A stretch of 64,000 nucleotides of DNA, taken from Roseibacillus sp. GTDB lineage: Bacteria > Verrucomicrobiota > Verrucomicrobiia > Verrucomicrobiales > Akkermansiaceae. Position 1 is the stretch's first letter. The number at the start of each line of letters is the position of its first letter. The notes beneath the pieces were generated by a model. That model worked only from the letters and a program-made list of their open reading frames with translations. It was not told the DNA's origin and did no database searches. This document shows positions 1-64,000 of the stretch, piece after piece. The DNA is taken from contig JBPOGI010000002.1 of NCBI GenBank assembly GCA_051251855.1, forward strand, positions 736,001 to 800,000. Reading direction: 5' to 3'. The position numbers and the translations under genes are program-made.

Positions 1-73
1 TGTTCGGGGCTGAATGGGGCGTTGGAAGGGATGAGCATGATTGAAAGTGCGTTGTTCTTGTCGGAGTTGGAAT

Positions 74-97
74 GCGGAGCTGGTGCTCCGCGCTCCC
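74..97 (-). repeat. REP-like palindrome (GGAG + GC-rich hairpin)
   Basis: Minus strand reads GGGAGCGCGGAGC-ACCA-GCTCCGC just after the nirA stop; same architecture as the other intergenic hairpins listed. Confidence 0.5.
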
Positions 98-105
98 TTT
101 AGGCT

Positions 106-1872
106 TTAGGCGGCTTTGGAGTGCTGGGTGTCCATGAGGGACTTGAGGTCTTCGACTTCGTGGCGGCGAGTGAATTGAGCAAAGGTTTCGCGTTCGGTGC
201 GGTGGGCGAGGTAAGTTTTCAGAAGGCTTTCGAGGAGGGAGGGGATTTCACTATAGGGAATGCCTTTGAAGGCTTCCTTGGCGACGTATTGGTCGTCGTC
301 GACTCCGCCTCCGAGAACGATGTTGTAGCCGTCGACCTTTTCGCCACTCTCGAGTTTGACCTGCACACCCATCATACCGATGTCGCCGATATAGTGCTGA
401 GCGCAGGAGTGATTGCAGCCGGTAAGGTGAATGTTGATGGGCTGGTCGAGTTCGACACGGGTTTCGAGATGTTTGGCAAGTTCGACGGAGTTTCCCTTGG
501 TATTCGTTGCTGCAAATTTACAACCGGTGTTGCCGGTGCAGGCGATAAGTCCACCTGAGATGGAAGTTGCGGTATAGTGGCAACCGGCGGCGACGATGGC
601 TTTCTTGGCGGCGTCGACTTGGTCATCGGGGACGTTGGGGATGATGAGGTTTTGCCAGACGGTGAGACGGATTTCGCCTGTTCCGTATTGGTCTGCAATG
701 TCGCAGATTTGGTCGACGGTGTCGACAGGAGTGCGTCCCACTGGGATGACGACGCCGATGTAGTTACGGCCATCCCTTTGTTTATAGACTCCGAGGTGTC
801 CATGTTTGACTTTGGGTCTTGGGACTTCGCAGGTTTCGAGGGGAAGGTGGCGCAGTGGGAAGGTGAGTTTTTTGCCGGTCTCTTCGAGGAGCTTGGGGAT
901 GCCCCATTTGTCGACCAAGTATTTGAGGCGGGCCTTTTTACGGTTAGTGCGGTCGCCGTTCTCGATGAAGACGCGGAGGATGGCGGCGGCGACGGGGATG
1001 GTTTCTTCTTCGGTGAGCAGCACTCCCGAGTCGGTGGCAAACTGCTTGTGGCCGGTAATGCCGCAGAGTTGCATGCGGAAGTAGACCCCGGGAGCGAGTC
1101 CATCGGTTTCTTCGGTGAGGCGGACGGCGTAGAAGGCGATGTCGTTGGTGTCGGCGCAGACTGAAATGGCCCCACCGGAGTCGAAGGAGATATTGAACTT
1201 GCGGGGCATTCCGTAGAGGTCGCGGTTGTTGAGAATGGCGTGATGCATGCCCTTGGCGAGGGGCATGACGTCGAGGAGCTCGTCCTTGTCGAAGCCGGTG
1301 GTGGGGGTGGCGGTGACGTTGCGGACATTGTCGGCGCCAGCTCCCCGAGAGGTAAGCCCTAGGTCCACAAGTTTGTCTAAAGTGGCAGGAAGGTTGGGTG
1401 GCATCAGTTCGCGGACCTGAATGTTTCCCCGAGTGGTAATGTCGCAGTAGCCACCGCCCCAGTCGCGGGCGATTTCGGCGAGGCCGCGGAACTGATAGGT
1501 TGTGAGGATACAGCCAGGAATGCGGGCGCGTAACATGTAGGACTCTTGCGCGGGAGTGACATAGAACATGCCATAGAACTTGAAACGGAAAAGGTCACCG
1601 CCTTCGACGAACTTGTTCTCGCGAGCATGTTCGAGAATACTGTCGTAGCAATCGAGGCCGTTTTTCTCGTGTTTGATCCGCTCTTCTTTAGAGAGATCAT
1701 CGACAGGGGTGCCGTAGACGGTTTCTTCTTGAGGAACGGCGAGAGAGGGGTCGTTCGTGAACTGGCCGCTGGCGTTCTGACCGAGATAAGGAAGCCCCTC
1801 GGACTGCACTTGCTTGAGGCCTTCCATGAATCCGGAGAGGTAACCTGTTTGTTCGGCGGTGAATGCTTCCAT
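106..1872 (-). CDS. nirA: NirA-family siroheme/[4Fe-4S] ferredoxin-nitrite reductase
   Basis: Motifs [32 protein letters not shown] and [12 protein letters not shown] (siroheme/FeS ligands). Start placed at MEAFT (1872), just downstream of the promoter motifs. Confidence 0.9.
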
Positions 1873-1888
1873 GGCTAGCATCCAGCTC

Positions 1889-1905
1889 AGCGCGAAGTGG
1901 GCCAA
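1889..1905 (-). promoter_or_regulatory. sigma54-like -24/-12 element upstream of nirA
   Basis: Minus strand TTGGCCCACTTCGCGCT = GG-N10-GC; recurs at 7 island promoters. Confidence 0.6.
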
Positions 1906-1930
1906 GTCTGGTAAACACACAAATTCGACA

Positions 1931-1945
1931 ATGAATTTGATTCAT
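1931..1945. promoter_or_regulatory. LysR-type operator palindrome ATGAAT-N3-ATTCAT
   Basis: ATGAAT-TTG-ATTCAT; fits T-N11-A / AT-N11-AT; six copies in the island. Confidence 0.75.
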
Positions 1946-2316
1946 GTTAAAGATGCGCCGAGATTCGCTCGGCTCATTCTGGATGGGGTTAGCGAGTCTT
2001 GACTGAGATAGTTCCGTCGTCTCTATCAGTGAGGCTATGACGAGATGTTCCAGAGCTAGTGTCCCACGACATTAATTTTGTGACATTGGTTTTCTTTTTG
2101 ACCTTTGGGAAAAGCCTCCTTCCGTCGGACAGAAGAATGAGCTTGAGGCTTTTTTCCAATAACTGCGTTGTTCGTCAGTCATGAATCCCGATTCACTCCT
2201 TCCTCTCGCCTTGTTCTTGAAAAAAATCCTCTTCGCCAATACCACAAATTTAATCTCGTGAGTCACTAGGAGCTCCAAGGGCTTTCTTTGTCAAAGCCGC
2301 GCCTAATCGATGGTGG

Positions 2317-5300
2317 CTATTCTGTTTCTATCCTAATGCGGAAGAAAAGTTTTTGTTCTTCGGCGGTCGAGAAAGGTTGAGTGCTGCGCCAAGTGATGAA
2401 TTCGGTGCCATCGCCTTGATTCGCGGTCTCGGTCATGAGCACGTCGTCGTCCATTGAGGACCAGTTGACTAGGTCCGTAGAGACCTCAGAGAAAAGAAGG
2501 AGGTCACCGGCGTTGAGGTTTCTCTGAATGACAACAGCGGGGAAGTCTTGGAGAAGGCCGTCGACGAAGTAGTTCCCGAATCCGAAGGATTCCAAAAGGC
2601 AGTGGCCGCTGTTGGGGTCGTTGGGGTCGGTGCCGTTGGCATATTCGAAGTAGTCGGAAATACCGTCTCCATCAGTGTCGATGGTTTGGTCTCCGCTCAG
2701 ACTATTAGCGAGGAACCAGTCTTCCCAAGAGGTGCCGTCTGGTCCTCCGGGGTTGCCGTTGAAGGAGGGGTGAGCGCGCCAATTGGTGGGGATGCTGTGG
2801 TCCGGGTTGGAGGTTTCGATGTTGAGAACAAGGCTGTAGCCTTCGCCATCTGCCGCAGTGGGCCAGGGGATGACTTCGTCGTAGGTGAAGTCTTTGATAA
2901 CCGCGTCGGTGGAGTCGAGGAGGGTGATGCGCTCGCCAGAGTTGTTGAGATTCCCGGTGTATTCTCCCGCGATGAGGCCGGGAGCGACACTGGGATAGCG
3001 GTCGGTGAAGGCGGCTAAGTTGCTGACGACGACGACGCGCTCTCCGGGAGCAAGCTGGATGACGTTACTTTCGGTGAAGTCAAAGGTGATGCCGTCGGTG
3101 AATTTCGTGCCGGTGAGCTCGATGGGGTCGGTATCGGAGAGATTGAGCAGTTCGATGAATTCGTAGTCATCTTTATCAGTGGAAATGTCTGCAGCGGTGC
3201 CTACGGGATTGTAGTGGAGCTCAGAAATGACAAGGTTGGTAGCTGAGCCCGCGACACCAACAATGAACCCAAAGTCATTCAGAGCACTCCATGTGGAGGT
3301 GGAGGGGTTATAGACTCGCGATTTAACCCGTCCGCTCTGGGTAAGAGTGGCGGAGCCATTGGAAATATTGGCGTTCGAATTAACGGTGCCGCCGACGAGG
3401 CGAGGATCGGAACCGTCGGTGGTGTAGTAGACGATGCCCGAGCTGTTGGGGTTGGTGATCCCGAGGTTGAATCCAACGACTGCCGCGCCTCCGTTTTGCG
3501 AGTAAACGGGGGCGTCGATGAGGGGATAGAGAGGTTTAGAGCCATCATGATTGTAGGCTTGGAGTTGGGCGACCACGGTTGCGTTGCGTCCGATGCCGGT
3601 GGTTTGTTGGCTGATGCCCGCGTTTACAAAATTGAGGACGTCTTGGTAGGCATCGAGCCAGGTGTTGTGCGTGAAATTACCTCCCCAGCGGGCGAGTTCG
3701 GAGCAGATGGCTTCGGTGATGGTGTTGTAGCGGGAGTTGACGCGGTCGAGCGCGGCCGCATCGTCAAAGGCTCCTCCGTTGAAAAAGTGTTTGTGGACGC
3801 GGTCCGCGAAGGCAATGCGATATTCTTCATTCCAAGCGAGGTCCTCATGCATGTATTGGGGATTGCTTCGGTCAAAGCTGGAAGGGGGGCGGTCGGTGTA
3901 GATATCTCCCCAAGGTCCGACGCGGTTGTCGCTGTCGTCGATACGTCCACCGTTGCCGGCTCCCATGGAATGCTCTCCGTCGTGGACAAAGAAGCGAAAC
4001 CCATCCGTTCCATTGCTATCGCGCATTCCGAACCAGTTGTTGGAGGCACGAACAAAGGTGGAAAGTGCGGAGTCGTAGCTGCCAGTGTAGAAGATGGCGA
4101 GCATGTAGTCCGCAAGGTTGTCGACCTCCAGAAGGTCTGGATTGGTGGCGGGGTTGGGGTGAGGGGAGATGCCGTCGGAGTCGAGGCCTTGGATGGCGAA
4201 GTAGGCGGCGTTGTCGGTGGGACTGGCTCGCAGGGCACGGACCTTTTGCCAGAGGTCGAACCACGCGCCGTTGACGTCGCCATCGGTGGCTTCGGTGGTG
4301 TAACCGGCTGCGCTGGCTGCGGACTTGATGACGTCGTAGTCGTTTTCCTGGCCGCCGAGGTAGGTTTCTCCGTAGGCGGCTTCCGCGCGTTCTTGAGACA
4401 TAAAGAGGCCCCAATAGACGCCGTTGATGTAAAGTTGGTAATAGCGGCTGCGGGTGTAGGGCTGTTCCATGTCGCGCTGGGCGTCACGGCCGTGGATCTC
4501 GCGCAGGAAGGTGTTCTGACTGCTATTGTCTTTGGACCATGAGTAGTTCTGTGCGGTGCGGAGGTCGAGTCTTTCGAATTGAGAAGCCCCTTCGTCTTGG
4601 AACATGGGGTATTCGAGGTCTCCTTCGTAGTCGTTGGTGAAGTAGAAGCGGAAGGCGTGTTTGGGGTTTCCGCCAGAGCGGCTGGCTCCTCCGCGGATGC
4701 GGACTCCGCATGCGATTTGGAATTGGCCGGCTCCGAGTCCGCTTTCGTTAAGGAGTTCTACGGAGCAGGTGCGCTGCCAGCCGGCGCCGCGACTGGAGGC
4801 GTTGGAATTGATTCCGGTGGCAGAGGAGGAGAAGTCATCCTGCTCCATGACGAGTGAAATGGTGGGGATGTCGACGAGGCCGCTAATGATTTCTGGGTCG
4901 GTCACGCTGCCACCATCCATGCCGTATTCGTAGGATTGTCCGTTGACGTCGCTGGCAGGGAATCCGAGCGAGACGGCGTGGTTCAGATCCTGAAGAGGAA
5001 CGTCATTGGGGAAGATATAGGTGTGGGTGTCGACGTTGGTGGGTGCGAAGTCGGTGAGGAAGGCCGCCGCTCGAACGGCGGTGGTTTCCGAGATGAGGAA
5101 AGGGCTGGTGAAGACTTGGCCATGGTTGGCGGTCGGTTCTGAACCATCGGTGGTGTAGCGGATCTCTGCGGCTGGGTTTTCAGTCGAGATAGTGAGGAGG
5201 AAAGGAGTATAGAAAATTCCTCGATCGATATCAAAGCTGGTGTCGCCCAAGAAGCCTTGCACGCCGCCGAAATTAGAACCACCGGGGGTGGGCAAGGGCA

Positions 5301-7824
5301 TGTAGCCAATTTCTTGTTGCTCGCCCCAAGCGCCGTAGGAGGCATCTGTTTCTTGGGGTGGATAGGCTGGTTGGAACTCGTGGACCAGTTCATAGCCGCC
5401 GTTGCCATCGTCTTTATAAAGGCCGAGGTATTCACCGCCGCTGGAGAGCTTGAAATTGGTGTGAAACTCGTCGATGCCGAAGGTGGTGTTTTTGTCGGAG
5501 GCAAAGAGGACAAGGAAGCGACCATTTTCGAGCGAATACGAGGGGATCGCGTATTTATTGGGGGCAGAGATATCGTCTGTGAGATAGTAGCCGGCGAGGT
5601 CAATGGTTCCGCCACTTCCGTTGTAAAGCTCGATCCAATCCGATGAGTCGTCCTCGGCGTCATCAAGGGTCCTGTCGTTACTCGCCATGAATTCATTGAT
5701 GACGACATCGTCGGTAGGGATGGGGTTCTGAACTCCGGTGACTTCGAACTGGGTATTGATGCCGTTTCCGTCGAGAAAAAAGACCTCGGCGGCGTGACCA
5801 CCAGTAGCTTCGAAATGGACGTATTCAATGGGGTAAGAACCGACTGCAAGATTGATGCTGCCATTGCTGGTTATCGGGCCATGGGTGTCGTCGTCGACGA
5901 TGACATCTTGGCCATTGATACGCAGACGGCCCCCGTCGTCGTTGTTGATTCCAAAAGTGTATTCGCCGGGGGTGTTGACGATGAGGGTGGCGGTAGCTCG
6001 GAGGACAAAGTGGTCGAGGTTGGGGCCTAAGGGGGCGATGATATCACCGGAAAACTCGCCACTGTTTCCAGGGCCGTAGTTGATTTCATCCACGAAAGTG
6101 GTGGTAGCTTCGGCAAGGACATTATTGCCTGCCAGTAAGTCGTCAGCGGCCGCTAGTGTGTTGACCGTTCCGGAGGAGGTACGTTGGAGGACGGTCCACT
6201 TATCGGTGTCGATGCCGATAGCCGCCAGAATGGAGACAGATACGTTAGCGGTGGTCTGGCCGAAAGTGTTCGTGGCAGTGAGAGTATAGGTGGTCGAGGA
6301 GTTAGGAGTATCACTCGCGGTGCCAGAGGAGGCGTTGACTGATCCGATGTTGGGAGAAATTTCTACCGAGTCTGCGTCGCTTACCGACCAAGAAAAATCG
6401 ACCGTTTCGCCGAGAGCTGGAGTGCCATTATCGACAACGAACGAAGCGATGGTAGGCGGAGACCCGGTGGTGACTGTTGCGGAGGTAGAGGCCGAACCGG
6501 AAGGGTTTGTAGCAGTGATGGTGTAGGTGGTATCGAGAGAGATGTTTTCGACGAGGAGGGAGCCGTTGCCATTTTCATCAGTTTCCGCGAAGACGTTTCC
6601 AATGCCTGGAGAAATGCTGAGGGAGGAGCCTCCAGTGCTGGTCCAGGTGAGGGTACTTGAGCCTCCGATGGCAATACTCGCTGGAGAGGCGGAGAGGGTG
6701 ACGACGGGGGGGACGTCGACATAAACTGTTACGTCGGCGCTGGTGCTGTTAGGGCCGTCAGTGCCGGTGAGGGTGTAGGTGGTGGTGGCAGGAGGCGAGA
6801 CAGTAAAGGAGGTCTGACCTGTCACGTTCACCGGCGAAGGGCCGCCAGTGAGAGTGAGGGTGGTAAAGCCAGAGGCAGTCCACTCTAGGAGGCTATTCTG
6901 GCCGCCGGCAATGTAGTCAGGCGAGGCGGTGAAGGAATCAATCTGAAGCTGGGAGTTAACGAGACCACTTCCGGTATCGCTAAAGGCAAAAAAGTCAGCT
7001 CCTCCCCCAGGATTCGAGGCTGCATAGGTCCACGTGTCGGACCCAATTTGCAAATCTCCTCCTGCCGCGCCTAAATCGTGATGGTTTCGCAGTTGATTGA
7101 AGGTGCCGAGGTCGTAGAGAAAATTAGGATCGGTGGCGAGAGCGTAGAGAGAGGCCGCCTCTTCGTCGACGAAGGGCTCGTCGAAGATGCCGACATCATC
7201 GATGCCACCCTTCCATTCCCGGAGAGCGCTCACTTCAGGGTTGGCTCCGATGAGGAGGGAGAAGCGATTGTTGGCGTTCCCTTCATTGAGTCGAGGGGTG
7301 TTGGTATCGGTCTCAACGAGCACGCCATCTACATAGAGCCGGGCCTCTACGTCGTCATCTGTGACGCCGAGGATGTGGTGCCATTGGCCATCGTTGACGC
7401 TCCCTCCATCGAGGTCTCCATCCCCTCCGTAGTAAGCAATTTGGGAAGAGTTGCCGCTGCGTCGTGCGATGCGATACTCATCGCCATCACCCTTGGAGAG
7501 GACAGTTTGCCAGCCAGTGTCCCAAGCATCGACCTGAATCCAAACGGAAACGGTGAGGCTATCCAGCCTTCTTCTGGTGTCGCCGCTGTCATCGATGTCG
7601 AGATAGTTTGAGCCTGTAAGACGGAGGCCATCGCCAAACACTCCTGGAGAGTAGTTGGATGCACCTACCCAGGTAGCAGTATCGTCGTTGTTGCCTGCGG
7701 AGGCCGAGTCTGCCACGGAGGAACCATTGGTTGATTCCATTTGCCAGTAACCAACGAGGGCATCGGCGAGGCAAGAAGATGCCAAGGCAGGGAGAAGTGA
7801 GAGTAAGACTAGGGTTTTGTACAT
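2317..7824 (-). CDS. Giant secreted multidomain protein: LamG, Ig/PKD-like repeats, PA14, lamin-tail domains, FN3-associated domains, CotH kinase-like domain, C-terminal DxDGDG-EY repeat and FFR-type tail
   Basis: Signal peptide; LamG (GQWHHI...LYVDG...GGIDDVGIF); three TTYTLTAT repeats; PA14 (YTFGINNDDGGRLRING); LTD (VVINEFMASN...DWIELYN; LVISELHYNP...EFIELLN); IRYTTDGSEP; CotH-like LYINGVYWGL...SNNWF...HDGE. Confidence 0.85.
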   Translation of the reverse strand: MYKTLVLLSLLPALASSCLADALVGYWQMESTNGSSVADSASAGNNDDTATWVGASNYSPGVFGDGLRLTGSNYLDIDDSGDTRRRLDSLTVSVWIQVDAWDTGWQTVLSKGDGDEYRIARRSGNSSQIAYYGGDGDLDGGSVNDGQWHHILGVTDDDVEARLYVDGVLVETDTNTPRLNEGNANNRFSLLIGANPEVSALREWKGGIDDVGIFDEPFVDEEAASLYALATDPNFLYDLGTFNQLRNHHDLGAAGGDLQIGSDTWTYAASNPGGGADFFAFSDTGSGLVNSQLQIDSFTASPDYIAGGQNSLLEWTASGFTTLTLTGGPSPVNVTGQTSFTVSPPATTTYTLTGTDGPNSTSADVTVYVDVPPVVTLSASPASIAIGGSSTLTWTSTGGSSLSISPGIGNVFAETDENGNGSLLVENISLDTTYTITATNPSGSASTSATVTTGSPPTIASFVVDNGTPALGETVDFSWSVSDADSVEISPNIGSVNASSGTASDTPNSSTTYTLTATNTFGQTTANVSVSILAAIGIDTDKWTVLQRTSSGTVNTLAAADDLLAGNNVLAEATTTFVDEINYGPGNSGEFSGDIIAPLGPNLDHFVLRATATLIVNTPGEYTFGINNDDGGRLRINGQDVIVDDDTHGPITSNGSINLAVGSYPIEYVHFEATGGHAAEVFFLDGNGINTQFEVTGVQNPIPTDDVVINEFMASNDRTLDDAEDDSSDWIELYNGSGGTIDLAGYYLTDDISAPNKYAIPSYSLENGRFLVLFASDKNTTFGIDEFHTNFKLSSGGEYLGLYKDDGNGGYELVHEFQPAYPPQETDASYGAWGEQQEIGYMPLPTPGGSNFGGVQGFLGDTSFDIDRGIFYTPFLLTISTENPAAEIRYTTDGSEPTANHGQVFTSPFLISETTAVRAAAFLTDFAPTNVDTHTYIFPNDVPLQDLNHAVSLGFPASDVNGQSYEYGMDGGSVTDPEIISGLVDIPTISLVMEQDDFSSSATGINSNASSRGAGWQRTCSVELLNESGLGAGQFQIACGVRIRGGASRSGGNPKHAFRFYFTNDYEGDLEYPMFQDEGASQFERLDLRTAQNYSWSKDNSSQNTFLREIHGRDAQRDMEQPYTRSRYYQLYINGVYWGLFMSQERAEAAYGETYLGGQENDYDVIKSAASAAGYTTEATDGDVNGAWFDLWQKVRALRASPTDNAAYFAIQGLDSDGISPHPNPATNPDLLEVDNLADYMLAIFYTGSYDSALSTFVRASNNWFGMRDSNGTDGFRFFVHDGEHSMGAGNGGRIDDSDNRVGPWGDIYTDRPPSSFDRSNPQYMHEDLAWNEEYRIAFADRVHKHFFNGGAFDDAAALDRVNSRYNTITEAICSELARWGGNFTHNTWLDAYQDVLNFVNAGISQQTTGIGRNATVVAQLQAYNHDGSKPLYPLIDAPVYSQNGGAAVVGFNLGITNPNSSGIVYYTTDGSDPRLVGGTVNSNANISNGSATLTQSGRVKSRVYNPSTSTWSALNDFGFIVGVAGSATNLVISELHYNPVGTAADISTDKDDYEFIELLNLSDTDPIELTGTKFTDGITFDFTESNVIQLAPGERVVVVSNLAAFTDRYPSVAPGLIAGEYTGNLNNSGERITLLDSTDAVIKDFTYDEVIPWPTAADGEGYSLVLNIETSNPDHSIPTNWRAHPSFNGNPGGPDGTSWEDWFLANSLSGDQTIDTDGDGISDYFEYANGTDPNDPNSGHCLLESFGFGNYFVDGLLQDFPAVVIQRNLNAGDLLLFSEVSTDLVNWSSMDDDVLMTETANQGDGTEFITWRSTQPFSTAEEQKLFFRIRIETE

Positions 7825-8067
7825 CTTGATTGGTTTTTTGGGGGCTGGGGGGCTTCCCTGCCAAAATCTTTACAACAAAGGTCGACCATGACCAGCGTAA
7901 GTCAACGTGGAAAAGGTGGTGGTTTTCTTTTGTAACGAACTCTCTCTGAGTGCGTCACATCATTGTCTTGTCCGAATGCGTCGGGATGAGATCCTTTGTG
8001 ATGAGATGCCATTGTTATTTCTAACGAGCTCCCTGCTCATTAGAATGAGCTTTGCAGGAATGATGGC

Positions 8068-9483
8068 TTAAAGTCCTCGGAGTTCTCTCGTGGCGTCGCC
8101 GATTTGCTTGGTGGGCGCGCCAACGCGTTTGAGCATGCCGTGGTAGAGGCTGGCGAGCGGGGTTCCGTCGCCAGCGTCGAGATGACGACCAGTCTTTAGT
8201 TGGCCATTGGCTCCTCCTCCGAGGATGATGGGAATGTCCTTGGTTGCGTGTTGGTTACCGTCGCGGATACCCGAGCCAAAGAGGACCATAGAGTTGTCGA
8301 GGAGGGTGGCGTTTCCTTCCGGAATGTCCTTCATGCGCTGGAGCATGTATGCGTATTGCTCGGTGTGCCAGGTGTTGATCTTTTGATACTGATCGAGTTG
8401 GCCCTTGTTGTTTTTATGATGAGAAATGGAGTGGTGAGAGCCATTGACGCCTTCGAGAAAGGAGAAGTTTTTCCCTGACACGGCGTTGCCAAACATGAAT
8501 GTCGAGACGCGCGTGGAGTCAGTCCAAAAGGCAAGGACCATGATGTCCATCATGAGGCGGACGTGTTCGGTGGGGTCGAAACGTTGGAGCGAGCCAAAGT
8601 CGCTTTTGCCCGAGCTGCCTCCTGCTTTATCGATGCGCTTGTTGAGAATTTCGAGTTGCTTGAGGGCCGCCGGGGTGAGGTTTTGACCAGCTCCGAGTTG
8701 GGAGGCTTCGTTTTCGATGCGACGTTCGACTTCGCGCAGGTTTTCGAGGTATTGATCCAGTTTATGGGTGTCTTCGTTTCCAAGGGAGCGCTTTAAGCTC
8801 TTGGCGTCTTCGAGGACGATATCGAGAATCGATTGGTCTTCGTTGCCGTTAGATGAGCGTCCTCCGGCTTTGTTTCGATTGCGGAAAATACGGTCGAAGG
8901 CCACGCGGGGATTGATTTCGCAGGGGAGGGGGACATCGGGCTTTTTCCAAGAAATGTGAGAGCCGTAGAGTCGGGTGAGATTGACGTTGCGGTCGATGCC
9001 TGAGCTGACGGGTTGAGTGCCGAGTTCCATCGAGGGAAGGCGTGTTTCGCGGCCGATGGCTTCGGCGGCGATTTGGTCAATAGAGATTCCGTTGGCACTG
9101 ACGTTCGAGCCCACGGTCTTTTCGATGGTGGTGCAGGTCAACCAGCTGGCGGTTTTGTAATAGTGACCGTCGCCCTTGTGAGAGGGTTTGTTTGTGAGGC
9201 CACTGATGACCGTGATGTCATTCTTGAGCGCTTCGAGAGGCGAAAGAATGGGAGAGAGCTCATAGCTAGTACCGGTTCCCTTGGGGGTCCACTTGTCGGG
9301 GCGAACGCCATTGGGCATGAAGAGACAAGCCATTCGGACAGGGTCACTGGTGGCTGCGCCGGGAGCCCCCAGAGCGCTCATGGGACGCATTGCTTCGAGG
9401 AAGGGGAGCGCTAAAGTGGCACCCATGCCTTTGAGGGTTTGTCGGCGTGAGAGTTGCCAGCGATTGGATTGGATGTTGGCCAT
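8068..9483 (-). CDS. DUF1552 (HXXSHH) family protein with Tat-like signal
   Basis: N-terminal SRRQTLKG twin-arginine motif, LALPFLEAM, FMPNGV, HHSISHH, TLLDNSMVLFGSG. Confidence 0.85.
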   Translation of the reverse strand: MANIQSNRWQLSRRQTLKGMGATLALPFLEAMRPMSALGAPGAATSDPVRMACLFMPNGVRPDKWTPKGTGTSYELSPILSPLEALKNDITVISGLTNKPSHKGDGHYYKTASWLTCTTIEKTVGSNVSANGISIDQIAAEAIGRETRLPSMELGTQPVSSGIDRNVNLTRLYGSHISWKKPDVPLPCEINPRVAFDRIFRNRNKAGGRSSNGNEDQSILDIVLEDAKSLKRSLGNEDTHKLDQYLENLREVERRIENEASQLGAGQNLTPAALKQLEILNKRIDKAGGSSGKSDFGSLQRFDPTEHVRLMMDIMVLAFWTDSTRVSTFMFGNAVSGKNFSFLEGVNGSHHSISHHKNNKGQLDQYQKINTWHTEQYAYMLQRMKDIPEGNATLLDNSMVLFGSGIRDGNQHATKDIPIILGGGANGQLKTGRHLDAGDGTPLASLYHGMLKRVGAPTKQIGDATRELRGL

Positions 9484-9484
9484 G

Positions 9485-11347
9485 TTATTGGGTGCTTGAA
9501 CGATTGAGAAAGGGGCGAGATTGAACGACTTCGTGAATGAGGGTGTGCATACTGTAGTCCTCTTTTTCTAATTTGGCCACAATGCTCACGACCACGGCTT
9601 CATCGTAGTATTCGAGACCGCGTCCAGTAGCGTAGGAGAGCATCTTGCGGGTGATGTTTTGAGCGAATTTCTGTTTGCCTGAAATGAGGAGTTCTTTGAG
9701 TTCAGCGGGGGAGGAGAAGAGGAAGTCTCCTGGCATGAGGACGGCGCTAGAGTCGATCGGCTTTCCGTTGGCGTCCTTTTCTCTCCAGCGACCAATAGCG
9801 TCGAAGTTCTCAAGGCTGAATCCGAGGGGGTCGATGCGGGCGTGACAGTTGGCGCAGGCAGGTGCGCTACGGTGGATGTCGAGTTGTTCGCGAAAGGTCA
9901 GTCCGTCGGCCATGGTGTCGTCTGCGGGGAGTTCGCCTGCGTCAGGTGGTGGTGGTGGTGCGGGATCGCCGAGGAGAGCGTCGAGAATCCAGACGCCTCG
10001 CAAGACAGGACTGGTGCGCATGGGAAGAGAGGTAGAAGTGAGGACGCTGCCCATACCGATGACCCCGCCGCGTGACTTGTTGTGGAGAGTGACCTTTTGC
10101 AGTTCCTCGCCTTGGACGGATTCCTTGAGCCCATAGTGTTGAGCGAGAGCGGCATTGGCGAAGGTGTAGTCGCTATCGAGGATGTCGGTAATGGGACGGT
10201 CTTTTTGGATAATATGAGAGAAGAATTCGACGCTCTCGTAATACATCGCCTTGCGCAGGGACGGGCTGAAGCTTGGGAAGCGATCTTTGTCGGGGTCGAC
10301 TTCATCAATCATTTTGTCGAAACCAATCCATTGGCCCGCGAAGTGGCGAGGCAATGCGGTCGCCTTGGGGCTGGCGATCATGCGCAGGGTTTGTTCTTTG
10401 AGGATGGCGGGGTCACTCAGTTTTCCAGCGTCGGCAAGGCGGAAGAGTTCACGGTCCGGCATGGAGGACCAGAGGAAGTAGGAAAGGCGGGTGGCGATTT
10501 CGAAGTCGTTGAGCTTCCACTCTTCTTTGTCGGATTCGTTGTGCTCGGAGATGAAGAGGAATCTGGGGTTGATGAGCAGGGCGGTGAGGGGCGCGCGCAG
10601 GGAGTCCTCGTAGGACTTGCCTGCTTGCAAGCCACGCGTGAAGGCGTTCATCAGGGGCGCGATATCGTCGTCGCTCACACGGCGGCGGTAGGCGAGGGAG
10701 GCGTGGTAGCTGAGGACCGTTCTAGCTGATGCCGGAGCTTCCTTGGGTGTCTTCGGTTGTTCGAAGATGACGGTGCTTTTGAGCTTTGGGTTTTGATAAA
10801 CGGCGGCGACGACCTTTTTTGCGGCGGCGAGGTATTTTTCCAAGAGGGAAGGGCTGGAAAAGAGGGCGTCGGCGGTGTTGTCAAACCCTTCTCCTCCTGC
10901 ACCATCTGCAGGAAAGCCGCGGCTAGGATTGAAGTTCACTCCAAAGAGATCGCGAACGGTATAGTGATACTCGTTTCGGTTGAGGCGGCGCAAAGTGACG
11001 CGGCCGGCTTTTTGAGGGACGTCACCAGACTTGATGCGTGCGCTGATTTTTGAAAGGGCAGCGATGAGCTGTTGGCGTTCCTCGTCAGTGGGGAGGACGT
11101 CTTCATCCTCGGGAGGCATGTCCTTGTATTTGACTTGGTCGACGATGTTGTCGAGGAGGCCATGCTTCTTAAAGGCAGCATTGAGACTGTCGATGTCGTG
11201 CAGGGCGATGCCGCCTTTCTGCTTGGTTTCTCCATGGCAGGAGACGCAGTGCTTCTCGAAGAAGGGGCCGGTGGTCTCGGCGAAGTCATCCGCCCAGCCT
11301 GTGGTGAGGAGGGAGACTGAGAAGGCCAAGAATGAAAGCGTGCGCAT
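9485..11347 (-). CDS. Planctomycete-type cytochrome c / DUF1592-1588-1587-1585-1595 protein
   Basis: CVSCH near N-terminus, RRLNRNEY, EIATRLSYFLWSSMPD, RTSPVLRG, CANCHARIDPLGF; usual partner of DUF1552. Confidence 0.85.
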   Translation of the reverse strand: MRTLSFLAFSVSLLTTGWADDFAETTGPFFEKHCVSCHGETKQKGGIALHDIDSLNAAFKKHGLLDNIVDQVKYKDMPPEDEDVLPTDEERQQLIAALSKISARIKSGDVPQKAGRVTLRRLNRNEYHYTVRDLFGVNFNPSRGFPADGAGGEGFDNTADALFSSPSLLEKYLAAAKKVVAAVYQNPKLKSTVIFEQPKTPKEAPASARTVLSYHASLAYRRRVSDDDIAPLMNAFTRGLQAGKSYEDSLRAPLTALLINPRFLFISEHNESDKEEWKLNDFEIATRLSYFLWSSMPDRELFRLADAGKLSDPAILKEQTLRMIASPKATALPRHFAGQWIGFDKMIDEVDPDKDRFPSFSPSLRKAMYYESVEFFSHIIQKDRPITDILDSDYTFANAALAQHYGLKESVQGEELQKVTLHNKSRGGVIGMGSVLTSTSLPMRTSPVLRGVWILDALLGDPAPPPPPDAGELPADDTMADGLTFREQLDIHRSAPACANCHARIDPLGFSLENFDAIGRWREKDANGKPIDSSAVLMPGDFLFSSPAELKELLISGKQKFAQNITRKMLSYATGRGLEYYDEAVVVSIVAKLEKEDYSMHTLIHEVVQSRPFLNRSSTQ

Positions 11348-11422
11348 CAAACACAGATACAAGGCCTTGATGCGGTCTATTTCATCAAAAATCGCCTCGT
11401 TCTTTGGTAGCGCTGGCCTTTT

Positions 11423-12337
11423 CTAGGCGACGGAGAGTTTTTGCTCGAGGTCGGTGAGTTCGGCTTTGTCCATGTAACCCATGAGGTTGTCTCGGTTGTG
11501 GACACGAGTATCGCTTTTGATGTGGGAGCGTTGTTCGAGGAAGGCGAGGAGATGCTCGCGGTATTCGAAGAATTTGGGGTCGTTGAAGATGGCTTCACGA
11601 TCGCGAGGACGAGGGAAGTCGATTTCCATGATTTCGCCAACGCCGGCTTTAGGGCCGTTCGACATCATGACGCAGCGGTCAGCCATGAAGACGGCTTCAT
11701 CGACATCGTGAGTCACGATCATGGCGGTGAGGTTTTCCTTGGCGAGAATGTCGATGATGACGTCTTGCAGTTCCATGCGGGTGAGAGAGTCGAGGCGACC
11801 AAAGGGTTCGTCTAGTAGCAGGACCTTGGGTTGGAGAGCGATGGCGCGGGCGATGCCGACGCGCTGTTGCATGCCGCCGGAAAGTTCCTTGGGATACTTT
11901 TTCATGGCATCTCCGAGGCCGACGACTGAAAGGGAGTGTTCGACGATTTGTCTTTGTTCAGCTTTGCTGGCGTGGGGATAGACGCTTTTCACGCCTAACA
12001 TCACGTTGCCGAATGCACTGAGCCAAGGCATGAGGCAGGGGGCTTGAAAGACGACGGAGCGGTCGGGGCCAGGGCCGTCAATCTCGCGGTCGCCGACGAT
12101 GATACCGCCGTCGGAAATCTCGTTGAGGCCTGCCAACATGGTGAGCACGGTGGATTTTCCGCAACCGGAGTGTCCGATGAGGGAGATGAATTCGCCTTGC
12201 CGGATGTTGAGGTTGAAATCCTCGACGACACGGAAGTCGTCCCCGTAAGGGTTGGGGTAAGCTTTGACGAGATTCGAGATCTCGACGAATTTCGGGTTCA
12301 GCTTTTCGGGCATTGGTTCGTAAAGTTCTAGACTCAT
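11423..12337 (-). CDS. nrtD: Nitrate ABC transporter ATP-binding protein (NrtD-like)
   Basis: Walker [37 protein letters not shown] overlap with the upstream ATPase. Confidence 0.85.
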
Positions 12338-13239
12338 GCTGCGGAGCGGGGTGTGCCGGGTTGAGCGGCTTTGTTCTTGAGGCGAGGAGTTCCCGAGATG
12401 GGTGTGAAATCTTTGGGCCGGACGTCGGGCATGGGAGTGACCTGACTGGTGGCGAGCTCTTTGGACTCCTTGTTCAGCTGCATCATAAAGGAGGTGATCT
12501 CCGACTTGAGGCGCATGTATTCGGGATGGTCATTGAGAGTTTGGCGATCGCGAGGGCGTTCCATGTTGACGACGAACTCTTTGGCGAGGGTGGCCTCGGG
12601 TCCCATGGTGAGCGGGATGATGCGATCAGCCATGAGGACGGCTTCGTCGACATCGTTGGTGATCATGACCACGGTGCGGCGGTCGGTTTCCCAGATGTTG
12701 AGGATTTGGTCCTGCAGTTCGGAGCGGGTGAGGGCGTCGAGGGCGGAGAGAGGCTCGTCTAGTAGGAGCACTTCAGGGTCGAGGGAAAGAGTGCGGGCGA
12801 GGGAGGCGCGCTGGCGCATACCGCCCGAAAGCTCGTGTGGATTGCGCTCACCGGCATGGCCCAGTTTGACCATTTCCACATAGTGGGCGATTTTTTCGTT
12901 GAGCTCGGCTTTGGAAAGCTTGGGGAAAGCGGTTTTGACGGCGAGCTTGATGTTGTTGTTCACCGTTAGCCAAGGAAGGAGGGAGTAGTTCTGGAACATG
13001 AGGCCCAAGTCGGGGCCGGGTTCGGTGACGAGTTTACCGTTCTTGCGAACTTCGCCGGTGGTGGGAGGCTGGAGGCCAGCGAGGAGGGACATTAAGGTGG
13101 ACTTGCCTGCTCCGGAGAATCCGATGATGGCGACGAATTCGTTCTCCTCCACAGCCAGATTGATGTCTTTGAGGACGACTGTTTGGTTGGTTGTGGGGCC
13201 GAAGGCGACCGATACGTCGTTGAGCTCAAGGTAAGCCAT
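12334..13239 (-). CDS. nrtC: Nitrate ABC transporter ATP-binding protein (NrtC-like)
   Basis: Walker [35 protein letters not shown]; tandem ATPase pair typical of nrtCD. Confidence 0.85.
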
Positions 13240-13249
13240 GGTTCACCTC

Positions 13250-13266
13250 AGCTCATTGTGGGCCAG
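13250..13266 (-). promoter_or_regulatory. sigma54-like -24/-12 element upstream of nrtC
   Basis: Minus strand CTGGCCCACAATGAGCT; 11 nt between GC and ATG. Confidence 0.6.
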
Positions 13267-13292
13267 AAAGAAGGAGTGGTCGCGATTCTGCT

Positions 13293-13307
13293 ATGAATAC
13301 AATTCAT
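13293..13307. promoter_or_regulatory. LysR-type operator palindrome
   Basis: ATGAAT-ACA-ATTCAT upstream of nrtC. Confidence 0.75.
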
Positions 13308-13446
13308 GGATAGGGCTTGTATTCTTGCTGGGGGTTCATTTTGGTTGAAGGGGCGGGGTTGCAGGAGCTCGACGCGGAGTCATTGAGGCTGCGGAGTGGA
13401 AGCAGAAAATTTTCTGTTTTGAGTTTTGGTGAGACGGACCGGTGGG

Positions 13447-13468
13447 GCGGACTAAAGTTCCGTGGTCC
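13447..13468 (-). repeat. REP-like palindrome
   Basis: Minus strand GGACCACGGAACTTTAGTCCGC, intergenic. Confidence 0.4.
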
Positions 13469-13484
13469 GTTTGGGCCGGGTGCG

Positions 13485-13513
13485 AAAAAAAGCTCCGAGT
13501 GGGCTCGGAGCTT
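13485..13513 (-). terminator. Rho-independent terminator after the globin gene
   Basis: AAGCTCCGAG-TGGG-CTCGGAGCTT perfect stem with adjacent A-tract (U-tract on minus strand). Confidence 0.85.
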
Positions 13514-13537
13514 CTTGAAGGGTGAATGAGATACTTG

Positions 13538-14059
13538 TTAGGCCGCTTCGCCGTATGATGCTTCTTTCATCACGGTGGCCAGAGTGGTATAGGTGATGGT
13601 CCAAGCTTCTTTGGTATCGGGAGTGAACTCGTCGCCGAGTCCTTTTTCGAGAGTGTCGAGGAGGGCTGCTCCTACCGTCTCGTAATGCTCTGCTTTGACG
13701 CCGTAGCCAACATGGCGTTTACCAAGGCTTTGGACAGCTGGGACAAGCTCGCCGAGGGTGTCGAGCCCCTTGACGGCAGCCCCGATCATTTGCATGAGCT
13801 TCTTGCCCTGTTCCTCCATGTTCGAGTCGGCAAACATCGGTTTTAAAGAGGGGTCGAGTTCGAAGAGTTTTCCGTAGAAGAGCTCTGCTGCGGTATCGGA
13901 GATAGGCTTCACTTTCTCCCAGGATTCCTGGACGAGATTTTTCTGATGAAGGGTCAAAGGGCCTTCGGGTTCGGTTTCTTCTGGCATTGGTTTGGTTGGT
14001 TCTGGTTTTGGGGGCTCAGTCGTGGAGCCGCCGAAGATTTTCTTAAAAAAGGAGATCAT
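13538..14059 (-). CDS. Single-domain globin (flavohemoglobin-like globin domain, no reductase)
   Basis: LVQESW, FYGKLF (Tyr B10), QGKKLM (Gln E7), LGKRHVGYGV (proximal His F8), HYETVGAALL, AWTITY. Confidence 0.9.
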   Translation of the reverse strand: MISFFKKIFGGSTTEPPKPEPTKPMPEETEPEGPLTLHQKNLVQESWEKVKPISDTAAELFYGKLFELDPSLKPMFADSNMEEQGKKLMQMIGAAVKGLDTLGELVPAVQSLGKRHVGYGVKAEHYETVGAALLDTLEKGLGDEFTPDTKEAWTITYTTLATVMKEASYGEAA

Positions 14060-14125
14060 GATATGGAGAGAAGGAGCCCGCCATTGGGGGCTGGAGGGCT
14101 CCGTTGGTTAATTGTTTCGAGGAGG

Positions 14126-14518
14126 CTACTTTGGAGTTGCCAACATATAGTTGACGGCATTGGTCACTTCTTCGTCGGTGAGACTGGGGGTGCCTCCGCG
14201 AGCAGGCATCTCGCCATCGGGTCCTTGAAAGCCGTTGATGGCGTGATCAAGGAGAACGGCGAGTCCCTTCTCGGACCGAGTTTCCCATTCTTCCGCTTTC
14301 GCAAGGGAAGGGGCTCCTTCCTCTCCTTCGTCGTGGCATCCCGAGCATTCGATCTGGTAGATCGCTCGTCCGGCAAGGAGGTCAGGATCGGAGGGGATCC
14401 AATCCCACGGGTGCTCGGGCTTGATTTCCTTTTCAGTTTCAGCTGCTTCCTCTGGCGAGGATTTACAGGAGGAAAGGAAGGCGAGGCTGAAGCAGGAGAG
14501 GAGAAGAAATGGCTTCAT
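14126..14518 (-). CDS. Cytochrome c5-family lipoprotein
   Basis: Lipobox FLSSC, CSGCH, GAP, W..R..KG, HAINGF...MPARGG. Confidence 0.85.
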   Translation of the reverse strand: MKPFLLLSCFSLAFLSSCKSSPEEAAETEKEIKPEHPWDWIPSDPDLLAGRAIYQIECSGCHDEGEEGAPSLAKAEEWETRSEKGLAVLLDHAINGFQGPDGEMPARGGTPSLTDEEVTNAVNYMLATPK

Positions 14519-14542
14519 TATCCAAAGTATCCAGGTGAATTG

Positions 14543-15178
14543 TTAAGAGGTGGGGATACGGATGACGATACCTCCCATGACGTCGTTCTTCTTAAACTCT
14601 GGGTAGTCTGGTTGGCGGTTTTCGTGGTTGTTGTGGCATTCCCAACAAGCAGGAGCGACGGCTTTGTCGGGATAGATTCCAACAAAGTATTCTTGTCCGC
14701 CAATCTCTTCGAGTGCAGTCCACTTCTTTCCGTAATAATCGCTGGCAGGGTCGGATACCTCAGCGAGACCTTTCTCTACGGCAGGAGTTTTCTTCTTGGC
14801 GTTCTCCATGTTGAGGGGCCAAGTCGACTGAAGAGAGTAGGAGAAGTCAAAGGGCTTGCCTTCGACGGAGTCTACTTCTTCTGCGCCTTCGCGGAACATT
14901 TGAGCAGGGAGGAGGAGGGCTTTTTCTTCGGCCCATTCTTCGTGTGCTTTGATGACCTTCTCATCTCTCACGAGACGGTTGACGATCTTGGTCGCGTAGA
15001 CTTTGCGGTCTGACTTGAGCACGATATAGAGCGCTTCGGCGACGGCTTCGGCATCGTAGCCTCCATCGGAGCCGCTGCTGGCTTCTGAGTCTCCGGACTT
15101 ACAGGAAGCAAGTGCGAAGGCGAGGGTGGTGGTGCCGGCGATCCATGTGGGGCCGATCCATCTTTTATTCATTTTCAT
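14543..15178 (-). CDS. Tll0287-like (DUF3365) monoheme c lipoprotein
   Basis: Lipobox ALASC, LLLPAQMFR, YPDKAVAPACWECHN, C-terminal DVMGGIVIRIP; start at MKMNK (15178 or 15172). Confidence 0.8.
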   Translation of the reverse strand: MKMNKRWIGPTWIAGTTTLAFALASCKSGDSEASSGSDGGYDAEAVAEALYIVLKSDRKVYATKIVNRLVRDEKVIKAHEEWAEEKALLLPAQMFREGAEEVDSVEGKPFDFSYSLQSTWPLNMENAKKKTPAVEKGLAEVSDPASDYYGKKWTALEEIGGQEYFVGIYPDKAVAPACWECHNNHENRQPDYPEFKKNDVMGGIVIRIPTS

Positions 15179-16634
15179 TTGGTAGTTTGGTTTGTTCTTC
15201 TTCGGGTGGGGTCGGGGTGGAACCGGCCTGTTCTTCTGAGGGAGATTCGAGGAATTTCTTGAGAGCGATAATCTCTTCGTTACCGCGCTCAATAGCGGCA
15301 TCGACGGTCCAGCTGATGCCGGGGTGCTCAATGGTGGGATGGCTGGCGAAGTTGCTCTTGATGAGCTTTTGGTCGGCGAGCGCGTTCATGGAGAATTGGA
15401 GTCCGTGGCAGTCCATGCAGACATTGCGCAACATCTTCTCGTTGGGAGTGAGGTTGGCGTTCTGGTTGTGATTGACGACGACTTGGCCCTCGCGCTCCTC
15501 GCGTGGCATGTGGCAGGTGGCGCAAGAGACTCCGGTGTTCTCTTCACCGGTGCCGGCGAGTTCGGCGAGCCAGAGTCGTGAGTGACCAGAGTTCAAGTAG
15601 TTCTTACTATGGTCGTCGTCGTGGCATTGAAGGCAGGCTTGTTGGGAGGCGAATTGACGGTCGTAGTTGTGGGGCTGATGGCAAGAGGAGCAAGAGAGGT
15701 CGCGATGTGCCGAGGAGGATTTCATAGGGCGTCGAGCTTGCTCGGGGGTCATCCCGGAGAGGCTTTGAGCGAGTCTCATGCCGTGCTTGCCTTTGAGGAA
15801 GTCGGTGACTTCGGGCTCGTGGCAGCTTTGGCAGGAGGAGTGGTCGGGGGATGGGACCCACGCACCGGTGGTGGGATGGTCGTGGCAGTCTGAGCAGTTT
15901 ACTCCTGCGTTGGCGTGGGCGGTGTGTTCCCAGCTGTCGTTAATGGATTGGTTGGTGAGTTGGGGGGCGGGAGCATCGGCGGTGGCGATAGTGAGGGGTT
16001 CACGCTTCTTATTTCCTTCGTCGAGCCACTTTTGCAGGGCATCGGCTTCGAGGAGGGTGCTTTCTGGAAGGAAGTCAGCTTCACCATAGTGCTTGAGGAG
16101 GAAGCTGGGGGCTAAGGCAACGTTGTCGTGGTAGTTGTGGCAGCCAGAGTCGGCGCAGGAATTGAAGGGGAGGAAGCGATGTGAATCGAGGTTGTCGAGG
16201 GTGACTTGATGGCAGTGGGCGCAGTAGTCAGGGGGGAGAGTTACGCCCATTTCGTGGGTGATTTTTTCGTTGTGCTCGGCGTGGCAGGCGACGCAGCTCA
16301 TGGCGTCCACGTGCTCAAGGTAGATGTGGTTGTCGGGGTTCTTAAACTTGCGGGTGGGGTGGGAGTCGCTGAAAGCGGTGAGGTCCTCGCCGTGGCAGTT
16401 GATACAGGCTGAGCTGGGGACGCCGGAGGAGGTGAAAATATTCTCGCTTTCTTCGTCTGTGTGGCAGGCGGCGCAGGCAAGCTCGATTTGGTAATGGCCG
16501 TGAGTGGTCTTGCCTGGGAGGAGGACGGTTTTGTCTTCGGCCCTGAGAAGGATGTGGCTCAACCACGCAGAAAGGCCCACTGTGACGATGAGCCAGAGTA
16601 GGATGCTTTTTCGTTTTTGAATCCAATGAGCCAC
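15165..16634 (-). CDS. Membrane-anchored multiheme cytochrome c (10 CxxCH + 1 CxxxxCH)
   Basis: N-terminal TM helix; CAACH, CINCH, CVACH, CAHCH, CADSGCH, CSDCH, CQSCH, CSSCH, CLQCH, CATCH, CMDCH; no CxxCK. Confidence 0.9.
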   Translation of the reverse strand: MAHWIQKRKSILLWLIVTVGLSAWLSHILLRAEDKTVLLPGKTTHGHYQIELACAACHTDEESENIFTSSGVPSSACINCHGEDLTAFSDSHPTRKFKNPDNHIYLEHVDAMSCVACHAEHNEKITHEMGVTLPPDYCAHCHQVTLDNLDSHRFLPFNSCADSGCHNYHDNVALAPSFLLKHYGEADFLPESTLLEADALQKWLDEGNKKREPLTIATADAPAPQLTNQSINDSWEHTAHANAGVNCSDCHDHPTTGAWVPSPDHSSCQSCHEPEVTDFLKGKHGMRLAQSLSGMTPEQARRPMKSSSAHRDLSCSSCHQPHNYDRQFASQQACLQCHDDDHSKNYLNSGHSRLWLAELAGTGEENTGVSCATCHMPREEREGQVVVNHNQNANLTPNEKMLRNVCMDCHGLQFSMNALADQKLIKSNFASHPTIEHPGISWTVDAAIERGNEEIIALKKFLESPSEEQAGSTPTPPEEEQTKLPNENE

Positions 16635-16642
16635 GAAGTTTT

Positions 16643-18655
16643 TTAGTAAAGGTAGACCGAGAGAATGTGGAAGGTGAGGAGCACGGGGAGGGGCCAGAAG
16701 AGAATGAGGTGCGCGTAGGTGAGGGCGGGGCGGAAGCGTCTGGCGGTGAGGGCAGCCTTGGAATTACCGGCGCTTTCGATGGCTGCGACGACTCCAGCAA
16801 GGGCTCCTAGTAGATTGAGAGCTACGAAAGTGAACATGAGCCAGAAGTTTAGGTTGTGACCGAAGCGGAATCCGGTGTGAACGAACAATGCCAAGAGGGC
16901 AATGATGCCGAAGGCGGTATGAAAGACCCTCCAGTAGGCGAAGTGGCCAAAGCGAAACCACTTGATGCGCTTGCGAAGTGAGAGGAGAAGCCCAATCAGG
17001 AAGATGCCCATGAGGGTGTATCCGGTAATCTGCTTGATGACGCCGTCGCGCCAAAATTGGTCGACTTGATACCACCATGATGCGACTGAGTCGGCCATCG
17101 CTGGTGGGGGAGCAAAGATAGTGATGAGGACGGCAAGGAGAGCAAGAATGGAGAGGGCGAGAAGGGCGCGTGCTCCCTTGGGTTTCGAAACGACGGGGGC
17201 TCCGCAAAGTTCATCTAGGAGAGGTTCGCAGGAACCGCAAACGGTGGACGCGCTGGTCTGGGCGGCGAGAAGTTTGGGGTCGTTCTTGCACTTAGCGAGG
17301 CAGGCGACGAGCTGCCCCTTGTTGACTCCCATGCAGTTGCAAACGATGCGCTCGTCGGGCCATTGGGCGACCGGTGTTTCGCCGCCACCTGGTTGGAGGA
17401 CACCTTCGGCGGCGAAGTAGTCTTCTTCCTTCTTCTTGATGAATTGTCCCTCGGCATAGAGAGATTGGATTTTTCCACCTTCAGGCCAGTCGCCTACTCC
17501 AAGGCCGCCTTTGAGTTCTCCCTTGGGTCCTAAGATGAGCATGCGGTAGAGATCGTCGGTGGAGAACTCGACGCGTCGGCCTTCTTCGAGGGGGTCGCCA
17601 ATGGTGATGACGTCTACCCCGAGCATTTTAAGTCGAGTGGAAAGGTCAGGAGTGGGGAAGGGGGCGATCTTTTGCCCTTCGAGGCGCGCGATGAGGTGGC
17701 GGGCCATGGCGTAGCCCGGAGCGGCGAGGCCATAGATGTTTCCATCGAGGAGGGCGCATTCACCGATGGCGAAGATATTGTCTTCGCTGGTCTCGAAGTG
17801 GTCGTTGACGACGATGCCTCCGCGGAGACCTGTCTCTAATCCGGAGTTTTTGGCAAGCTCGCTATTGGGGGTGATACCGGCGGAGATGACGACGAGGTCG
17901 CAGTCGAGGGGATCGCCTTTGTCGAAGACGAGCCTGAGTTGTTCGCCGGTGTCCTCGATGGTGGTAGAGCCTTTGCCTAGGTAGAGTCCGATGCCTTGCT
18001 CTGTAATGGATTTTTGAAGGAGAGTGGATGCGGTTTCGTTGAGTTGGCGGGGCATCAAGAACGAGGCTCGCTCGACGACGTCTGCTTTGAGTCCCAGTTT
18101 TTGAATGGCTTGAGCGGCTTCGAGACCGAGGAGTCCACCCCCGACGACTGCGGCTTTGGATTTACCCTTGGAGGCTGAAATAATGGACTTGAGGTCGACT
18201 ATATTGCGGTAGAGGAAAACGTTGGGATGGTCACCGCCGGGAATGGGAGGGACGAAGGGGCGTGAGCCGGTGGCGAAGACGAGGATGTCGTAGTTGTGCT
18301 TGGTTTCATCCGAAAGGGTGACGCACTTGAGCTTGGGGTCGACTGCGACGACTTCGGTGCTAGTGAGGAGGGTAATTCCTTTTTCCTGATACCACTCTTC
18401 GCTGTTGAAGATGAGCTGGCTGGCATCCTTGTGGTCAACGTAGGTTGAGAGGTTGATGCGGTCGTAGGCGGGGAGAGGTTCTTTGCCGACGACGGTAATC
18501 TCCAGGTTAGGGAAAATCTTCGATTGGGTGAAATACTCACAGAGCTTTCCTCCGACCATGCCGTTGCCAATCACCAAGAGGCGAGAACCTTTGGGCAACG
18601 CCTGGCGGCGGCTTGCCTTCTTGTTCTTGGATTGACCTTGAAAGGCGGACTTCAC
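16643..18655 (-). CDS. NirB/NasD N-terminal-like FAD/NAD(P)H oxidoreductase with BFD [2Fe-2S] and a C-terminal multi-TM putative diheme-b domain
   Basis: VIGNGMVG, PAYDRINLS, VGGGLLGLEAA, IFAIGECA, STRLKMLGVDV, CNC-X31-CGSC; no siroheme domain; hydrophobic C-terminus with two H-X13-H pairs. Confidence 0.85.
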   Translation of the reverse strand: MKSAFQGQSKNKKASRRQALPKGSRLLVIGNGMVGGKLCEYFTQSKIFPNLEITVVGKEPLPAYDRINLSTYVDHKDASQLIFNSEEWYQEKGITLLTSTEVVAVDPKLKCVTLSDETKHNYDILVFATGSRPFVPPIPGGDHPNVFLYRNIVDLKSIISASKGKSKAAVVGGGLLGLEAAQAIQKLGLKADVVERASFLMPRQLNETASTLLQKSITEQGIGLYLGKGSTTIEDTGEQLRLVFDKGDPLDCDLVVISAGITPNSELAKNSGLETGLRGGIVVNDHFETSEDNIFAIGECALLDGNIYGLAAPGYAMARHLIARLEGQKIAPFPTPDLSTRLKMLGVDVITIGDPLEEGRRVEFSTDDLYRMLILGPKGELKGGLGVGDWPEGGKIQSLYAEGQFIKKKEEDYFAAEGVLQPGGGETPVAQWPDERIVCNCMGVNKGQLVACLAKCKNDPKLLAAQTSASTVCGSCEPLLDELCGAPVVSKPKGARALLALSILALLAVLITIFAPPPAMADSVASWWYQVDQFWRDGVIKQITGYTLMGIFLIGLLLSLRKRIKWFRFGHFAYWRVFHTAFGIIALLALFVHTGFRFGHNLNFWLMFTFVALNLLGALAGVVAAIESAGNSKAALTARRFRPALTYAHLILFWPLPVLLTFHILSVYLY

Positions 18656-18666
18656 TCTTTGAGTTG

Positions 18667-18683
18667 AGCATTCGGGTAACCAA
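18667..18683 (-). promoter_or_regulatory. sigma54-like -24/-12 element upstream of the oxidoreductase-cytochrome operon
   Basis: Minus strand TTGGTTACCCGAATGCT; 12 nt between GC and the GTG start. Confidence 0.55.
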
Positions 18684-18779
18684 TAGTTTGGAGCTTGCTT
18701 CGATTCTTTAGGAAAGTGGGACCCCGAAAGAATGAGTTTTGTTAATGCTCTATTTCGCTCCTGAAAATCGCGGAAATGG

Positions 18780-18794
18780 ATGATTGGATTTCAT
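18780..18794. promoter_or_regulatory. LysR-type operator palindrome (variant)
   Basis: ATGATT-GGA-TTTCAT. Confidence 0.6.
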
Positions 18795-18989
18795 GAGAGG
18801 TGGCCTTGGTTGATCGTCACTTTGATGGGCACTATCTCCGACTGCGCTCCCCTCGGTGATGATGGCTCGAGGGAGCGAGTGTCTCTTATACGCGAGTGTG
18901 AATTTGGTCGTCTCGACTGGATGAGTAGGGCTTCTATCCAATTGGACTCAGACTCACTGACTAGAGGGCTGTGCTACTTGTTAAGTGAC

Positions 18990-19019
18990 AAAAAAACTCC
19001 GACGAATGAATCGTCGGAG
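18990..19019 (-). terminator. Rho-independent terminator after nrtB
   Basis: CTCCGACGA-ATGAA-TCGTCGGAG stem with adjacent A7 tract. Confidence 0.85.
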
Positions 19020-19051
19020 CTTTGAGAAGAGAAAAAACTTGAGACCTACGT

Positions 19052-20686
19052 CTAGGCGGTGGCGGAACCGTCATCGAAGGAGACGAGGCGTTGGAGTATA
19101 ATCATCAAGCGGTCGAGGAAGAATCCAATGACTCCTACCACGAAGCAGGCGAGGATGATGTTGGCAAAGGATTGTGAGGAGCCATTTTGATATTCGTCCC
19201 AGACATACTTGCCGAGTCCGTCGGATGAGGAAAGGGCTTCAGCGGCGATGAGGACCATCCAGCCCACTCCGAGTGAGATGCGCAGGCCGGCGAAGACAAG
19301 CGGAAGGGAGGAGGGAATGACGATTTTGAAAAGGCGGGACCAGAAGCCGAGCTTGAGAACCTTGGCGACATTGAGGTGGTCTTTATCGATGGCAGAAACG
19401 CCGAGCGCGGTGTTGACCAACGCAGGCCAGAGGGCGCACATAGCAACGGTGCAGGCCGAGAAGATCATGGCGGGGTTGGTTTGCAGAAAAGACAAGGGGT
19501 TGAGGGAGTCGTTCATGAAAACGAAGAGGGGATGGCTCGCTGGATCGGGGAGGAAAAAGGCGCCGACGATGATTTGGAAAATAAGGAGCCAAACGACCGG
19601 TGATACTGGGCGGAAGATTGAAATGAGAGGCGTCATGGAAGCCATGAAGATACGATTGAGTCCGCACATGATACCGAGAGGAATGGCTACGACAGCGGCA
19701 ATGAGGAACCCTACGAAGACGGTGGCGATAGAGCGCTTAGTCTGCCAAAAAATGGTAGCGGTGCGAGGGTAGGTTTGTTCGCTCGTGCTGGCAGCGCGTT
19801 CGCTGTTTTTGACGACAGACTTCGCTTCTTTGAGGGCTTCTTTTCCAGTAGCAGCGGCGGCGAGTTGCTGGGTGTCTTCTTTGGCCTTGGCGATGAGGGT
19901 TGCTTCTTTGACGCTGCGGTTTCCAGTAGTGAGAATGTCGATGAGCTTCTTGTAGTGCTGCACTTCGTCGGCTACCTTGTTCGTTGCGAGTTGAGATGAT
20001 TTGACCTCTTCAGGAGGGTTGTCTCGAATGAGGTCGAGCTCGTCTTTAAGCAGGGTTTCTGCATTTTTTTCCTTCTCTTCGAAGGCGGTGCTTTCTTTCA
20101 CGAGAGCGATGAGTTTTTCAGGGGATGCTTCCTTCAGCGCGACCTTTTCTGCGAGGGTTTCTAAGGCGAGGTCTCGAGCGTCTTCGGCGGCATTATTCTT
20201 CGCCTTGATGGCATCATAGCGAGCTTGCACGGGGGCGAGCTTGGCGTTCATTTCTTCCTTGGAGGAGGCTGCGATTTCGACTGCCTTTTTTTGGAGCTTG
20301 GCTTGCTCGGCTTCGAGGGTGATGAGTTCTTTCTTGGCGCGTTCGATTTCTTCCAACCGTGGCTTGCCAGTGAGGCCGAAGGCGTTCTCCTTCTCGTTCT
20401 CGCGCTCATTAAAACGTCGGGCGTCGTTGAACGCGGTGCTGACGGCAGCTGGACCGGGGACTTCGCCGGACTTGGTCTTCAGTTTAGTGATGACGGTGGC
20501 CCAGATGAAGATGAGAATGGAAACAAAGACGATAGGAACGACCATGTATTGGGCGATGTCTTTGACTTGTTTCTGAGGCTCCTCGCCAAAGAGGAGTCTA
20601 ACGGGCGGGTCGAGAACCTTAAAGCCGCTGACATCGATGACCTTGAGAATTCCGTATTTGATTTTGTCCTTGGGTGAGTCTGACAT
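19052..20686 (-). CDS. nrtB: Nitrate ABC transporter permease (NrtB-like) with long coiled-coil insert
   Basis: GEVPGP, IFRPVSPVVWL, LWPALVNTALGV, GLRISLGVGWMVLIAAE, GLGKYVWDEYQNG; start MSDSP (20686). Confidence 0.85.
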   Translation of the reverse strand: MSDSPKDKIKYGILKVIDVSGFKVLDPPVRLLFGEEPQKQVKDIAQYMVVPIVFVSILIFIWATVITKLKTKSGEVPGPAAVSTAFNDARRFNERENEKENAFGLTGKPRLEEIERAKKELITLEAEQAKLQKKAVEIAASSKEEMNAKLAPVQARYDAIKAKNNAAEDARDLALETLAEKVALKEASPEKLIALVKESTAFEEKEKNAETLLKDELDLIRDNPPEEVKSSQLATNKVADEVQHYKKLIDILTTGNRSVKEATLIAKAKEDTQQLAAAATGKEALKEAKSVVKNSERAASTSEQTYPRTATIFWQTKRSIATVFVGFLIAAVVAIPLGIMCGLNRIFMASMTPLISIFRPVSPVVWLLIFQIIVGAFFLPDPASHPLFVFMNDSLNPLSFLQTNPAMIFSACTVAMCALWPALVNTALGVSAIDKDHLNVAKVLKLGFWSRLFKIVIPSSLPLVFAGLRISLGVGWMVLIAAEALSSSDGLGKYVWDEYQNGSSQSFANIILACFVVGVIGFFLDRLMIILQRLVSFDDGSATA

Positions 20687-20713
20687 AGCGAAGCTGTGAG
20701 CTGGCCGAACTCT

Positions 20714-20730
20714 TGCAGCCCTCGGGCCAA
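20714..20730 (-). promoter_or_regulatory. sigma54-like -24/-12 element upstream of nrtB
   Basis: Minus strand TTGGCCCGAGGGCTGCA. Confidence 0.65.
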
Positions 20731-20777
20731 GTGGCGGAGTTGGGCTGAGAATTTTGAGAAGAGATGAACTCGACTCC

Positions 20778-20792
20778 ATGAATTTGATTCAT
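20778..20792. promoter_or_regulatory. LysR-type operator palindrome
   Basis: ATGAAT-TTG-ATTCAT, identical to the nirA copy. Confidence 0.75.
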
Positions 20793-20805
20793 GAATTTTT
20801 CCGTT

Positions 20806-21693
20806 TTACGGTTTTTGAATGATAATACGGAAGCCGATGTTGTAGCTACGGCTTTCGGGGCCAGAGCTGTAGCGGTAGGCTGACCGGCAGCTATTGGCGG
20901 TTCGGTTCCAAGTTCCCCCGCGAATATTTCTACCGTCACCTGTTTCGGGGCCTTGGGGATCGTTCCCGCCGCTGGCTTTCTCGGAATACCAGTCGGCACA
21001 CCATTCGTAGAGGTTGCCGTGCATGTCGTAGAGTCCCCATGCGTTGGGTTCGAAGCTTTTTACCTCGGTCGTTTTTTCGCGGTACTCGCCTTCTTCAGTG
21101 AGACCGTAGGGCTTCTTGCCATAGAAGTTTGCTTGTTCAGCGCTGAGGGTGTTACCGAATGAGAAGACGGTGCGCGTGCCTGCGCGGCAGGCGTATTCCC
21201 ATTGGGCTTCGGTGGGGAGGGTGTAGGCGAGTTCCTTTGGAAGAACTCCGGACTCGTGTTCAGTTTGGGTAAGGATCTTGGCAAAGGAGATGGCGTCTGA
21301 CCAGTTGACGAAGCTCATGGGTTGATTGGGTCCTATTGCTGAAGCTTCTGCGACCAAGTTAGCTCCGCGCCCGATAGGGCCTTCTTTGATGTCGATTTGC
21401 TGTTGGATGGTCTTTCCCATGACGGCGAGCCATTGTCCTTGCGTAATCTCGGATTCAGACATGAGGAAGTTCTGCGAAATTTTCACGGAGACTTCGTCTT
21501 CGTCGTTGCCACGGCCTTTTTCCGTTTCGGGGCTGCCCATTACAAATTCGCCGGCAGTGATGGGGAGCATTTTGAGGCCGATGCTGTTGTTGTAGGGTTC
21601 GGTGAGAAGTCTTTCGTCAGCAAGAGAAGTATGGGTGCCGAGAGCGAGGGTTACCACGGCGAGAAAGGGGAGGGGCCAGAGTTTTTGCTGCAT
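20806..21693 (-). CDS. Exported formylglycine-generating-enzyme (SUMF1/NirV/PvdO-like) domain protein
   Basis: Signal peptide, GEFVMGSP, LPTEAQWEYACRAG, PNAWGLYDMHGNLYEWC, RGGTW, IGFR. Confidence 0.85.
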   Translation of the reverse strand: MQQKLWPLPFLAVVTLALGTHTSLADERLLTEPYNNSIGLKMLPITAGEFVMGSPETEKGRGNDEDEVSVKISQNFLMSESEITQGQWLAVMGKTIQQQIDIKEGPIGRGANLVAEASAIGPNQPMSFVNWSDAISFAKILTQTEHESGVLPKELAYTLPTEAQWEYACRAGTRTVFSFGNTLSAEQANFYGKKPYGLTEEGEYREKTTEVKSFEPNAWGLYDMHGNLYEWCADWYSEKASGGNDPQGPETGDGRNIRGGTWNRTANSCRSAYRYSSGPESRSYNIGFRIIIQKP

Positions 21694-21707
21694 TATGGGA
21701 GGATGAG

Positions 21708-21724
21708 AGCAGAAAGAGAACCAA
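21708..21724 (-). promoter_or_regulatory. sigma54-like -24/-12 element upstream of the FGE-domain gene
   Basis: Minus strand TTGGTTCTCTTTCTGCT; only a half-site (TTG-ATTCAC at 21743-21751) of the LysR box nearby. Confidence 0.5.
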
Positions 21725-21778
21725 GGAGCACGAAGGCAGCTTTTGATTCACGAGTGGAATTACTTTAAACTATGAAAC

Positions 21779-21812
21779 AAAAAGACCGTCTGGAGATGAA
21801 CTCCAGACGGTC
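21779..21812 (-). terminator. Rho-independent terminator after nrtA
   Basis: GACCGTCTGGAG-ATGAA-CTCCAGACGGTC 12-bp perfect stem with adjacent A-tract. Confidence 0.85.
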
Positions 21813-21837
21813 AAATAACCAGGATAAGTTGTTTCGA

Positions 21838-23199
<1,362 letters not shown>

Positions 23200-23206
23200 T
23201 GTTTGG

Positions 23207-24283
23207 TTAGTTTTCTTTGACTCCTGGAACGGAGGTTGAGAGTTGTTCTTGGGCTTGCTCGAAGAGGTCCATGCGGAAGATGAAGTCGTTGGGGAGCTGT
23301 TGCCCTTTTCTAAGAAGTCCCGAGAGGCGGACTCCTTCGCGCAGCCACGAAGCTGTCTTGCTAGTGGGAGCGTTGACTTCCTTGTCGTGAAAGATGTGAA
23401 AGTCGGGAAAGGACTTTTCGGGGTTTCCACTGGTGGCAGGAAGGCGACCCAAGAGGCTGAAGGGGAGGGAATCTTGGATAAGGTTCATTCCGGGTTCGGC
23501 TGAGAGGTAAGTGAGAACTTCGTTGTGATTGCTTGGATTCTGGCAATACTGGCAGGCTTCCAAGAGGGCGCTAGTGAGGGATCGGAGCTCGTTAGGATGG
23601 CTTTCAGCAAAGCTGAGAGTGGCAGCGAGTACTTTCTCGGGGTGGCCGTTAGAGAGTTCTATCGAGTTGGAAACGCACCAGCCGATTCCTTGCATCATGG
23701 CCACCGAGTTCCAAGGTTCGCCCACACAGCAGCCGTCAATATGACCGTGGGAAAGACTACGAATCATGATTTCTGGTGGAAGAGAAATGATTTCGACGAA
23801 GGGGTGTTTTGCAATTCCATTTCGCTTGAGCCACAGGAGAAGGAGCGAGTGATGTGAAGAGCAGGGATGCACGGAGGCGAGGGTGAGGGGGGACTCCTTG
23901 CTGTAGTTTTCTTCGATGAAAGCTAGGAATTCTCCAGGCTTATCGAACATGTCACGGGGAATCTTATTAGAGAGGGTAAGGCCGTTACCGTTGGCGCTAA
24001 GCACGAGGGGAACGACCATTTCTTTGGGGATTGTGCCGACGCCGTGATGGATGGCGAGGGCGAGAGGTCCGAGGCATTGGGCTGCGTCGAGCTCGGCGTG
24101 AACGAGTTTTTCGCGAACGGTGGCCCAGCCTGGCTCTTGGGAGGTGACAACGTTGACACCATGCTTTGCAAAGAGTCCCTTCTCTCGAGCAACGATGATC
24201 GGAGCGCAGTCAATGAGGGGGATATACCCCAATCGGATTGGCTGGTTAGTGATTGTGAGAAGGTTGGAATCAGGTGAAACCAT
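23207..24283 (-). CDS. Cytoplasmic NrtA-paralogue (NasS-like nitrate/nitrite sensor)
   Basis: [31 protein letters not shown]; no signal peptide. Confidence 0.75.
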
Positions 24284-24294
24284 GCCGTTCTCTC

Positions 24295-24311
24295 AGCCGG
24301 AGTCGTGCCAA
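24295..24311 (-). promoter_or_regulatory. sigma54-like -24/-12 element upstream of the NasS-like/nrtA operon
   Basis: Minus strand TTGGCACGACTCCGGCT, containing the canonical TGGCACG. Confidence 0.7.
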
Positions 24312-24359
24312 ATGGCAAAAATGGCATATTTGGTGCTATGGGAAAGTATCTCAACAATG

Positions 24360-24374
24360 ATGAACCCCATTCAT
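24360..24374. promoter_or_regulatory. LysR-type operator palindrome overlapping the LysR start codon
   Basis: ATGAAC-CCC-ATTCAT in the divergent intergenic region; position typical of LysR autoregulation. Confidence 0.7.
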
Positions 24375-25332
24375 GTACCGTGAATTACCAGACCTGCGCC
24401 AAGTAAGAGCCTTTGTGGCGCTTGCAGATACCCAGTCCTTTACGCGGGCGGCTGAGACTTTATTTTTGACGCAGTCGGCGGTAAGCCATTCGATTCGCAG
24501 TCTTGAGCAGCAACTGGAGGTTCAGTTGGTGGAACGTTCGGGCAAGAAAATTGCTCTCACGCAGGACGGAGTTGTTTTTCTTCGACGTTGTCGTTCAGTG
24601 ATTAGCGAGTTGGAGCAAGCCACCCAAGAAATGGAGGCGCTTAAGCGTTGGGGCCAAGGCAGAATTCGATTAGGGGCGACCCACACGCTTTGCCAGTATC
24701 TCTTGCCGACAGTGCTGCGGGAGTTTCGCGATTGTTTTCCACGTTGTGAAGTTCACATCGAGTCGGGCGACACGGCGGAACTCATGCAAAAGCTTGAGGA
24801 TGCTCAGCTCGATTTGGTTTTGGGGTTAGGTGGTCGCACACCCAACTGGGCCGCTTTTCTCCCCGTGTTCGATGATGAGCTGGTTTTCGTGGTGTCCGCG
24901 CAGCACCCTTGGGCGAACAAAGTAGAGATTCCTTTGGAGGAAATTGGCAGCGAGTCTTTTCTAATTTATGCGAAGAAGAGTGAGACCTATCGGCTCATTC
25001 GCAATCACTTCGAGGGTCTTGGCGTCAAGCTAAGGACCACGCTCAACCTAGGTGCGATGGAGGCCATTAAAGAAATGGCACGTATTGGAATTGGGGTTGG
25101 GATCGTTTCGCCTTGGGTGGCTCGAAAGGAATTGGAGCGAGGTCAACTCGTGCAGGTTCCCATTCGAAAGGAGCCTCTCACCAGGGAGTGGGGGGTCTTT
25201 TGTCACGAGAGTAAGAAGCTTTCATTGGTCGAAGATACTTTCGTGGGAATCTGTGAGGTGACGGCTCGGACCTTCAATGCTTCACCAACGGCCCCAACTG
25301 AAAAAGCCGTCGACCTTGCGGCGACGGCTTAG
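24373..25332 (+). CDS. LysR-family transcriptional regulator
   Basis: HTH SFTRAAETLFLTQSAVSHSIRSLE, substrate-binding domain, EAIKEMARIGIGV. Confidence 0.95.
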   Translation: MYRELPDLRQVRAFVALADTQSFTRAAETLFLTQSAVSHSIRSLEQQLEVQLVERSGKKIALTQDGVVFLRRCRSVISELEQATQEMEALKRWGQGRIRLGATHTLCQYLLPTVLREFRDCFPRCEVHIESGDTAELMQKLEDAQLDLVLGLGGRTPNWAAFLPVFDDELVFVVSAQHPWANKVEIPLEEIGSESFLIYAKKSETYRLIRNHFEGLGVKLRTTLNLGAMEAIKEMARIGIGVGIVSPWVARKELERGQLVQVPIRKEPLTREWGVFCHESKKLSLVEDTFVGICEVTARTFNASPTAPTEKAVDLAATA

Positions 25333-25355
25333 AGTCAGTTGTTAGAGGAGGTTTC

Positions 25356-26642
25356 TTAGAACTTGTAAGAGAGGTCGACAGTGACTTGCTTGATATCAGC
25401 ATAGGCGCTGCTCTCGTCTCCGAAGAAGTAGGCCGCTTTGATGAGACCTGACAGGTTGTCAGTGAATTTCTTCGCCAAGATGAGGTCTGCTTCGTAGCCG
25501 TATGTTGCGCTGAAGCTGTCATCGGCAAAGTAGTGAAGGAAGCCTTTGAGAGTGACGCCTCCAGGAAGCCCGGGCTGCACGAGGCCTAGATATACATCTG
25601 AAAGACCTTCGTAAGTTCCTCCAGGTCCATTGCGAAGTCCAATGCGGTCGAGGATGAACGCATCCGCAAATCCGTTGTAGGCGTGAACGGTCGCGAAGGG
25701 GGTTTTGAAGTCGTCTTCAAGATACTCAAGTCCGGCAATGAGGGAGGTTTTACCCACTTTATGGGTATATTTTACGTGCCCGTAGAAGGCTTCGTAATCA
25801 CCTCCAACTGTGCTGGTCCCGTCTTGAAAAGCTATTTCTCCATAGAGCCCACCGATTGTTGCGAAGGCACCGTAGGTGTTGCTCTCGCCGACGTTGGTGT
25901 TGTTGTCGACGTCAATGAGATATGCGTATCCACCGACGGTTCCAAAGTCAGCGTTGTAGGTGCCGTCAATGAAGTGGAAGTCACCCTCGAAATCATGGAG
26001 AGGAGGTCCGGGCAGAGCGTCATTGGCATCATTTCCGAAGATACGTTGCACGCGATTGGAGTAGGCATATGAGAGCGAGAAGTCGTCGTTCTTGTAGGCG
26101 ATTTGGGCTGCGTCGAAGGTCTGTTCGTTCTGACGCCAGCCGACGTTACCAATGAAAGCGGCGCTGTTGCGAATGATGCGTTGGCGTCCTACTTTGGCGA
26201 GAAAGCCATCTTGCTTGTATTGAACCCACGCACGGTTGAGTTCTGCGTTCTGAGGGTCGCCGATGGGGGTGTTACCTGATACGTAAGGGTAAGTTGACCG
26301 ACTGAATGGATTGCCGCTAGGAAGAGGGTTACTGGAGTAATCAGCCACTCCTGCGCCGGTGAACTCTCCTTCGGCGAAGGCGCTGAATCCGCCGAAGTCG
26401 CCGAGAAGGAGGCCAACTCGTGCCCTAGCGGTGAGAGCGTTTGAGGGGTCGAGGCCGTCAACTTCGCGGAACTCATACCGAGTATTGAGATTGACGCTTG
26501 GGGTAAGCCATTTGAAGGCATCCGGTTCGGAAGCTACGACAGGCTGCTCAGGAATATCGACGAAAGTCTCGCCTGCAAAAGCTGGAGAAGAGAGGCTAAG
26601 CGCAAGAGTGCAGCGACAAATATATGGATGGATAGTTTTCAT
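25356..26642 (-). CDS. Alginate-export-family outer-membrane beta-barrel (putative nitrate/nitrite porin)
   Basis: Signal peptide, RYE, ELNRAWVQY, KVGRQRI, FIGNVGWRQNEQTFDA, TPFATVHAYNGFAD, C-terminal YKF; start MKTIH. Confidence 0.8.
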   Translation of the reverse strand: MKTIHPYICRCTLALSLSSPAFAGETFVDIPEQPVVASEPDAFKWLTPSVNLNTRYEFREVDGLDPSNALTARARVGLLLGDFGGFSAFAEGEFTGAGVADYSSNPLPSGNPFSRSTYPYVSGNTPIGDPQNAELNRAWVQYKQDGFLAKVGRQRIIRNSAAFIGNVGWRQNEQTFDAAQIAYKNDDFSLSYAYSNRVQRIFGNDANDALPGPPLHDFEGDFHFIDGTYNADFGTVGGYAYLIDVDNNTNVGESNTYGAFATIGGLYGEIAFQDGTSTVGGDYEAFYGHVKYTHKVGKTSLIAGLEYLEDDFKTPFATVHAYNGFADAFILDRIGLRNGPGGTYEGLSDVYLGLVQPGLPGGVTLKGFLHYFADDSFSATYGYEADLILAKKFTDNLSGLIKAAYFFGDESSAYADIKQVTVDLSYKF

Positions 26643-26662
26643 ATGATGGTCCGAGAACAGGA

Positions 26663-26679
26663 AGCGTTTGCGGTGCCAT
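26663..26679 (-). promoter_or_regulatory. sigma54-like -24/-12 element upstream of the porin
   Basis: Minus strand ATGGCACCGCAAACGCT. Confidence 0.65.
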
Positions 26680-26727
26680 CGAGGTGAAGAAGAGTGTTGG
26701 TGACGGGTAAAGTGTTTCCATCGACTC

Positions 26728-26742
26728 ATGATTTTGATTCAT
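26728..26742. promoter_or_regulatory. LysR-type operator palindrome (variant)
   Basis: ATGATT-TTG-ATTCAT. Confidence 0.7.
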
Positions 26743-26803
26743 GAGCTGACAACTAGCTCTTGGATTCGGGGGCTGACGAGGTGTCAGGGGTACGAATTTT
26801 GCC

Positions 26804-28276
26804 CTAGTTGAGACGGAGCGCGAAGTAGGAGGTGCGTCCGTCAGCGTAGATGTAGAGGAGGTTGTTGCCCTTGTCGATGAGGAGCCCTTTGGCTTGGGCG
26901 AGAGAGTCAATAGATTGGCGGTTGATCTCTAATACAACTTGTCCTGGCTGGAGATGGCGAGCGAACGGGGAGTCGGGTGCGGTCTCGGTAATGAGGAGTC
27001 CCGAGACTTCGCGAGGGATGTCGTACGTTTTGCGGTGCTCATTATTGAGAGTGGTGGCGGTGACTCCTTCGACGAAGGCGTTGCCTGCGATGAGGTCACC
27101 AGCAGGATCGGCGACTTTGACCTCGAAGGTCATTTCTTTGGTCTCGCGCAGGGCGATGATGCTCACGGAGTCTCCAGGGGAGGTGGTGGATACTTCGAGG
27201 CGGAGGTCATTGGGGTCGTCGACGCGGCGGTCGTTGACTTGGATGATAATGTCTCCGTGACTGAGGCCTGCTTCTTTAGCGGGATATCCATCGACGACCT
27301 CCTCAATGAGAACACCCTTGGTTCCCAATACACCCATAGCTTCGGCGACTTGTGGGTCGAGGGGGCTCATGCGAATACCGATGAGGCCGCGTTTCACTTC
27401 GCCAGTCTCGGTGAGTTGGGTGGCTGTTTGGATGGCAAGGTCTGAGGGGATGGCAAACCCAAGGCCGATGGAGCCGCCGGAGGTGGACTTGATGGCGGAG
27501 TTGATTCCAATAAGGCGGCCTTCGATATCAACGAGGGCGCCACCGGAGTTGCCTTGGTTGATGGCAGCGTCAGTTTGGATAAAGTCCTCGTAGCCGTCGT
27601 TGCCATAGATGCCGATGGAGCGTTCGGTGGCGGAAATGATACCGGAGGTGACGGTCAGGCCGACGCCGAGGGGGTTGCCGATTGCGAAGACAATGTCGCC
27701 GACCATGATTTCGTCGCTGTCGGCGACTTTGATGAAAGGGAGGTCGGTGGCGTCGACTTTGATGACGGCGATGTCGGTCTTGGGGTCGCGGCCGATGAGC
27801 TTGGCTTCGAGTTCGGTGTCGTCGCTGAGGCGGACGAGGATCTCGTCAGCGTCTCCTCCGCGTCGGTCTTGTACAACGTGGTTGTTGGTGAGAATATAGC
27901 CATCCGCGCTGATGATGACGCCTGAGCCAACTCCTTGGGGGACTTTTTGCTCTTGGAGAGGCTCTTGTCCTTGAGAGGAAGGAGGCCGAATACCGAAGAG
28001 TTGGCGTAGGATTTCGTCTTGTCGGGAGCCGGAGCGACGAGCGTACTGCACGACCTCGGAGGTGTGAACTGAGACGACAGACTGACGGGCATCCGCGAGC
28101 ATGGGGGCGTAGCTGGTAGGCTGGGCGCCGCCGGTGCGTTCGATGGGGCGGCTGTCGGTTTCGATGGCGAGAGGGGCGGACGGGGGGGCTTCCTTTTCTT
28201 GAGCGACCAGATAGCCAGTGATGGCAGCGAGCGCGGTAGCGGCAAAGGGGAGGAGAATACGAACAGGTTTCTTCAT
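26804..28276 (-). CDS. HtrA/DegP-family serine protease with PDZ domains
   Basis: GSGVII, TNNHVV, TDIAV, IQTDAAINQGNSGGAL, two PDZ-like regions. Confidence 0.95.
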   Translation of the reverse strand: MKKPVRILLPFAATALAAITGYLVAQEKEAPPSAPLAIETDSRPIERTGGAQPTSYAPMLADARQSVVSVHTSEVVQYARRSGSRQDEILRQLFGIRPPSSQGQEPLQEQKVPQGVGSGVIISADGYILTNNHVVQDRRGGDADEILVRLSDDTELEAKLIGRDPKTDIAVIKVDATDLPFIKVADSDEIMVGDIVFAIGNPLGVGLTVTSGIISATERSIGIYGNDGYEDFIQTDAAINQGNSGGALVDIEGRLIGINSAIKSTSGGSIGLGFAIPSDLAIQTATQLTETGEVKRGLIGIRMSPLDPQVAEAMGVLGTKGVLIEEVVDGYPAKEAGLSHGDIIIQVNDRRVDDPNDLRLEVSTTSPGDSVSIIALRETKEMTFEVKVADPAGDLIAGNAFVEGVTATTLNNEHRKTYDIPREVSGLLITETAPDSPFARHLQPGQVVLEINRQSIDSLAQAKGLLIDKGNNLLYIYADGRTSYFALRLN

Positions 28277-28452
28277 GATGTTATGTTGAGAGAATCGTTG
28301 AATGGGACGAAATTTGTTTGGGAAAAAATCACTTAATTTGAAGAGCGGTCAAATGGATTTTGTTACTTGCAAAGAGTTGGTTTTGAGGGGGTGGAGGGGT
28401 TGTCTGACATGGGAGAGGGGATGCCGTGGTTCTGGTTGGACGGGGCTGGAGG

Positions 28453-28469
28453 CCAGGCAGGATGCCTGG
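28453..28469. repeat. REP-like palindrome
   Basis: CCAGGC-AGGAT-GCCTGG, intergenic; followed by a second inverted repeat CGCAGCCC...GGGCTGCG. Confidence 0.4.
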
Positions 28470-28525
28470 GATGACCTTCGCAGCCCAGAGGGCAGCGCCA
28501 CGGGTGGAGGGCTGCGGGGCGTGGG

Positions 28526-30550
28526 CTACTGGGCGGCTTGCCAGTAAGCGAGTTCTTCGCGGAGGGTTGCTTGGGAGGCGAGAGCTTCGTCGAGGGCCTT
28601 TTTGGGCTCGTCGAGTTTCTTTGCGAGGGGAGGGAGCTTTTGTTCGAGGCTCTTGAGGGATTCACGGCCGGCTTTGATGAGTCCGCGAATCTCGCCGCTT
28701 TGTTGGCGGAGGCTCTTGAGGCTTCCTGCGAGTTTATTGCGTTCTTCGTTTAGTTTCTTTGATTTGTTGACGAGCTCGCTTTCTTTCTTGGCCGATTCTT
28801 GTTGGTGCTTGGCGGCCTCTTGAAGTGGTTGGGTGAGCTCAGCGAGATCCTTTTTTTCGGCTTTCATTTTCTCGAGTTGGGTTGTGACCCTTTTTTGCTC
28901 TTCGATGGCTTTTTGTTTCGCTGCTCTTGCCTTGTCGAGGGCTGGTTTGTCTGTGGCAATTTGAGCCGCGAGATTTTTCACCTTCGAGTCGAACTCTTTG
29001 ATTTTTTTGTCGAGGTTTTTGACAGTGTCTTCGTTTTTTCTGAGCGCTTTGCGGGTGCCGTCGATGCTGCTGGCTATGGAGTCGCGTTCTTTGGCTACGG
29101 CTTGGAAGGTGGACTGAGCTTTGGTGACTTGTTGAGTTTGTTCCGCGACCTTTTTAGTGAGGTAGGCGAGACGATTTTTGAGGGTGGGTGGGTTGGATTC
29201 TAGAGTGGCGATGGGGGCTTTGTTACTGGAAACGTCGTAGGCGAGAACTTCGCCATTGTAGTCAGCCATGAATAGATGTTTACCGTCTTGCGAGAGGGCG
29301 GTGGCGGTGATGACTTCAGGGAGGTTCTTGAAGGAGGCTTTTTCGTTGAAGTCGGGTTTGAAGATTTTGACGGTGCGGTCGCGCCCGGCGGTGACGAGGT
29401 GGCCGTCTCGGTGGTAGTGGAGGGCAGTGACGCCTTGGTTGTGCGCTTTGATTTTCTTGGCGGGGGAGCCTTTTTTCATGTCCCAGATGATGAGTTGGCC
29501 GTCTTCGCTGGTGCTGGCGAGGAGTTTGGAGTCGGAGCGGAAAGCGAGGGCGGTGACTCCGCCTTGATGGTCGCGGAGGGCGTGGATTTCGTTGCCGTTG
29601 AGGTCCCAGACGTGGATGCCTCCATTACGGTCGCCACTGGCGAAGAACTTGCCATTGGGTGAAGCGGCGAGGGCGGTGATCCAGTCGGTGTGCTTCTTGA
29701 TAGATTGGGTTTGGGCGTTCTCGCGGGTGTTCCAAATTTTGAGAAGGCGCAGGGGACCGCCGAGGGCGACGGTGGCAAGGTCGGGAGTGATGGCGGTGGC
29801 GAGGACGGAGTCGAACTCGCGGCCAGCGGTGAAGAGCTCTTTGCCGGTGGTGATGTCCCAAGCGATGGCTTGTCCTGATTTGCCGGCGATGCCTCCACCA
29901 GCGAGGAGGTATTTCCCGGAGGGATGGAAGGTGAGGGTCTCGGGTTGGCCTTTGGGGAAGGGAAGACTGCCGAGAAAGCGGAAGGTTTCGCTGTGGTAGA
30001 GGAGGATTTGTTTTTGGCCGGTGAGGGCGATGAGGGGTGCCCAAGGGGAGGCGGTCATCGCTTTGACGAGACCAGCGCGGGGAGCGACGAAGGAGGGGTC
30101 GAGAGAGAGGGCGGCCGGCATGGGGGGAGGGCCTTCGGGCTTGCCGGCGGTGGTGTCGATGGCGAGATCGAATTTAGGCTTGGCGGCTTTTTTGGCGGAG
30201 GAGTCTTTGGTTTCTAACATGCCGCCGTCGATCCAAGCGCGGATGAGTCCGGAGGCTTTGCGGTCAATCTTATCGCCTTCGGGGGGCATGACTGGTTCTT
30301 CGGTTCCGGTGGTGACGGTGTAGAGCTTGGAGCTGCCACCGTCGCCGGGGACGGCGACTTTGCCGCCGGAGCCGCCGATCATGAGGGCGGGGTAGGAAGA
30401 GAGGTCGAGATCTCCTTTCTTTTTGTCAGGGTTGTGGCAATTGAGACAGGATTGCTCGAAGATGGGGAAGATATGATCGTCGTAGGTAATCTTCTCCTGG
30501 CCTTGAAGCGGGAAGCTTAAGAGGAGTGGGAGGAGGAGAAGGAATTTCAT
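28526..30550 (-). CDS. Planctomycete cytochrome c + WD40 repeat + coiled-coil protein
   Basis: Signal peptide, CLNCH...MPP...WIDGG, WD40 repeats (HTDWITALA, HQGGVTALAF), Lys/Glu-rich coiled-coil tail. Confidence 0.85.
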   Translation of the reverse strand: MKFLLLLPLLLSFPLQGQEKITYDDHIFPIFEQSCLNCHNPDKKKGDLDLSSYPALMIGGSGGKVAVPGDGGSSKLYTVTTGTEEPVMPPEGDKIDRKASGLIRAWIDGGMLETKDSSAKKAAKPKFDLAIDTTAGKPEGPPPMPAALSLDPSFVAPRAGLVKAMTASPWAPLIALTGQKQILLYHSETFRFLGSLPFPKGQPETLTFHPSGKYLLAGGGIAGKSGQAIAWDITTGKELFTAGREFDSVLATAITPDLATVALGGPLRLLKIWNTRENAQTQSIKKHTDWITALAASPNGKFFASGDRNGGIHVWDLNGNEIHALRDHQGGVTALAFRSDSKLLASTSEDGQLIIWDMKKGSPAKKIKAHNQGVTALHYHRDGHLVTAGRDRTVKIFKPDFNEKASFKNLPEVITATALSQDGKHLFMADYNGEVLAYDVSSNKAPIATLESNPPTLKNRLAYLTKKVAEQTQQVTKAQSTFQAVAKERDSIASSIDGTRKALRKNEDTVKNLDKKIKEFDSKVKNLAAQIATDKPALDKARAAKQKAIEEQKRVTTQLEKMKAEKKDLAELTQPLQEAAKHQQESAKKESELVNKSKKLNEERNKLAGSLKSLRQQSGEIRGLIKAGRESLKSLEQKLPPLAKKLDEPKKALDEALASQATLREELAYWQAAQ

Positions 30551-30652
30551 GGGATGGGATTACGCGATATTAGTTACTCGTTTTTAGGGGGAGGTGATTT
30601 GGTTGTTAGGGGAATGTGGGATTTTGATTGGTGGAGGTGGTGAGGTTGAGTC

Positions 30653-30682
30653 AAAAGCGGTGCGCAGCACCGCACTCCAAAG
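30653..30682 (-). repeat. REP-like palindrome
   Basis: Minus strand CTTTGGAGTGCGGTGC-TGC-GCACCGCTTTT. Confidence 0.55.
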
Positions 30683-30685
30683 GAC

Positions 30686-33493
30686 CTAGTGGTTGAAGAT
30701 GAATTCTTTGGAGTTGAGGAGGGCCCAGAAGAGGTCGTGGTAGAATTCTGTTTTGGCTTCGTCGGTGGCTTCTTTGCGGGTGCTGAGGAGGTGTTGGAGC
30801 TCGGCGGAGTTGGGTTCGCGGGTGAAGGTGCGCAAGTAGAGGGCAGAGATGATTTTTGTGGGGTCGTTGCCGTGTTCTTCTTTGAGAGTTTTGATGAGCT
30901 TGCCACGAATGATGCGCTCGTGGGTGGAGTCGCCGTTGAGCATGTGAAGGGCTTGCGAGAGGTTGGGTTCCATAACGACTTCACAAGAGCAAACGGTGGC
31001 ACGGGTGGCGCGACCGAAGGTGGTGAGAAAGTCGTTGGTGGTGCCTCCATCCGCGATTTGCACGGCGCGGGAACCGACGGGGAGTCCGCGGAATTTGTTG
31101 GGGGTGTTGGTGACTTGGGCGATGACGTCGAGGAGGACTTCGGCACGCATACGACGCACGCGGGACTTGGAGAAGTTGGTTTCGTCGAGGGTGTTGGTCT
31201 CGTTGGCGTGAGTGGAGAGCTGGTAGGTGCGCGAATTGCAGATGTCGCGCACCAGCTTCTTGATGTCGAAGTTGTAAGCGGTGAGCTTTTCGCCCAAGGC
31301 GGCAAAGAGTTCAGGATTGGAGGGAGGGTTGGAGATACGGGCGTCGTCTACGGGGTCGACGATGCCGACTCCAAAGAAGTGATCCCAGACGATGTTAGAG
31401 ATGTTGCTGGCGAACCAGGGGTTGTCCTTGGAGGTGAGCCATTCGGCGACGGCTTCGCGGCGGGAGGCGTCAGTTTTTTCGAGAGTTGCCCCTCCGAGGA
31501 AGGTGGGGGGAGCGTTTTTATTAGTGACGGGGTTTTTGATTTCGCCGTTGGCATCGTAAACAATTTGCTCGTGGGGGTCTTCGGCACGCTTGCGTTTGAC
31601 CTGGGAGAAGAAACTGGCGAATCCGTAGTAGTCGTCCATGGTCCAGCGGTCGAAGGGATGGTTGTGGCATTGGGCGCATTGGATGCGGGTGCCTAGGAAG
31701 ACTTGGGCCACGTTCTCGGTGACTTTCTTGATGTCGGCTTCGAGCTTGTAGTAGTTGGTCTGCGGTTGGGTAAGGGTGCCACCGGGAGTGGCGAGTTGCT
31801 CGCGCACGATTTGGTCGAAGGGAGTGCCGGAGGCGATTTTTTCGCGGAGCCATTCATACCAGAGGGTGGCGGCCTTGTAGGTGATTTGATTGGAGTTGTT
31901 GCCGGTGGAGCGAATCTGGAGGAGTTCGGCCCACTTCATGACCCAGATTTCGGTGAACTCCTTGCGTTCGATGAGTTGGTCGATGAGTTGGGAACGTTTG
32001 TCGGGGGAAGAGTCAGCGAGGAAGCTGGCGCGCTCTTCGCGGCTGGGGAGGAGACCGATGAGGTCGAGGTAGACGCGGCGGACGAAGTCCTCGTCGGTGG
32101 CGAGCTTGGAGGGGATGATACGGAGCTTGTGAAGTTTTTCGTGAACGTGATCGTCGATGTAGTTTTGAGATTGGATACTAGGTTTCTGGTAGTTGGATTG
32201 GGCGGGAATGACGATGTTCTGGCTGCCTTCGGTAAAGGTGTGGAAGCGCGCCATGAGGAAGGCTTCGCCTCGCTGGGCAGAAACCGTTTTTCCGCTGTTA
32301 GGGTCGACTTTGACGGAGCTGTCGTTGGAGCTGGTGAAGCTGGAAAGGCTGGTGACGTCGCGATCGGTTCCATCGGCATACTCGGCGCGGACGGTGAGTT
32401 GCATGCGCTGGCGGGGGCCTTTGAGAACGGTTTGGGCGGGTTCGACGGTGATGCTGGTGGGAAGGGCGATGTCGGCGGGATCGTATTTGGCGCCGTCTTG
32501 CAGCCAGCGAAGCATAGTGGAGTAGAAGGGGTGGTCTTTCTCGAAAAGTTTGCCGCCGGTGTGGGGAACGGCGCCGATGGACTTGGTGAGGAGGAGGGAT
32601 TCCTCGGGGATGGCGAGGTTGATACGGCGGCCTAGTTGTTCGCGGGTGATGCGGTTGTAGTCGCCCTTGGGGTCGTAGCCAAAAAGAGAGAGCATGAAGC
32701 CGTCTTGCCCGCGCGCGGAGCCGTGGCAAGAGCCGGTGTTGCAGCCGCCGGCGGTAAAGATGGGAACAATGTCTTGCTGGAAGGAGACGGTGCGCTCGCG
32801 GGTGGCGTCTTTGACAGTGAGAGGGATTTCCTGGCTCTGGCCTCGGAATTCGATTTTGATGGTGGTGGTTCCGTCGGCGAGAGGGCGAAGGGTGGTGCCT
32901 TCGAGTTTGGCAAGCTTGGGATCACTGAGGGTGAGCTTGGCGGAGGCGCTGACGTCGCGAGTGGTGGCGTCTTTGGAGGTGGCTAGGATGACGAGGCGGT
33001 GGAAGTCGGAGGAGGTTTCGAGGGAGACTTGGGAGGGGAAGACTTCGATGTGAGCGAGTTGGGGATCGAGTTGGTGGGGGTCTTCGAGGGGAGCGGTCTT
33101 TTCCTTGGGTTCGAGAATGATGCCTTTGGGCCAAGGTGCGCCAGCGAGAAGCCATTTTTCCATGACGGTGATTTCGCCGGGTGTGAGTGCTTCGCGGGAG
33201 ACTTTTTTGGAAGAGGGGGGCATGAATTCGTCTTCCTCTTGGGGGAGACGAACGCGGCGCAGGAGTTCGGAGTTTTTGGGGGCCTTTTTGTTAAAGGCGA
33301 GTTCTTCGTCGCCTCCGAGGAGAAAGTCGTCGTGGGTGTGGAGCTTGAGTCCGCCTTTGCCTTCGTCAGCATGGTGACACTCAAGGCAGTTTTGTTCGAG
33401 GATGGGGCGGACGGCCTCGAAGTGGGCATTGGCCCAGATTCCGCATGTGCTGATGAGGAAGATGAGGCTGCTGAGGATGGAGGGACGAGACAT
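30686..33493 (-). CDS. DUF1549/DUF1553 protein with N-terminal cytochrome c and Ig-like domains
   Basis: CLECH, GCNTGSCHG, FVRRVYLDLIG, CAQCHNHPFD, GIVDPVDD, AEVLLD, WALLNSKEFIFNH; start MSRPS. Confidence 0.85.
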   Translation of the reverse strand: MSRPSILSSLIFLISTCGIWANAHFEAVRPILEQNCLECHHADEGKGGLKLHTHDDFLLGGDEELAFNKKAPKNSELLRRVRLPQEEDEFMPPSSKKVSREALTPGEITVMEKWLLAGAPWPKGIILEPKEKTAPLEDPHQLDPQLAHIEVFPSQVSLETSSDFHRLVILATSKDATTRDVSASAKLTLSDPKLAKLEGTTLRPLADGTTTIKIEFRGQSQEIPLTVKDATRERTVSFQQDIVPIFTAGGCNTGSCHGSARGQDGFMLSLFGYDPKGDYNRITREQLGRRINLAIPEESLLLTKSIGAVPHTGGKLFEKDHPFYSTMLRWLQDGAKYDPADIALPTSITVEPAQTVLKGPRQRMQLTVRAEYADGTDRDVTSLSSFTSSNDSSVKVDPNSGKTVSAQRGEAFLMARFHTFTEGSQNIVIPAQSNYQKPSIQSQNYIDDHVHEKLHKLRIIPSKLATDEDFVRRVYLDLIGLLPSREERASFLADSSPDKRSQLIDQLIERKEFTEIWVMKWAELLQIRSTGNNSNQITYKAATLWYEWLREKIASGTPFDQIVREQLATPGGTLTQPQTNYYKLEADIKKVTENVAQVFLGTRIQCAQCHNHPFDRWTMDDYYGFASFFSQVKRKRAEDPHEQIVYDANGEIKNPVTNKNAPPTFLGGATLEKTDASRREAVAEWLTSKDNPWFASNISNIVWDHFFGVGIVDPVDDARISNPPSNPELFAALGEKLTAYNFDIKKLVRDICNSRTYQLSTHANETNTLDETNFSKSRVRRMRAEVLLDVIAQVTNTPNKFRGLPVGSRAVQIADGGTTNDFLTTFGRATRATVCSCEVVMEPNLSQALHMLNGDSTHERIIRGKLIKTLKEEHGNDPTKIISALYLRTFTREPNSAELQHLLSTRKEATDEAKTEFYHDLFWALLNSKEFIFNH

Positions 33494-33612
33494 TGGCTCG
33501 CGATAGAACGTGCATTTTTGTGCGCTTCTATCGCAGGAAGTGTGTCGTGGGGTGCAGCCACGTTGAGGATTCGACGACTGAAATCGATGCTCCCATTGGG
33601 ATGAGAGGAGAG

Positions 33613-34248
33613 CTAGCCGCGCCAAGTTTTGTTTTCGCCTCGGGTGTCGAGGTGAATGAAGGTCTTGTAAAGGCCGATACCACCTTGGAAGTAGCCTTCG
33701 TCACGGAGGTCGCGGGCGATGGAGTAGGCTTCGCGAGGTCCGCCTTCGAAGACGAGGTCGAGAGCGCAATTCTTGGTGTGCCAAGAGCCGGAAGCGCCTC
33801 CGCAGGCTCGGTTGTAGGTGGGGTTACGGTAGGCGGAAGTGATGAGCTTCAATGGCTTACCGAGGCGTTCACGAATTTCGTCGGCGACGAACAGGGTGGC
33901 GGGCATGGCAGGCCAGAGCTCGATGGGCGGAAGGGTGTTCGTAATTCCGCGCGTGGATTGGCGGTGGGGATTGATGATTTCCTGAGGCTGGATGTGGCGC
34001 AGGTTGAATCGGGCGAGGAATTCCTCGTAGGTGAGAGGCTCGGTGGCGGCTGGATCTGGTAAGGGGGCAGGAGATTCGGCAACCAAGGGTTCCGCGGGAG
34101 TTGATGGGAAGGCGGTTGCTTCGACCTCAGGGGCCGGGGGAAGGCTGAGCCTCGAGAGAGACTTTGCCGTCAAGGCGGTGCCGAGGGAGAGGAGGCTGGC
34201 TGATTGTAACCAGCGACGGCGAGTAGGGGTATTCGTCGTTTCAAGCAT
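33613..34248 (-). CDS. Peptidase M15A / YcbK-like Zn metallopeptidase with Tat-like signal
   Basis: TRRRWL, ITSAYRNPTYN, SWH, ALD, GGIGLY, FIHLDTRG. Confidence 0.85.
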   Translation of the reverse strand: MLETTNTPTRRRWLQSASLLSLGTALTAKSLSRLSLPPAPEVEATAFPSTPAEPLVAESPAPLPDPAATEPLTYEEFLARFNLRHIQPQEIINPHRQSTRGITNTLPPIELWPAMPATLFVADEIRERLGKPLKLITSAYRNPTYNRACGGASGSWHTKNCALDLVFEGGPREAYSIARDLRDEGYFQGGIGLYKTFIHLDTRGENKTWRG

Positions 34249-34339
34249 TTCGCTCCGGAATAGTTAAGGAATCCGAACTAAAAAGAAAGCTCGAATTACG
34301 TTCGCTTGAGTAGTGGTTTTGGGGGCGAGGTGCAATAAG

Positions 34340-34969
34340 CTAGCGTAAGGGCCGTGCTTTGGGGGATTTAGGGCCCGATGGAGGAGGGGGAATGATTTCA
34401 GCGTTCTCGAGCTTTTGCCTCCAAATTGTGTTCTCTACGGCGACGGACATGAGGTGTTCTTCATGGTTGCAGCGTTGTCTGTTTTTCCAAAAGACACTTG
34501 CGAAAAACAGGAGCGCAAGAAAGGAGAGTGAGAAGAACCAGAGGAGAGCTGAGCAGAGGATGCTATGAAGCAGATAGCTAGAGTCGAAGGCCCACTCGTT
34601 AAAGGCTCCGGTGAGGCAGATTTGTTGGATGGCTGCAAAGATGAAGAATCGTTTGGCGGTGGGGGCTTCACACCGCATGTAATAGAATACAGCGACGAAG
34701 GCATTGGGAAGGGCTATAAAAGCGAAGGCAGAGGTCATGACCCAGAGCGGTACCATGAGAAGGCTAGAACCGCTGAGGGAGGGAAGAAAGTAGGAACCGG
34801 AGAGTGGGGTGAAACTGAGTAGGAACTGAGCCGATAGGGCGCTGATGAAAGCAAAAAGACTGCCAAGAATGATGCAGCCAATAAAACCAAAAGCGCGCTG
34901 GAGGGCTTCCCATATGGCGAGTCCGAAGACTTCTTCAGGGTCGATGGGGATCATGTTCTTAGTTAACAA
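34340..34969 (-). CDS. Hypothetical membrane protein
   Basis: About 4 hydrophobic segments; fills the gap between genes; start uncertain (34969 or 34954). Confidence 0.6.
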   Translation of the reverse strand: MLTKNMIPIDPEEVFGLAIWEALQRAFGFIGCIILGSLFAFISALSAQFLLSFTPLSGSYFLPSLSGSSLLMVPLWVMTSAFAFIALPNAFVAVFYYMRCEAPTAKRFFIFAAIQQICLTGAFNEWAFDSSYLLHSILCSALLWFFSLSFLALLFFASVFWKNRQRCNHEEHLMSVAVENTIWRQKLENAEIIPPPPSGPKSPKARPLR

Positions 34970-35120
34970 CTTGTTTTCGTTTTGGCAAAATCTGAATTGT
35001 GACTTGGTAAGCTGTTTTTGAGTGGGGGCAGTTACGGTGCTTTTTGGACAAAGGTGTTATCGAGTCTCGTTTAGGAATTGGAGCAGGCGTCAGAGGGCGC
35101 TAGTTTCTTGGAAACGCTTT

Positions 35121-36863
35121 ATGAGAAAACTCTTTTCGGTTCTGTGGCCTTTCCTCTTGGCGGGGTTGGGTGGCTTGTTGCTGGCGCTCTGCTTTGCTCC
35201 CTTCAATTTGCCTGATCTCGTTTGGTTGGCTCCGGTCTGTCTGTTGGCGGCGGTTTGGTTGGGGGTGGGTGACGTGCGTTATAAGAGAAAGGGGTTCTTA
35301 ATAGGCTGGGTTGCGGGTTTGGTGTTTTGGGGCGTGAATTTGAAGTGGTTGAGCACGGTGACGGGGGGAGCGTATTTTATCTTAGCAGGATATCTCGCGG
35401 TTTATTTTGCGTTGTTTGGATTGTTCGCTTCTTCGGTGGGGAATCCGTTTCGAGGGGGAGTTCGCTTGAGGGGAAAAAGGGAAGTGGCGTTGCGGTCTCT
35501 TGGTTTTGCTACGCTCAATGCGGGGTTGTGGTGTGGGTTGGAGTGGGTGCGGGGGCATGTTTTGACAGGCTTTAGTTGGAATGGATTAGGAGCTGCTTTT
35601 CACGCCCGCTTGCCTTTGGCGCAGGGTGCGGAGTTGGTGGGAGTAGCTGGATTGGCGTTTTTGCCGGTCTTTGTGGCTGGGGTGATGGTGCAAGTGGGGG
35701 TGCGTTTGGTGGAGGGGACGAAGGCGGGAAAGATAGAGCGTCATTGGGACTTTGCGGTGATGGTGTTGCTGTTGATTGGGTGCTTTACTTACGGAGTCTT
35801 TCGGATGGCGGCGATTCATCGTTCGCCGAGTGATGAGTTGCGGGTGTTGTTGGTTCAGATGGATATTCCACAGGTGGCAGGGCAGGTGTTGTGGACGGGT
35901 AGGCAGGTGCATGAGGGTTATGAGGGGGAGACTCGGGCTGCTTTGGCACGAGTGGATGAACGAAATGAGAAGTTGATTGCGGAGGCTGAAGGAGAAGTGG
36001 AGTTGGAGGCGATTGATTGGGTGGTCTGGCCGGAGGTGGTGCTGTATGGAATTCTGCTGAATGATGGCGGGGAGAATATGGCGCTGTATGAGCCGTCATC
36101 CTCTACCATTGAGCGGATGCGGGACGCGGGGGTGCGGAATTTAGTGGCAGGGGTTTGGGAGGTGGAGGCGGAACGGGTGGAAGGAGGAATCCGACCCAAA
36201 GAGGATGCGACACAATATAACGCTCTTCTGGCGGTGGACCCGAATGGAGAGTTGGCAACGCATCGGAAGCAGCATTTGGTGATCTATGGGGAGTTCATTC
36301 CTTTTGTGGATTCGGTGAAGTGGTTGGGTGATATTTACGAAAAGGTGGCGGGAGTTCCTTGGTCAGGGAATCTTGGGCGTGGCACGGGTTCGGAAAGTTT
36401 TTCGCTGCCGGGGGCAGGGGGAGAGGTGAAGGTGATTCCGTCGATTTGCTTTGAGGATACGGTGCCGCGAGTGGTGAGGAAGTTCAGTAAGGGGCCCAGA
36501 GAGGTGATTTTGAACATTACCAACGATGGCTGGTTCGGCGAAAGCGAAGGGTCGCAGCAGCACTTTGACAATGCACTCTTTCGAGCCATTGAGTTGCGGC
36601 GTCCGATGCTGCGGGCGGCGAATCGAGGAGTGACGGGGGTGGTTTCGGCGACGGGGAGCTTAATGAATTATGAGACGGGGGAACGGCAGATTTTGGAAGA
36701 TGAGAAGGGGCGTCCTTTTCAGCGGGGAAGTGTTTATGCCAAGGCGCATATCTTGAGAAAAGGGGGGCCGACTTTGTATGCGCGGGTGGGCGACTTGTTT
36801 TCGGTGCTAGGGCTGGTAGCTGCGCTGTGCTGGGGAGTGGTGCGCTGGCGGTTGCAAAAGTGA
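35121..36863 (+). CDS. lnt: Apolipoprotein N-acyltransferase
   Basis: LEWVRG..LTGFSW, VVWPE, YNA, KQHLVIYGEFIP, ICFED, NITNDGWFG, RAIELRRPMLRAANRG. Confidence 0.95.
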   Translation: MRKLFSVLWPFLLAGLGGLLLALCFAPFNLPDLVWLAPVCLLAAVWLGVGDVRYKRKGFLIGWVAGLVFWGVNLKWLSTVTGGAYFILAGYLAVYFALFGLFASSVGNPFRGGVRLRGKREVALRSLGFATLNAGLWCGLEWVRGHVLTGFSWNGLGAAFHARLPLAQGAELVGVAGLAFLPVFVAGVMVQVGVRLVEGTKAGKIERHWDFAVMVLLLIGCFTYGVFRMAAIHRSPSDELRVLLVQMDIPQVAGQVLWTGRQVHEGYEGETRAALARVDERNEKLIAEAEGEVELEAIDWVVWPEVVLYGILLNDGGENMALYEPSSSTIERMRDAGVRNLVAGVWEVEAERVEGGIRPKEDATQYNALLAVDPNGELATHRKQHLVIYGEFIPFVDSVKWLGDIYEKVAGVPWSGNLGRGTGSESFSLPGAGGEVKVIPSICFEDTVPRVVRKFSKGPREVILNITNDGWFGESEGSQQHFDNALFRAIELRRPMLRAANRGVTGVVSATGSLMNYETGERQILEDEKGRPFQRGSVYAKAHILRKGGPTLYARVGDLFSVLGLVAALCWGVVRWRLQK

Positions 36864-36976
36864 GGAAGGTTTGGAGTGGCCTTTTTAGGGGTATGTTTGG
36901 CACAGTCCTGTCTGCAAAGTCTTGTCGATTCGAATTTGAAAAGATAGACTTTGGCGGAACAAACAACTGCACTTTT

Positions 36977-37510
36977 ATGAATAGAACACTTCCTTTTGCG
37001 CCTTTGATGTTGCTGGCGTTTTTTCTCTTTGGCTGTCAGGCAATGAAGCCTGTTCCGTTGACTCCTTTTGCTGATGGCGAGCATTGGGTAGTAGAAGCTC
37101 CGCTTGTTTACGAACGGGCGAGTAATGGTGAGGTCTATGAGGTGCCCGAGGGATTCGTGACGGACTTTGCGAGTATTCCGCGTCCGTTGTGGCCCATCTA
37201 TCCTAAGACGGGTCGCTACCAGTTGGCGGCGGTGGTGCATGATTATCTCTACTGGGACCAGTCGCTCACGCGTAAGCAGGCGGACGACGTTTTTCTGGAG
37301 GGTATGAAGGAGTCCGAGGTTCCAAAGAAGGACCGCTTTATTATCTATCAGGCGGTGCGAAAGGGTGGCGAAAAAGCTTGGAAGAACAATGCGGCGCAGA
37401 AGGCGGCAGGAAAGCCTCGCATCATTCCCGACGAGCATCGAGATATCCCAGCTAACACAGAGTGGGCGGAGTATCGCGAGCATCTTTATAAAGAAGGCGT
37501 GCGTCCTTAG
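36977..37510 (+). CDS. DUF1353-family lipoprotein
   Basis: Lipobox LFGC, VPEGFVTDFASIPR, AAVVHDYLY, ADDVFLEGM, AVRKGG. Confidence 0.85.
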   Translation: MNRTLPFAPLMLLAFFLFGCQAMKPVPLTPFADGEHWVVEAPLVYERASNGEVYEVPEGFVTDFASIPRPLWPIYPKTGRYQLAAVVHDYLYWDQSLTRKQADDVFLEGMKESEVPKKDRFIIYQAVRKGGEKAWKNNAAQKAAGKPRIIPDEHRDIPANTEWAEYREHLYKEGVRP

Positions 37511-37534
37511 CGGTGGCTGGCTAGCGTTTGCGTG

Positions 37535-38515
37535 ATGGAAGGAGTAACCATTCATGGATGCGGGTTGGCTGGGGTCTTTGTGGGCTGGCGGCTGTGGCAA
37601 CGGGGTGTTGGCTTTCGTCATGTGGGCGAGCAAGGCGTGGGCGCTTCGTGGGCGGCGGCAGGTTTGGTTAATCCGGTGACGGGCAAGGGGATGAATTTGG
37701 GCTGGCGCCTCGGGGAGTTTTTGGAGGAGATGCGGGAGTTCTATCTCGATGCGGGGTCGATCTTGGGGCGGCACTATTTCAAGGAGGTGCCGGTGTTGCG
37801 GGTCTTTGCGGATGAAAAAGAGAGGGCGAAGTTTGAGGCGAAAAAGCCAGAGTTGGAGCCTTGGATTTGTGATGTCTATCCGGTGCTGACGGATGTGAAG
37901 GAAGGGGGCTTTGGTGGAGTGGAGTGGAACGGTGGTGGATGGGTAGATGTGCGTTCGTTTTTGCGGGATTCGCTCAAGTTTTTTGAGGAAGAAGGAGGGG
38001 TGGGGGCTCCGGGGCCTAGGGTAGATGTCTATTGTGAGGGGATAAAGGGGCTGTTGGAGGGGGAGTTTTCGTTTTTGCCCAATCGCTTAGCTAAGGGAGA
38101 GATTTTGGAAGTGGAGGTTCCGGGGTGGAATGAGGAGCGGATTCTGAATCGTCGCGGTTGGAGTATTCCGATTGGCAATGATTGTTATCGGGTGGGAGCA
38201 ACTTACGAATGGGATGATTTGACGAATGAGCCCACGGAGAAGGGAAGGGTGAAGTTGGAGTCCTTGGTGCGAGAGTTTACCGACTTGCCGTTTGAGGTGA
38301 GGAATCATGTGGCGGGGGTTCGTCCTATTGTTCGAAATAGTGAGCCGGTGGTGGGAGCTCATCCACAGGACTCTTCCAGTTATGTCTTGAATGGGTTGGG
38401 TTCGAAGGGCTGTCTTTATGGTCCCAAGGTGGCTCAGCAATTGGTGGAGCTGGTTCTGGATGGCCGCGCGGTGGATGAGGAACTGAATTTGAGTGCCTTT
38501 GGGGAACCGTCCTGA
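37535..38515 (+). CDS. FAD-dependent oxidoreductase, DAO/glycine-oxidase family
   Basis: IHGCGLAG, ASWAAAGLVNP, KGEIL, VGATY, AGVRP, LNGLGSKG. Confidence 0.85.
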   Translation: MEGVTIHGCGLAGVFVGWRLWQRGVGFRHVGEQGVGASWAAAGLVNPVTGKGMNLGWRLGEFLEEMREFYLDAGSILGRHYFKEVPVLRVFADEKERAKFEAKKPELEPWICDVYPVLTDVKEGGFGGVEWNGGGWVDVRSFLRDSLKFFEEEGGVGAPGPRVDVYCEGIKGLLEGEFSFLPNRLAKGEILEVEVPGWNEERILNRRGWSIPIGNDCYRVGATYEWDDLTNEPTEKGRVKLESLVREFTDLPFEVRNHVAGVRPIVRNSEPVVGAHPQDSSSYVLNGLGSKGCLYGPKVAQQLVELVLDGRAVDEELNLSAFGEPS

Positions 38516-39066
38516 TGACGATTAGTGATTTGGCGAAGGAGCTGGTGGCGGAGGTGATTGTGCGTGGGGATCGTGCGGTGGATGCGACAATGGGGAATGG
38601 TTGGGACACTCTTTTTCTTGCGGAGAAGGTGGGGGAAGAAGGGCGGGTCTTTGCCTTTGATGTCCAGGCGGCAGCTTTGGTTTCGACGCGGAAGAAGTTG
38701 GTGAAGGCTGAGTTGTTAGAGCGTTGTGAGATTTTTGAAAGAGGGCATGAGGAGATGGATGAAGTGGTGTCTGCTGAGGTGGGGGCGGTGATGTTTAATT
38801 TGGGATATTTGCCCTATGCAGAGAAAGAAATTACCACGTGCCGGGAGACGACTTTGCAAGCACTGGATACGGCGGCGTTGCTCTTGAGAGCAGGTGGGAT
38901 TTTGACGGTGATTTGTTACCGCGGTCATCCTGGAGGGCAGGAAGAGGCGGCGGGAGTGCTCGCTTGGGCCGCAGAGCAAGAGGGCTTTGTGAAGGACGGA
39001 CCTACGGAATTGCCGGAGGGGGTGAAGCCGTTTTTGTTGAGTCTTAAGAAGAAGGCGACTGAGTGA
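38515..39066 (+). CDS. SAM-dependent methyltransferase, YtqB/MnmM family
   Basis: VDATMGNGWDTLFLA, AFDVQ, GHE, MFNLGYLP, YRGHPGGQEE. Confidence 0.85.
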   Translation: MTISDLAKELVAEVIVRGDRAVDATMGNGWDTLFLAEKVGEEGRVFAFDVQAAALVSTRKKLVKAELLERCEIFERGHEEMDEVVSAEVGAVMFNLGYLPYAEKEITTCRETTLQALDTAALLLRAGGILTVICYRGHPGGQEEAAGVLAWAAEQEGFVKDGPTELPEGVKPFLLSLKKKATE

Positions 39067-41188
39067 TGGCGTTTTCGATTTCGGCGAGGGTTTCGCTGAC
39101 GTCGATGGGCGGGTGGAGGACGCGGAGATGCAAGACGTAGTGACCTCCTTCGACGGGAGTTTGCGCTAGAATGAGACGGATGGGGCCGCGTTGAAGGTCG
39201 GCTTCGGACTCGTCAGAGGCGATGTTCCAATTGGTATCAAGGAGTTGTTTGAGAACTCGTGCCCTTGGCTCCGAGTCGCTCAAAGGATAATCGCGCCGGG
39301 TCTTTTTTTCGAGAGGATCGTGGTTGGGGACCGGGGCTTGCCAACTAGAGGTTGGTCCACCGTTTTCCTTGCGCGTTTCCCGGCGTTGATAGCGGGCAAG
39401 CCATTCAGTGCCCTTTCTGATGAAACGGTTCAACCGGGTATCGAAAGCGCGCGATAGCGGGCGCGTCGGCATGTGGGTGAGATGAAGGATTTGAAAGGGA
39501 GCTTCTCCCATTGGTCCGTGATAGATGACCGAATTATGGTCAACCGTTAAGGGCGCTCCCGAGTAAATGAATCCCTGCCAGCGAATGCCGTTGGAGCCGA
39601 AGCGCTCAGGGTGTTTTTGGAATAGCAGCGCCTCTGCTTCGCCGTAGCCACGTTGTTGGCGAAGAAAGCCTTTGATGGTGGGGCGGCGGTCATGGAAAAC
39701 ATAAGCGGCAGGATGGAAGGCGAGTTCGTGTCCGGCATCAAGCAACCGCCAACAGACATCGACGTCATCACCGGCAGCATGGAAACGCTTGTCGAAGCCG
39801 CCAATCTCTAACAAGAGTTCTCGACGGAGGGCGAAGTTGCACCCGGGGAGGTGTTCGGCTGTGGTGTCGTTGAAAAGTATGTGAGAGGCATTTCCGGCAC
39901 AGGCCGTGACGATGGCGTTTTGGCGAGAAACCGGGGTGGGAGGAAGATTGGGGCCTCCGGCAGCGGCGGCCTTGGGGTTTTCGGCAAAGGCTTGGCGTAG
40001 GTAGTGCAGCCACTGCGGATAAGGTCGGGCGTCGTCGTCGATGTAGACAATGAACTCGCCTTTGCCTTCGCGAGCGGCGTGGTTGCGAGCGGCAGAGAGG
40101 CCGGAGGGAGGCTGGGTCAGGAGGTGGCAGTTAAGGTGACTGCCTGCGATAAATTTCTTGATGATGGTATCGGTCTCATCGGTGGAACCGTCATCAATGA
40201 TGATTAGTTCGAATTTGGGGTCTTCGATTTGTTCGAAGTGGGGGAGGTTTTTTTTCAGGCGATGGCCTCCGTCGCGGGTGCAGATGGCGATGGTGAAGAG
40301 AGGGAGGGGCGATTTCTCTTTCTTTGGTTGAGAGAATTGTTTGGAGAGGGTGGCGAGGGCAGGTTTGGCGGTGCCGTCGCGGCGGGTGAGGCCGAAGGAC
40401 CAGTCGAGGATTTCGCGACCGCCATTGAACCAAAGGTCGCACCACGAATAGACTGTGAAGCCAGCGGTGCCGTGGTTTTGGGCGCTTTGAAAGGCCCACG
40501 AGAGCATCTCACTTTGCTTTTTTTCTAGGTCATGGTTGGAGAGGTTTGGGGCGCCTTCGGTCCAGGTGTTGAATCCGAATTCGGTGAGGAGGAGAGGACG
40601 GTCGCCTGCGATATTGTGGAGTCGCTGGAGGTAGCTTTCGAATTTTGACTGCTCTTCTAGGTAGACGTTGAAAGCGGTGAAGTCAGCGTTGCGGGGCTCG
40701 AGATATTCGGTGGTTGGGAAGTTGGCGTAGGCGTAAAGAAGAGCAGGGGCGTGCTTGCGGCATTCGGTGATGATGTCTTCAAGGACTTCGCGGACTTTGA
40801 CCGGGCCCATGAAGCGAACGAGGTCGGGCCGGATTTCGTTCGCGATAAGAACGGCGGCGAGGGCGGGGTGTTTCCCATGGCGAGTGAGAAAGAGGGATAG
40901 GTCGCGCTTGGCGTCGCCAATGGTGTCTGGGTTTTCAGTGAAGAGGGAGTCGGAATACCAAGGGACGGTGGCGAAAATGACGAGGTTGTTTTGCTCGGCT
41001 AGATCAAGTTCCTCCTTGTTGGGTGCCCCGTAGAGGCGAATGGCGTTAAAGCCGGCTGCCGAGATGCGGGGGAATTCGAGGGAAGGGTCGAGCTGTTGCT
41101 CAGGGGGGAAGGGGCCGTAGGTGACGGCGTTGACGAAGCAAGGCTTTCCCTGATTCTCGAAGAATCGACCGTTGATTGTGAGTGCCAC
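39044..41188 (-). CDS. Glycoside hydrolase (GH2/GH5-like TIM barrel) - glycosyltransferase family 2 fusion
   Basis: N-terminal VTYGPF, GFNAIRLY, ANE, LTEFG; C-terminal IDDGSTD, GLSAARN, YIDDDA, GCNFA, GDDVDVCWR. Confidence 0.85.
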   Translation of the reverse strand: MALTINGRFFENQGKPCFVNAVTYGPFPPEQQLDPSLEFPRISAAGFNAIRLYGAPNKEELDLAEQNNLVIFATVPWYSDSLFTENPDTIGDAKRDLSLFLTRHGKHPALAAVLIANEIRPDLVRFMGPVKVREVLEDIITECRKHAPALLYAYANFPTTEYLEPRNADFTAFNVYLEEQSKFESYLQRLHNIAGDRPLLLTEFGFNTWTEGAPNLSNHDLEKKQSEMLSWAFQSAQNHGTAGFTVYSWCDLWFNGGREILDWSFGLTRRDGTAKPALATLSKQFSQPKKEKSPLPLFTIAICTRDGGHRLKKNLPHFEQIEDPKFELIIIDDGSTDETDTIIKKFIAGSHLNCHLLTQPPSGLSAARNHAAREGKGEFIVYIDDDARPYPQWLHYLRQAFAENPKAAAAGGPNLPPTPVSRQNAIVTACAGNASHILFNDTTAEHLPGCNFALRRELLLEIGGFDKRFHAAGDDVDVCWRLLDAGHELAFHPAAYVFHDRRPTIKGFLRQQRGYGEAEALLFQKHPERFGSNGIRWQGFIYSGAPLTVDHNSVIYHGPMGEAPFQILHLTHMPTRPLSRAFDTRLNRFIRKGTEWLARYQRRETRKENGGPTSSWQAPVPNHDPLEKKTRRDYPLSDSEPRARVLKQLLDTNWNIASDESEADLQRGPIRLILAQTPVEGGHYVLHLRVLHPPIDVSETLAEIENAITQSPSS

Positions 41189-41257
41189 TGCGGAAGCATC
41201 AGGTATGTGCGCTCAAAGGTCCAACCTTGAGCGCGTGATGCAGGGGAATGAGAGAGG

Positions 41258-41548
41258 TTAGACGCCTTTTTTGCTGCGAGTGCGGGCTTCGGCTAGGATT
41301 TCGAGGTAGAAAGACACTTTCTCTTCTTTCTCGGCAGCATCGATTTTCGTGAAAATTTCAGCTTCGTGAATGGGAGCTTTTGATTCTGGGGTTTCGCCGA
41401 ATTGGCAGTTGAAGCCCCAGAAATCGAAGCCTTCGGGGAGCTTTTTGCCGCGCTCCCGTTTGATGTATTTGTTGATTTCACCTTTGGCCGCTTCGACTTT
41501 TCGGGCGGGTTTGATTTTGGGATGAGTGAGGGTGAAAGTCTTTTTCAT
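41258..41548 (-). CDS. DUF6172-like small basic protein
   Basis: MKKTF...KYIKRERGKKLPEGFDFWGFNCQFG...FYLEILA. Confidence 0.75.
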   Translation of the reverse strand: MKKTFTLTHPKIKPARKVEAAKGEINKYIKRERGKKLPEGFDFWGFNCQFGETPESKAPIHEAEIFTKIDAAEKEEKVSFYLEILAEARTRSKKGV

Positions 41549-41638
41549 GGTTGTTGAGGAGTCTTGTGACCGTGGGTCGCGGGCAACAAGTGTTTCTTGA
41601 TTTTTAATTGGGATGATTTGGGCGCTGAGAGGCATGAG

Positions 41639-42829
41639 CTACTGGGCGTGGTAGGCGGCGGTTGAGGTGGAAGTGGTGCTGGGGGGGATCTCGACGAAGC
41701 CGCTGGCGGAGAGGGGGCTGGTGGTGTCGCCGGAGTTTTGGGGGGTGATGAGTTGGAGTTGGCCGTTGGGTTGGAGGATGGCGGGGAGGAAGAGGGTGAG
41801 CTTGGGGTGGGGTTGTTGGGGGCTCGTGAGCGGAAGGGTGATGGGTTCGGGAATGGCGTGGCCTGCTAGGAGGTGGAGGGCGGGGCGGACGTAGCGGAGG
41901 AAGGTGGTGTGGGTGGAGTTGGGGTTGCCGGGGAGGGCGAAGAGGGGTGGGTTTTTGCTACTAGGTTTCCAGTAGGCGAGAGGTTTGCCGGGGCGTTGGG
42001 CGATGCCGTGGAAGGTGGGTGGACCGATGAGGGATTCGAGGGCGGGGCGGATGAAGTCTTTTTTGCCTTTGGAAATGCCGCCAGAGAGGAGGATGAGGTC
42101 GGAGGAGGTGAGGGCTTGTTCGAGGGCGGCGATGGTGAGGTCGAGGTCGTCGGGGAGGTGTTGGACTTGGATGGACCGGTTCGTTGGGGCGGCTTGCAAA
42201 GCCACGCTCCTGAGGACGGTGCCGTTGGATTGGCGGAGTTGGTGCGGGAGGGGTGACTGGTCGGGTGGGACGAGTTCGTCACCGGTGGTGAGGATGGTGA
42301 TGCGCGGGTGGCGGGTGACGGTGAGTTCGGTGGCGCCGATGGTGGCGGCGAGGCCGAGGTGGGAGGGGGTGAGGACTGTTCCGGGATTGAGGAGTGTCGT
42401 GCCAGCGGGACTGTCGGAGCCTTGGCGGTGGATGAACTGACCGGGTTGGGGATTGGCAGCGGGTGAGAGGGTGGCGTGGGTTTCGGAGAGGGTGAGTTCT
42501 TCGATGGGAATGATGGTCTCGCAGTCGGGAGGGAGGACGGCGCCGGTCATGATTTGCCAGCAGTGGGCGGGTTTGAGTTTTTCGGGAATGGGGGAGCCGG
42601 CGGGGTGGAGGCCTTGGATGGTGAGGGGGCCGAGGGAGAGGTCGGTTGATCGGCAAGCGATGCCATCCATGGTGACGCGGTCAAAGGGTGGGAAGTCGCG
42701 GTCGGCGACGAGGCTTTCCCGCAGGGTTCGGCCGAGGGCGCTGTCGAAGGGGACTTGTTCGGCTGGGAGGGGCGTGATGTGCTCGCGAATGTGAGCGTCG
42801 GCTTGAGCAGGAGTGATGAGCGGATTCAT
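41639..42829 (-). CDS. moeA: Molybdopterin molybdotransferase MoeA
   Basis: DFPPFDRVTMDG, IMTGAVLP, TTGDELV, SGGISKGKKD, QRPGKPL, LPGNP. Confidence 0.95.
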   Translation of the reverse strand: MNPLITPAQADAHIREHITPLPAEQVPFDSALGRTLRESLVADRDFPPFDRVTMDGIACRSTDLSLGPLTIQGLHPAGSPIPEKLKPAHCWQIMTGAVLPPDCETIIPIEELTLSETHATLSPAANPQPGQFIHRQGSDSPAGTTLLNPGTVLTPSHLGLAATIGATELTVTRHPRITILTTGDELVPPDQSPLPHQLRQSNGTVLRSVALQAAPTNRSIQVQHLPDDLDLTIAALEQALTSSDLILLSGGISKGKKDFIRPALESLIGPPTFHGIAQRPGKPLAYWKPSSKNPPLFALPGNPNSTHTTFLRYVRPALHLLAGHAIPEPITLPLTSPQQPHPKLTLFLPAILQPNGQLQLITPQNSGDTTSPLSASGFVEIPPSTTSTSTAAYHAQ

Positions 42830-42850
42830 GGGAGGCGTGTTTGAAGGCTG

Positions 42851-43471
42851 TTAGGCTGGGCGCTCGATTTCGAAAAGGTCTTGGGTGTGGGTATACCAGT
42901 CGGGGGAGGCCATGCGTCCGACGGGGGTCCAGTCTTTCTGGTCCAAGTGGTAGTTCGTGGGGTCGAGGAGCCCGTCTTTGGCAAAGATGTGTTGCACGAC
43001 GCCGATGACGAGGCGGTTGGTTCCGATTTCGATGGTTTGGTGTTCGGTGCACTCGAGGGCGACGGGACATTCTTTGATGCGAGGAGGAGCGACGCGGAGA
43101 GAGGGGGTGGTGGTCAGTCCGGCGGCTTCGAGTTCGCTTTCGCCATCGGGGAGGGAGGCGGAGGTGGCGACCATGGCGTCGGCGAGTTCGGGCGGGACGA
43201 GGTGAATGACGAATTCGCGGTTTTCGCGAATGTTGCGGGCGGTGTCTTTGGCGATGGCGGGTTGGCCGTTTTTGGCGGGTGCTTTGTTGCCGGGGGCGAA
43301 AGCGACGAGGGGTGGGTTGGAGCCGAAGACGTTGAAAAAGGAAAAGGGGGCGGCATTGACGCGGCCGAGGTTGTCGACAGTCGTGACCCAGGCAATGGGG
43401 CGGGGAGTGACGAGGGAGGAGAGAATTTTATAGCGGTCGGAGGGTTTGAGCGCAGGGAGGTCGATTTCCAT
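42851..43471 (-). CDS. Flavin reductase family protein (DIM6/NTAB-like)
   Basis: PRPIAWVTT, NAAPFSFFN, KDTARNI, PPRIKECPVALEC. Confidence 0.9.
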   Translation of the reverse strand: MEIDLPALKPSDRYKILSSLVTPRPIAWVTTVDNLGRVNAAPFSFFNVFGSNPPLVAFAPGNKAPAKNGQPAIAKDTARNIRENREFVIHLVPPELADAMVATSASLPDGESELEAAGLTTTPSLRVAPPRIKECPVALECTEHQTIEIGTNRLVIGVVQHIFAKDGLLDPTNYHLDQKDWTPVGRMASPDWYTHTQDLFEIERPA

Positions 43472-43552
43472 GGGGGGAGAATAGGCCGCCAGTAGGAAAT
43501 TTCACTTCGTTACTTCAAAAAGTGGAGGGGAACTGTCCTTGAAGGAGCATTA

Positions 43553-43569
43553 TGTGACGAAACTGTCAC
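43553..43569. promoter_or_regulatory. TGTGAC-N6-GTCAC motif (Pho-box-like) upstream of the TonB-dependent receptor
   Basis: TGTGAC-GAAACT-GTCAC; three copies in this locus. Confidence 0.65.
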
Positions 43570-43620
43570 CGGTGGAGGCGCGATATTCGGGGTGGGTTCA
43601 GTTTGTATCTCGGTCAATTT

Positions 43621-46600
43621 ATGCAGCAATCCGTTGGCGGCAGAATGGGCGCGCTCCTTTCCTCTGTTTTATCTTTTTCCCGTGCATGGACTCTTGCTTT
43701 GGTGCTGGTGCTTGGATGTTTGCTGAGCCTTCCTTTGATTTTGGCTGATGAGGATTTAGAGGAGAAGACGGAAGAAGGGTTCGATAGGGAAGTTGCTGAG
43801 TTAACCGAGGGAGAGCTTGGGGAGGAAGTGGGGGAAGTGGAGCTGGGCGAAGAGATGCCTTTGGATGAAGAAGTGAGCGAGGAAGAAGGAAACGTTTTGG
43901 CGGAGGTGGGAGAGGAAGGTGGGAGGGAATTTTTTGACGATGAAATTGGTGAGCTTGAGGAGTCGGAAGTCACGAAGGAGAAAGCCGGGGACAAGGCGGT
44001 TGTTCAGGAACTTTCTTTGGAAAAAGGTCAAATGGAAAGCCAAGGAGGAAAGCAAGGGGCACTTACTGAAGGAGGGGCGACAGCGGACAGCGGCGATGAA
44101 GTGATGCCTAGGTCCGATGATGAACTATTGAGCCAATTGGAAGCGGAGAGCGAAGAGCCTTCCTCAGAAATGGGGGTGGCGGTGAGCTCTTCGGAATCGA
44201 TTCCGCTTCCGAAGAAGGCGCCGGGAGATTCTGAGGGTGGACCTAACGAGCTCTTGCCGCAGATGGAAGGCATCTTAGGAGAGGTCTTTGGGCCCAATGG
44301 AGAAGGATTGCCGGGGGTGGTGGTGAGCATTCCTGCGATGGATCGTTCGACTCGTGCGGACCAAGAGGGTGAGTTTGGCTTTGCGGATCTGCCTGCGGCG
44401 GAGTTGGTGATTCAGTTCAATAAGTTGGGTTACAAAGTGGCGAGCCGGACTGTGATTCTCAAAGAAGGGGAGTCGGTTGAAATCAGTCAGGCGATGGAAG
44501 AGCAGCCAGTCGAATATGATGACGGTGAATACGAGATGGATGAGGTGGAAGTGGTGGGGGAGTATGTCGAGGAGGAGAAGGCGGAGATTGTCTTCGATGA
44601 CGTGGCGGGAGGAATCAAGTTGGAGGCCTCCATCGGGCAGGTGGAATTTACCAAGAAAAATATCAGCACGGCGGCGGATGCGATTGCGAAGATTTCGGGA
44701 GCGAATGTGGTCGATGGCAAGCGTCCGGTGGTGCGAGGTTTGGCGGACCGCTACATTACGACCACCTTTAATGGAGGCAGTGTGGCTTCGACGACGCCTT
44801 TGCGGAAGGCGGTCGAGCTGGACCTCTTTCCCACCAGCGTGATTCAGGAGATTAAGATCAACAAGGTCTACAATGCCACTCTGCCCGGGGACTTTGGAGG
44901 AGCGGCGATTGATATTGTTTCGAGAAATTTTCCTGAGGAACGAACCTTTAGCTTCAAGGTGGACTCAGGATTCAATGACAACTGGGTGGGGGATGATTTC
45001 TTTGTGAGCCAAGCTCCGGAGTTGGACTTTTGGGGGAATGCCGACTTTCCGGATTACCGAGCGATTCTTGGAGCGGCCGAGGGGGCGACTGCGGAAGAAC
45101 GAGCCCTCATTTGGGGGGAAGCGGTGAGAACGCATAATTTTCTTCCTGAGAAAGATAACCAACAGATGGACCTGGGATTTTCTCTCAACTACGGTGATTC
45201 CTTTGATGTGGGGCGAAGTGGAAAGTTCGGGGTCGTCCTTGCAGTGTCTCACGATAACGAAGACCGGGCGATTGTGGGCGGGCTGGTGGATCGGGGTGAT
45301 AGTGGGGGGCGCTATCTTTTTGATGATTTTCAGCGCACTGTGGACTGGAGCTCGATGCTGGGATTAACTTGGCAGGTTTCAGATGCCCATGAATTGAAGG
45401 CGACGTTTTTCAAGAAGCATGTCGGGACCAGTCTGGCCCGTAATCTTTACAATTGGGAAGACCCTGCGGGAGAGTTTGAGATTACCCGTGAGTTGGTAAC
45501 GGAGTCTAACAATGGAGGACTGTATGCTTCGATTGGAGGAAACGTTGCTGAAGTATTGGGAGGGAATTTCTGGGGGATTATTCAAGATGAAAACTCGCTG
45601 GAGATTGTGCAGTTGGCAGGACGTCATAAGCTCTTTGGAGACTCACTGGACGATGAGGATGGGGCACTGTTTGAGTGGGCGCTGACCCGGACCGAAAATG
45701 AAATTGTCACCGATACGAGTGTAACCCGCCGCATTGAGTTGGACTTTGATAGTGCCGCGGTGCGCGAAGCCTCGGCGGGAGCGGGTTTGACTGTGGACCA
45801 GTTTACGGTGGATACGCGGTTTGCCGGCGATGCTCAGAGCCTTGCCCAGTCGACCTATCTCAAGCCCCGCTTCGGAAACGCCACCGATCGACCTCTGAGT
45901 AGCGCGGATGTCGCTTCCATCCAATCGTGGAGTGACTTGGAGAGTTTGCTTTTGAATGCGGGGGTGAGCACCAACGCTTTGGATACTTATAACAACAGCC
46001 TCGCTGGAGCTCTTGATGGTGCTAATCAGCCTCGGACCGACTACGACCCTTCTCGTGGGACTGCTTTTGCGATCTACAATGGAGTGACGCCCAATCAGCT
46101 GAAGTCTTTTAAAGAAAATTTCACGCAGTTCGAGCGGACGGAGAACTTCAAGACGGACTTTACCTTTCCTTTCCTCCTTGGGGGGAGTGAGCTCGAGAGT
46201 CGGCTGACCCTGAGAACAGGGATTAATTATGAACGTCGGAATCGTAGTGAGCGGGCGATCGAAGTTGCGGTGGATAATCAGCGCTGGGGACAGGTGGCTT
46301 CGGATGATGTTCTGACTCCGGGTTCTGATCCCAGTGGAGGGTATTCGCAGATTTTTATCGATACTGCCAACAGTTCGAATGGTACCGCTCCCATTCTTGA
46401 CCCGACCCTTGAGCCGGGGAGCGCAGTTTCTGAGGCTCGGGACATCGATGCGGAAGTGATTACCACTGGTTATTATGGTGATGCGGAGTACCGAAGCGGC
46501 GACTTCGTCTTTCGAGTAGGGGGCCGGCATGAACAAGTGGACAGAAGCTATGTTCTGTTAGGTTTTGGCGATGGCAGTGGGGGGCAGAGCCAAAATAAGG

Positions 46601-47415
46601 CAAACATTTTTGGGGCGAGCGCAGGCTATACGTTCTCGAACGATTTGAGCTTCCTCGTCGGGATGTCGAATACGGTTGCTCGCCCGGTAGTGAAGGAGAC
46701 TTTACCCGTGAGACAAGTCAATCAGGAAGATGGTTCCACCTTTCGAGGGAACGCGGAGCTACAAGATGCGGAGATTCAAAACTTGGATCTCTCGCTGGTT
46801 TTTCCAGAGTATAATGGAATCAACAGTAGACTATCGCTTTTTCACAAGAAGCTTACGGGGCCTCCGGTCTACATCGATAATGCGGGAGATGTCACTATCG
46901 CGAATGGAGACTCGGGATTGATTCGAGGGTTGGAATTCGAGACTGAGGTCGATCTGATGGGGCCGTTTTCTTTCGATTTGAACTATGCTTATATTCAAGG
47001 GGATTTGAAGTATGGAGGGTTGTCGACCTCGTCGGTGCCGGGTGAGGATTTAGTATCAACGTTCCCAGAGCAGCCGCGGCATGTTCTCAATATGAGTCTG
47101 GGCTATGAGAGCGAGGATTTGGGGCTCAATGTAAATTTGGCTTACAACTATGTCAGCGAGTATGTTGTGACTTTGCCATCGACTTCGAATGGCGCTTTTC
47201 AGATGAAGCAACCTTCGCCCAAGCTTGATTTGGTCTTCACGAAAAATTTCGAAGTTTATGACAGTGACCTTGTTCTGGGTTTTGCGATGAAGAACATTCT
47301 TGGCTCCAACGATGAGGTTTGGAACGTGGGCTATCAGGACAATGGGTTCCAAGGAATTCGGTCGGAATATAGCCCTGGCCGGAACTTTAGCTTTTGGCTG
47401 AAGTCGACTTTCTAA
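43621..47415 (+). CDS. TonB-dependent receptor with acidic N-terminal extension and carboxypeptidase-regulatory-like domain
   Basis: GEGLPGVVV..FNKLGY domain, plug VVRGLADRY..VELDLFP, GDFGGAAIDI, TVARP, GNAELQ..IQNLDL, GLEFE, C-terminal GRNFSFWLKSTF; start 43621 or 43645. Confidence 0.9.
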   Translation: MQQSVGGRMGALLSSVLSFSRAWTLALVLVLGCLLSLPLILADEDLEEKTEEGFDREVAELTEGELGEEVGEVELGEEMPLDEEVSEEEGNVLAEVGEEGGREFFDDEIGELEESEVTKEKAGDKAVVQELSLEKGQMESQGGKQGALTEGGATADSGDEVMPRSDDELLSQLEAESEEPSSEMGVAVSSSESIPLPKKAPGDSEGGPNELLPQMEGILGEVFGPNGEGLPGVVVSIPAMDRSTRADQEGEFGFADLPAAELVIQFNKLGYKVASRTVILKEGESVEISQAMEEQPVEYDDGEYEMDEVEVVGEYVEEEKAEIVFDDVAGGIKLEASIGQVEFTKKNISTAADAIAKISGANVVDGKRPVVRGLADRYITTTFNGGSVASTTPLRKAVELDLFPTSVIQEIKINKVYNATLPGDFGGAAIDIVSRNFPEERTFSFKVDSGFNDNWVGDDFFVSQAPELDFWGNADFPDYRAILGAAEGATAEERALIWGEAVRTHNFLPEKDNQQMDLGFSLNYGDSFDVGRSGKFGVVLAVSHDNEDRAIVGGLVDRGDSGGRYLFDDFQRTVDWSSMLGLTWQVSDAHELKATFFKKHVGTSLARNLYNWEDPAGEFEITRELVTESNNGGLYASIGGNVAEVLGGNFWGIIQDENSLEIVQLAGRHKLFGDSLDDEDGALFEWALTRTENEIVTDTSVTRRIELDFDSAAVREASAGAGLTVDQFTVDTRFAGDAQSLAQSTYLKPRFGNATDRPLSSADVASIQSWSDLESLLLNAGVSTNALDTYNNSLAGALDGANQPRTDYDPSRGTAFAIYNGVTPNQLKSFKENFTQFERTENFKTDFTFPFLLGGSELESRLTLRTGINYERRNRSERAIEVAVDNQRWGQVASDDVLTPGSDPSGGYSQIFIDTANSSNGTAPILDPTLEPGSAVSEARDIDAEVITTGYYGDAEYRSGDFVFRVGGRHEQVDRSYVLLGFGDGSGGQSQNKANIFGASAGYTFSNDLSFLVGMSNTVARPVVKETLPVRQVNQEDGSTFRGNAELQDAEIQNLDLSLVFPEYNGINSRLSLFHKKLTGPPVYIDNAGDVTIANGDSGLIRGLEFETEVDLMGPFSFDLNYAYIQGDLKYGGLSTSSVPGEDLVSTFPEQPRHVLNMSLGYESEDLGLNVNLAYNYVSEYVVTLPSTSNGAFQMKQPSPKLDLVFTKNFEVYDSDLVLGFAMKNILGSNDEVWNVGYQDNGFQGIRSEYSPGRNFSFWLKSTF

Positions 47416-47430
47416 GAGGCGGTCTCCCAA

Positions 47431-47448
47431 TGTGACCAATTTGTCACA
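47431..47448. promoter_or_regulatory. TGTGAC-N6-GTCACA motif
   Basis: TGTGAC-CAATTT-GTCACA, perfect inverted repeat. Confidence 0.7.
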
Positions 47449-47527
47449 CCGGTCTTCTCGACGAAGAAACAGGTATCCCTAGTTTGCGGGCGGTCCCAGA
47501 CGTGGCCGTATTCGAAGATAAAAAACT

Positions 47528-49273
47528 ATGAACTCAAAAAGGATAATTTGCAGAACGCTGCTTTCATTCGGTTTGGTGACAAGCTCCGGCTTTTCCCAGA
47601 CTCTTGTGAATTTGCTGCCAGACGATGTTGATATTTCTGCATCATTGACGACCTCCAAGCAGGTCGGAACGACTGTGGGGGCGGAGGCGTTTGTGGACGC
47701 TATTGCGACCGACACGACTTTCACTTCTGATAAAACTTACATCTTGAAGGATACCGTTTATGTGACCGATGGGGCGAAGTTGACCATCGAGGCTGGAACC
47801 AAGATTTACGGTGCTTCTTATGAAAATGGGGCGGGCACCGCTGATAACCAATTGGGTTCTATCGTGGTGACGCGGGGGGCTCAAATCGAGGTTCTGGGAA
47901 CAGCTACAAGTCCGGTGTTGATGACTACTCTCGATGCTTTGGAAGCGGAGCGGGGTAACGATATCGACGATGATTCTTTGACTGCGGCTGCTCCTACTGC
48001 GGAGACCGCTGGCCGTTGGGGTGGCTTGGTTGTGCTTGGAAACGCTTTCGTGGCGAACTGGAGCGACCCTGATTCCACTGCTGGAAACGGTGATGAGTTC
48101 AACCGCTTTGAGAAGTCAATCGAAGGCTTCGCGGGAGCAAACTTCGACGATGCGGACAGTGATGGCTTCAGTGACATCATCGAGTATGGAAGCGATGCCA
48201 ACAGCAACGCGGCCACCCTTGCAACGAACAATGCCGAGAGCTCAGGTATCATCCAGTATCTCTCGATTCGTCACGGTGGCTTCGCCCTTGCAGACGGCAA
48301 TGAAATTAACGGCTTGACCCTCGGTGGAGTGGGAAGTGGAACCGTCATCGACCACGTTGAGGTTGTTTCCAATGCTGATGATGGTGTCGAGTTCTTCGGC
48401 GGCACCGTGAGCACCAGCCACATGGTAGTGAGCTTCACTCAGGACGATGCCTTTGACATCGACCAGGGTCACAGCGGAACGCACCAGTTCTGGTTTGCGA
48501 TTTACGATTCCACCGACGGTGACCACGGCGGTGAGTGGGACGGAGTGGATGGTTACAAGGCTGATGGTCTTGGAAACTCTTCTCCAGTCATCCTCAATGC
48601 GACCTTCTTGGACGCAGGGAACTCGTCTTCGACAGAGGGCATTAAGTTCGATGACTACTTCGATGGCTTCCTGGTGAACAACGCGATTAGTGAATTCGGA
48701 TCGACCTTCGACCACGCGGGTGACGGATTCGGAGCTAATGTCGGCGTGTTCAACAACGTCTTCGGTGGCGCTTCGGATGCGAATAGCTACGACGCGAGCA
48801 ACAGCTTCAACGCTGCTTTAGGCCTCACCAGTGTGAGTGCTCTTCCTAACGGCTTGTTGGACCCACGTCCGACGAGCAGCTCAATTCTCCTTGATTCAAA
48901 CGGCACCGCCTTTGATGAGAGTGTGATTCCTGGTGCTGCAGTGGTTGATTACCGGGGAGCATTCAGCGCGACGGACCTTTGGGCCGATGGCTGGACCTTC
49001 CTCTCGGATAAGGGTTATTTCCCAGCAGAATCGAGTGACATTGAGATTGTGAGCTGTGCGAAAGTCGGAGGGAACTTCGAGATATCCTTCAATGGTGAGG
49101 TTGGAAAGACCTATCGCATCACCTACTCAACCACGCTTGCGGACGACTTCGTGAATGTGGTGTCAGGGCAGACTGGAATTGTCGGCGGTGCAGGTGTTTC
49201 CCGCACGTTCCCCATCCCAGGAGCAGCTGCGAAAATCTTCTTCCGTATCGAAGAAGAAGTGCCCGCTCCCTAA
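47528..49273 (+). CDS. Secreted acidic beta-rich protein of a TBDR-associated family, with FFR-type C-terminal tail
   Basis: Signal peptide, LTIEAGT, GRWGGLVVLGNA, SSGIIQYLSIRHGG, NEINGLTLGGVGSGT, DDGVEFFGG, DDAFDIDQG, YRGAF...WADGWT. Confidence 0.8.
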   Translation: MNSKRIICRTLLSFGLVTSSGFSQTLVNLLPDDVDISASLTTSKQVGTTVGAEAFVDAIATDTTFTSDKTYILKDTVYVTDGAKLTIEAGTKIYGASYENGAGTADNQLGSIVVTRGAQIEVLGTATSPVLMTTLDALEAERGNDIDDDSLTAAAPTAETAGRWGGLVVLGNAFVANWSDPDSTAGNGDEFNRFEKSIEGFAGANFDDADSDGFSDIIEYGSDANSNAATLATNNAESSGIIQYLSIRHGGFALADGNEINGLTLGGVGSGTVIDHVEVVSNADDGVEFFGGTVSTSHMVVSFTQDDAFDIDQGHSGTHQFWFAIYDSTDGDHGGEWDGVDGYKADGLGNSSPVILNATFLDAGNSSSTEGIKFDDYFDGFLVNNAISEFGSTFDHAGDGFGANVGVFNNVFGGASDANSYDASNSFNAALGLTSVSALPNGLLDPRPTSSSILLDSNGTAFDESVIPGAAVVDYRGAFSATDLWADGWTFLSDKGYFPAESSDIEIVSCAKVGGNFEISFNGEVGKTYRITYSTTLADDFVNVVSGQTGIVGGAGVSRTFPIPGAAAKIFFRIEEEVPAP

Positions 49274-49313
49274 GACAGAAAACTCTTATCTGCATTCTGG
49301 CAGGTAATCCAAC

Positions 49314-49353
49314 AGAGCCACTCCCTTTGGTCGGGGAGTGGCTCTCTTTTTTT
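49314..49353 (+). terminator. Rho-independent terminator
   Basis: AGAGCCACTCCC...GGGAGTGGCTCT 12-bp stem followed by T7. Confidence 0.9.
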
Positions 49354-49368
49354 CGCAAAGGGTTGTTT

Positions 49369-49406
49369 TGTGACTAAATCGTCACTTGGGAGTCATTGTC
49401 GGTGAC
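49369..49406. promoter_or_regulatory. TGTGAC-N6-GTCAC motif with further phased half-sites
   Basis: GTGAC 49370, GTCAC 49381, GTCAT 49392, GTGAC 49402 (11, 11, 10 nt spacing). Confidence 0.7.
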
Positions 49407-49432
49407 AGCACCCCTCACTATGTCCTCTTTCG

Positions 49433-50248
49433 ATGTTTTCTCTCAAGCAAGCGGGCTCCCTTTGTTTCGTTTCAAGTTTCTTGATGACGGTGCCTTTGAG
49501 TAGTCAAACGACTACAGCGGAACAGCACGTAGAATTGCGGGCTACGATTGAGCAATGGATGCAGGCGGTGGATAAATCACAAGCCCTCGAAAGTCAGTGG
49601 TCTCTTGAGAGATCGGTGTTGGAAGACTCAATTGTGGGTTTGCAAGGGATGTTGGAGCAGGCGGCAGTGGAAGTTGCGACCGTGGAAGGTCGGCTGGCGA
49701 CGGCAGATGAGGATTCGCAGGAGAAAATCGCGCAGCAAAACGAGTTCAACGAGGCGCGGGAAGTATTGAAGAAGGGTCTCGCTCCGGTAGAGGCGGAAGT
49801 GGCAGCAGTGGTGCCGTTGTTTCCGGATTTTTACGTGAATGGGGAGGATGGCTCCTCCAAGTTGAAGGCCTCGATCGAGGCCCTAGAGAAGCATCGTCAG
49901 GAAGAGCCGGGTGATAAGGAGAAGTTGGGCCTCAATGGGCGTATCCAGCCCTTGGTGCAAATTCTTACTGAGGCGGAGCGCTTTCATGGCAAGTTGTGGG
50001 CGGTCACTCATTCTTTGAAGGTGGGAGAAGTGGATAAGCAGATGGACGTGCTCTACTTTGGCCTCTCGGTGGCCTATGCGGTGGATGATGGGGCCACCAT
50101 TGCATTGGAGGGACGCAGTTCCCCAGAAGGTTGGAATTTTACCGAGATGAGCGGAGAGGAAATCGCGCTGAAGGTCCAGACTCTCTACAAGGCGGCGGAT
50201 GGTTCTGGTGAGTCCCAGATGGTGTCGCTTCCTCTTGCTCTCGACTAG
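49433..50248 (+). CDS. DUF3450-like (TtpB-like) periplasmic coiled-coil protein
   Basis: Signal peptide, coiled coil, C-terminal MDVLYFGLSVAYAV...GW...VSLPL; first gene of the TonB operon. Confidence 0.75.
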   Translation: MFSLKQAGSLCFVSSFLMTVPLSSQTTTAEQHVELRATIEQWMQAVDKSQALESQWSLERSVLEDSIVGLQGMLEQAAVEVATVEGRLATADEDSQEKIAQQNEFNEAREVLKKGLAPVEAEVAAVVPLFPDFYVNGEDGSSKLKASIEALEKHRQEEPGDKEKLGLNGRIQPLVQILTEAERFHGKLWAVTHSLKVGEVDKQMDVLYFGLSVAYAVDDGATIALEGRSSPEGWNFTEMSGEEIALKVQTLYKAADGSGESQMVSLPLALD

Positions 50249-50284
50249 TACTTTCAACCTCTTGCGAAAGAGGTTTCTGATACC

Positions 50285-51739
50285 ATGAAATTCTTTTCTA
50301 TTCTTTTTGTTCCTTTCTTTTGTTCGTCTTTGGCTGTGATGGGGCAGGTTTCCAGTGGGGAGGCGCTGCAGAAGGCACGCAACAATTTGGCGGCCGCTCA
50401 GCGCGAGTTCAACGAGATGCAGCAGGCGATCGCGCAGGAAGAAAGTCCTCTGGTGGTGCAGGTGCAGACTCTGGAAGAGGAGCTTCGGCTGCGGGAAAAA
50501 AAGTTGCGTGAGCTCGAGACTCAGGAGATGCAGATTGCTGGGAAGGAAAAGCGACTCAACAATGAGTTGGCGAGTCGCAGGGGGGAGTTTGATTACACCC
50601 GCAATGTGCTCGATGGGTATGCGAAGGGGTTTCTAAACCGCGTGCAGCCCTCGGAGGTGCAGCTCTATCAAGAGAAAGTGGAAGCGGCGCGCCAGGATGC
50701 GGCGAATGAGAAGAATCTTGCCAAGGAAATGGAGGCCCGCCTGGAAGCCTTGCTGGTGGGCGCCAAGCGCTTGCAAGAGGTCGCGGGAGGACAGCGGTTT
50801 GAGGGGCGAGGCTTGGTCGGTTCGGACTTTGTGAACGGTGATTTTGCGGTGATGGGGCCGGTGGGGTATTTTTCGGCAAAAGGAAAACCGCAGAGCGGGT
50901 TGACGGGGATTGCGAGCAACGGATTTCCCCAGATTGCACTGTTTGAAGGGGAAGAGGCGCAGCAGATGAAGACTCTAGTTGAAACTGGGAGTGCGACTCT
51001 GCCCATTGATGCCACGAGTGGAAAGGCGCTCAAGGCGAAGACCGAGACTCCCACTTTGGCGGATCGAATTGAGGATGGCGGAGTGGTCGGGTATGCGATT
51101 TTGGCGCTGGGGGCGGTGGCTCTTTTGATTGCGCTCTTCAAGTTTATTGAGATTACGAATTTCTATATTCCGAGCCGAAAGCGGGTGAACGATATCTTGG
51201 AGTCGCTCTTGGACAAAGACCAAGAGAGTGCTTTTGAGAAGGCGAAGAAAATTCGGGGCCTTTCCGGAAGGATGGTCACCGCGGGGGTAGAGAATTTTTA
51301 CAGCAAGCGCAGGATTCTGGAGGATGCCCTTTTGGAGCGCTTGAGTGCGATTCAGCCGAGGTTGGAGCGCTTTCTTCCTTTCTTGGCTTTGGTGGCGGCG
51401 GCGGCACCGATGATGGGTCTGTTAGGAACAGTGCTGGGGATTATGAAAACCTTCGATGCCATGGCGATTTATGGGACGGGGAATGCACAGAATTTCTCGA
51501 AAGGAATTGGCGCGGCCTTGGTGACGACTGCGCAGGGATTGGTAGTGGCGATTCCGATTATCATTATTCACGGCATGTTGAAGAGTCTGGCGCGGGCGCG
51601 GTTCGATACTGCGCAGGGAGTGGCTTTGGCGGTGCTGAATGGAACGACCGAATTGGTTGAAGGCGATAAGCCGGAGAAGAAAGAAAAGGACTCTTCTGAG
51701 GAGGAAGATTTCGACGAGCAAGAATTGGCACCAGCTTAA
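50285..51739 (+). CDS. Large MotA/TolQ/ExbB protein (TtpC-like)
   Basis: Signal peptide, coiled coil, LPIDATSG, GGVVGYAI, AAAAPMMGLLGTVLG, GIGAALVTTAQGL. Confidence 0.9.
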   Translation: MKFFSILFVPFFCSSLAVMGQVSSGEALQKARNNLAAAQREFNEMQQAIAQEESPLVVQVQTLEEELRLREKKLRELETQEMQIAGKEKRLNNELASRRGEFDYTRNVLDGYAKGFLNRVQPSEVQLYQEKVEAARQDAANEKNLAKEMEARLEALLVGAKRLQEVAGGQRFEGRGLVGSDFVNGDFAVMGPVGYFSAKGKPQSGLTGIASNGFPQIALFEGEEAQQMKTLVETGSATLPIDATSGKALKAKTETPTLADRIEDGGVVGYAILALGAVALLIALFKFIEITNFYIPSRKRVNDILESLLDKDQESAFEKAKKIRGLSGRMVTAGVENFYSKRRILEDALLERLSAIQPRLERFLPFLALVAAAAPMMGLLGTVLGIMKTFDAMAIYGTGNAQNFSKGIGAALVTTAQGLVVAIPIIIIHGMLKSLARARFDTAQGVALAVLNGTTELVEGDKPEKKEKDSSEEEDFDEQELAPA

Positions 51740-51745
51740 CGAACG

Positions 51746-52345
51746 ATGGGAGCAAACTTACAGGAGGTCTTTGATATTTTTCGCAACGGGGGGCCAGTGA
51801 TGGCGGCTTTGGCGGGGGTGGCGCTGTTGCTTTATATTACTTCGATTGCGGCGGTGATTTATGTCTTGAAGGGCAACCTGACAACGGCTCGCCGGGGAGA
51901 GTGGGAACGCTGGATTGAGAATCCGGAAGAGGCAGAAGGCCGTTTGGGAGAGATTATTCGTTATGCGGTGAATGGGCCTCGTCTTTCGGTGAAGCGGGTG
52001 CAGCGGCGGTTCGATGAGGTGTTTGATGTGTTGGTGCGGTCGGTGGATCAGCGCTTGATTATTATTACGACCTTGATTGCGGCGGCGCCAATGACGGGGC
52101 TGCTCGGGACGGTGATGGGGATGTTGGCGATGTTCGATGGCTTGGGGGCTGGAGGGGGGAAGCAGAGTATGGAGATGATTTCGGCGGGAATGAAGGAGGC
52201 TCTTTTTACCACCCTCACGGGTCTGGTGATTGCTTTGCCGGGAATGTTTTTCGCCCTGGTCATTCGGGAGCGTCGCAACGAGATGGCGACGGTGTTGAGT
52301 CAGCTACAGGCGGCGATTGTTACCACCAAATTTAAATCAATCTAA
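51746..52345 (+). CDS. exbB: MotA/TolQ/ExbB proton channel protein
   Basis: GGPVM, AAAPMTGLLGTVMGM, GMKEALFTTLTGL. Confidence 0.9.
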   Translation: MGANLQEVFDIFRNGGPVMAALAGVALLLYITSIAAVIYVLKGNLTTARRGEWERWIENPEEAEGRLGEIIRYAVNGPRLSVKRVQRRFDEVFDVLVRSVDQRLIIITTLIAAAPMTGLLGTVMGMLAMFDGLGAGGGKQSMEMISAGMKEALFTTLTGLVIALPGMFFALVIRERRNEMATVLSQLQAAIVTTKFKSI

Positions 52346-52767
52346 TGTTACGCGACGGACCATCCCTGGCTGGCGGCGACGAGGAGGCGAAGCCTGACCT
52401 CTCGCCCATGATCGACTGTGTCTTTATCCTGCTAATTTTCTTTATCGTGACCACGGTGTTCGTGAAGGAACCCAAGGTGCCGGTGGATGATCCGGCGGCG
52501 ATAACGGCGGATGCGTTGGAGAAGAATAGTATCATTTTCGCAGTCACGGCGGATAACAAAGTGTTTTACGATGGCAAAAGCATCGGGCTCGCGGGGGTGC
52601 AGCAGGTGGTGACTCCGCTGTTGTTAGAGAAAGCGGATCCCGAGGATGCGCATGTCATTATTAAGGGCGACAGCACTGCGCATGCAGGGTTGGTCGATGA
52701 TGTTGGCAAGGAGTGTCTTACCGCCGGGGTGGCGAAGCACCGAATCACGACTTCTACTGAAAGCTAA
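52345..52767 (+). CDS. exbD: Biopolymer transport protein ExbD
   Basis: DLSPMIDCVFILLIFFIVTT; TAATG coupling to exbB. Confidence 0.9.
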   Translation: MLRDGPSLAGGDEEAKPDLSPMIDCVFILLIFFIVTTVFVKEPKVPVDDPAAITADALEKNSIIFAVTADNKVFYDGKSIGLAGVQQVVTPLLLEKADPEDAHVIIKGDSTAHAGLVDDVGKECLTAGVAKHRITTSTES

Positions 52768-53177
52768 TGTTTGGACGAGGCAGATTAGGGCACGATGAGG
52801 AGGGTGATCCGGAACCGGATCTATCGCCCATGATCGACTGTGTCTTTATTCTACTGATCTTCTTCATCGTGACGGCGGTCTTTGTTGAGGAGGACGGGGT
52901 GCCCTTGCCACTGCCGGAGGACTCAAGTGCGGTTTCTTCGGTTCAGGACAAGGTGACGGTGGTTTTTACACTAGCGCAGGACAATGCGGTGGTTCACGAG
53001 GGAAAGCGGGTTTCGATGGATTCGATCGGCACGATTGTGCGCAACGCGCTGTCGCAGGATGAGGAGGCTCCGGTGATTATCCAGAGCCATCCCCAGGCCC
53101 AGCATGGGGTCCGGACTCGGGTCTACGATGAGGTGCGGCAGGCGGGAGCCGAGTTGGTCACTTTCACACAGGGATAA
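52767..53177 (+). CDS. exbD: Biopolymer transport protein ExbD (second copy)
   Basis: DLSPMIDCVFILLIFFIVTA; TAATG coupling. Confidence 0.9.
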   Translation: MFGRGRLGHDEEGDPEPDLSPMIDCVFILLIFFIVTAVFVEEDGVPLPLPEDSSAVSSVQDKVTVVFTLAQDNAVVHEGKRVSMDSIGTIVRNALSQDEEAPVIIQSHPQAQHGVRTRVYDEVRQAGAELVTFTQG

Positions 53178-53182
53178 GAACG

Positions 53183-53854
53183 ATGAGCCGACTTTCTACC
53201 AGACACGTTTATCGCCCTCCCAAGTCGAATCGACCGCTCAATATTGCGGCGGCAGTGGTAGGGGGATTGGTGTTTACGTTTTTGGTCTTTTACGTGATTC
53301 CTCTCATGCAGAAATTGGAGGGGGAAAAGGAGACCAAGACCTCGGTGTTGGAGGTGGCTCAGATTGAAGAGGCGCCGGATGAATTTGAGGTCGAGGAAGA
53401 ACCACCGCCGCCTGAGGATGAGCCCGAGCCCGAGCCCGAGCTAGTCTTGGAGACCGAGCCGATGGAGATACCCGATATTCCGTTCAATATGGGAGCAGGG
53501 ACTCCGGGAAAGATGCTCTTGAATCTGAAGCCCAACTTCGATGTCGCGAATGACCCTGATGCGCTGGGAGGCAGTGACCTCGATACTCCGCCGCGTCCCA
53601 CGAGCAAGCCGCAGCCACGGTATCCCAAGGATCTTCTGAATAAGAAGCAAGGGGGACGGGTGATCGTTCTCGTGACGGTGGACGAGCGGGGGACGGTGAC
53701 AAATGCTTCTGTAAAGGAGAGTTCGGGTTATCAAGCGTTGGACGCGGCCGCGCTTAATGCGGCCAAGCGATGGAAATTTAAACCTGGGATTAAAGGCGGC
53801 CGCAAGGCGGTGATGACTGCCAAGATTCCGTTCAACTTTCGGGTAAAAACATGA
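53183..53854 (+). CDS. tonB: Energy transducer TonB
   Basis: N-terminal TM, EPPPPEDEPEPEPE linker, PRYP...GRV...VDERG...LDAAA...WKFKP. Confidence 0.9.
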   Translation: MSRLSTRHVYRPPKSNRPLNIAAAVVGGLVFTFLVFYVIPLMQKLEGEKETKTSVLEVAQIEEAPDEFEVEEEPPPPEDEPEPEPELVLETEPMEIPDIPFNMGAGTPGKMLLNLKPNFDVANDPDALGGSDLDTPPRPTSKPQPRYPKDLLNKKQGGRVIVLVTVDERGTVTNASVKESSGYQALDAAALNAAKRWKFKPGIKGGRKAVMTAKIPFNFRVKT

Positions 53855-55386
53855 TGAGAATACTAATTTTAGGAGCATTACTTGTGAGCCCTCTGGCGGC
53901 GGATCCTTTGCGGGTGCCGAAGGAGCAATTTCGTAGTCCAGAATTTATCAAGGGCTTCGTGGGGGCTTACGGTTTTTTATCTCCGGTCGAGCCCAAGGTG
54001 GATCGGGAAGAGAACGAATTGCTGGCAGAGCTGGCGGATTTGTTTTCGGATGCGCGCTTTCGGGAAGCCGAGGGTGAAATTGTCAACTTCATCAAGCAGC
54101 GCAAGAATCCCACGGAAGAGGGGGTGGAGCCCAAGGAGGTCAGTCCGGCGCTTATTTTTCAATTGGCGCAGCTCTACTATATGAATGACCGCACTTCAGA
54201 TGCGGAGCGTGCTTATAAGTTGGCAATTAAGGGGCATCCCGATTTTCGGCGAGCCCATAAGTATCTCGCATTATTATATGCGAGCCAGGACCGGACTCTC
54301 GATGCCTTGCCGCATTTGAAGAAGGCGATTCAACTGGGGGAAGCGGACCAGTTGATTTACGGTCTGTTAGGTTATGCTTACACGCAGCAGGAAAAGCCCT
54401 TGGCGGCTGAGGCGGCGTATCGTCAGGCCTATCTGTTGAATCCTGATGAGCCACAGTGGCGCTCGGGTTTGACGCTTTCTCTCTATCAGCAGGAGAAGTG
54501 GCCCGAGGCCTCGGCGATGTTGGGAGATTTGTTGTCCTCTACCCCAGAGGCGACGGATTTCTGGAAGATGCAGGCGAACTGTTTCTTAAATATGGGGCAG
54601 CCTTTGCGGGCGGCGGAGAACTTCGAGGTGATGCGATTGAAAGGGCTCGCCGATGCCACCACGCTCAATACTTTGGGTGATATTTATACCGACCAGAAGA
54701 AGCCAGTGCTGGCACTGGGAGCCTACTTGGCGGCCATGAGTTCGGATGAAAGTCTGGATGCGGAGCGGAGTCTGAGAACGGCGAAGATTTTGGCAGACTT
54801 TGGCGCTCCACGAGAGGCGGCGAAGTTTATCGGGGCGTTGCGGGAGAAGAAGGGAAGCAAGCTGACCCGCAGTCAAGAGGTGAAGTTTCAGCTCATCGAC
54901 ATCAAGATTGCCAAGGAGTCGAACGATTTGCCGAAAGTCGCCGCACTGGTGCGCACATTGTTAGATTTGGAGCCGATGAACGGGGAGGCTCTGGTGGAAA
55001 ACGGGATTCTTCATGAGCAACTGGCGGAGACTGCGGACTCGGAGGAGGATGAGATTCGCTTGCGGGGTAAAGCTCAGGCGCAGTTCAAGCTCGCGATGAA
55101 AAACGAGGATAGCCAAATCCAGTATCTGGCGAATCGGAGTTTTGGGCAGATGCTGGTGAGGCAGCGGGAATTTGAGGATGCTCTTCCTTATTTGGAAAGG
55201 GCTCTCGATACCAAGCCGACCGATGGCCTGGCACGCTTTGTGAAGCAGGTGACCGTTTTTGCGGAGCGCCAGAAGGAACGCCGTGCCAAGGAGGGTGCCG
55301 AGCGAGAAGTGATGTTGGAAGAGAAGGAGAAGAACAAGGCCGCCAAAGAGGAGGCTCAAAAGAAGGAAGAAAGTGATGAGAAATAG
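53851..55386 (+). CDS. Periplasmic tetratricopeptide-repeat protein (TtpD-like position)
   Basis: Signal peptide and multiple TPR-like helical repeats (AERAYKLAI, ALPHLKKAI, AEAAYRQAY, ALPYLERAL). Confidence 0.85.
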   Translation: MMRILILGALLVSPLAADPLRVPKEQFRSPEFIKGFVGAYGFLSPVEPKVDREENELLAELADLFSDARFREAEGEIVNFIKQRKNPTEEGVEPKEVSPALIFQLAQLYYMNDRTSDAERAYKLAIKGHPDFRRAHKYLALLYASQDRTLDALPHLKKAIQLGEADQLIYGLLGYAYTQQEKPLAAEAAYRQAYLLNPDEPQWRSGLTLSLYQQEKWPEASAMLGDLLSSTPEATDFWKMQANCFLNMGQPLRAAENFEVMRLKGLADATTLNTLGDIYTDQKKPVLALGAYLAAMSSDESLDAERSLRTAKILADFGAPREAAKFIGALREKKGSKLTRSQEVKFQLIDIKIAKESNDLPKVAALVRTLLDLEPMNGEALVENGILHEQLAETADSEEDEIRLRGKAQAQFKLAMKNEDSQIQYLANRSFGQMLVRQREFEDALPYLERALDTKPTDGLARFVKQVTVFAERQKERRAKEGAEREVMLEEKEKNKAAKEEAQKKEESDEK

Positions 55387-56692
55387 TGTTTTGGTAGGTT
55401 CGAGAATAGTCATTGGGTTAAGTGTGTTGTTTATGTGTGACTCGACGGCCAATGAGGCACTGGATCTTCTCGAAGGGAAAATTTCGGCAGAAGAGGTGAC
55501 CGTGACTGAACTCTTGAAGGAGAAGAAGGAGGAGTCGGTTGAAGCAGAGTGGAAGAAGAAGGAGAAGGTGTTGCGCGATGATCGTGACTATTCTCAGCGT
55601 TGGAAGAATCGGCTCGCTCCTATTGGGGTCGTTTACGAGAATGGGGATAATCCATTGGTCCAGAGAGTGGCCATTGACGGGCTCGCGGAGTGGGGAATCA
55701 CGGCGGGTGAGATTGAGCCTGATCGTGGTGCGACAACGAAGCTGAACGACAGTCAACTCAAGCGGTTACGCTTGGGGGGGATGATGCGTGCTTTTTACAA
55801 CACGGATTTGGAGGGGCGCGTGGTGGCAGATGGCGATGGATATCAGGGAGTGGATACTTTGAAAGCGACGGTGCAGGTGAATGAAGCTTTGACGGTGGAG
55901 GCGGGAAAGTTTCGGCCGCCCTTTAGTCAGGAATATCGGCAAGATCCGAATGTGAGGGTGGCTCCTGGGTTGTCTCCCATTGTGGCCCAAATGGCACCGA
56001 GTAATACGATGGGCGTTCGGGTGGGGGTGGTGAATGGTCCGTGGGAAGCGGGACTAGGGTGGTTTAGCGGTGACCTTGATAAGAATATCCCTGGCTTTGA
56101 TGGAGGTGGATTCGTCTTGGCAAACTTGAGCTACACTTTCGACGGAGAGTTGGTGGTGGGTTGGGAAGACGAAGACGCGGTGGCTCCTCCGGGGCATCAA
56201 CGTTGGCACCTCGACTATCTCTACAATACTTCAGAGAAAGAGGGGGGGAGCTTGCCGAACAGCTATCGCCATCTGGTGTCCACCGGGATTGAGGTGAGCA
56301 GTGGTGACTTTGACTTTGGAGGTGATTTTTTGCTCGCGAATGGAGACGTCGATACTGCTTGGGGGATGACGCTGACGGGGCGCTACTGGCTGGTGGAGGA
56401 TGCGATTCGGATGGTGGGGCGTTACAATTATGCCGATACCGATGACCCCGGGGGGCTTTCGGTGGGCTACGGAGTGCCCGGTGCTTTGGGAGATAGCACG
56501 CAGCCATTGTTAGGGTATTCGAATGTGCTGCAAGGAGACGAATTTCATTCCTTTTACCTGGGCCTCGATTGGCATGTCTTGCAGGACTATCTGATGTTTT
56601 CGACCGGGGTGGAGTTGAAGCTTCTGAAAGATGAAATCAATGGAGATAATTCAGGACTTTTCTGGCACACCGGAGGTCGAGCCGCATTTTAA
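55373..56692 (+). CDS. Phosphate-selective porin O/P-like outer-membrane protein
   Basis: KRLRLG, AGKFRPPFSQE, amphipathic beta strands, FYLGLDW, C-terminal F. Confidence 0.65.
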   Translation: MMRNSVLVGSRIVIGLSVLFMCDSTANEALDLLEGKISAEEVTVTELLKEKKEESVEAEWKKKEKVLRDDRDYSQRWKNRLAPIGVVYENGDNPLVQRVAIDGLAEWGITAGEIEPDRGATTKLNDSQLKRLRLGGMMRAFYNTDLEGRVVADGDGYQGVDTLKATVQVNEALTVEAGKFRPPFSQEYRQDPNVRVAPGLSPIVAQMAPSNTMGVRVGVVNGPWEAGLGWFSGDLDKNIPGFDGGGFVLANLSYTFDGELVVGWEDEDAVAPPGHQRWHLDYLYNTSEKEGGSLPNSYRHLVSTGIEVSSGDFDFGGDFLLANGDVDTAWGMTLTGRYWLVEDAIRMVGRYNYADTDDPGGLSVGYGVPGALGDSTQPLLGYSNVLQGDEFHSFYLGLDWHVLQDYLMFSTGVELKLLKDEINGDNSGLFWHTGGRAAF

Positions 56693-56727
56693 GAACACAA
56701 ATTAAACTTACTCAAAAAATAATTACC

Positions 56728-57333
56728 ATGAAACTAGTAGCAATTCTTATCGCGGTCGGATTTTCCGGTCTCAGTTCTGCCTTTGGGCTTGGCATTGATG
56801 TCGAGAGCTTGGGTCAAAGCCTTAACGGTTGGTCAAAAAAGCGGACGGCGTCGTACACCATGGATAGTCAAAGTTATCGCACCCACGTGCCCACCGTGAC
56901 TCAGAATCTCGATGGCGGGATTTTCGTCTCGATGCGGGTGGAGCACCTCTCGGCGGTGCGTCCTGATGCGACGGCGTATCTAGAACTGACTTTTACCCCC
57001 AGTGGATATGTCGGTGCTTCTCAGATTCGGCTGACGATGAACGGCAAGAAATACGATACCGGTCAAGTCCTTCGAGAACAGGAGCAGGCTTTGGCAGAGG
57101 ATGAGATCGGTTCCAAGGATTGGCGCACCACTCATATGAAGATGGTGTTGGACCTGTTCAGCAAATTGGATGCGGAGTTTGCGAAGGAAGAAGGGGAGGA
57201 GAAAAAAGGGAAACGTGACCTCTGGGGTCGCTTGAATGGCTCACGCTTGGATGAGTCCGATGTTTCGGCGGCTTTACGGCACAATTTGAACCTGCTCTTG
57301 TCGAATGTGGGTCACCACTTTGGCGGGAAGTAG
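56728..57333 (+). CDS. Hypothetical exported protein
   Basis: Signal-peptide-like N-terminus; co-oriented with the operon. Confidence 0.7.
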   Translation: MKLVAILIAVGFSGLSSAFGLGIDVESLGQSLNGWSKKRTASYTMDSQSYRTHVPTVTQNLDGGIFVSMRVEHLSAVRPDATAYLELTFTPSGYVGASQIRLTMNGKKYDTGQVLREQEQALAEDEIGSKDWRTTHMKMVLDLFSKLDAEFAKEEGEEKKGKRDLWGRLNGSRLDESDVSAALRHNLNLLLSNVGHHFGGK

Positions 57334-57413
57334 CCCTTAGTTTGACGGCTCTAGATAAATTATGTTTTTCTGTTAGCCAGTTCGGTGCCTTTTGAGATAG
57401 CTTAAGAGGACGA

Positions 57414-59975
57414 ATGTTTCGTCCTCTCAAATGGTCTCTTAATTTTGTGTTTCTGGGTGCCCTTTACTCTCAAGCGGTCACTCTCGAAGAGGCGCTCGAT
57501 GCTGAGGGGCTTGTCTGGAATGGTGCAGGGGGGGATGTGCCTTTTACTGGCATTGCCGATCCGTCTGGGATTGGTGGTAATTACGCTGGGGCAACGCTAG
57601 AGCCTGGAGAATCGGCGGAGCTTTCGACGACTCTCGCGGGACCCGGGGTGATTGATTTTTGGATTGCAGGAGGACAGTTTTCGGATTGGGAGGCTTTTCT
57701 TGATGGAGAGCCTTTGGATATTTCGAGTGGCACTTGGCCTTACGGATTTCCGGTGGAGGGTGCGGGGCCGCATGTGTTTTCGATGCGTTATACCTCATCT
57801 TCGTCAACTACGGAAAGCGTGTCTGCTGATGGAGTGATTTTTCAAGAGGAGGCATCAGTGAGTCTCCAAGAAGCTTTGGATGAGCCCGATTTGGTTTGGA
57901 GTTCTCCCGATGCGACGAAGTGGGTTGGGGTTCCTGCTTTTTTTGCGGGCGACGGGGAAGATGCGGCTTGGATTGGGGGGTTGGCTGATGAGGAGGTTTC
58001 TTCACTTAAGACGACGGTGACGGGCCCTGCCGAAGTGAGCTTTTGGTGGCAAACCACGCGGGGAAGCTACACGGATGGAGAGTTGCTCGTTGATGGTGAG
58101 GTGTTCGGGAACCTTAGCGGTCCTTCTCAGAATTTCTGGAAGCAAGTTACCTTTACCGTCGGCGCGGGTCACCACGAAATTGAGTTTCGTGCAACAGGGC
58201 AAACGCCGTGGTTGGAGTCTCATGTGAGAGGGATGTGGCTCGATCAGGTTGAGGTGACGCCGCTCGAAGATGGCCGCTTATTGAGTTTGGGTGCTGTTCC
58301 GGAGGGGACTTGGTTACGAGGAGCTTCAGGCGTTATCGGGGAGGGGCAAGACGATGATTCTTCTTTGGGTGTGCTCTTGCAGAACTATGAGGCAGCTCAA
58401 TTGTCGTGGCCGCTTCTTGCCTCCGAGCAGTTGCGTGTGATCAGCCTGTTTCATAAGAATGTCTCATCTCTTTCAGTGAGTTTTGATGGGGTTTATGAGG
58501 GGGTAAGTAGTCAATCTGAATGGGTGGAGACTCAGTTGCGAGTGACGCCTTCAGAAGAAGGACGTTTGAGAGTCGAACTCGCGAATACCGATGATTTGAA
58601 GTTCGTTCAGCTGGATGATTTAACTGTTACGGAGTTGAGTCCTTTGCCAGTCGCGGAGGCTTTGGGTTGGTCGGAGACCGAGGTGGTGGCGGATGGTTTC
58701 TATGGTTGGCCGGGGACCGAACCGGAAGCCTTTGCTACCGACTATGAGGCGAGTTTAAGTTTCTCTGTTTTGGGGCCTGGAAGGCTGTCGTTCGAGAAGG
58801 GAGGAGAGAGTTCTTTCGAAATTTCGCTGAATTCTTTGCCATTCGATTCGGGATCAAGTAGCGGCACGGGGAGTCACGAGCTGCTCATCCCTGAGGGAGA
58901 CTTTGAGGTTGTGATTAAGAAGACTGGATTTGGTTCAGGGTTGTCGATTAGTGATCTGAATTTTGAGGCTTTTACCAATTTCTCTTATGGTGAGGCGTTG
59001 GGAGTGCCGGAGTTGGTTTTCTCTTCTTCGGGGACCTACTATGATGAGGACGCTCAGGAAAGGCTGGATTTTGTGGGGGAGACTTTCATCGCTTTTGAGG
59101 GAGAGGTTTTAGGCTCATCTCCTCCAGGAGCAAATTTCGTCCTAGAAACTGAAATCGAGGGGCCTGCTCTTTTCTCGTTTCAGAGGCGAGTGACCAATGG
59201 AGTAGTTGAGAAGAAACAGGAAGAGCAAGATGAGAAGCGTTCAAAAATTACGATCATTGTGATCCCTCCAACGGTCTTTGAGTTAGGAACGGCTTTGTAT
59301 GTGAATGGAGTGCGAACTTTGGAGGCAGAAACTAACTTCTTCTTTTCGGAGGAATATCCCGCTCAAGAGCCGATGGATTCCTCGCAACCTAGTTTGCTCG
59401 GGGACGAATTTGGAAGTGTGGGTCTAACGCGTGAGGTCGAAGTGAATGAAGAGGGGTGGAAGCGATTTGAGTTATATCTCAGTGCTGGCACTCACACCTT
59501 ACAATGGAGGGTTCAAAAGTCGAAAGATGGGAGTGCCCCTCTTTCAATACAATTGGCCGATTTTGAGGTGAAACCTGTTCAACAGTCTTATCACGACTGG
59601 GCAGCTAACCAATGGCAAGCCGACGTTGGGGTTGATGATGCCGAAACTTGGCTGGCTGCTTGGCAGGACCCGATGGGTGATCCGGATCGAGATGGCTTTT
59701 CTTCTGCCTACGAATACGCATTTCAGACAGATCCGCGCTCTCAATTGAGCGTGCCCCCGCAGGCTGTTTTCGAAAATCGGGCGGTGGTCTGGCCAACGCC
59801 ACCGATCAGCAGTCCTACTGTGGGGTGGAACTATTGGTGGAGTCCTCATTTGGTTACGTGGGCAGAGGATGGGCTCTTGAATGAAGTCGTTGGTGGTGAA
59901 GTTCGAAGCAGTTTGGTTCAGCCTAGCGAGAAAGCTTTTTTCCGTCGCGAAGCGGATGTGACGACGAGTCCATAA
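57414..59975 (+). CDS. Secreted protein with tandem EAL(D/G)...GP..F repeats, DPDRDG..EY motif and FFR-type tail
   Basis: Repeats start LEEALDAEGLVW, LQEALDEPDLVW, VAEALG, YGEALGVPELVF. Confidence 0.8.
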   Translation: MFRPLKWSLNFVFLGALYSQAVTLEEALDAEGLVWNGAGGDVPFTGIADPSGIGGNYAGATLEPGESAELSTTLAGPGVIDFWIAGGQFSDWEAFLDGEPLDISSGTWPYGFPVEGAGPHVFSMRYTSSSSTTESVSADGVIFQEEASVSLQEALDEPDLVWSSPDATKWVGVPAFFAGDGEDAAWIGGLADEEVSSLKTTVTGPAEVSFWWQTTRGSYTDGELLVDGEVFGNLSGPSQNFWKQVTFTVGAGHHEIEFRATGQTPWLESHVRGMWLDQVEVTPLEDGRLLSLGAVPEGTWLRGASGVIGEGQDDDSSLGVLLQNYEAAQLSWPLLASEQLRVISLFHKNVSSLSVSFDGVYEGVSSQSEWVETQLRVTPSEEGRLRVELANTDDLKFVQLDDLTVTELSPLPVAEALGWSETEVVADGFYGWPGTEPEAFATDYEASLSFSVLGPGRLSFEKGGESSFEISLNSLPFDSGSSSGTGSHELLIPEGDFEVVIKKTGFGSGLSISDLNFEAFTNFSYGEALGVPELVFSSSGTYYDEDAQERLDFVGETFIAFEGEVLGSSPPGANFVLETEIEGPALFSFQRRVTNGVVEKKQEEQDEKRSKITIIVIPPTVFELGTALYVNGVRTLEAETNFFFSEEYPAQEPMDSSQPSLLGDEFGSVGLTREVEVNEEGWKRFELYLSAGTHTLQWRVQKSKDGSAPLSIQLADFEVKPVQQSYHDWAANQWQADVGVDDAETWLAAWQDPMGDPDRDGFSSAYEYAFQTDPRSQLSVPPQAVFENRAVVWPTPPISSPTVGWNYWWSPHLVTWAEDGLLNEVVGGEVRSSLVQPSEKAFFRREADVTTSP

Positions 59976-60150
59976 CGTGGAATCTCGTTGAGGATGAGGG
60001 AAGTTTTGCCCCGATATCCTATGCAAAAAGGCTGTTTTTTCGGTTTCTGAGGGATTTTGGGCGAGAAATCGCGTCTGAGGTGAGGCAGAACTTGAAAAAA
60101 TCGTTCGTCGTGGTCACATTCCCGCCCCCGCGTGAAGCGGTTTGAAGAAG

Positions 60151-61554
60151 ATGGGAAAGACCTTGTATCAAAAAGTTTGGGATGCTCACACGGTGGGTAA
60201 GATGGGTGACGGACGCACACAGCTGTTCATTGGCACCCACCTCATTCACGAGGTGACTTCGCCACAGGCCTTCGGGATGCTGCGTGATTTGAATTTGAAG
60301 GTGAAGTATCCGCACCGCACGTTCGCGACCATTGACCACATTGTTCCGACTGAGAATCAGGACCAACCGGCGGATCCGTTGGCGGCGGATATGATCAATG
60401 CCATTCGCGCGAACTGTGATGACTTTGGGGTGACTTACTTTGACTTGAAGTCGGGTAAACAGGGGATTGTGCACGTGGTGGGGCCTGAGCAGGGAATTAC
60501 CCAGCCGGGAACGACCATTGCTTGTGGTGATTCGCATACGGCGACTCACGGGGCTTTTGGAGCGATTGCTTTTGGAATTGGAACCACGCAGGTGCGGGAC
60601 GTTTTGGCGACTCAGACTTTGGCGATGGAGTCATTGAAGGTGCGCCGCATTGAGGTGAACGGGGAGCTTCCTCCTGGGGTTTACGCGAAGGATGTGACAC
60701 TGCACATCATTAAGCTTTTGGGTGCAAAGGGTGGTATTGGTTACGCGTATGAGTATGCGGGCAGCACCTTCGACAACTTTACGATGGAAGAGCGGATGAC
60801 GGTTTGCAACATGGCCATCGAAGGTGGTGCACGTTGCGGGTATGTGAATCCGGATGAAAAGACTTTCGAGTTCTTGAAGGGGAAGCCCTATTCTCCCAAG
60901 GATACAGAGTGGGATGAGGCGGTTGCGCGTTGGGCTTCTTTTGCCTCCGATGCGGACGCGGAGTATGACGATTTGATTGTGATCGATGCGGCGGATATCG
61001 CGCCGACGGTGACCTGGGGAATTTCTCCCGACCACGCGTTGTTTGTTTCTGAGAATGTGCCGGAGCGCAACGAGGAGACGGCGGAAGCGCTGGATTACAT
61101 GAAGTTGGAGCCCGGTGCGCCGATTAAGGGGACGAAGATTGACGTTGCCTTTATGGGGTCGTGCACCAATGGCCGTTTGTCTGATTTCCGTGAGGCGGCG
61201 AAGTATTTGAAGGGCCGCAAAGTGGCTGCGGGGGTGCAAGCGATTGCGGTTCCGGGTTCACAGATTACGGCGGTGCTTTGTAAGCAAGAGGGGCTGGATA
61301 AGATTTTTGAAGAGGCCGGATTTGAGTGGCGCGAAGCGGGTTGCTCGATGTGTTTGGCGATGAACCCTGACAAATTGGTTGGGGACCAGCTTTGTGCTTC
61401 TTCTAGTAACCGGAACTTTAAAGGACGTCAGGGGTCGCCGATTGGACGGACTGTTTTGATGTCTCCGGTGATGGTGGCTGCGGCTGCGATTGAAGGCCAT
61501 GTTGCTGATGCGCGTGAGACCTTTAGTTTCGCGGATGCGGCAGCGGTTGCGTGA
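60151..61554 (+). CDS. leuC: 3-isopropylmalate dehydratase large subunit
   Basis: [58 protein letters not shown]. Confidence 0.97.
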
Positions 61555-61658
61555 GGAGTTTTTGAAGCGCGTGCTTTTTGGCAGGTGAGTGTGGGTTCAG
61601 TTGCTTTGGCTGGATGGAGGCTCAATTTGCAGCCATTCGAGACGACTGGGCTTACCTT

Positions 61659-61681
61659 CGCGGCCCGGAGGACCGCGCCAC
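61659..61681 (-). repeat. REP-like palindrome between convergent leuC and pyrE
   Basis: Minus strand GTGG-CGCGGTCC-TCCG-GGCCGCG. Confidence 0.5.
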
Positions 61682-61690
61682 GTGAGTTGG

Positions 61691-62248
61691 TTAGGCAATG
61701 AGTTCGGCTTTGCCGTAGACGCTGAGGACTTCGACGCCGCGTGCTTCGATGACTTCTTTGGCGCCTTCTTGGCGGTCGACGAGGATGAGGACAAAGGCGA
61801 CTTTGCCGCCTTCGGCTTCGATGGCGTCCATAGCTTTGATGGTGGAACCGCCGGTGGTGGCGGTGTCTTCAACGAGGATGATGGTGTCGCCGGACTGGAA
61901 GTTGCCTTCGACGCGCTTGCCGGTGCCGTATTTTTTGGCTTCCTTGCGGACGGAGAACATTTGGAGGGGCGCCCCTTGGCGGGAGGATTCCATGGCGATG
62001 GCGAGGGAGATGGGGTCGGCGCCCATGGTCATGCCTCCGATGGCGACGGGTTTCTCGGGGAGTTGCGCGATTTTTTCGGCAACGGCGGCGTAGCCGACTT
62101 CGCCGACGAGGATGGCTCCGCGGCAATCCATGGTGCTGACGCGGCAGTCGACGTAAAAATCGCTCTTTTTGCCGGAGGCGAGGGTGAAATCACCGGTGCG
62201 GATGGATTTTTTCTGAAGGATGGATTTGAGCTCGTCGCGTGCTGTCAT
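61691..62248 (-). CDS. pyrE: Orotate phosphoribosyltransferase
   Basis: GDFTLASGKKSDFYVD, VRKEAKKYG, LVEDTATTGGS, VDRQEG. Confidence 0.95.
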   Translation of the reverse strand: MTARDELKSILQKKSIRTGDFTLASGKKSDFYVDCRVSTMDCRGAILVGEVGYAAVAEKIAQLPEKPVAIGGMTMGADPISLAIAMESSRQGAPLQMFSVRKEAKKYGTGKRVEGNFQSGDTIILVEDTATTGGSTIKAMDAIEAEGGKVAFVLILVDRQEGAKEVIEARGVEVLSVYGKAELIA

Positions 62249-62429
62249 GGGCCGAGTGAAGCGGGTGATTTACGGCTTCGCCATCAAAATTTTTGGCGAG
62301 ATTGAGAGCAGCAATGGCTGATAGGCTAAGAGTCAGGGGGCAGGTATGCTAGGTTACTTGGAAAATGACTGTTTGCGGTTGTTTTCATTGTTAGTTTGGC
62401 CCACGGAGGAACGTAGACGAATTAAGAAA

Positions 62430-63986
62430 ATGGATATTGGTAAAATCATGGTGTCGGGTTTGGTGGGTTTCCTTTCAGCAGTGCCGACGGCATTGGCGAT
62501 GGATGGGAAGGCGCAGTATGAGATGCTTTGTGGTGCTTGTCACAATCCTGATGGGAAGGGCGCAGGGGAGGGGGCTTTTCCTCCCTTGGCTGGAAGCGAG
62601 TGGGTAAAAGGCGACCCCGAGCGCATGGTACAGGTGATTTTGCATGGTTTAGAAGGGCCGGTGGATGTGTTGGGGAAGACTTACAATCTCGCGATGCCCC
62701 CGCAGGGTGCCGCTTTGACTAATGAGCAGATTGCGGCGATAGGGACTTACGTTCGAGGAGCTTGGGGGAACAAGGAGGGTAAGATTGATGCTAATTTCGT
62801 TAAGGAGGCTCGTGCTCGGACAGCAAAGCGCAATGCGATGTGGAAGGAAGGAGAGCTTTTGAAGCGGTGGCCTTTACCGGAAAAGAAGGGTCCGCTGAAT
62901 AACCTGATTGCGACTGCGTATAAGGGCCAGTTTAAGACGATGCCTGATTTCTCCAAACTAGAGGTGATCAGTGTTGAGGAAGAGGCTTCAGGATTTATTG
63001 AGTTAGCATCGGTTGAACAAAAAGGCCCGTTTGCGGCCGTTTGGGAGGGTGAGTTTGAGGTGGCCTCGAAAGGAGATTACACCTTTCAATTGGATTCAGA
63101 TGATGGGTCGCGCCTGTTTGTCAATGGAGAGAAAGTGGTCGAGGTGAAGGGGACGGGTCCGATGGGGCGCGTGCGCGAAGGTCGGGTGCTTTTGAAAGAA
63201 GGGGTCTCCAAATTTCGCCTCGAGTATTTCGAGGCCAGTGGGCAGAGGGGCATTGCGGTATTGCTACGGAAGAATGCCAAGAATCGCACGCCATTCACAA
63301 AGACAAAGGTGTCTGGTGGCGCGAAGCATCCACCGATTCCACTAGTGGCGGACAAGGAGGCGCGTATCTATCGCAACTTTATTAAGGGAACGACGGCCCG
63401 TGCCATTGGGGTAGGTTATCCCGAAGCGGTGAACCTCGCTTTTAGTGCGGATGAGTTGGGAATTGGCTTGGTCTGGATTGGCGAGTTCATGGATGCTGGA
63501 TTACACTGGACCGGGCGAGGGAAGGGATTTCAGCCACCTGCGGGACAGCGTGTGGTTGCGCTGGGAAATGGGCCAGCTTTCGCGCTGGTGTCTGGGAGAG
63601 GGGCGAAATGGCCAAAAGCTTGGCAGCCTGAGTTGAAAGCACGTTTTGGAGGTTATGTGCTCGATGAAAAGCGGCGTCCGGAGTTTCACTACGAGGTTGC
63701 AGGATTGCAGGTCATGGACAAACCGGAAGCAGTGGAAGGTCGTGAGTTGGTGCGCAATATTCGTCTAAAGGCGGGAGGGAACCCTCCTCAGGGGTTGAGT
63801 CTGCGGTTGAGTGGAACAGGCGCAAAAGCGATTGGTTCTCACACCTATGAACTCGGCAGCGGAGTTCGTTTAGTGATTGCAGAGAGCGATGCCGTGGAGC
63901 CAGTGGTGACAGACGAAGGAGTATTCCTGCGGTTGAAGTTGAAGTCGGGAGAAAATCGCATTGGGGTCCGCTACTTGTGGAAATAG
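62430..63986 (+). CDS. Exported cytochrome c - PA14 domain protein
   Basis: CGACH, FPPLAGSEWV, LHGLEG, MPP; PA14 YTFQLDSDDGSRLFVNG; C-terminal IYRNFI...AVGYP domain. Confidence 0.85.
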   Translation: MDIGKIMVSGLVGFLSAVPTALAMDGKAQYEMLCGACHNPDGKGAGEGAFPPLAGSEWVKGDPERMVQVILHGLEGPVDVLGKTYNLAMPPQGAALTNEQIAAIGTYVRGAWGNKEGKIDANFVKEARARTAKRNAMWKEGELLKRWPLPEKKGPLNNLIATAYKGQFKTMPDFSKLEVISVEEEASGFIELASVEQKGPFAAVWEGEFEVASKGDYTFQLDSDDGSRLFVNGEKVVEVKGTGPMGRVREGRVLLKEGVSKFRLEYFEASGQRGIAVLLRKNAKNRTPFTKTKVSGGAKHPPIPLVADKEARIYRNFIKGTTARAIGVGYPEAVNLAFSADELGIGLVWIGEFMDAGLHWTGRGKGFQPPAGQRVVALGNGPAFALVSGRGAKWPKAWQPELKARFGGYVLDEKRRPEFHYEVAGLQVMDKPEAVEGRELVRNIRLKAGGNPPQGLSLRLSGTGAKAIGSHTYELGSGVRLVIAESDAVEPVVTDEGVFLRLKLKSGENRIGVRYLWK

Positions 63987-64000
63987 AGGAAGAAAACAAA

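Follow-up and report, generated by a model that had tools for sequence, protein, structure and literature searches.

In this work, a cluster for nitrate and nitrite assimilation was found in 64,000 nucleotides of DNA (the window) from a Roseibacillus-like verrucomicrobium, and its promoters look, from their motifs and positions, like sigma54 promoters that carry upstream a palindrome, ATGAA-N5-TTCAT, which is very likely the operator of a LysR-type regulator encoded in the same cluster. We hypothesize, with a confidence slightly above even, that these promoters are of the sigma54 type, co-activated by the adjacent NtcB-like LysR and melted by an enhancer-independent AAA+ activator. In the textbook view, sigma54 is controlled at the melting step by an ATPase bound to an enhancer, and LysR proteins work with sigma70. 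If the hypothesis is true, co-activation of sigma54 promoters throughout a class by a LysR at fixed and phased positions would mean control at the recruitment step, and it would suggest how activators lacking a DNA-binding domain select their targets amid many sigma54 promoters. Moreover, for a group that is abundant but little studied, the regulon for nitrate (and cyanate) is defined with exact operator and promoter predictions, which are directly testable in the cultured relatives Roseibacillus persicicus and R. ishigakijimensis. No earlier account of a LysR-co-activated sigma54 regulon was found in the literature searched, whose scope stopped short of most subscription papers and of the curated regulon databases.

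The nitrate/nitrite cluster and its predicted promoters

The gene calls come from our own hexamer model and their start codons are approximate. A nirA-family nitrite reductase gene (106..1872, minus strand; above the cut-off of NF007126) heads an operon running on to the left of the window, in which flavodoxin-like, 4Fe-4S and molybdopterin oxidoreductase genes were read by eye from the open reading frames; the last of these likely encodes the nitrate reductase. Also on the minus strand are two ATP-binding genes of a nitrate ABC transporter (ntrC/D-type, TIGR01184; 11423..13239), whose products are ATPases and not regulators, and a gene for a NirB-like NADH oxidoreductase (16643..18655) that carries a membrane tail; genes for a multiheme cytochrome, a cytochrome c and a globin come next. 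The transporter permease of the ntrB/nrtB type (19052..20686, minus), an FGE-sulfatase-domain gene (20806-21693) and an NrtA-type substrate-binding protein (21838..23199, minus; PF13379), whose N-terminus is hydrophobic, are also encoded. A terminator-like hairpin (21784..21812, minus) comes after nrtA and would account for the internal promoters of the cluster. A second NMT1_2 protein (23207..24283, minus; PF13379) has no evident signal peptide and we read it as NasS-like; its gene shares a locus with lysR in 34 of 40 loci, and no ANTAR/NasT protein was found in the genome by a crude regular expression. The LysR gene itself (24373..25332, plus strand; PF00126 and PF03466) encodes the recognition helix TQSAVSH, and beside it lies the gene of an alginate-export-family protein (25356..26642, minus; PF13372), likely an outer-membrane porin.

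The preliminary description had proposed seven sigma54-like promoters of the form TGG-N10-GCW. All seven 16-mers are present on the minus strand, each 10-27 nt ahead of a likely start codon, and the proposal is supported for the six that are paired with the palindrome. These predicted -24/-12 promoters precede nirA (1889..1904), the ABC ATPase genes (13250..13265), the nirB-like operon (18667..18682), the permease gene (20714..20729), the nasS-like/nrtA operon (24295..24310, with a weak -12 element) and the porin gene (26663..26678). At the ABC ATPase genes the predicted start site coincides with the ATG. The seventh site, ahead of the FGE-sulfatase-domain gene (21708..21723, minus), has no palindrome and is missing in the two relatives with the gene at this place; it was rejected as a member of the regulon and is probably a chance match. 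On the other hand, an eighth site on the plus strand, ahead of lysR (24322..24337), had been overlooked. It lies back to back with the nasS-like promoter, with 11 bp between them, and is conserved, being present in 22 of 45 lysR loci.

The promoter motif alone is weak, with 101 matches in the window versus 68 ± 8 in shuffled sequence, and upstream of the 3656 predicted genes TGG-N10-GCW showed no clear excess over spacings of N8, N9, N11 or N12. This lack of genome-wide enrichment, together with several poor -12 elements, is what would be expected if sigma70 polymerase were activated by LysR in the ordinary way and the GG/GC motifs were incidental. However, TGGCA and GCT are conserved across distant families with variable bases in between, the motif is found again ahead of genes of five kinds, only three sigma70-like matches occur in 11000-27500 versus six expected, and rpoN is present, so that we give the sigma70 reading hardly any credence. 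Apart from the FGE site, GG-N10-GC is kept in orthologues at -24/-12 near the gene starts.

The palindromic box and the adjacent LysR

The distances from box to GG given previously (27, 28, 49, 50, 50 and 98 nt) are correct; counted to the T of TGG, as in the following, the gaps are 26, 27, 48, 49, 49 and 97 nt. A promoter site was called boxed if at least 9 of 10 bases of the box matched within 130 nt of it. By this measure the window holds nine boxes, six of them paired with a promoter. Across the genome, 86 TGG-N10-GCW sites lie 5-45 nt before a predicted start, and only six of these are boxed, all in the window; thus, the pairing is not due to chance.

Perfect boxes stand at gap 26 of the nirA promoter (1931..1945, centred about -60) and at gap 27 of the ABC ATPase promoter (13293..13307, about -61). 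The nirA promoter is also boxed in G005, G019, G032 and G146, and the ABC ATPase promoter is kept in G001 with its box at gap 27. The perfect box of the permease promoter (20778..20792) is centred about -82 at gap 48, with just 13 nt of non-coding DNA upstream, and the promoter is kept with this gap in G001, G003, G004 and G008. Another perfect box (24360..24374) lies at gap 49 of the nasS-like promoter, centred about -83, and at the same time occupies +13 to +27 of lysR, covering its start codon, an arrangement that is conserved. The porin promoter has a box matching 9 of 10 bases (26728..26742, gap 49) and a weaker site 21 bp downstream. The remaining box (18780..18794, 9/10) lies at gap 97 of the nirB-like promoter, which is kept in G002, G003 and G004, the last having a box at gap 96. 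A third distance class was nevertheless rejected, since the same promoter has a degenerate box (8/10) at gap 49 (18732..18746), with counterparts at 49-50 in these three relatives.

The two remaining distance classes had been described as about two helical turns apart. Among relatives a second, weaker site lies 22 bp downstream of the box, with a mean score of 5.3 versus 3.83 ± 0.14 and a maximum of 4.32 in 1000 shuffles (n = 57 promoters, a set that left out five loci judged to be chance matches, G143, G261, G296, G238 and G260). Because this second site sits 22 bp downstream of the 48-50 position, it accounts for the 27-nt class, although the gap-26/27 promoters of the window have no partner site at gap 49. 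The box takes the form of a T-N11-A dyad with a strong site and a weaker one downstream, as the available text of PMC11495319 describes for LysR-type operators.

At the lysR loci of 40 relatives, 40 of the 76 pairs of box and TGG-N10-GC have a gap of 48-50 nt, versus at most four pairs per gap at control spacings. In the order sample, 47 of 70 LysR-positive genomes show the pattern versus 4 of 80 LysR-negative ones, kin not being independent, and the reversed-pattern control gave none in all 151 genomes; in genus g26 it occurs in 24/24 genomes with LysR versus 0/6 without. For the class sample, in which kin are likewise not independent, the figures are 25/57 and 3/144. Since loss of LysR accompanies loss of the whole cluster, co-occurrence alone does not separate LysR from cluster. 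The strict pattern is absent from 23 of the 70 LysR-positive genomes of the order sample, for example in genera g20 and g29; the box occurs unpaired in G031, and G280 (94% complete, fragmented) has a true boxed nirA promoter with no LysR orthologue detected. Family f11 was also considered for a loss of sigma54 control, which was rejected because its promoters have a gap of 39 and GGTA, and rpoN is present. Furthermore, two sites are arranged alike in a paralogous LysR/cyanate module, where the box reads GTGAA...TTCAC and Gln in the helix is replaced by Pro. We take the nitrate box to be very likely the LysR operator because of the co-occurrence with LysR, the tandem T-N11-A sites 22 bp apart, the overlap with the lysR start and the likeness to the NtcB box.

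Unboxed promoters, activators and the proposed mechanism

The sigma54 sites of glnK and amtB are kept irrespective of LysR presence, and none of these promoters has a box at gaps 26-28 or 48-50. The box was rejected as a general site of the nitrogen regulon, as it is missing at glnK, glnA and rpoN and occurs at amtB only in scattered positions; in G007, G008 and G018 the amtB box stands at gaps 3-7. A search upstream of glnK and amtB that recovers the box in a control, and is blind to enhancers differing between lineages, turned up neither a common motif nor a conserved enhancer. A T at -14 is found in 20 of 57 boxed promoters, versus 21/27 at glnK, 24/24 at amtB and 21/22 at lysR; therefore the boxed promoters carry weaker -12 elements than the unboxed ones.

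No AAA+ activator had been seen in the window, and there is indeed none on the entire contig. The genome has one rpoN and four AAA+ activators with a GAFTGA-type loop; one of them lacks the HTH, as had been guessed, and three others were inventoried. In most of the genus, this REC-AAA+ protein (C1:1837595-1838896) is without a DNA-binding domain and retains a short helical stretch after the AAA+ lid; along the lineage the HTH decays stepwise. A frameshift was rejected as the reason, and the truncation is not an assembly error, because the same one occurs in 8 of 30 orthologue loci. The HTH profile had taken in G031, whose score is therefore circular. The phospho-acceptor is D here, and D, E and A in 17, 9 and 2 of 28 orthologues. 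Two of the 30 activator loci, G007 and G030, had open ends and were left aside. The gene lies directly upstream of rpoN in G001 and G006, and no adjoining kinase gene was seen. An Atlas search returned generic sigma54-activator clusters only. By comparison, the type D core activator (C12:5051-6451) has a conserved HTH in 10 of 10 genomes checked, two of which have only two activators. Between the two, the HTH-less protein seems somewhat the likelier to melt the nitrate promoters.

The constancy of the type D HTH, even in genomes with so few activators, would suit a reading in which the palindrome is its ordinary enhancer and LysR acts otherwise; enhancers can also take the form of tandem sites near -80. 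However, the pattern follows LysR, the box is missing at these positions of glnK and amtB, it covers the start of lysR also in loci whose lysR lacks a sigma54 site (G038, G034, G027 and G028), its T-N11-A dyad and 22-bp spacing are NtcB-like, and its sequence changes with the paralogous LysR. We thus consider a type D enhancer very unlikely.

In the mechanism that we slightly favor, a LysR tetramer would occupy two sites, with centres near -83 and -61; alternatively, a dimer would bind at -61 alone. Nitrate or nitrite would be the signal, perhaps relayed by the NasS-like neighbour, and the signalled LysR would contact RNA polymerase and steady the sigma54 closed complex on the weak promoters. 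An activator encoded elsewhere would then open the complex without an enhancer. The same LysR binding may block the back-to-back promoter of lysR itself (autorepression).

The preliminary description had suggested that a LysR gives specificity to sigma54 promoters, for example by recruiting or gating an activator without an HTH. Its first part is in line with the promoter motifs and their link to the LysR box, and recruiting or gating is the less likely part. A direct docking of the HTH-less activator to the box-bound LysR, as a detachable DNA-binding domain, could be imagined from an activator that has lost its HTH in most of the genus and yet keeps the post-lid helical stretch, from the fixed distance between box and promoter, and from the scant space for a separate enhancer (at most 13 nt of non-coding DNA above the box at 29 of 45 boxed promoters). 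However, the same layout occurs in G175, whose activator keeps the HTH, and the HTH is also lost in G011, where LysR was not found in a genome only 69% complete. The glnK and amtB promoters need an activator as well, yet are boxless at these positions. In a complex prediction run without controls, LysR and the HTH-less activator scored 0.00, which counts neither way. Both the weakness of the -12 elements and the precedent of NtcB make it more likely that LysR aids RNA polymerase, and docking is in our judgment quite improbable.

Activation and repression look alike at the level of sequence, and LysR on the box could alternatively be a repressor or anti-activator of sigma54 promoters otherwise activated from solution, the ligand lifting the block. 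A precedent is the LysR protein AtzR, which is reported to oppose sigmaN promoters, and the box positions at lysR, and at amtB in G007, G008 and G018, are blocking ones. On the other hand, the main sites at -83 and -61 are away from -24/-12, the -12 elements are weaker at boxed than at unboxed promoters, and simple occlusion needs no 48-50 nt gap kept across families. We regard repression as improbable.

More tentatively than co-activation in this cluster, a class-wide inverted logic is possible in the Verrucomicrobiae, in which a DNA-blind AAA+ protein would be the general melting motor and LysRs would choose deliberately weak -24/-12 sites, recruiting sigma54 polymerase or the motor from about -83 and -61.

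Comparison with known systems

ArgR and AhrC aid the sigma54 promoters astC and roc. Like the proposed LysR, they are ligand-sensing non-AAA+ factors boosting a sigma54 promoter; they work with an enhancer-bound activator and are outside the LysR family. AtzR of Pseudomonas sp. ADP, on the other hand, is a LysR protein that reportedly acts on the sigmaN promoters PatzR and PatzT, one of which is said to lack upstream activation sequences naturally. A LysR at sigma54 promoters is thus common to both cases, but AtzR is said to repress or anti-activate, whereas here the position and the weak -12 elements suggest co-activation, in a multi-promoter regulon and throughout a class.

BosR was once proposed to be a second DNA-binding factor, with Rrp2, at the enhancer-less sigma54 promoter of Borrelia rpoS (PMC3037356), and its role was later recast as RNA stabilisation (PMC11109971); as far as the available text of these papers goes, BosR has ceased to be a firm precedent and advises caution for the LysR case. 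The available parts of PMC7175178, PMC3162934 and PMC7482065 describe FlgR of Helicobacter and CtcC of Chlamydia as group 5 activators without an HTH. The C1 protein likewise has a receiver and an AAA+ domain, a GAFTGA-type loop and no DNA-binding domain. Unlike in those systems as described there, the C1 protein shares its genome with three other activators and numerous predicted sigma54 promoters, and something other than this protein must therefore provide specificity; moreover, the HTH here decays stepwise and the acceptor D is found in only 17 of 28 orthologues.

The closest parallel is NtcB, described in the available text of bioRxiv 10.1101/2022.10.10.511513 as a LysR co-activator of cyanobacterial nitrate genes, acting at the nirA promoter with NtcA. 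As far as that text goes, both systems tie a LysR co-regulator to nitrate assimilation genes, place two 15-bp ATG-N9-CAT palindromes 7 bp apart upstream of them, and keep a distal box position in strict helical phase; the layout here agrees with the solved box of NtcB. The recognition helices are similar (TQSTISR in NtcB), and the fourth base of the box, A here versus C for NtcB, matches His here versus Arg in the helix. The centre of the tandem lies near -72 here versus -82 for NtcB, and the best PDB match of the LysR is 5Y2V, with NtcB (8H3V) second or third, so that we call the LysR only NtcB-like. The promoter at which NtcB works is of the sigma70 type and its partner there is the CRP-family NtcA, whereas with the -24/-12 core predicted here the partner must be an AAA+ activator.

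Boxed promoters of the nitrate assimilation cluster

The window corresponds to C6:736001-800000 of a 4.96 Mb genome with 95% completeness, and the nearest named relatives of its LysR protein are those of Roseibacillus species (84-93% identity). A nitrate/nitrite assimilation cluster spans positions 106-26642. Besides nirA and the nitrate ABC genes, it encodes a NirB-like oxidoreductase accompanied by cytochromes and a globin, two NMT1_2 proteins, the LysR, and a likely porin; a molybdopterin oxidoreductase gene is located a short way left of the window. The cluster is broken by three unrelated genes (2317-11362), encoding a CotH/lamin-tail protein and DUF1552/DUF1592 proteins, between the ABC ATPases and nirA, which are adjacent in the related genome G001. 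The NirB-like protein, which has a membrane tail, is grouped with a multiheme cytochrome, a cytochrome c, and the globin as one unit of the cluster (13538-18655) that may supply electrons or handle NO. The GC skew is 0.3-0.44 at 28000-44000 versus about 0.2 in the rest of the window.

The preliminary description listed seven sigma54-like promoters (TGG-N10-GCW), six of them downstream of the palindromic box ATGAA-N5-TTCAT, and all seven sites and six distances were found again. The sigma54 motif alone has little weight, since motifs with wrong spacings occur at a similar frequency upstream of the 3656 predicted genes. Unlike the motif alone, the pairing of box and promoter does carry weight; genome-wide, a near-perfect box lies upstream of 6 of 86 sites close to a start codon, and these are exactly the six reported. 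The seventh site, before the FGE gene, is doubtful, as it has no box and is absent from both relatives having this gene. The 98-nt distance was measured correctly, but a second, conserved box lies at a gap of 49 nt (from box to the T of TGG). An extra sigma54-like site before lysR had been overlooked; it and the nasS-like promoter are arranged back to back (24295-24337, 11 bp apart), and this spacing is kept in many relatives. The two promoters would exclude each other, so that either lysR or the nasS-like operon might be expressed in a possible toggle. Start sites in the window are predicted near 1878, 13239, 18656, 20703, 24284, and 26652 on the - strand and near 24348 on the + strand. For three window promoters, the predicted start site falls on or at most 1 nt from the start codon (13239, 18655, 24283), and in many relatives of the boxed-promoter comparison set ATG or GTG lies 9-12 nt past GCW, which suggests leaderless sigma54 transcripts.

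Conserved spacing and co-occurrence with LysR

The 40 LysR-orthologue loci compared (733,675 bp) contain 84 boxes and 76 box-to-TGG-N10-GC pairs, and 40 of these pairs have a gap of 48-50 nt, whereas the control spacings N8, N9, N11, and N12 gave 17, 29, 25, and 33 pairs, with four or fewer at any one gap. The same spacing was seen again before nasS-like, porin, permease, nirA, and nirB-like genes. As some boxed genes are operon-internal in other genera, the boxed promoters probably arose more than once. In family f11, the gap is 39, one helical turn shorter. With the T of TGG taken as -26, the box centres overall lie at about -83, -73, and -61. At a distance of 22 bp downstream, the box is followed by a second, weaker site (mean 5.3 versus 3.83 ± 0.14 in 1000 shuffles, n=57). 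Since this site falls at gap 27, the two distance classes noticed earlier stand, recast as a single tandem operator with a distal and a proximal site. The same layout of a strong and a weak site is described for LysR proteins in PMC11495319. In many relatives, the box overlaps the start of lysR, including some in which lysR lacks a sigma54 site.

When genomes were sampled across the order, 46 of 69 with LysR and 5 of 81 without it had the box-gap-promoter pattern. In one of the five exceptions, a LysR just below the detection threshold lies next to the box, which corrects the counts to 47/70 and 4/80; of the other four, three are found before unrelated genes, while that of G280 is a true nirA promoter. 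The reversed-pattern control gave no match in 151 genomes, and a class-wide sample gave 25/57 with LysR versus 3/144 without. The pattern is real and class-wide. Its co-occurrence with LysR supports, rather than proves, that LysR would be the box binder, because the genomes are kin and LysR loss accompanies loss of the cluster. A cyanate module (L126, C1:36733-42668) contains cyanase, an ABC transporter, a NasS-like gene, and a LysR paralogue with 33% identity to the window LysR. In this genome and in G022 (two genomes only), it has a two-site operator at the same two positions, GTGAA...TTCAC, with an altered helix and a sigma54-type promoter. The region 23207-25332 of the window encodes both LysR and a NasS-like protein without an evident signal peptide; the two share a locus in 34 of 40 cases, usually divergently, and a NasS-like gene recurs in the cyanate module. 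This protein may be an anion sensor for LysR, replacing the usual NasT partner.

Activators and promoter opening

The genome has a single rpoN gene as well as four AAA+ activators, and the window's contig carries none of these activators, in agreement with the earlier remark that the window has none. The inventory suggested there revealed HTH_8 in three of the four, and only receiver and AAA+ domains in the other (C1:1837595-1838896). The orthologue of this HTH-less activator is present in 36 of 41 genomes, immediately upstream of rpoN in G001 and G006. Of 30 loci, 8 have lost the tail and 2 are open-ended there, while the others have a longer tail, ranging from degenerate to clearly intact HTH; at the phospho-acceptor position, 17 of 28 orthologues have D, 9 have E, and 2 have A. 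The loci L035-L064 display, across Verrucomicrobiales, a conserved activator whose HTH decays stepwise from intact through degenerate to deleted and whose phospho-acceptor Asp is frequently lost. A second core activator, type D, retains its HTH in 10 of 10 genomes checked, and in G016 and G175 type D and the orthologue of the HTH-less activator are the only activators. LysR might dock the activator directly, but this is unlikely, as the same architecture occurs where the activator retains its HTH (G175).

Sigma54-type sites precede glnK at 27 of 30 loci and amtB at 24 of 28, LysR being present or not. No box scoring above 7 was found there at the operator positions, and two motif searches upstream of both genes gave nothing convincing, although they regained the box in the control. 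In 29 of 45 boxed promoters, a coding sequence, mostly lysR itself, starts 13 nt or less above the box. This lack of room, together with the lack of a glnK/amtB motif, makes enhancer-independent activation plausible. Strong unboxed sigma54-type sites also precede rpoN (L128, C1:260001), which may be autoregulated, glnK (C1:1411785), and a short type II-like glutamine synthetase gene (C1:1847127). Two divergent amtB genes (L125, C11:119580) have a perfect box between them, with a half-site at +22 and a sigma54-type site 95 nt below the box; the position of the amtB box in relatives is scattered (gaps 3-111). A CysJ-like flavoprotein gene is a candidate regulon member, with a box (9/10) at gap 25 and a weak sigma54-like site upstream (C1:201456-201600), and a box at gap 49 in its G268 homologue.

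The sigma54 consensus includes T at -14, and this base is found in 20 of 57 boxed promoters versus 45 of 51 glnK and amtB and 21 of 22 lysR promoters, so poor polymerase binding is predicted for the boxed ones. We hypothesize that LysR, when nitrate or nitrite is sensed, would stabilise the sigma54 polymerase on these weak promoters, and that an enhancer-independent activator, of which the HTH-less protein is the likelier candidate, would open them; we give this slightly better than an even chance. The stabilisation reading draws on the weak -14 position and on NtcB, the cyanobacterial LysR co-activator of nitrate genes, which touches alpha subunits and loses function upon a 5-bp shift (bioRxiv 10.1101/2022.10.10.511513). 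That LysR would act as a repressor of these genes is considered rather unlikely; that the box is an ordinary enhancer is given a very low probability, and that sigma54 has no role here appears extremely improbable.

Comparison with known regulatory systems

The individual parts of the system have precedents in NtcB co-activation, in the HTH-less FlgR and CtcC, and in AtzR, a LysR protein reportedly acting against sigmaN promoters. FlgR and CtcC lack an HTH (PMC7175178, PMC3162934, PMC7482065), as does the activator at C1:1837595-1838896. The BosR precedent has since been reinterpreted as RNA stabilisation (PMC3037356, PMC11109971). Neither co-activation of sigma54 promoters by a LysR protein nor the regulon described here turned up in our literature search, which covered few subscription papers; the main text of a sigma54 regulon survey (PMC12316311) does not mention LysR. 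A Methylacidiphilum paper goes no further than suggesting that a cbbR-type gene is linked to nitrate genes (PMC3404531). NtcB is the second PDB match of the window LysR, its helix TQSTISR being aligned with TQSAVSH. The solved NtcB box, given in the same preprint as ATGC-N7-GCAT-N7-ATGC-N7-GCAT, closely resembles the tandem operator described here. However, NtcB, as characterised there, co-activates sigma70-type promoters, whereas the motifs of this cluster are of the sigma54 type.

What the first reader, a model, noticed from the sequence alone, without database searches (positions are those of the whole stretch)
13538..18655. Candidate NADH-to-periplasm electron conduit under nitrate control: NirB-N/[2Fe-2S]/diheme-b fusion, 11-heme cytochrome, Tll0287-like heme protein, cytochrome c5 and globin
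Seen: five co-oriented, closely spaced genes behind one island promoter (LysR box plus GG-N10-GC), closed by a terminator at 13485-13513. Gene 1 has the FAD/NADH and BFD modules of NirB but no siroheme/[4Fe-4S] catalytic half. It ends instead in several TM helices with two H-X13-H pairs (FHTAFGIIALLALFVH; AHLILFWPLPVLLTFH). Known: similar His spacing ligates two b hemes in ferric-reductase/NOX-type membrane domains. Inference: electrons could pass NADH -> FAD -> [2Fe-2S] -> heme b -> periplasmic 11-heme wire -> two heme lipoproteins. This could serve periplasmic nitrite/NO handling or redox balancing, or run inward. Automated annotation would likely mislabel these genes nirB/nrfA. I know of no characterised complex with this make-up.
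Basis: partly seen in the sequence, partly recalled or inferred. Interest (0 to 1): 0.85.

Follow-up and report, generated by a model that had tools for sequence, protein, structure and literature searches.

The report
Nitrate-linked NADH-to-periplasm haem chain
Five genes that stay together in many unrelated bacteria, and that share a DNA control motif with this genome's nitrate-use genes, encode a predicted chain that would carry electrons from NADH across the membrane to an 11-haem protein, likely to remove nitric oxide formed while the cell grows on nitrate.

Summary
Observation confirmed. The flavoprotein-membrane fusion precedes the 11-haem gene in 79 of 79 genome loci and 66 of 66 metagenome loci, and its four membrane histidines are invariant or nearly so. 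A complex prediction docks the two proteins (0.72 against a best control of 0.01). The cytochrome has a hydroxylamine-oxidoreductase-like C-terminal half that has lost the catalytic haem-4 motif, and it keeps 11 conserved spare histidines for 11 haems, which fits a wire. The operon has its own copy of a palindrome found at six sites in the nitrate island. It occurs in nitrate assimilators that already have NirA or NirB (47 of 50), so it is an accessory. The globin slot is filled by a myoglobin-like globin, a truncated globin, or an H-NOX domain fused to the flavoprotein, which points to NO. Best reading (0.5): an outward NADH conduit plus a globin for NO removal during nitrate assimilation. 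The final acceptor is unknown and nothing was tested experimentally. Ten literature searches found no description. This scan noted the same operon earlier on other DNA.

The parts
18990..19019 (-). Terminator-like hairpin after nrtB; isolates the operon from upstream transcription
   Evidence: -20.1 kcal/mol, z -6.0, U-run
18780..18794 (-). ATGA-N7-TCAT palindrome (T-N11-A, LysR-type by recalled rule), shared with five other nitrate-island units
   Evidence: 6 copies in 35 kb against 0.28 expected; 39 genome-wide
18668..18682 (-). GG-N10-GC sigma54-like element, 12 nt before the start codon
   Evidence: an RpoN-box protein is encoded in the genome
16643..18655 (-). Gene 1: NirB-N-type FAD/NADH reductase (res 25-~420), BFD [2Fe-2S] (C439, C441, C473, C476) and five-helix membrane domain with His579/593/649/663
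16643..17182 (-). Membrane domain of gene 1 (res 492-670), predicted di-haem b
   Evidence: four His in 69/69 and 66/66; AlphaFold helices; docks on gene 2 product
15165..16634 (-). Gene 2: membrane-anchored 11-haem cytochrome c. N-terminal five haems (fifth is CX4CH followed by invariant NYHDN) plus an HAO-like six-haem part lacking the haem-4 motif
14543..15178 (-). Gene 3: Tll0287-like (Cache_heme) monohaem lipoprotein; no conserved distal Cys, conserved His and Met
14126..14518 (-). Gene 4: cytochrome c5/c555-like lipoprotein; optional in relatives
   Evidence: present in 31/66 and 13/38 loci
14073..14102 (-). Hairpin without a U-run between genes 4 and 5; role unknown
   Evidence: -20.3 kcal/mol, z -4.3
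13538..14059 (-). Gene 5: single-domain myoglobin-fold globin, no signal peptide, Tyr62/Gln84/His116 invariant
   Evidence: only PF00042 globin in the genome
13485..13513 (-). Intrinsic terminator-like hairpin closing the operon
23207..24283 (-). Context: NasS-like cytoplasmic NMT1-family protein, candidate nitrate sensor
   Evidence: NasS label is inference from family and position
24373..25332 (+). Context: LysR regulator, candidate binder of the palindrome
   Evidence: binding untested
106..1920 (-). Context: NirA-family nitrite reductase with the same palindrome upstream; flavodoxin-like, DmsBC-like and nitrate reductase genes follow just outside the window

Best explanation
The five genes form a conserved unit that shares a promoter motif with the nitrate-assimilation genes and encodes a predicted membrane complex that would pass electrons from cytoplasmic NADH through FAD, a [2Fe-2S] cluster and two predicted b haems to a periplasmic 11-haem wire, likely serving, with a cytoplasmic globin, to remove nitric oxide made during nitrate assimilation. 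Shown: gene content, motifs, conservation, co-occurrence, shared DNA motif, HAO ancestry and loss of the haem-4 motif. Predicted: docking of the cytochrome's anchor helix and haems 1, 4 and 5 on the periplasmic face of the membrane domain. Inferred: b-haem binding; outward direction (NADH is the strongest reductant, and moving an electron out is downhill on the membrane potential; general knowledge); the globin acting as an O2-dependent NO dioxygenase inside; and the outer arm reducing NO at the Cache_heme protein or at a site on the cytochrome when O2 is low. The terminal acceptor is the weakest step.
For: Architecture: the fusion is adjacent to the cytochrome in 79/79 and 66/66 loci, and the Tll0287-like gene is nearby in 65/66 and 36/38. 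The complex scores 0.72 against a best control of 0.01; that mark was reached by 116 of 157 solved complexes and 2 of 215 mismatched pairs, the runs agree in at least 94% of contacts and partner pLDDT is at least 82. Direction: the same membrane domain is fused to an unrelated FNR-type FAD/NAD module in 2 of 14 proteins scanned (P0175, P0213), so NAD(P)H input was acquired twice. Wire: haems 6-11 align to HAO-like haems 2, 3, 5, 6, 7, 8 with the haem-4 CxxC missing, and 11 non-motif His are conserved for 11 haems. Nitrate link: palindrome enrichment, palindrome upstream of the fusion in 11/59 related loci against 0.36 expected, a nasT-like ANTAR gene directly upstream in 7/102 (113), and all 4 carriers in a 301-genome phylum sample fall among the 29 nitrate-reductase genomes. 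Accessory role: NirA or NirB in 47/50 carriers. NO link: a globin in 57/66 and 30/38 loci, either myoglobin-like or truncated and never both; an intact H-NOX fused to the flavoprotein in 2 of 80 metagenome loci; carriers seldom have NorB-like (6/50) or Hcp (1/50) genes, and none was found in this genome. Precedent: Bjgb/Flp detoxify NO formed by assimilatory nitrate reductase (PMC4724949, passages).
Against: There is no expression, spectroscopic or genetic data. 25 of 29 nitrate-reductase genomes in the phylum sample lack the unit, so it is dispensable. 9/66 and 8/38 loci show no globin, and 15/46 long loci have no nitrate gene within 10 kb. Four similar metagenome loci (L127, L128, L136, L164) carry the membrane domain with no flavoprotein, globin or nitrate gene in the DNA fetched. 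A stand-alone Cache_heme protein from P. putida bound NO only weakly and behaved like an electron carrier at +123 mV (10.64898/2026.02.01.703092). If all 11 haems are bis-His there is no NO-binding site on the cytochrome. Globins and H-NOX domains can also sense O2. Truncated-globin loci often carry their own 2Fe-2S/FNR reductase (5/14 plus L110 and L111), so there the fusion need not serve the globin. The scarcity of Nor and Hcp has no matched background and rests partly on incomplete genomes.
Confidence: 0.5

Rival explanations
1. The 11-haem protein is itself an enzyme with a rebuilt active site. It would reduce nitrite, NO or hydroxylamine to ammonium in the periplasm with NADH electrons, salvaging nitrogen rather than only detoxifying.
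For: HAO/NrfA-superfamily fold. Asp340 (81/82, 76/76) and His342 (82/82, 76/76) lie where the HAO-like protein has its post-haem-6 His (69, 72, 107); that this is the catalytic His is recalled. The CX4CH haem is followed by invariant NYHDN. MccA and cytochrome c554 lost haem 4 and use another catalytic haem (10.1101/2022.02.24.481543, passages).
Against: The 11 spare His equal the 11 haems, so His342 and His169 can be explained as plain ligands. There is no CxxCK motif. Carriers already have NirA or NirB. Haem ligation could not be read from the model because no coordinates were returned.
Confidence: 0.18
2. The chain is a gas-regulated respiratory side branch. It would send NADH electrons through cytochrome c5 to cbb3-type oxidases to lower O2 or spill excess reductant, with the globin or H-NOX as sensor or O2 carrier.
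For: Gene 4 is c5/c555-like. The genome has cbb3-type and aa3-type oxidases. A stand-alone Cache_heme relative looks like a carrier. cNMP and EF-hand domains on FNR-type versions suggest regulated output.
Against: Nitrate assimilation consumes reductant, so spilling NADH under the same control is counter-productive (inference). c5 is missing from more than half the loci (31/66, 13/38). Eleven haems of HAO ancestry are excessive for this job. The fused H-NOX is closest to solved NO-binding sensors.
Confidence: 0.13
3. Flow is inward or stays cytoplasmic. The flavoprotein would be the donor for the nitrate or nitrite reductase, or only for the globin, and the periplasmic haems would be an input from an unknown donor.
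For: The N-terminal half is NirB-like, Flp donates to both NasC and Bjgb in Bradyrhizobium, assimilation needs extra electrons, and flavoprotein-free versions exist.
Against: Most nitrate-reductase genomes lack the unit. This genome's NirA/NasA cluster has its own flavodoxin-like and DmsBC-like genes. No periplasmic donor enzyme recurs among neighbours. Reducing NAD+ from c haems is uphill twice over (general knowledge).
Confidence: 0.1

Closest known systems
Bradyrhizobium narK-bjgb-flp-nasC system (PMC4724949; abstract and 12 passages seen)
   Same: A single-domain globin and a flavoprotein co-regulated with assimilatory nitrate reduction, with NasS-linked control; NO removal is the proposed job.
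   Different: No membrane haem domain, multihaem cytochrome or periplasmic arm was reported. Flp is needed for growth on nitrate, whereas this unit is absent from most nitrate assimilators sampled.
NirB (NADH nitrite reductase large subunit, TIGR02374)
   Same: FAD/NADH domain and first BFD cluster, profile 1-470.
   Different: No sirohaem/[4Fe-4S] half; replaced by five membrane helices with four His. Full NirB or NirA is encoded separately.
Ferric reductase / NOX / MsrQ-type and cytochrome b561-type membrane domains (features recalled)
   Same: Two His pairs on alternate helices spaced 14 apart, NAD(P)H-flavin input on the cytoplasmic side, and outward transfer to a periplasmic partner as in MsrPQ.
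   Different: No Pfam or PDB sequence match for the query. The reductase is NirB-type and N-terminal, and the acceptor is a docked multihaem cytochrome.
HAO / IhOCC / Kustc0458 / ONR / OcwA multihaem superfamily (10.1101/2022.02.24.481543, passages seen)
   Same: The C-terminal six haems align to haems 2, 3, 5, 6, 7, 8 of an HAO-like protein; VIA Z 9.2-10.0 (rmsd 4.1-9.5, about 200 residues aligned) to 4qo5, 6m0p, 4n4j and 6h5l.
   Different: The haem-4 motif is lost, the chain is too short after the last haem for the long C-terminal helices, and a five-haem N-terminal part with CX4CH and a membrane anchor is added. It is not the undecahaem OmhA (Z 5.1).
Tll0287 / sCache_heme stand-alone proteins (10.64898/2026.02.01.703092; parts 1-3 of 6 read plus a term search)
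   Same: PF11845 with CxxCH, stand-alone, periplasmic.
   Different: No conserved distal Cys; conserved His and Met instead, and a lipobox. The paper's main text does not mention operon, nitrate or multiheme.

Membership tests
NirB nitrite reductase | N-terminal FAD/NADH and BFD modules | tested here: met
   four BFD Cys in 69/69
NirB nitrite reductase | C-terminal sirohaem/[4Fe-4S] catalytic domain; score above family cut-off | tested here: not met
   421.7 < 578.35, profile 1-470 of 794; PF01077 hits lie elsewhere in the genome
Ferric reductase/NOX/MsrQ membrane domain | Two conserved His pairs on alternate membrane helices | tested here: met
   His579/593 on helix 3 and His649/663 on helix 5
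Ferric reductase/NOX/MsrQ membrane domain | Sequence or fold homology to PF01794 or PF01292 | tested here: inconclusive
   No family for the query; at E<=1, DUF4405 in 31/68, PF01292 in 22/68, PF01794 in 6/68; no PDB hit; fold searches were filled by the FAD domain (39, 41)
Ferric reductase/NOX/MsrQ membrane domain | Binds two b haems and passes electrons across the membrane | not testable with these tools
   needs spectroscopy
HAO/OCC multihaem enzymes | Shared haem-core fold and haem order | tested here: met
   Foldseek E 6.7e-5 to 6t5e; VIA Z 10.0, rmsd 4.3, 211 aligned to 4qo5 (40); hhalign prob 98.4 to HAO-like P0268 (69)
HAO/OCC multihaem enzymes | Catalytic haem-4 CxxCH ten residues before haem 5 | tested here: not met
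   Both Cys absent; the aligned His310 is kept in only 65/82 and 28/76
NrfA/ONR | CxxCK catalytic haem | tested here: not met
   All motifs are CxxCH or CX4CH; NF008339 scores 15.6 against 595
Tll0287-like / sCache_heme | PF11845 domain with CxxCH | tested here: met
   52.5 bits against cut-off 24.1
Tll0287-like / sCache_heme | Cys/His ligation as in Tll0287 | tested here: not met
   The only conserved Cys are the lipobox and motif Cys, in 74 sequences
Single-domain NO-dioxygenase-type globins (Cgb, Vgb, Bjgb) | 3/3 globin fold with Tyr B10, Gln E7, His F8 (positions recalled) | tested here: met
   Tyr62, Gln84, His116 in 60/60; PDB hits 3s1i, 1vhb, 2wy4 (85)
Single-domain NO-dioxygenase-type globins (Cgb, Vgb, Bjgb) | Measured NO consumption and protection | not testable with these tools
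   needs assay
Bjgb-Flp-NasC system | Globin and flavoprotein co-transcribed with the nitrate reductase; flavoprotein needed for nitrate growth | tested here: not met
   Separate terminated unit (116, 117); absent from 25/29 nitrate-reductase genomes

The most novel reading that the evidence does not exclude
This is an undescribed periplasmic nitrogen-oxide reductase driven directly by cytoplasmic NADH. An HAO-derived cytochrome lost haem 4, rebuilt an active site from the CX4CH-NYHDN haem and the retained Asp340/His342 pair, and turns NO or nitrite leaking from nitrate assimilation into ammonium, gated by a globin or H-NOX.
Probability: 0.2. Interest if true: 0.9.

Novelty: new variant of a known kind. 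Interest (0 to 1): 0.72.

Why it matters
If the reading is right, aerobic nitrate-assimilating Verrucomicrobia, Planctomycetes, Lentisphaerae and Gammaproteobacteria have an unrecognised NO sink, one that would not be counted in surveys built on nor, hmp or hcp. It would also add a branch to the HAO/NrfA family (a member without the canonical catalytic haem) and a new membrane haem family linking NAD(P)H to periplasmic multihaem proteins. Databases label these genes nirB or nrfA-like, which inflates nitrite-reduction and DNRA counts in metagenomes. Named isolates carry it (Roseibacillus persicicus, Blastopirellula marina, Stieleria species), so it is directly testable.

Tried and rejected
Replacement for the assimilatory nitrite reductase: rejected, because 47 of 50 carriers have NirA or NirB; the 50 were chosen from 80 loci, favouring long contigs. 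Denitrification link: rejected, NirS in 4/50 and NirK over cut-off in 3/50 (109, 110). P0267, a 1174-aa single-contig join of genes 1 and 2, was not used as fusion evidence, because it keeps the anchor helix, which would put the haems on the wrong side, and may be a lost stop. No PDB sequence hit was found for gene 3. No RNA holder was listed, which is no evidence on expression. No match in plasmids. The consensus terminator scan missed both hairpins and found no sigma70 excess. Searches for shorter cytochrome relatives gave mostly fragments from short contigs. Stops reported in two Pseudomonadota hits were not split genes. The cyanobacterial variant mentioned in earlier notes could not be reached. 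Literature: ten searches of open-access PMC and bioRxiv showed no paper describing this operon in the listings. Subscription journals are not covered, and bioRxiv supplements (the Cache_heme datasets) were closed and may list gene 3 relatives.
Full report
OBSERVATION. The five genes, their spacing, the motifs and the terminator are as described. Gene 1 matches only the N-terminal 470 of 794 NirB profile positions and ends in five hydrophobic helices. Gene 2 has ten CxxCH motifs and one CX4CH. Genes 3 and 4 each have a conserved early Cys consistent with a lipobox (0.92 of 74 and 0.97 of 37 sequences). Gene 5 is a globin with no hydrophobic segment. Close relatives come from Roseibacillus, so the host is probably a marine verrucomicrobium.

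CONSERVATION. A scan of GTDB genomes with gene 2 confirmed 522 of 598 candidate stretches, and the best 80 loci were kept. They span Verrucomicrobiota, Planctomycetota, Lentisphaerae, Gammaproteobacteria, Methylomirabilota and Binatia. The membrane fusion lies directly upstream in 79 of the 79 loci with upstream DNA. Among the 66 loci with enough downstream DNA, gene 3 is near in 65, c5 in 31 and a globin in 57. A second set of 80 metagenome loci gave 66/66, 36/38, 13/38 and 30/38. The unit is patchy: 4 strong matches in 301 sampled genomes of the own phylum, own genome included, and 3 in 401 of a gammaproteobacterium's phylum, centre genome included. The profile search found 402 clusters at E<=1e-30.

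MEMBRANE DOMAIN. His579, 593, 649 and 663 are present in 69/69 homologues and 66/66 metagenome copies; one was 0.99 in the 81-sequence set. They sit on helices 3 and 5. With the flavin domain inside and basic loops after helices 2 and 4, one haem would lie near each face (inference). Homology to ferric-reductase or cytochrome b561 families is only hinted at. The predicted complex of gene 2 residues 1-450 with the membrane domain scored 0.72 against a best control of 0.01. The tool's mark was reached by 116 of 157 solved complexes and 2 of 215 mismatched pairs, counts that hold only roughly with my own alignments; contacts agree at 94% or more and partner pLDDT is at least 82. The interface uses the cytochrome's anchor helix, residues 36-42, haem 1 (54, 58), residues 133-140 and 157-158, against the loops and C-terminus expected outside. 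This supports binding but does not show it. Neither partner had a solved sequence relative for this interface. The same membrane domain is fused to a BFD plus FNR-type FAD/NAD module in P0175 and P0213, 2 of 14 selected proteins. Distant relatives sit between a cNMP/4Fe-4S protein and a decahaem cytochrome. The recurring plan is cytoplasmic redox module, four-His membrane domain, multihaem cytochrome.

CYTOCHROME. The model (pLDDT 83.6, pTM 0.80) matches the HAO superfamily over residues about 210-432. Profile alignment to an eight-haem HAO-like protein taken from a carrier genome maps haems 6-11 on its haems 2, 3, 5, 6, 7 and 8, and the haem-4 motif has lost both cysteines. Eleven non-motif His (47, 92, 121, 152, 169, 240, 284, 322, 342, 351, 389) are conserved. 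Six short variants among 82 sequences lose haem 6 together with His240 and His322. Eleven spare His for eleven haems fit an all bis-His wire. However, losing two spare His with one haem shows that the count is not a strict assignment, and Asp340, Met401 and NYHDN are equally invariant. Loss of haem 4 with catalysis at another haem has precedent in MccA and c554 (passages). The wire reading is therefore preferred, but an enzyme is not excluded.

NITRATE LINK. The window holds an ABC nitrate-type transporter, a porin, a NasS-like protein, a LysR regulator and NirA, with a nitrate reductase just outside. ATGA-N7-TCAT occurs 39 times in the genome, 6 of them in this 35 kb against 0.28 expected, once before each unit and each time followed by GG-N10-GC. 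The box precedes the fusion in 11 of 59 related loci against 0.36 in shuffles, and a nasT-like gene does so in 7 of 102. A nitrate gene lies within the fetched 10 kb in 31 of 46 long loci. In the phylum sample all 4 carriers are among the 29 genomes with this nitrate reductase. The nominal P is 7e-4 without the own genome, and it is overstated because kin are not independent. Of 50 carrier genomes (50 of 80 loci), 36 have a close nitrate-reductase orthologue at E<1e-200 and 47 have NirA or NirB. Both carriers drawn at random from the other phylum have NirB. The unit is thus an optional add-on to nitrate assimilation and not a core step.

NO LINK. The globin position is taken by a myoglobin-like globin (52/66, 26/38) or a truncated globin (5/66, 4/38), never both. 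In two related metagenome loci an H-NOX domain with proximal His103 and the YxSxR motif is fused to the flavoprotein. Its best solved match is an NO-binding sensor (4u99), and L180 has no globin in 6 kb downstream. Three different gas-binding haem domains in one slot point to NO or O2. This genome (95% complete) showed no NorB-like, Hcp, flavodiiron, NirS or NirK gene and no other myoglobin-fold globin. The NorB query was named from its gene context, not from a family match. Among the 50 carriers NorB-like genes were found in 6 and Hcp in 1, without a matched background. In Bradyrhizobium the assimilatory nitrate reductase makes NO and a globin-flavoprotein pair removes it (passages).

AGAINST. 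There is no expression or biochemical data. Four similar metagenome loci have a flavoprotein-free membrane domain with no globin or nitrate gene in view. A stand-alone Cache_heme protein bound NO weakly. Truncated globins often bring their own reductase. Most nitrate assimilators manage without the unit.

VERDICT. The architecture is well supported (about 0.85), outward flow is likely (about 0.8), and NO removal is the most likely purpose, giving about 0.5 for the whole statement. It works like an MsrPQ/NOX-type outward conduit joined to a Bjgb-like NO defence, but it fails the defining tests for NirB, HAO, NrfA and the Bjgb-Flp operon. Ten searches of open-access literature showed no description (listings only, except four papers read in part). 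Earlier notes of this scan report the same operon in other genomes. The Bjgb comparison and the haem-4 loss were reached here before those notes were opened, and the notes are not counted as support. Redox-potential reasoning, globin helix positions, the LysR T-N11-A rule, HAO catalytic residues and the MsrPQ/NOX features are recalled, not from calls.

Noticed in passing
L099-L103 (G048, G300, G237, G141, G285): Distant relatives of the four-His membrane domain sit between a cNMP-binding/4Fe-4S protein and a decahaem cytochrome in other Verrucomicrobiota: a second uncharacterised conduit on the same plan.
   Followed up: partly
P0175, P0213: The membrane domain fused to BFD plus an FNR-type reductase with cNMP or EF-hand domains, reminiscent of calcium-regulated NOX5 (recalled).
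   Followed up: partly
window 24310, 18682, 13265: The GG-N10-GC elements of nasS, gene 1 and nrtC end 11-12 nt before the start codon, which would make leaderless sigma54-type transcripts; LysR control of such promoters would be unusual.
   Followed up: partly
G000:C6:731484-736038 (just left of the window): The nitrate reductase is preceded by a 4Fe-4S/DmsC-like membrane fusion and a flavodoxin-like gene, suggesting a membrane-linked donor for assimilatory nitrate reduction in PVC bacteria.
   Followed up: no
G000:C9:246288-248223: A stand-alone H-NOX gene lies next to a sigma54 enhancer-binding-type protein.
   Followed up: no
L127, L128, L136, L164: Version with Tll0287-like gene, membrane domain only and 11-haem cytochrome, without flavoprotein or globin in the DNA fetched.
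   Followed up: partly
L006, L014-L018: Ten-haem variants that delete haem 6 but keep one Cys at its place.
   Followed up: partly
L074: Two tandem copies of the fusion-cytochrome-Tll0287 unit in one genome.
   Followed up: no
window 19052-20686: The NrtB-like permease has a long N-terminal coiled-coil-like insertion (about 544 aa in all), shared with PVC relatives.
   Followed up: no
window 20806-21693: An FGE-sulfatase-like secreted protein sits inside the nitrate island and next to the fusion in several relatives.
   Followed up: no
L092 (G317:C38): An eight-haem HAO-like gene followed by a shorter HAO-like gene that also appears to lack the haem-4 motif.
   Followed up: no
G000:C7:580597-586584: A second cbb3-like oxidase cluster next to a peroxiredoxin-like gene, a CoA-disulfide-reductase-like flavoprotein and a monohaem lipoprotein; labels read from sequence only.
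   Followed up: no
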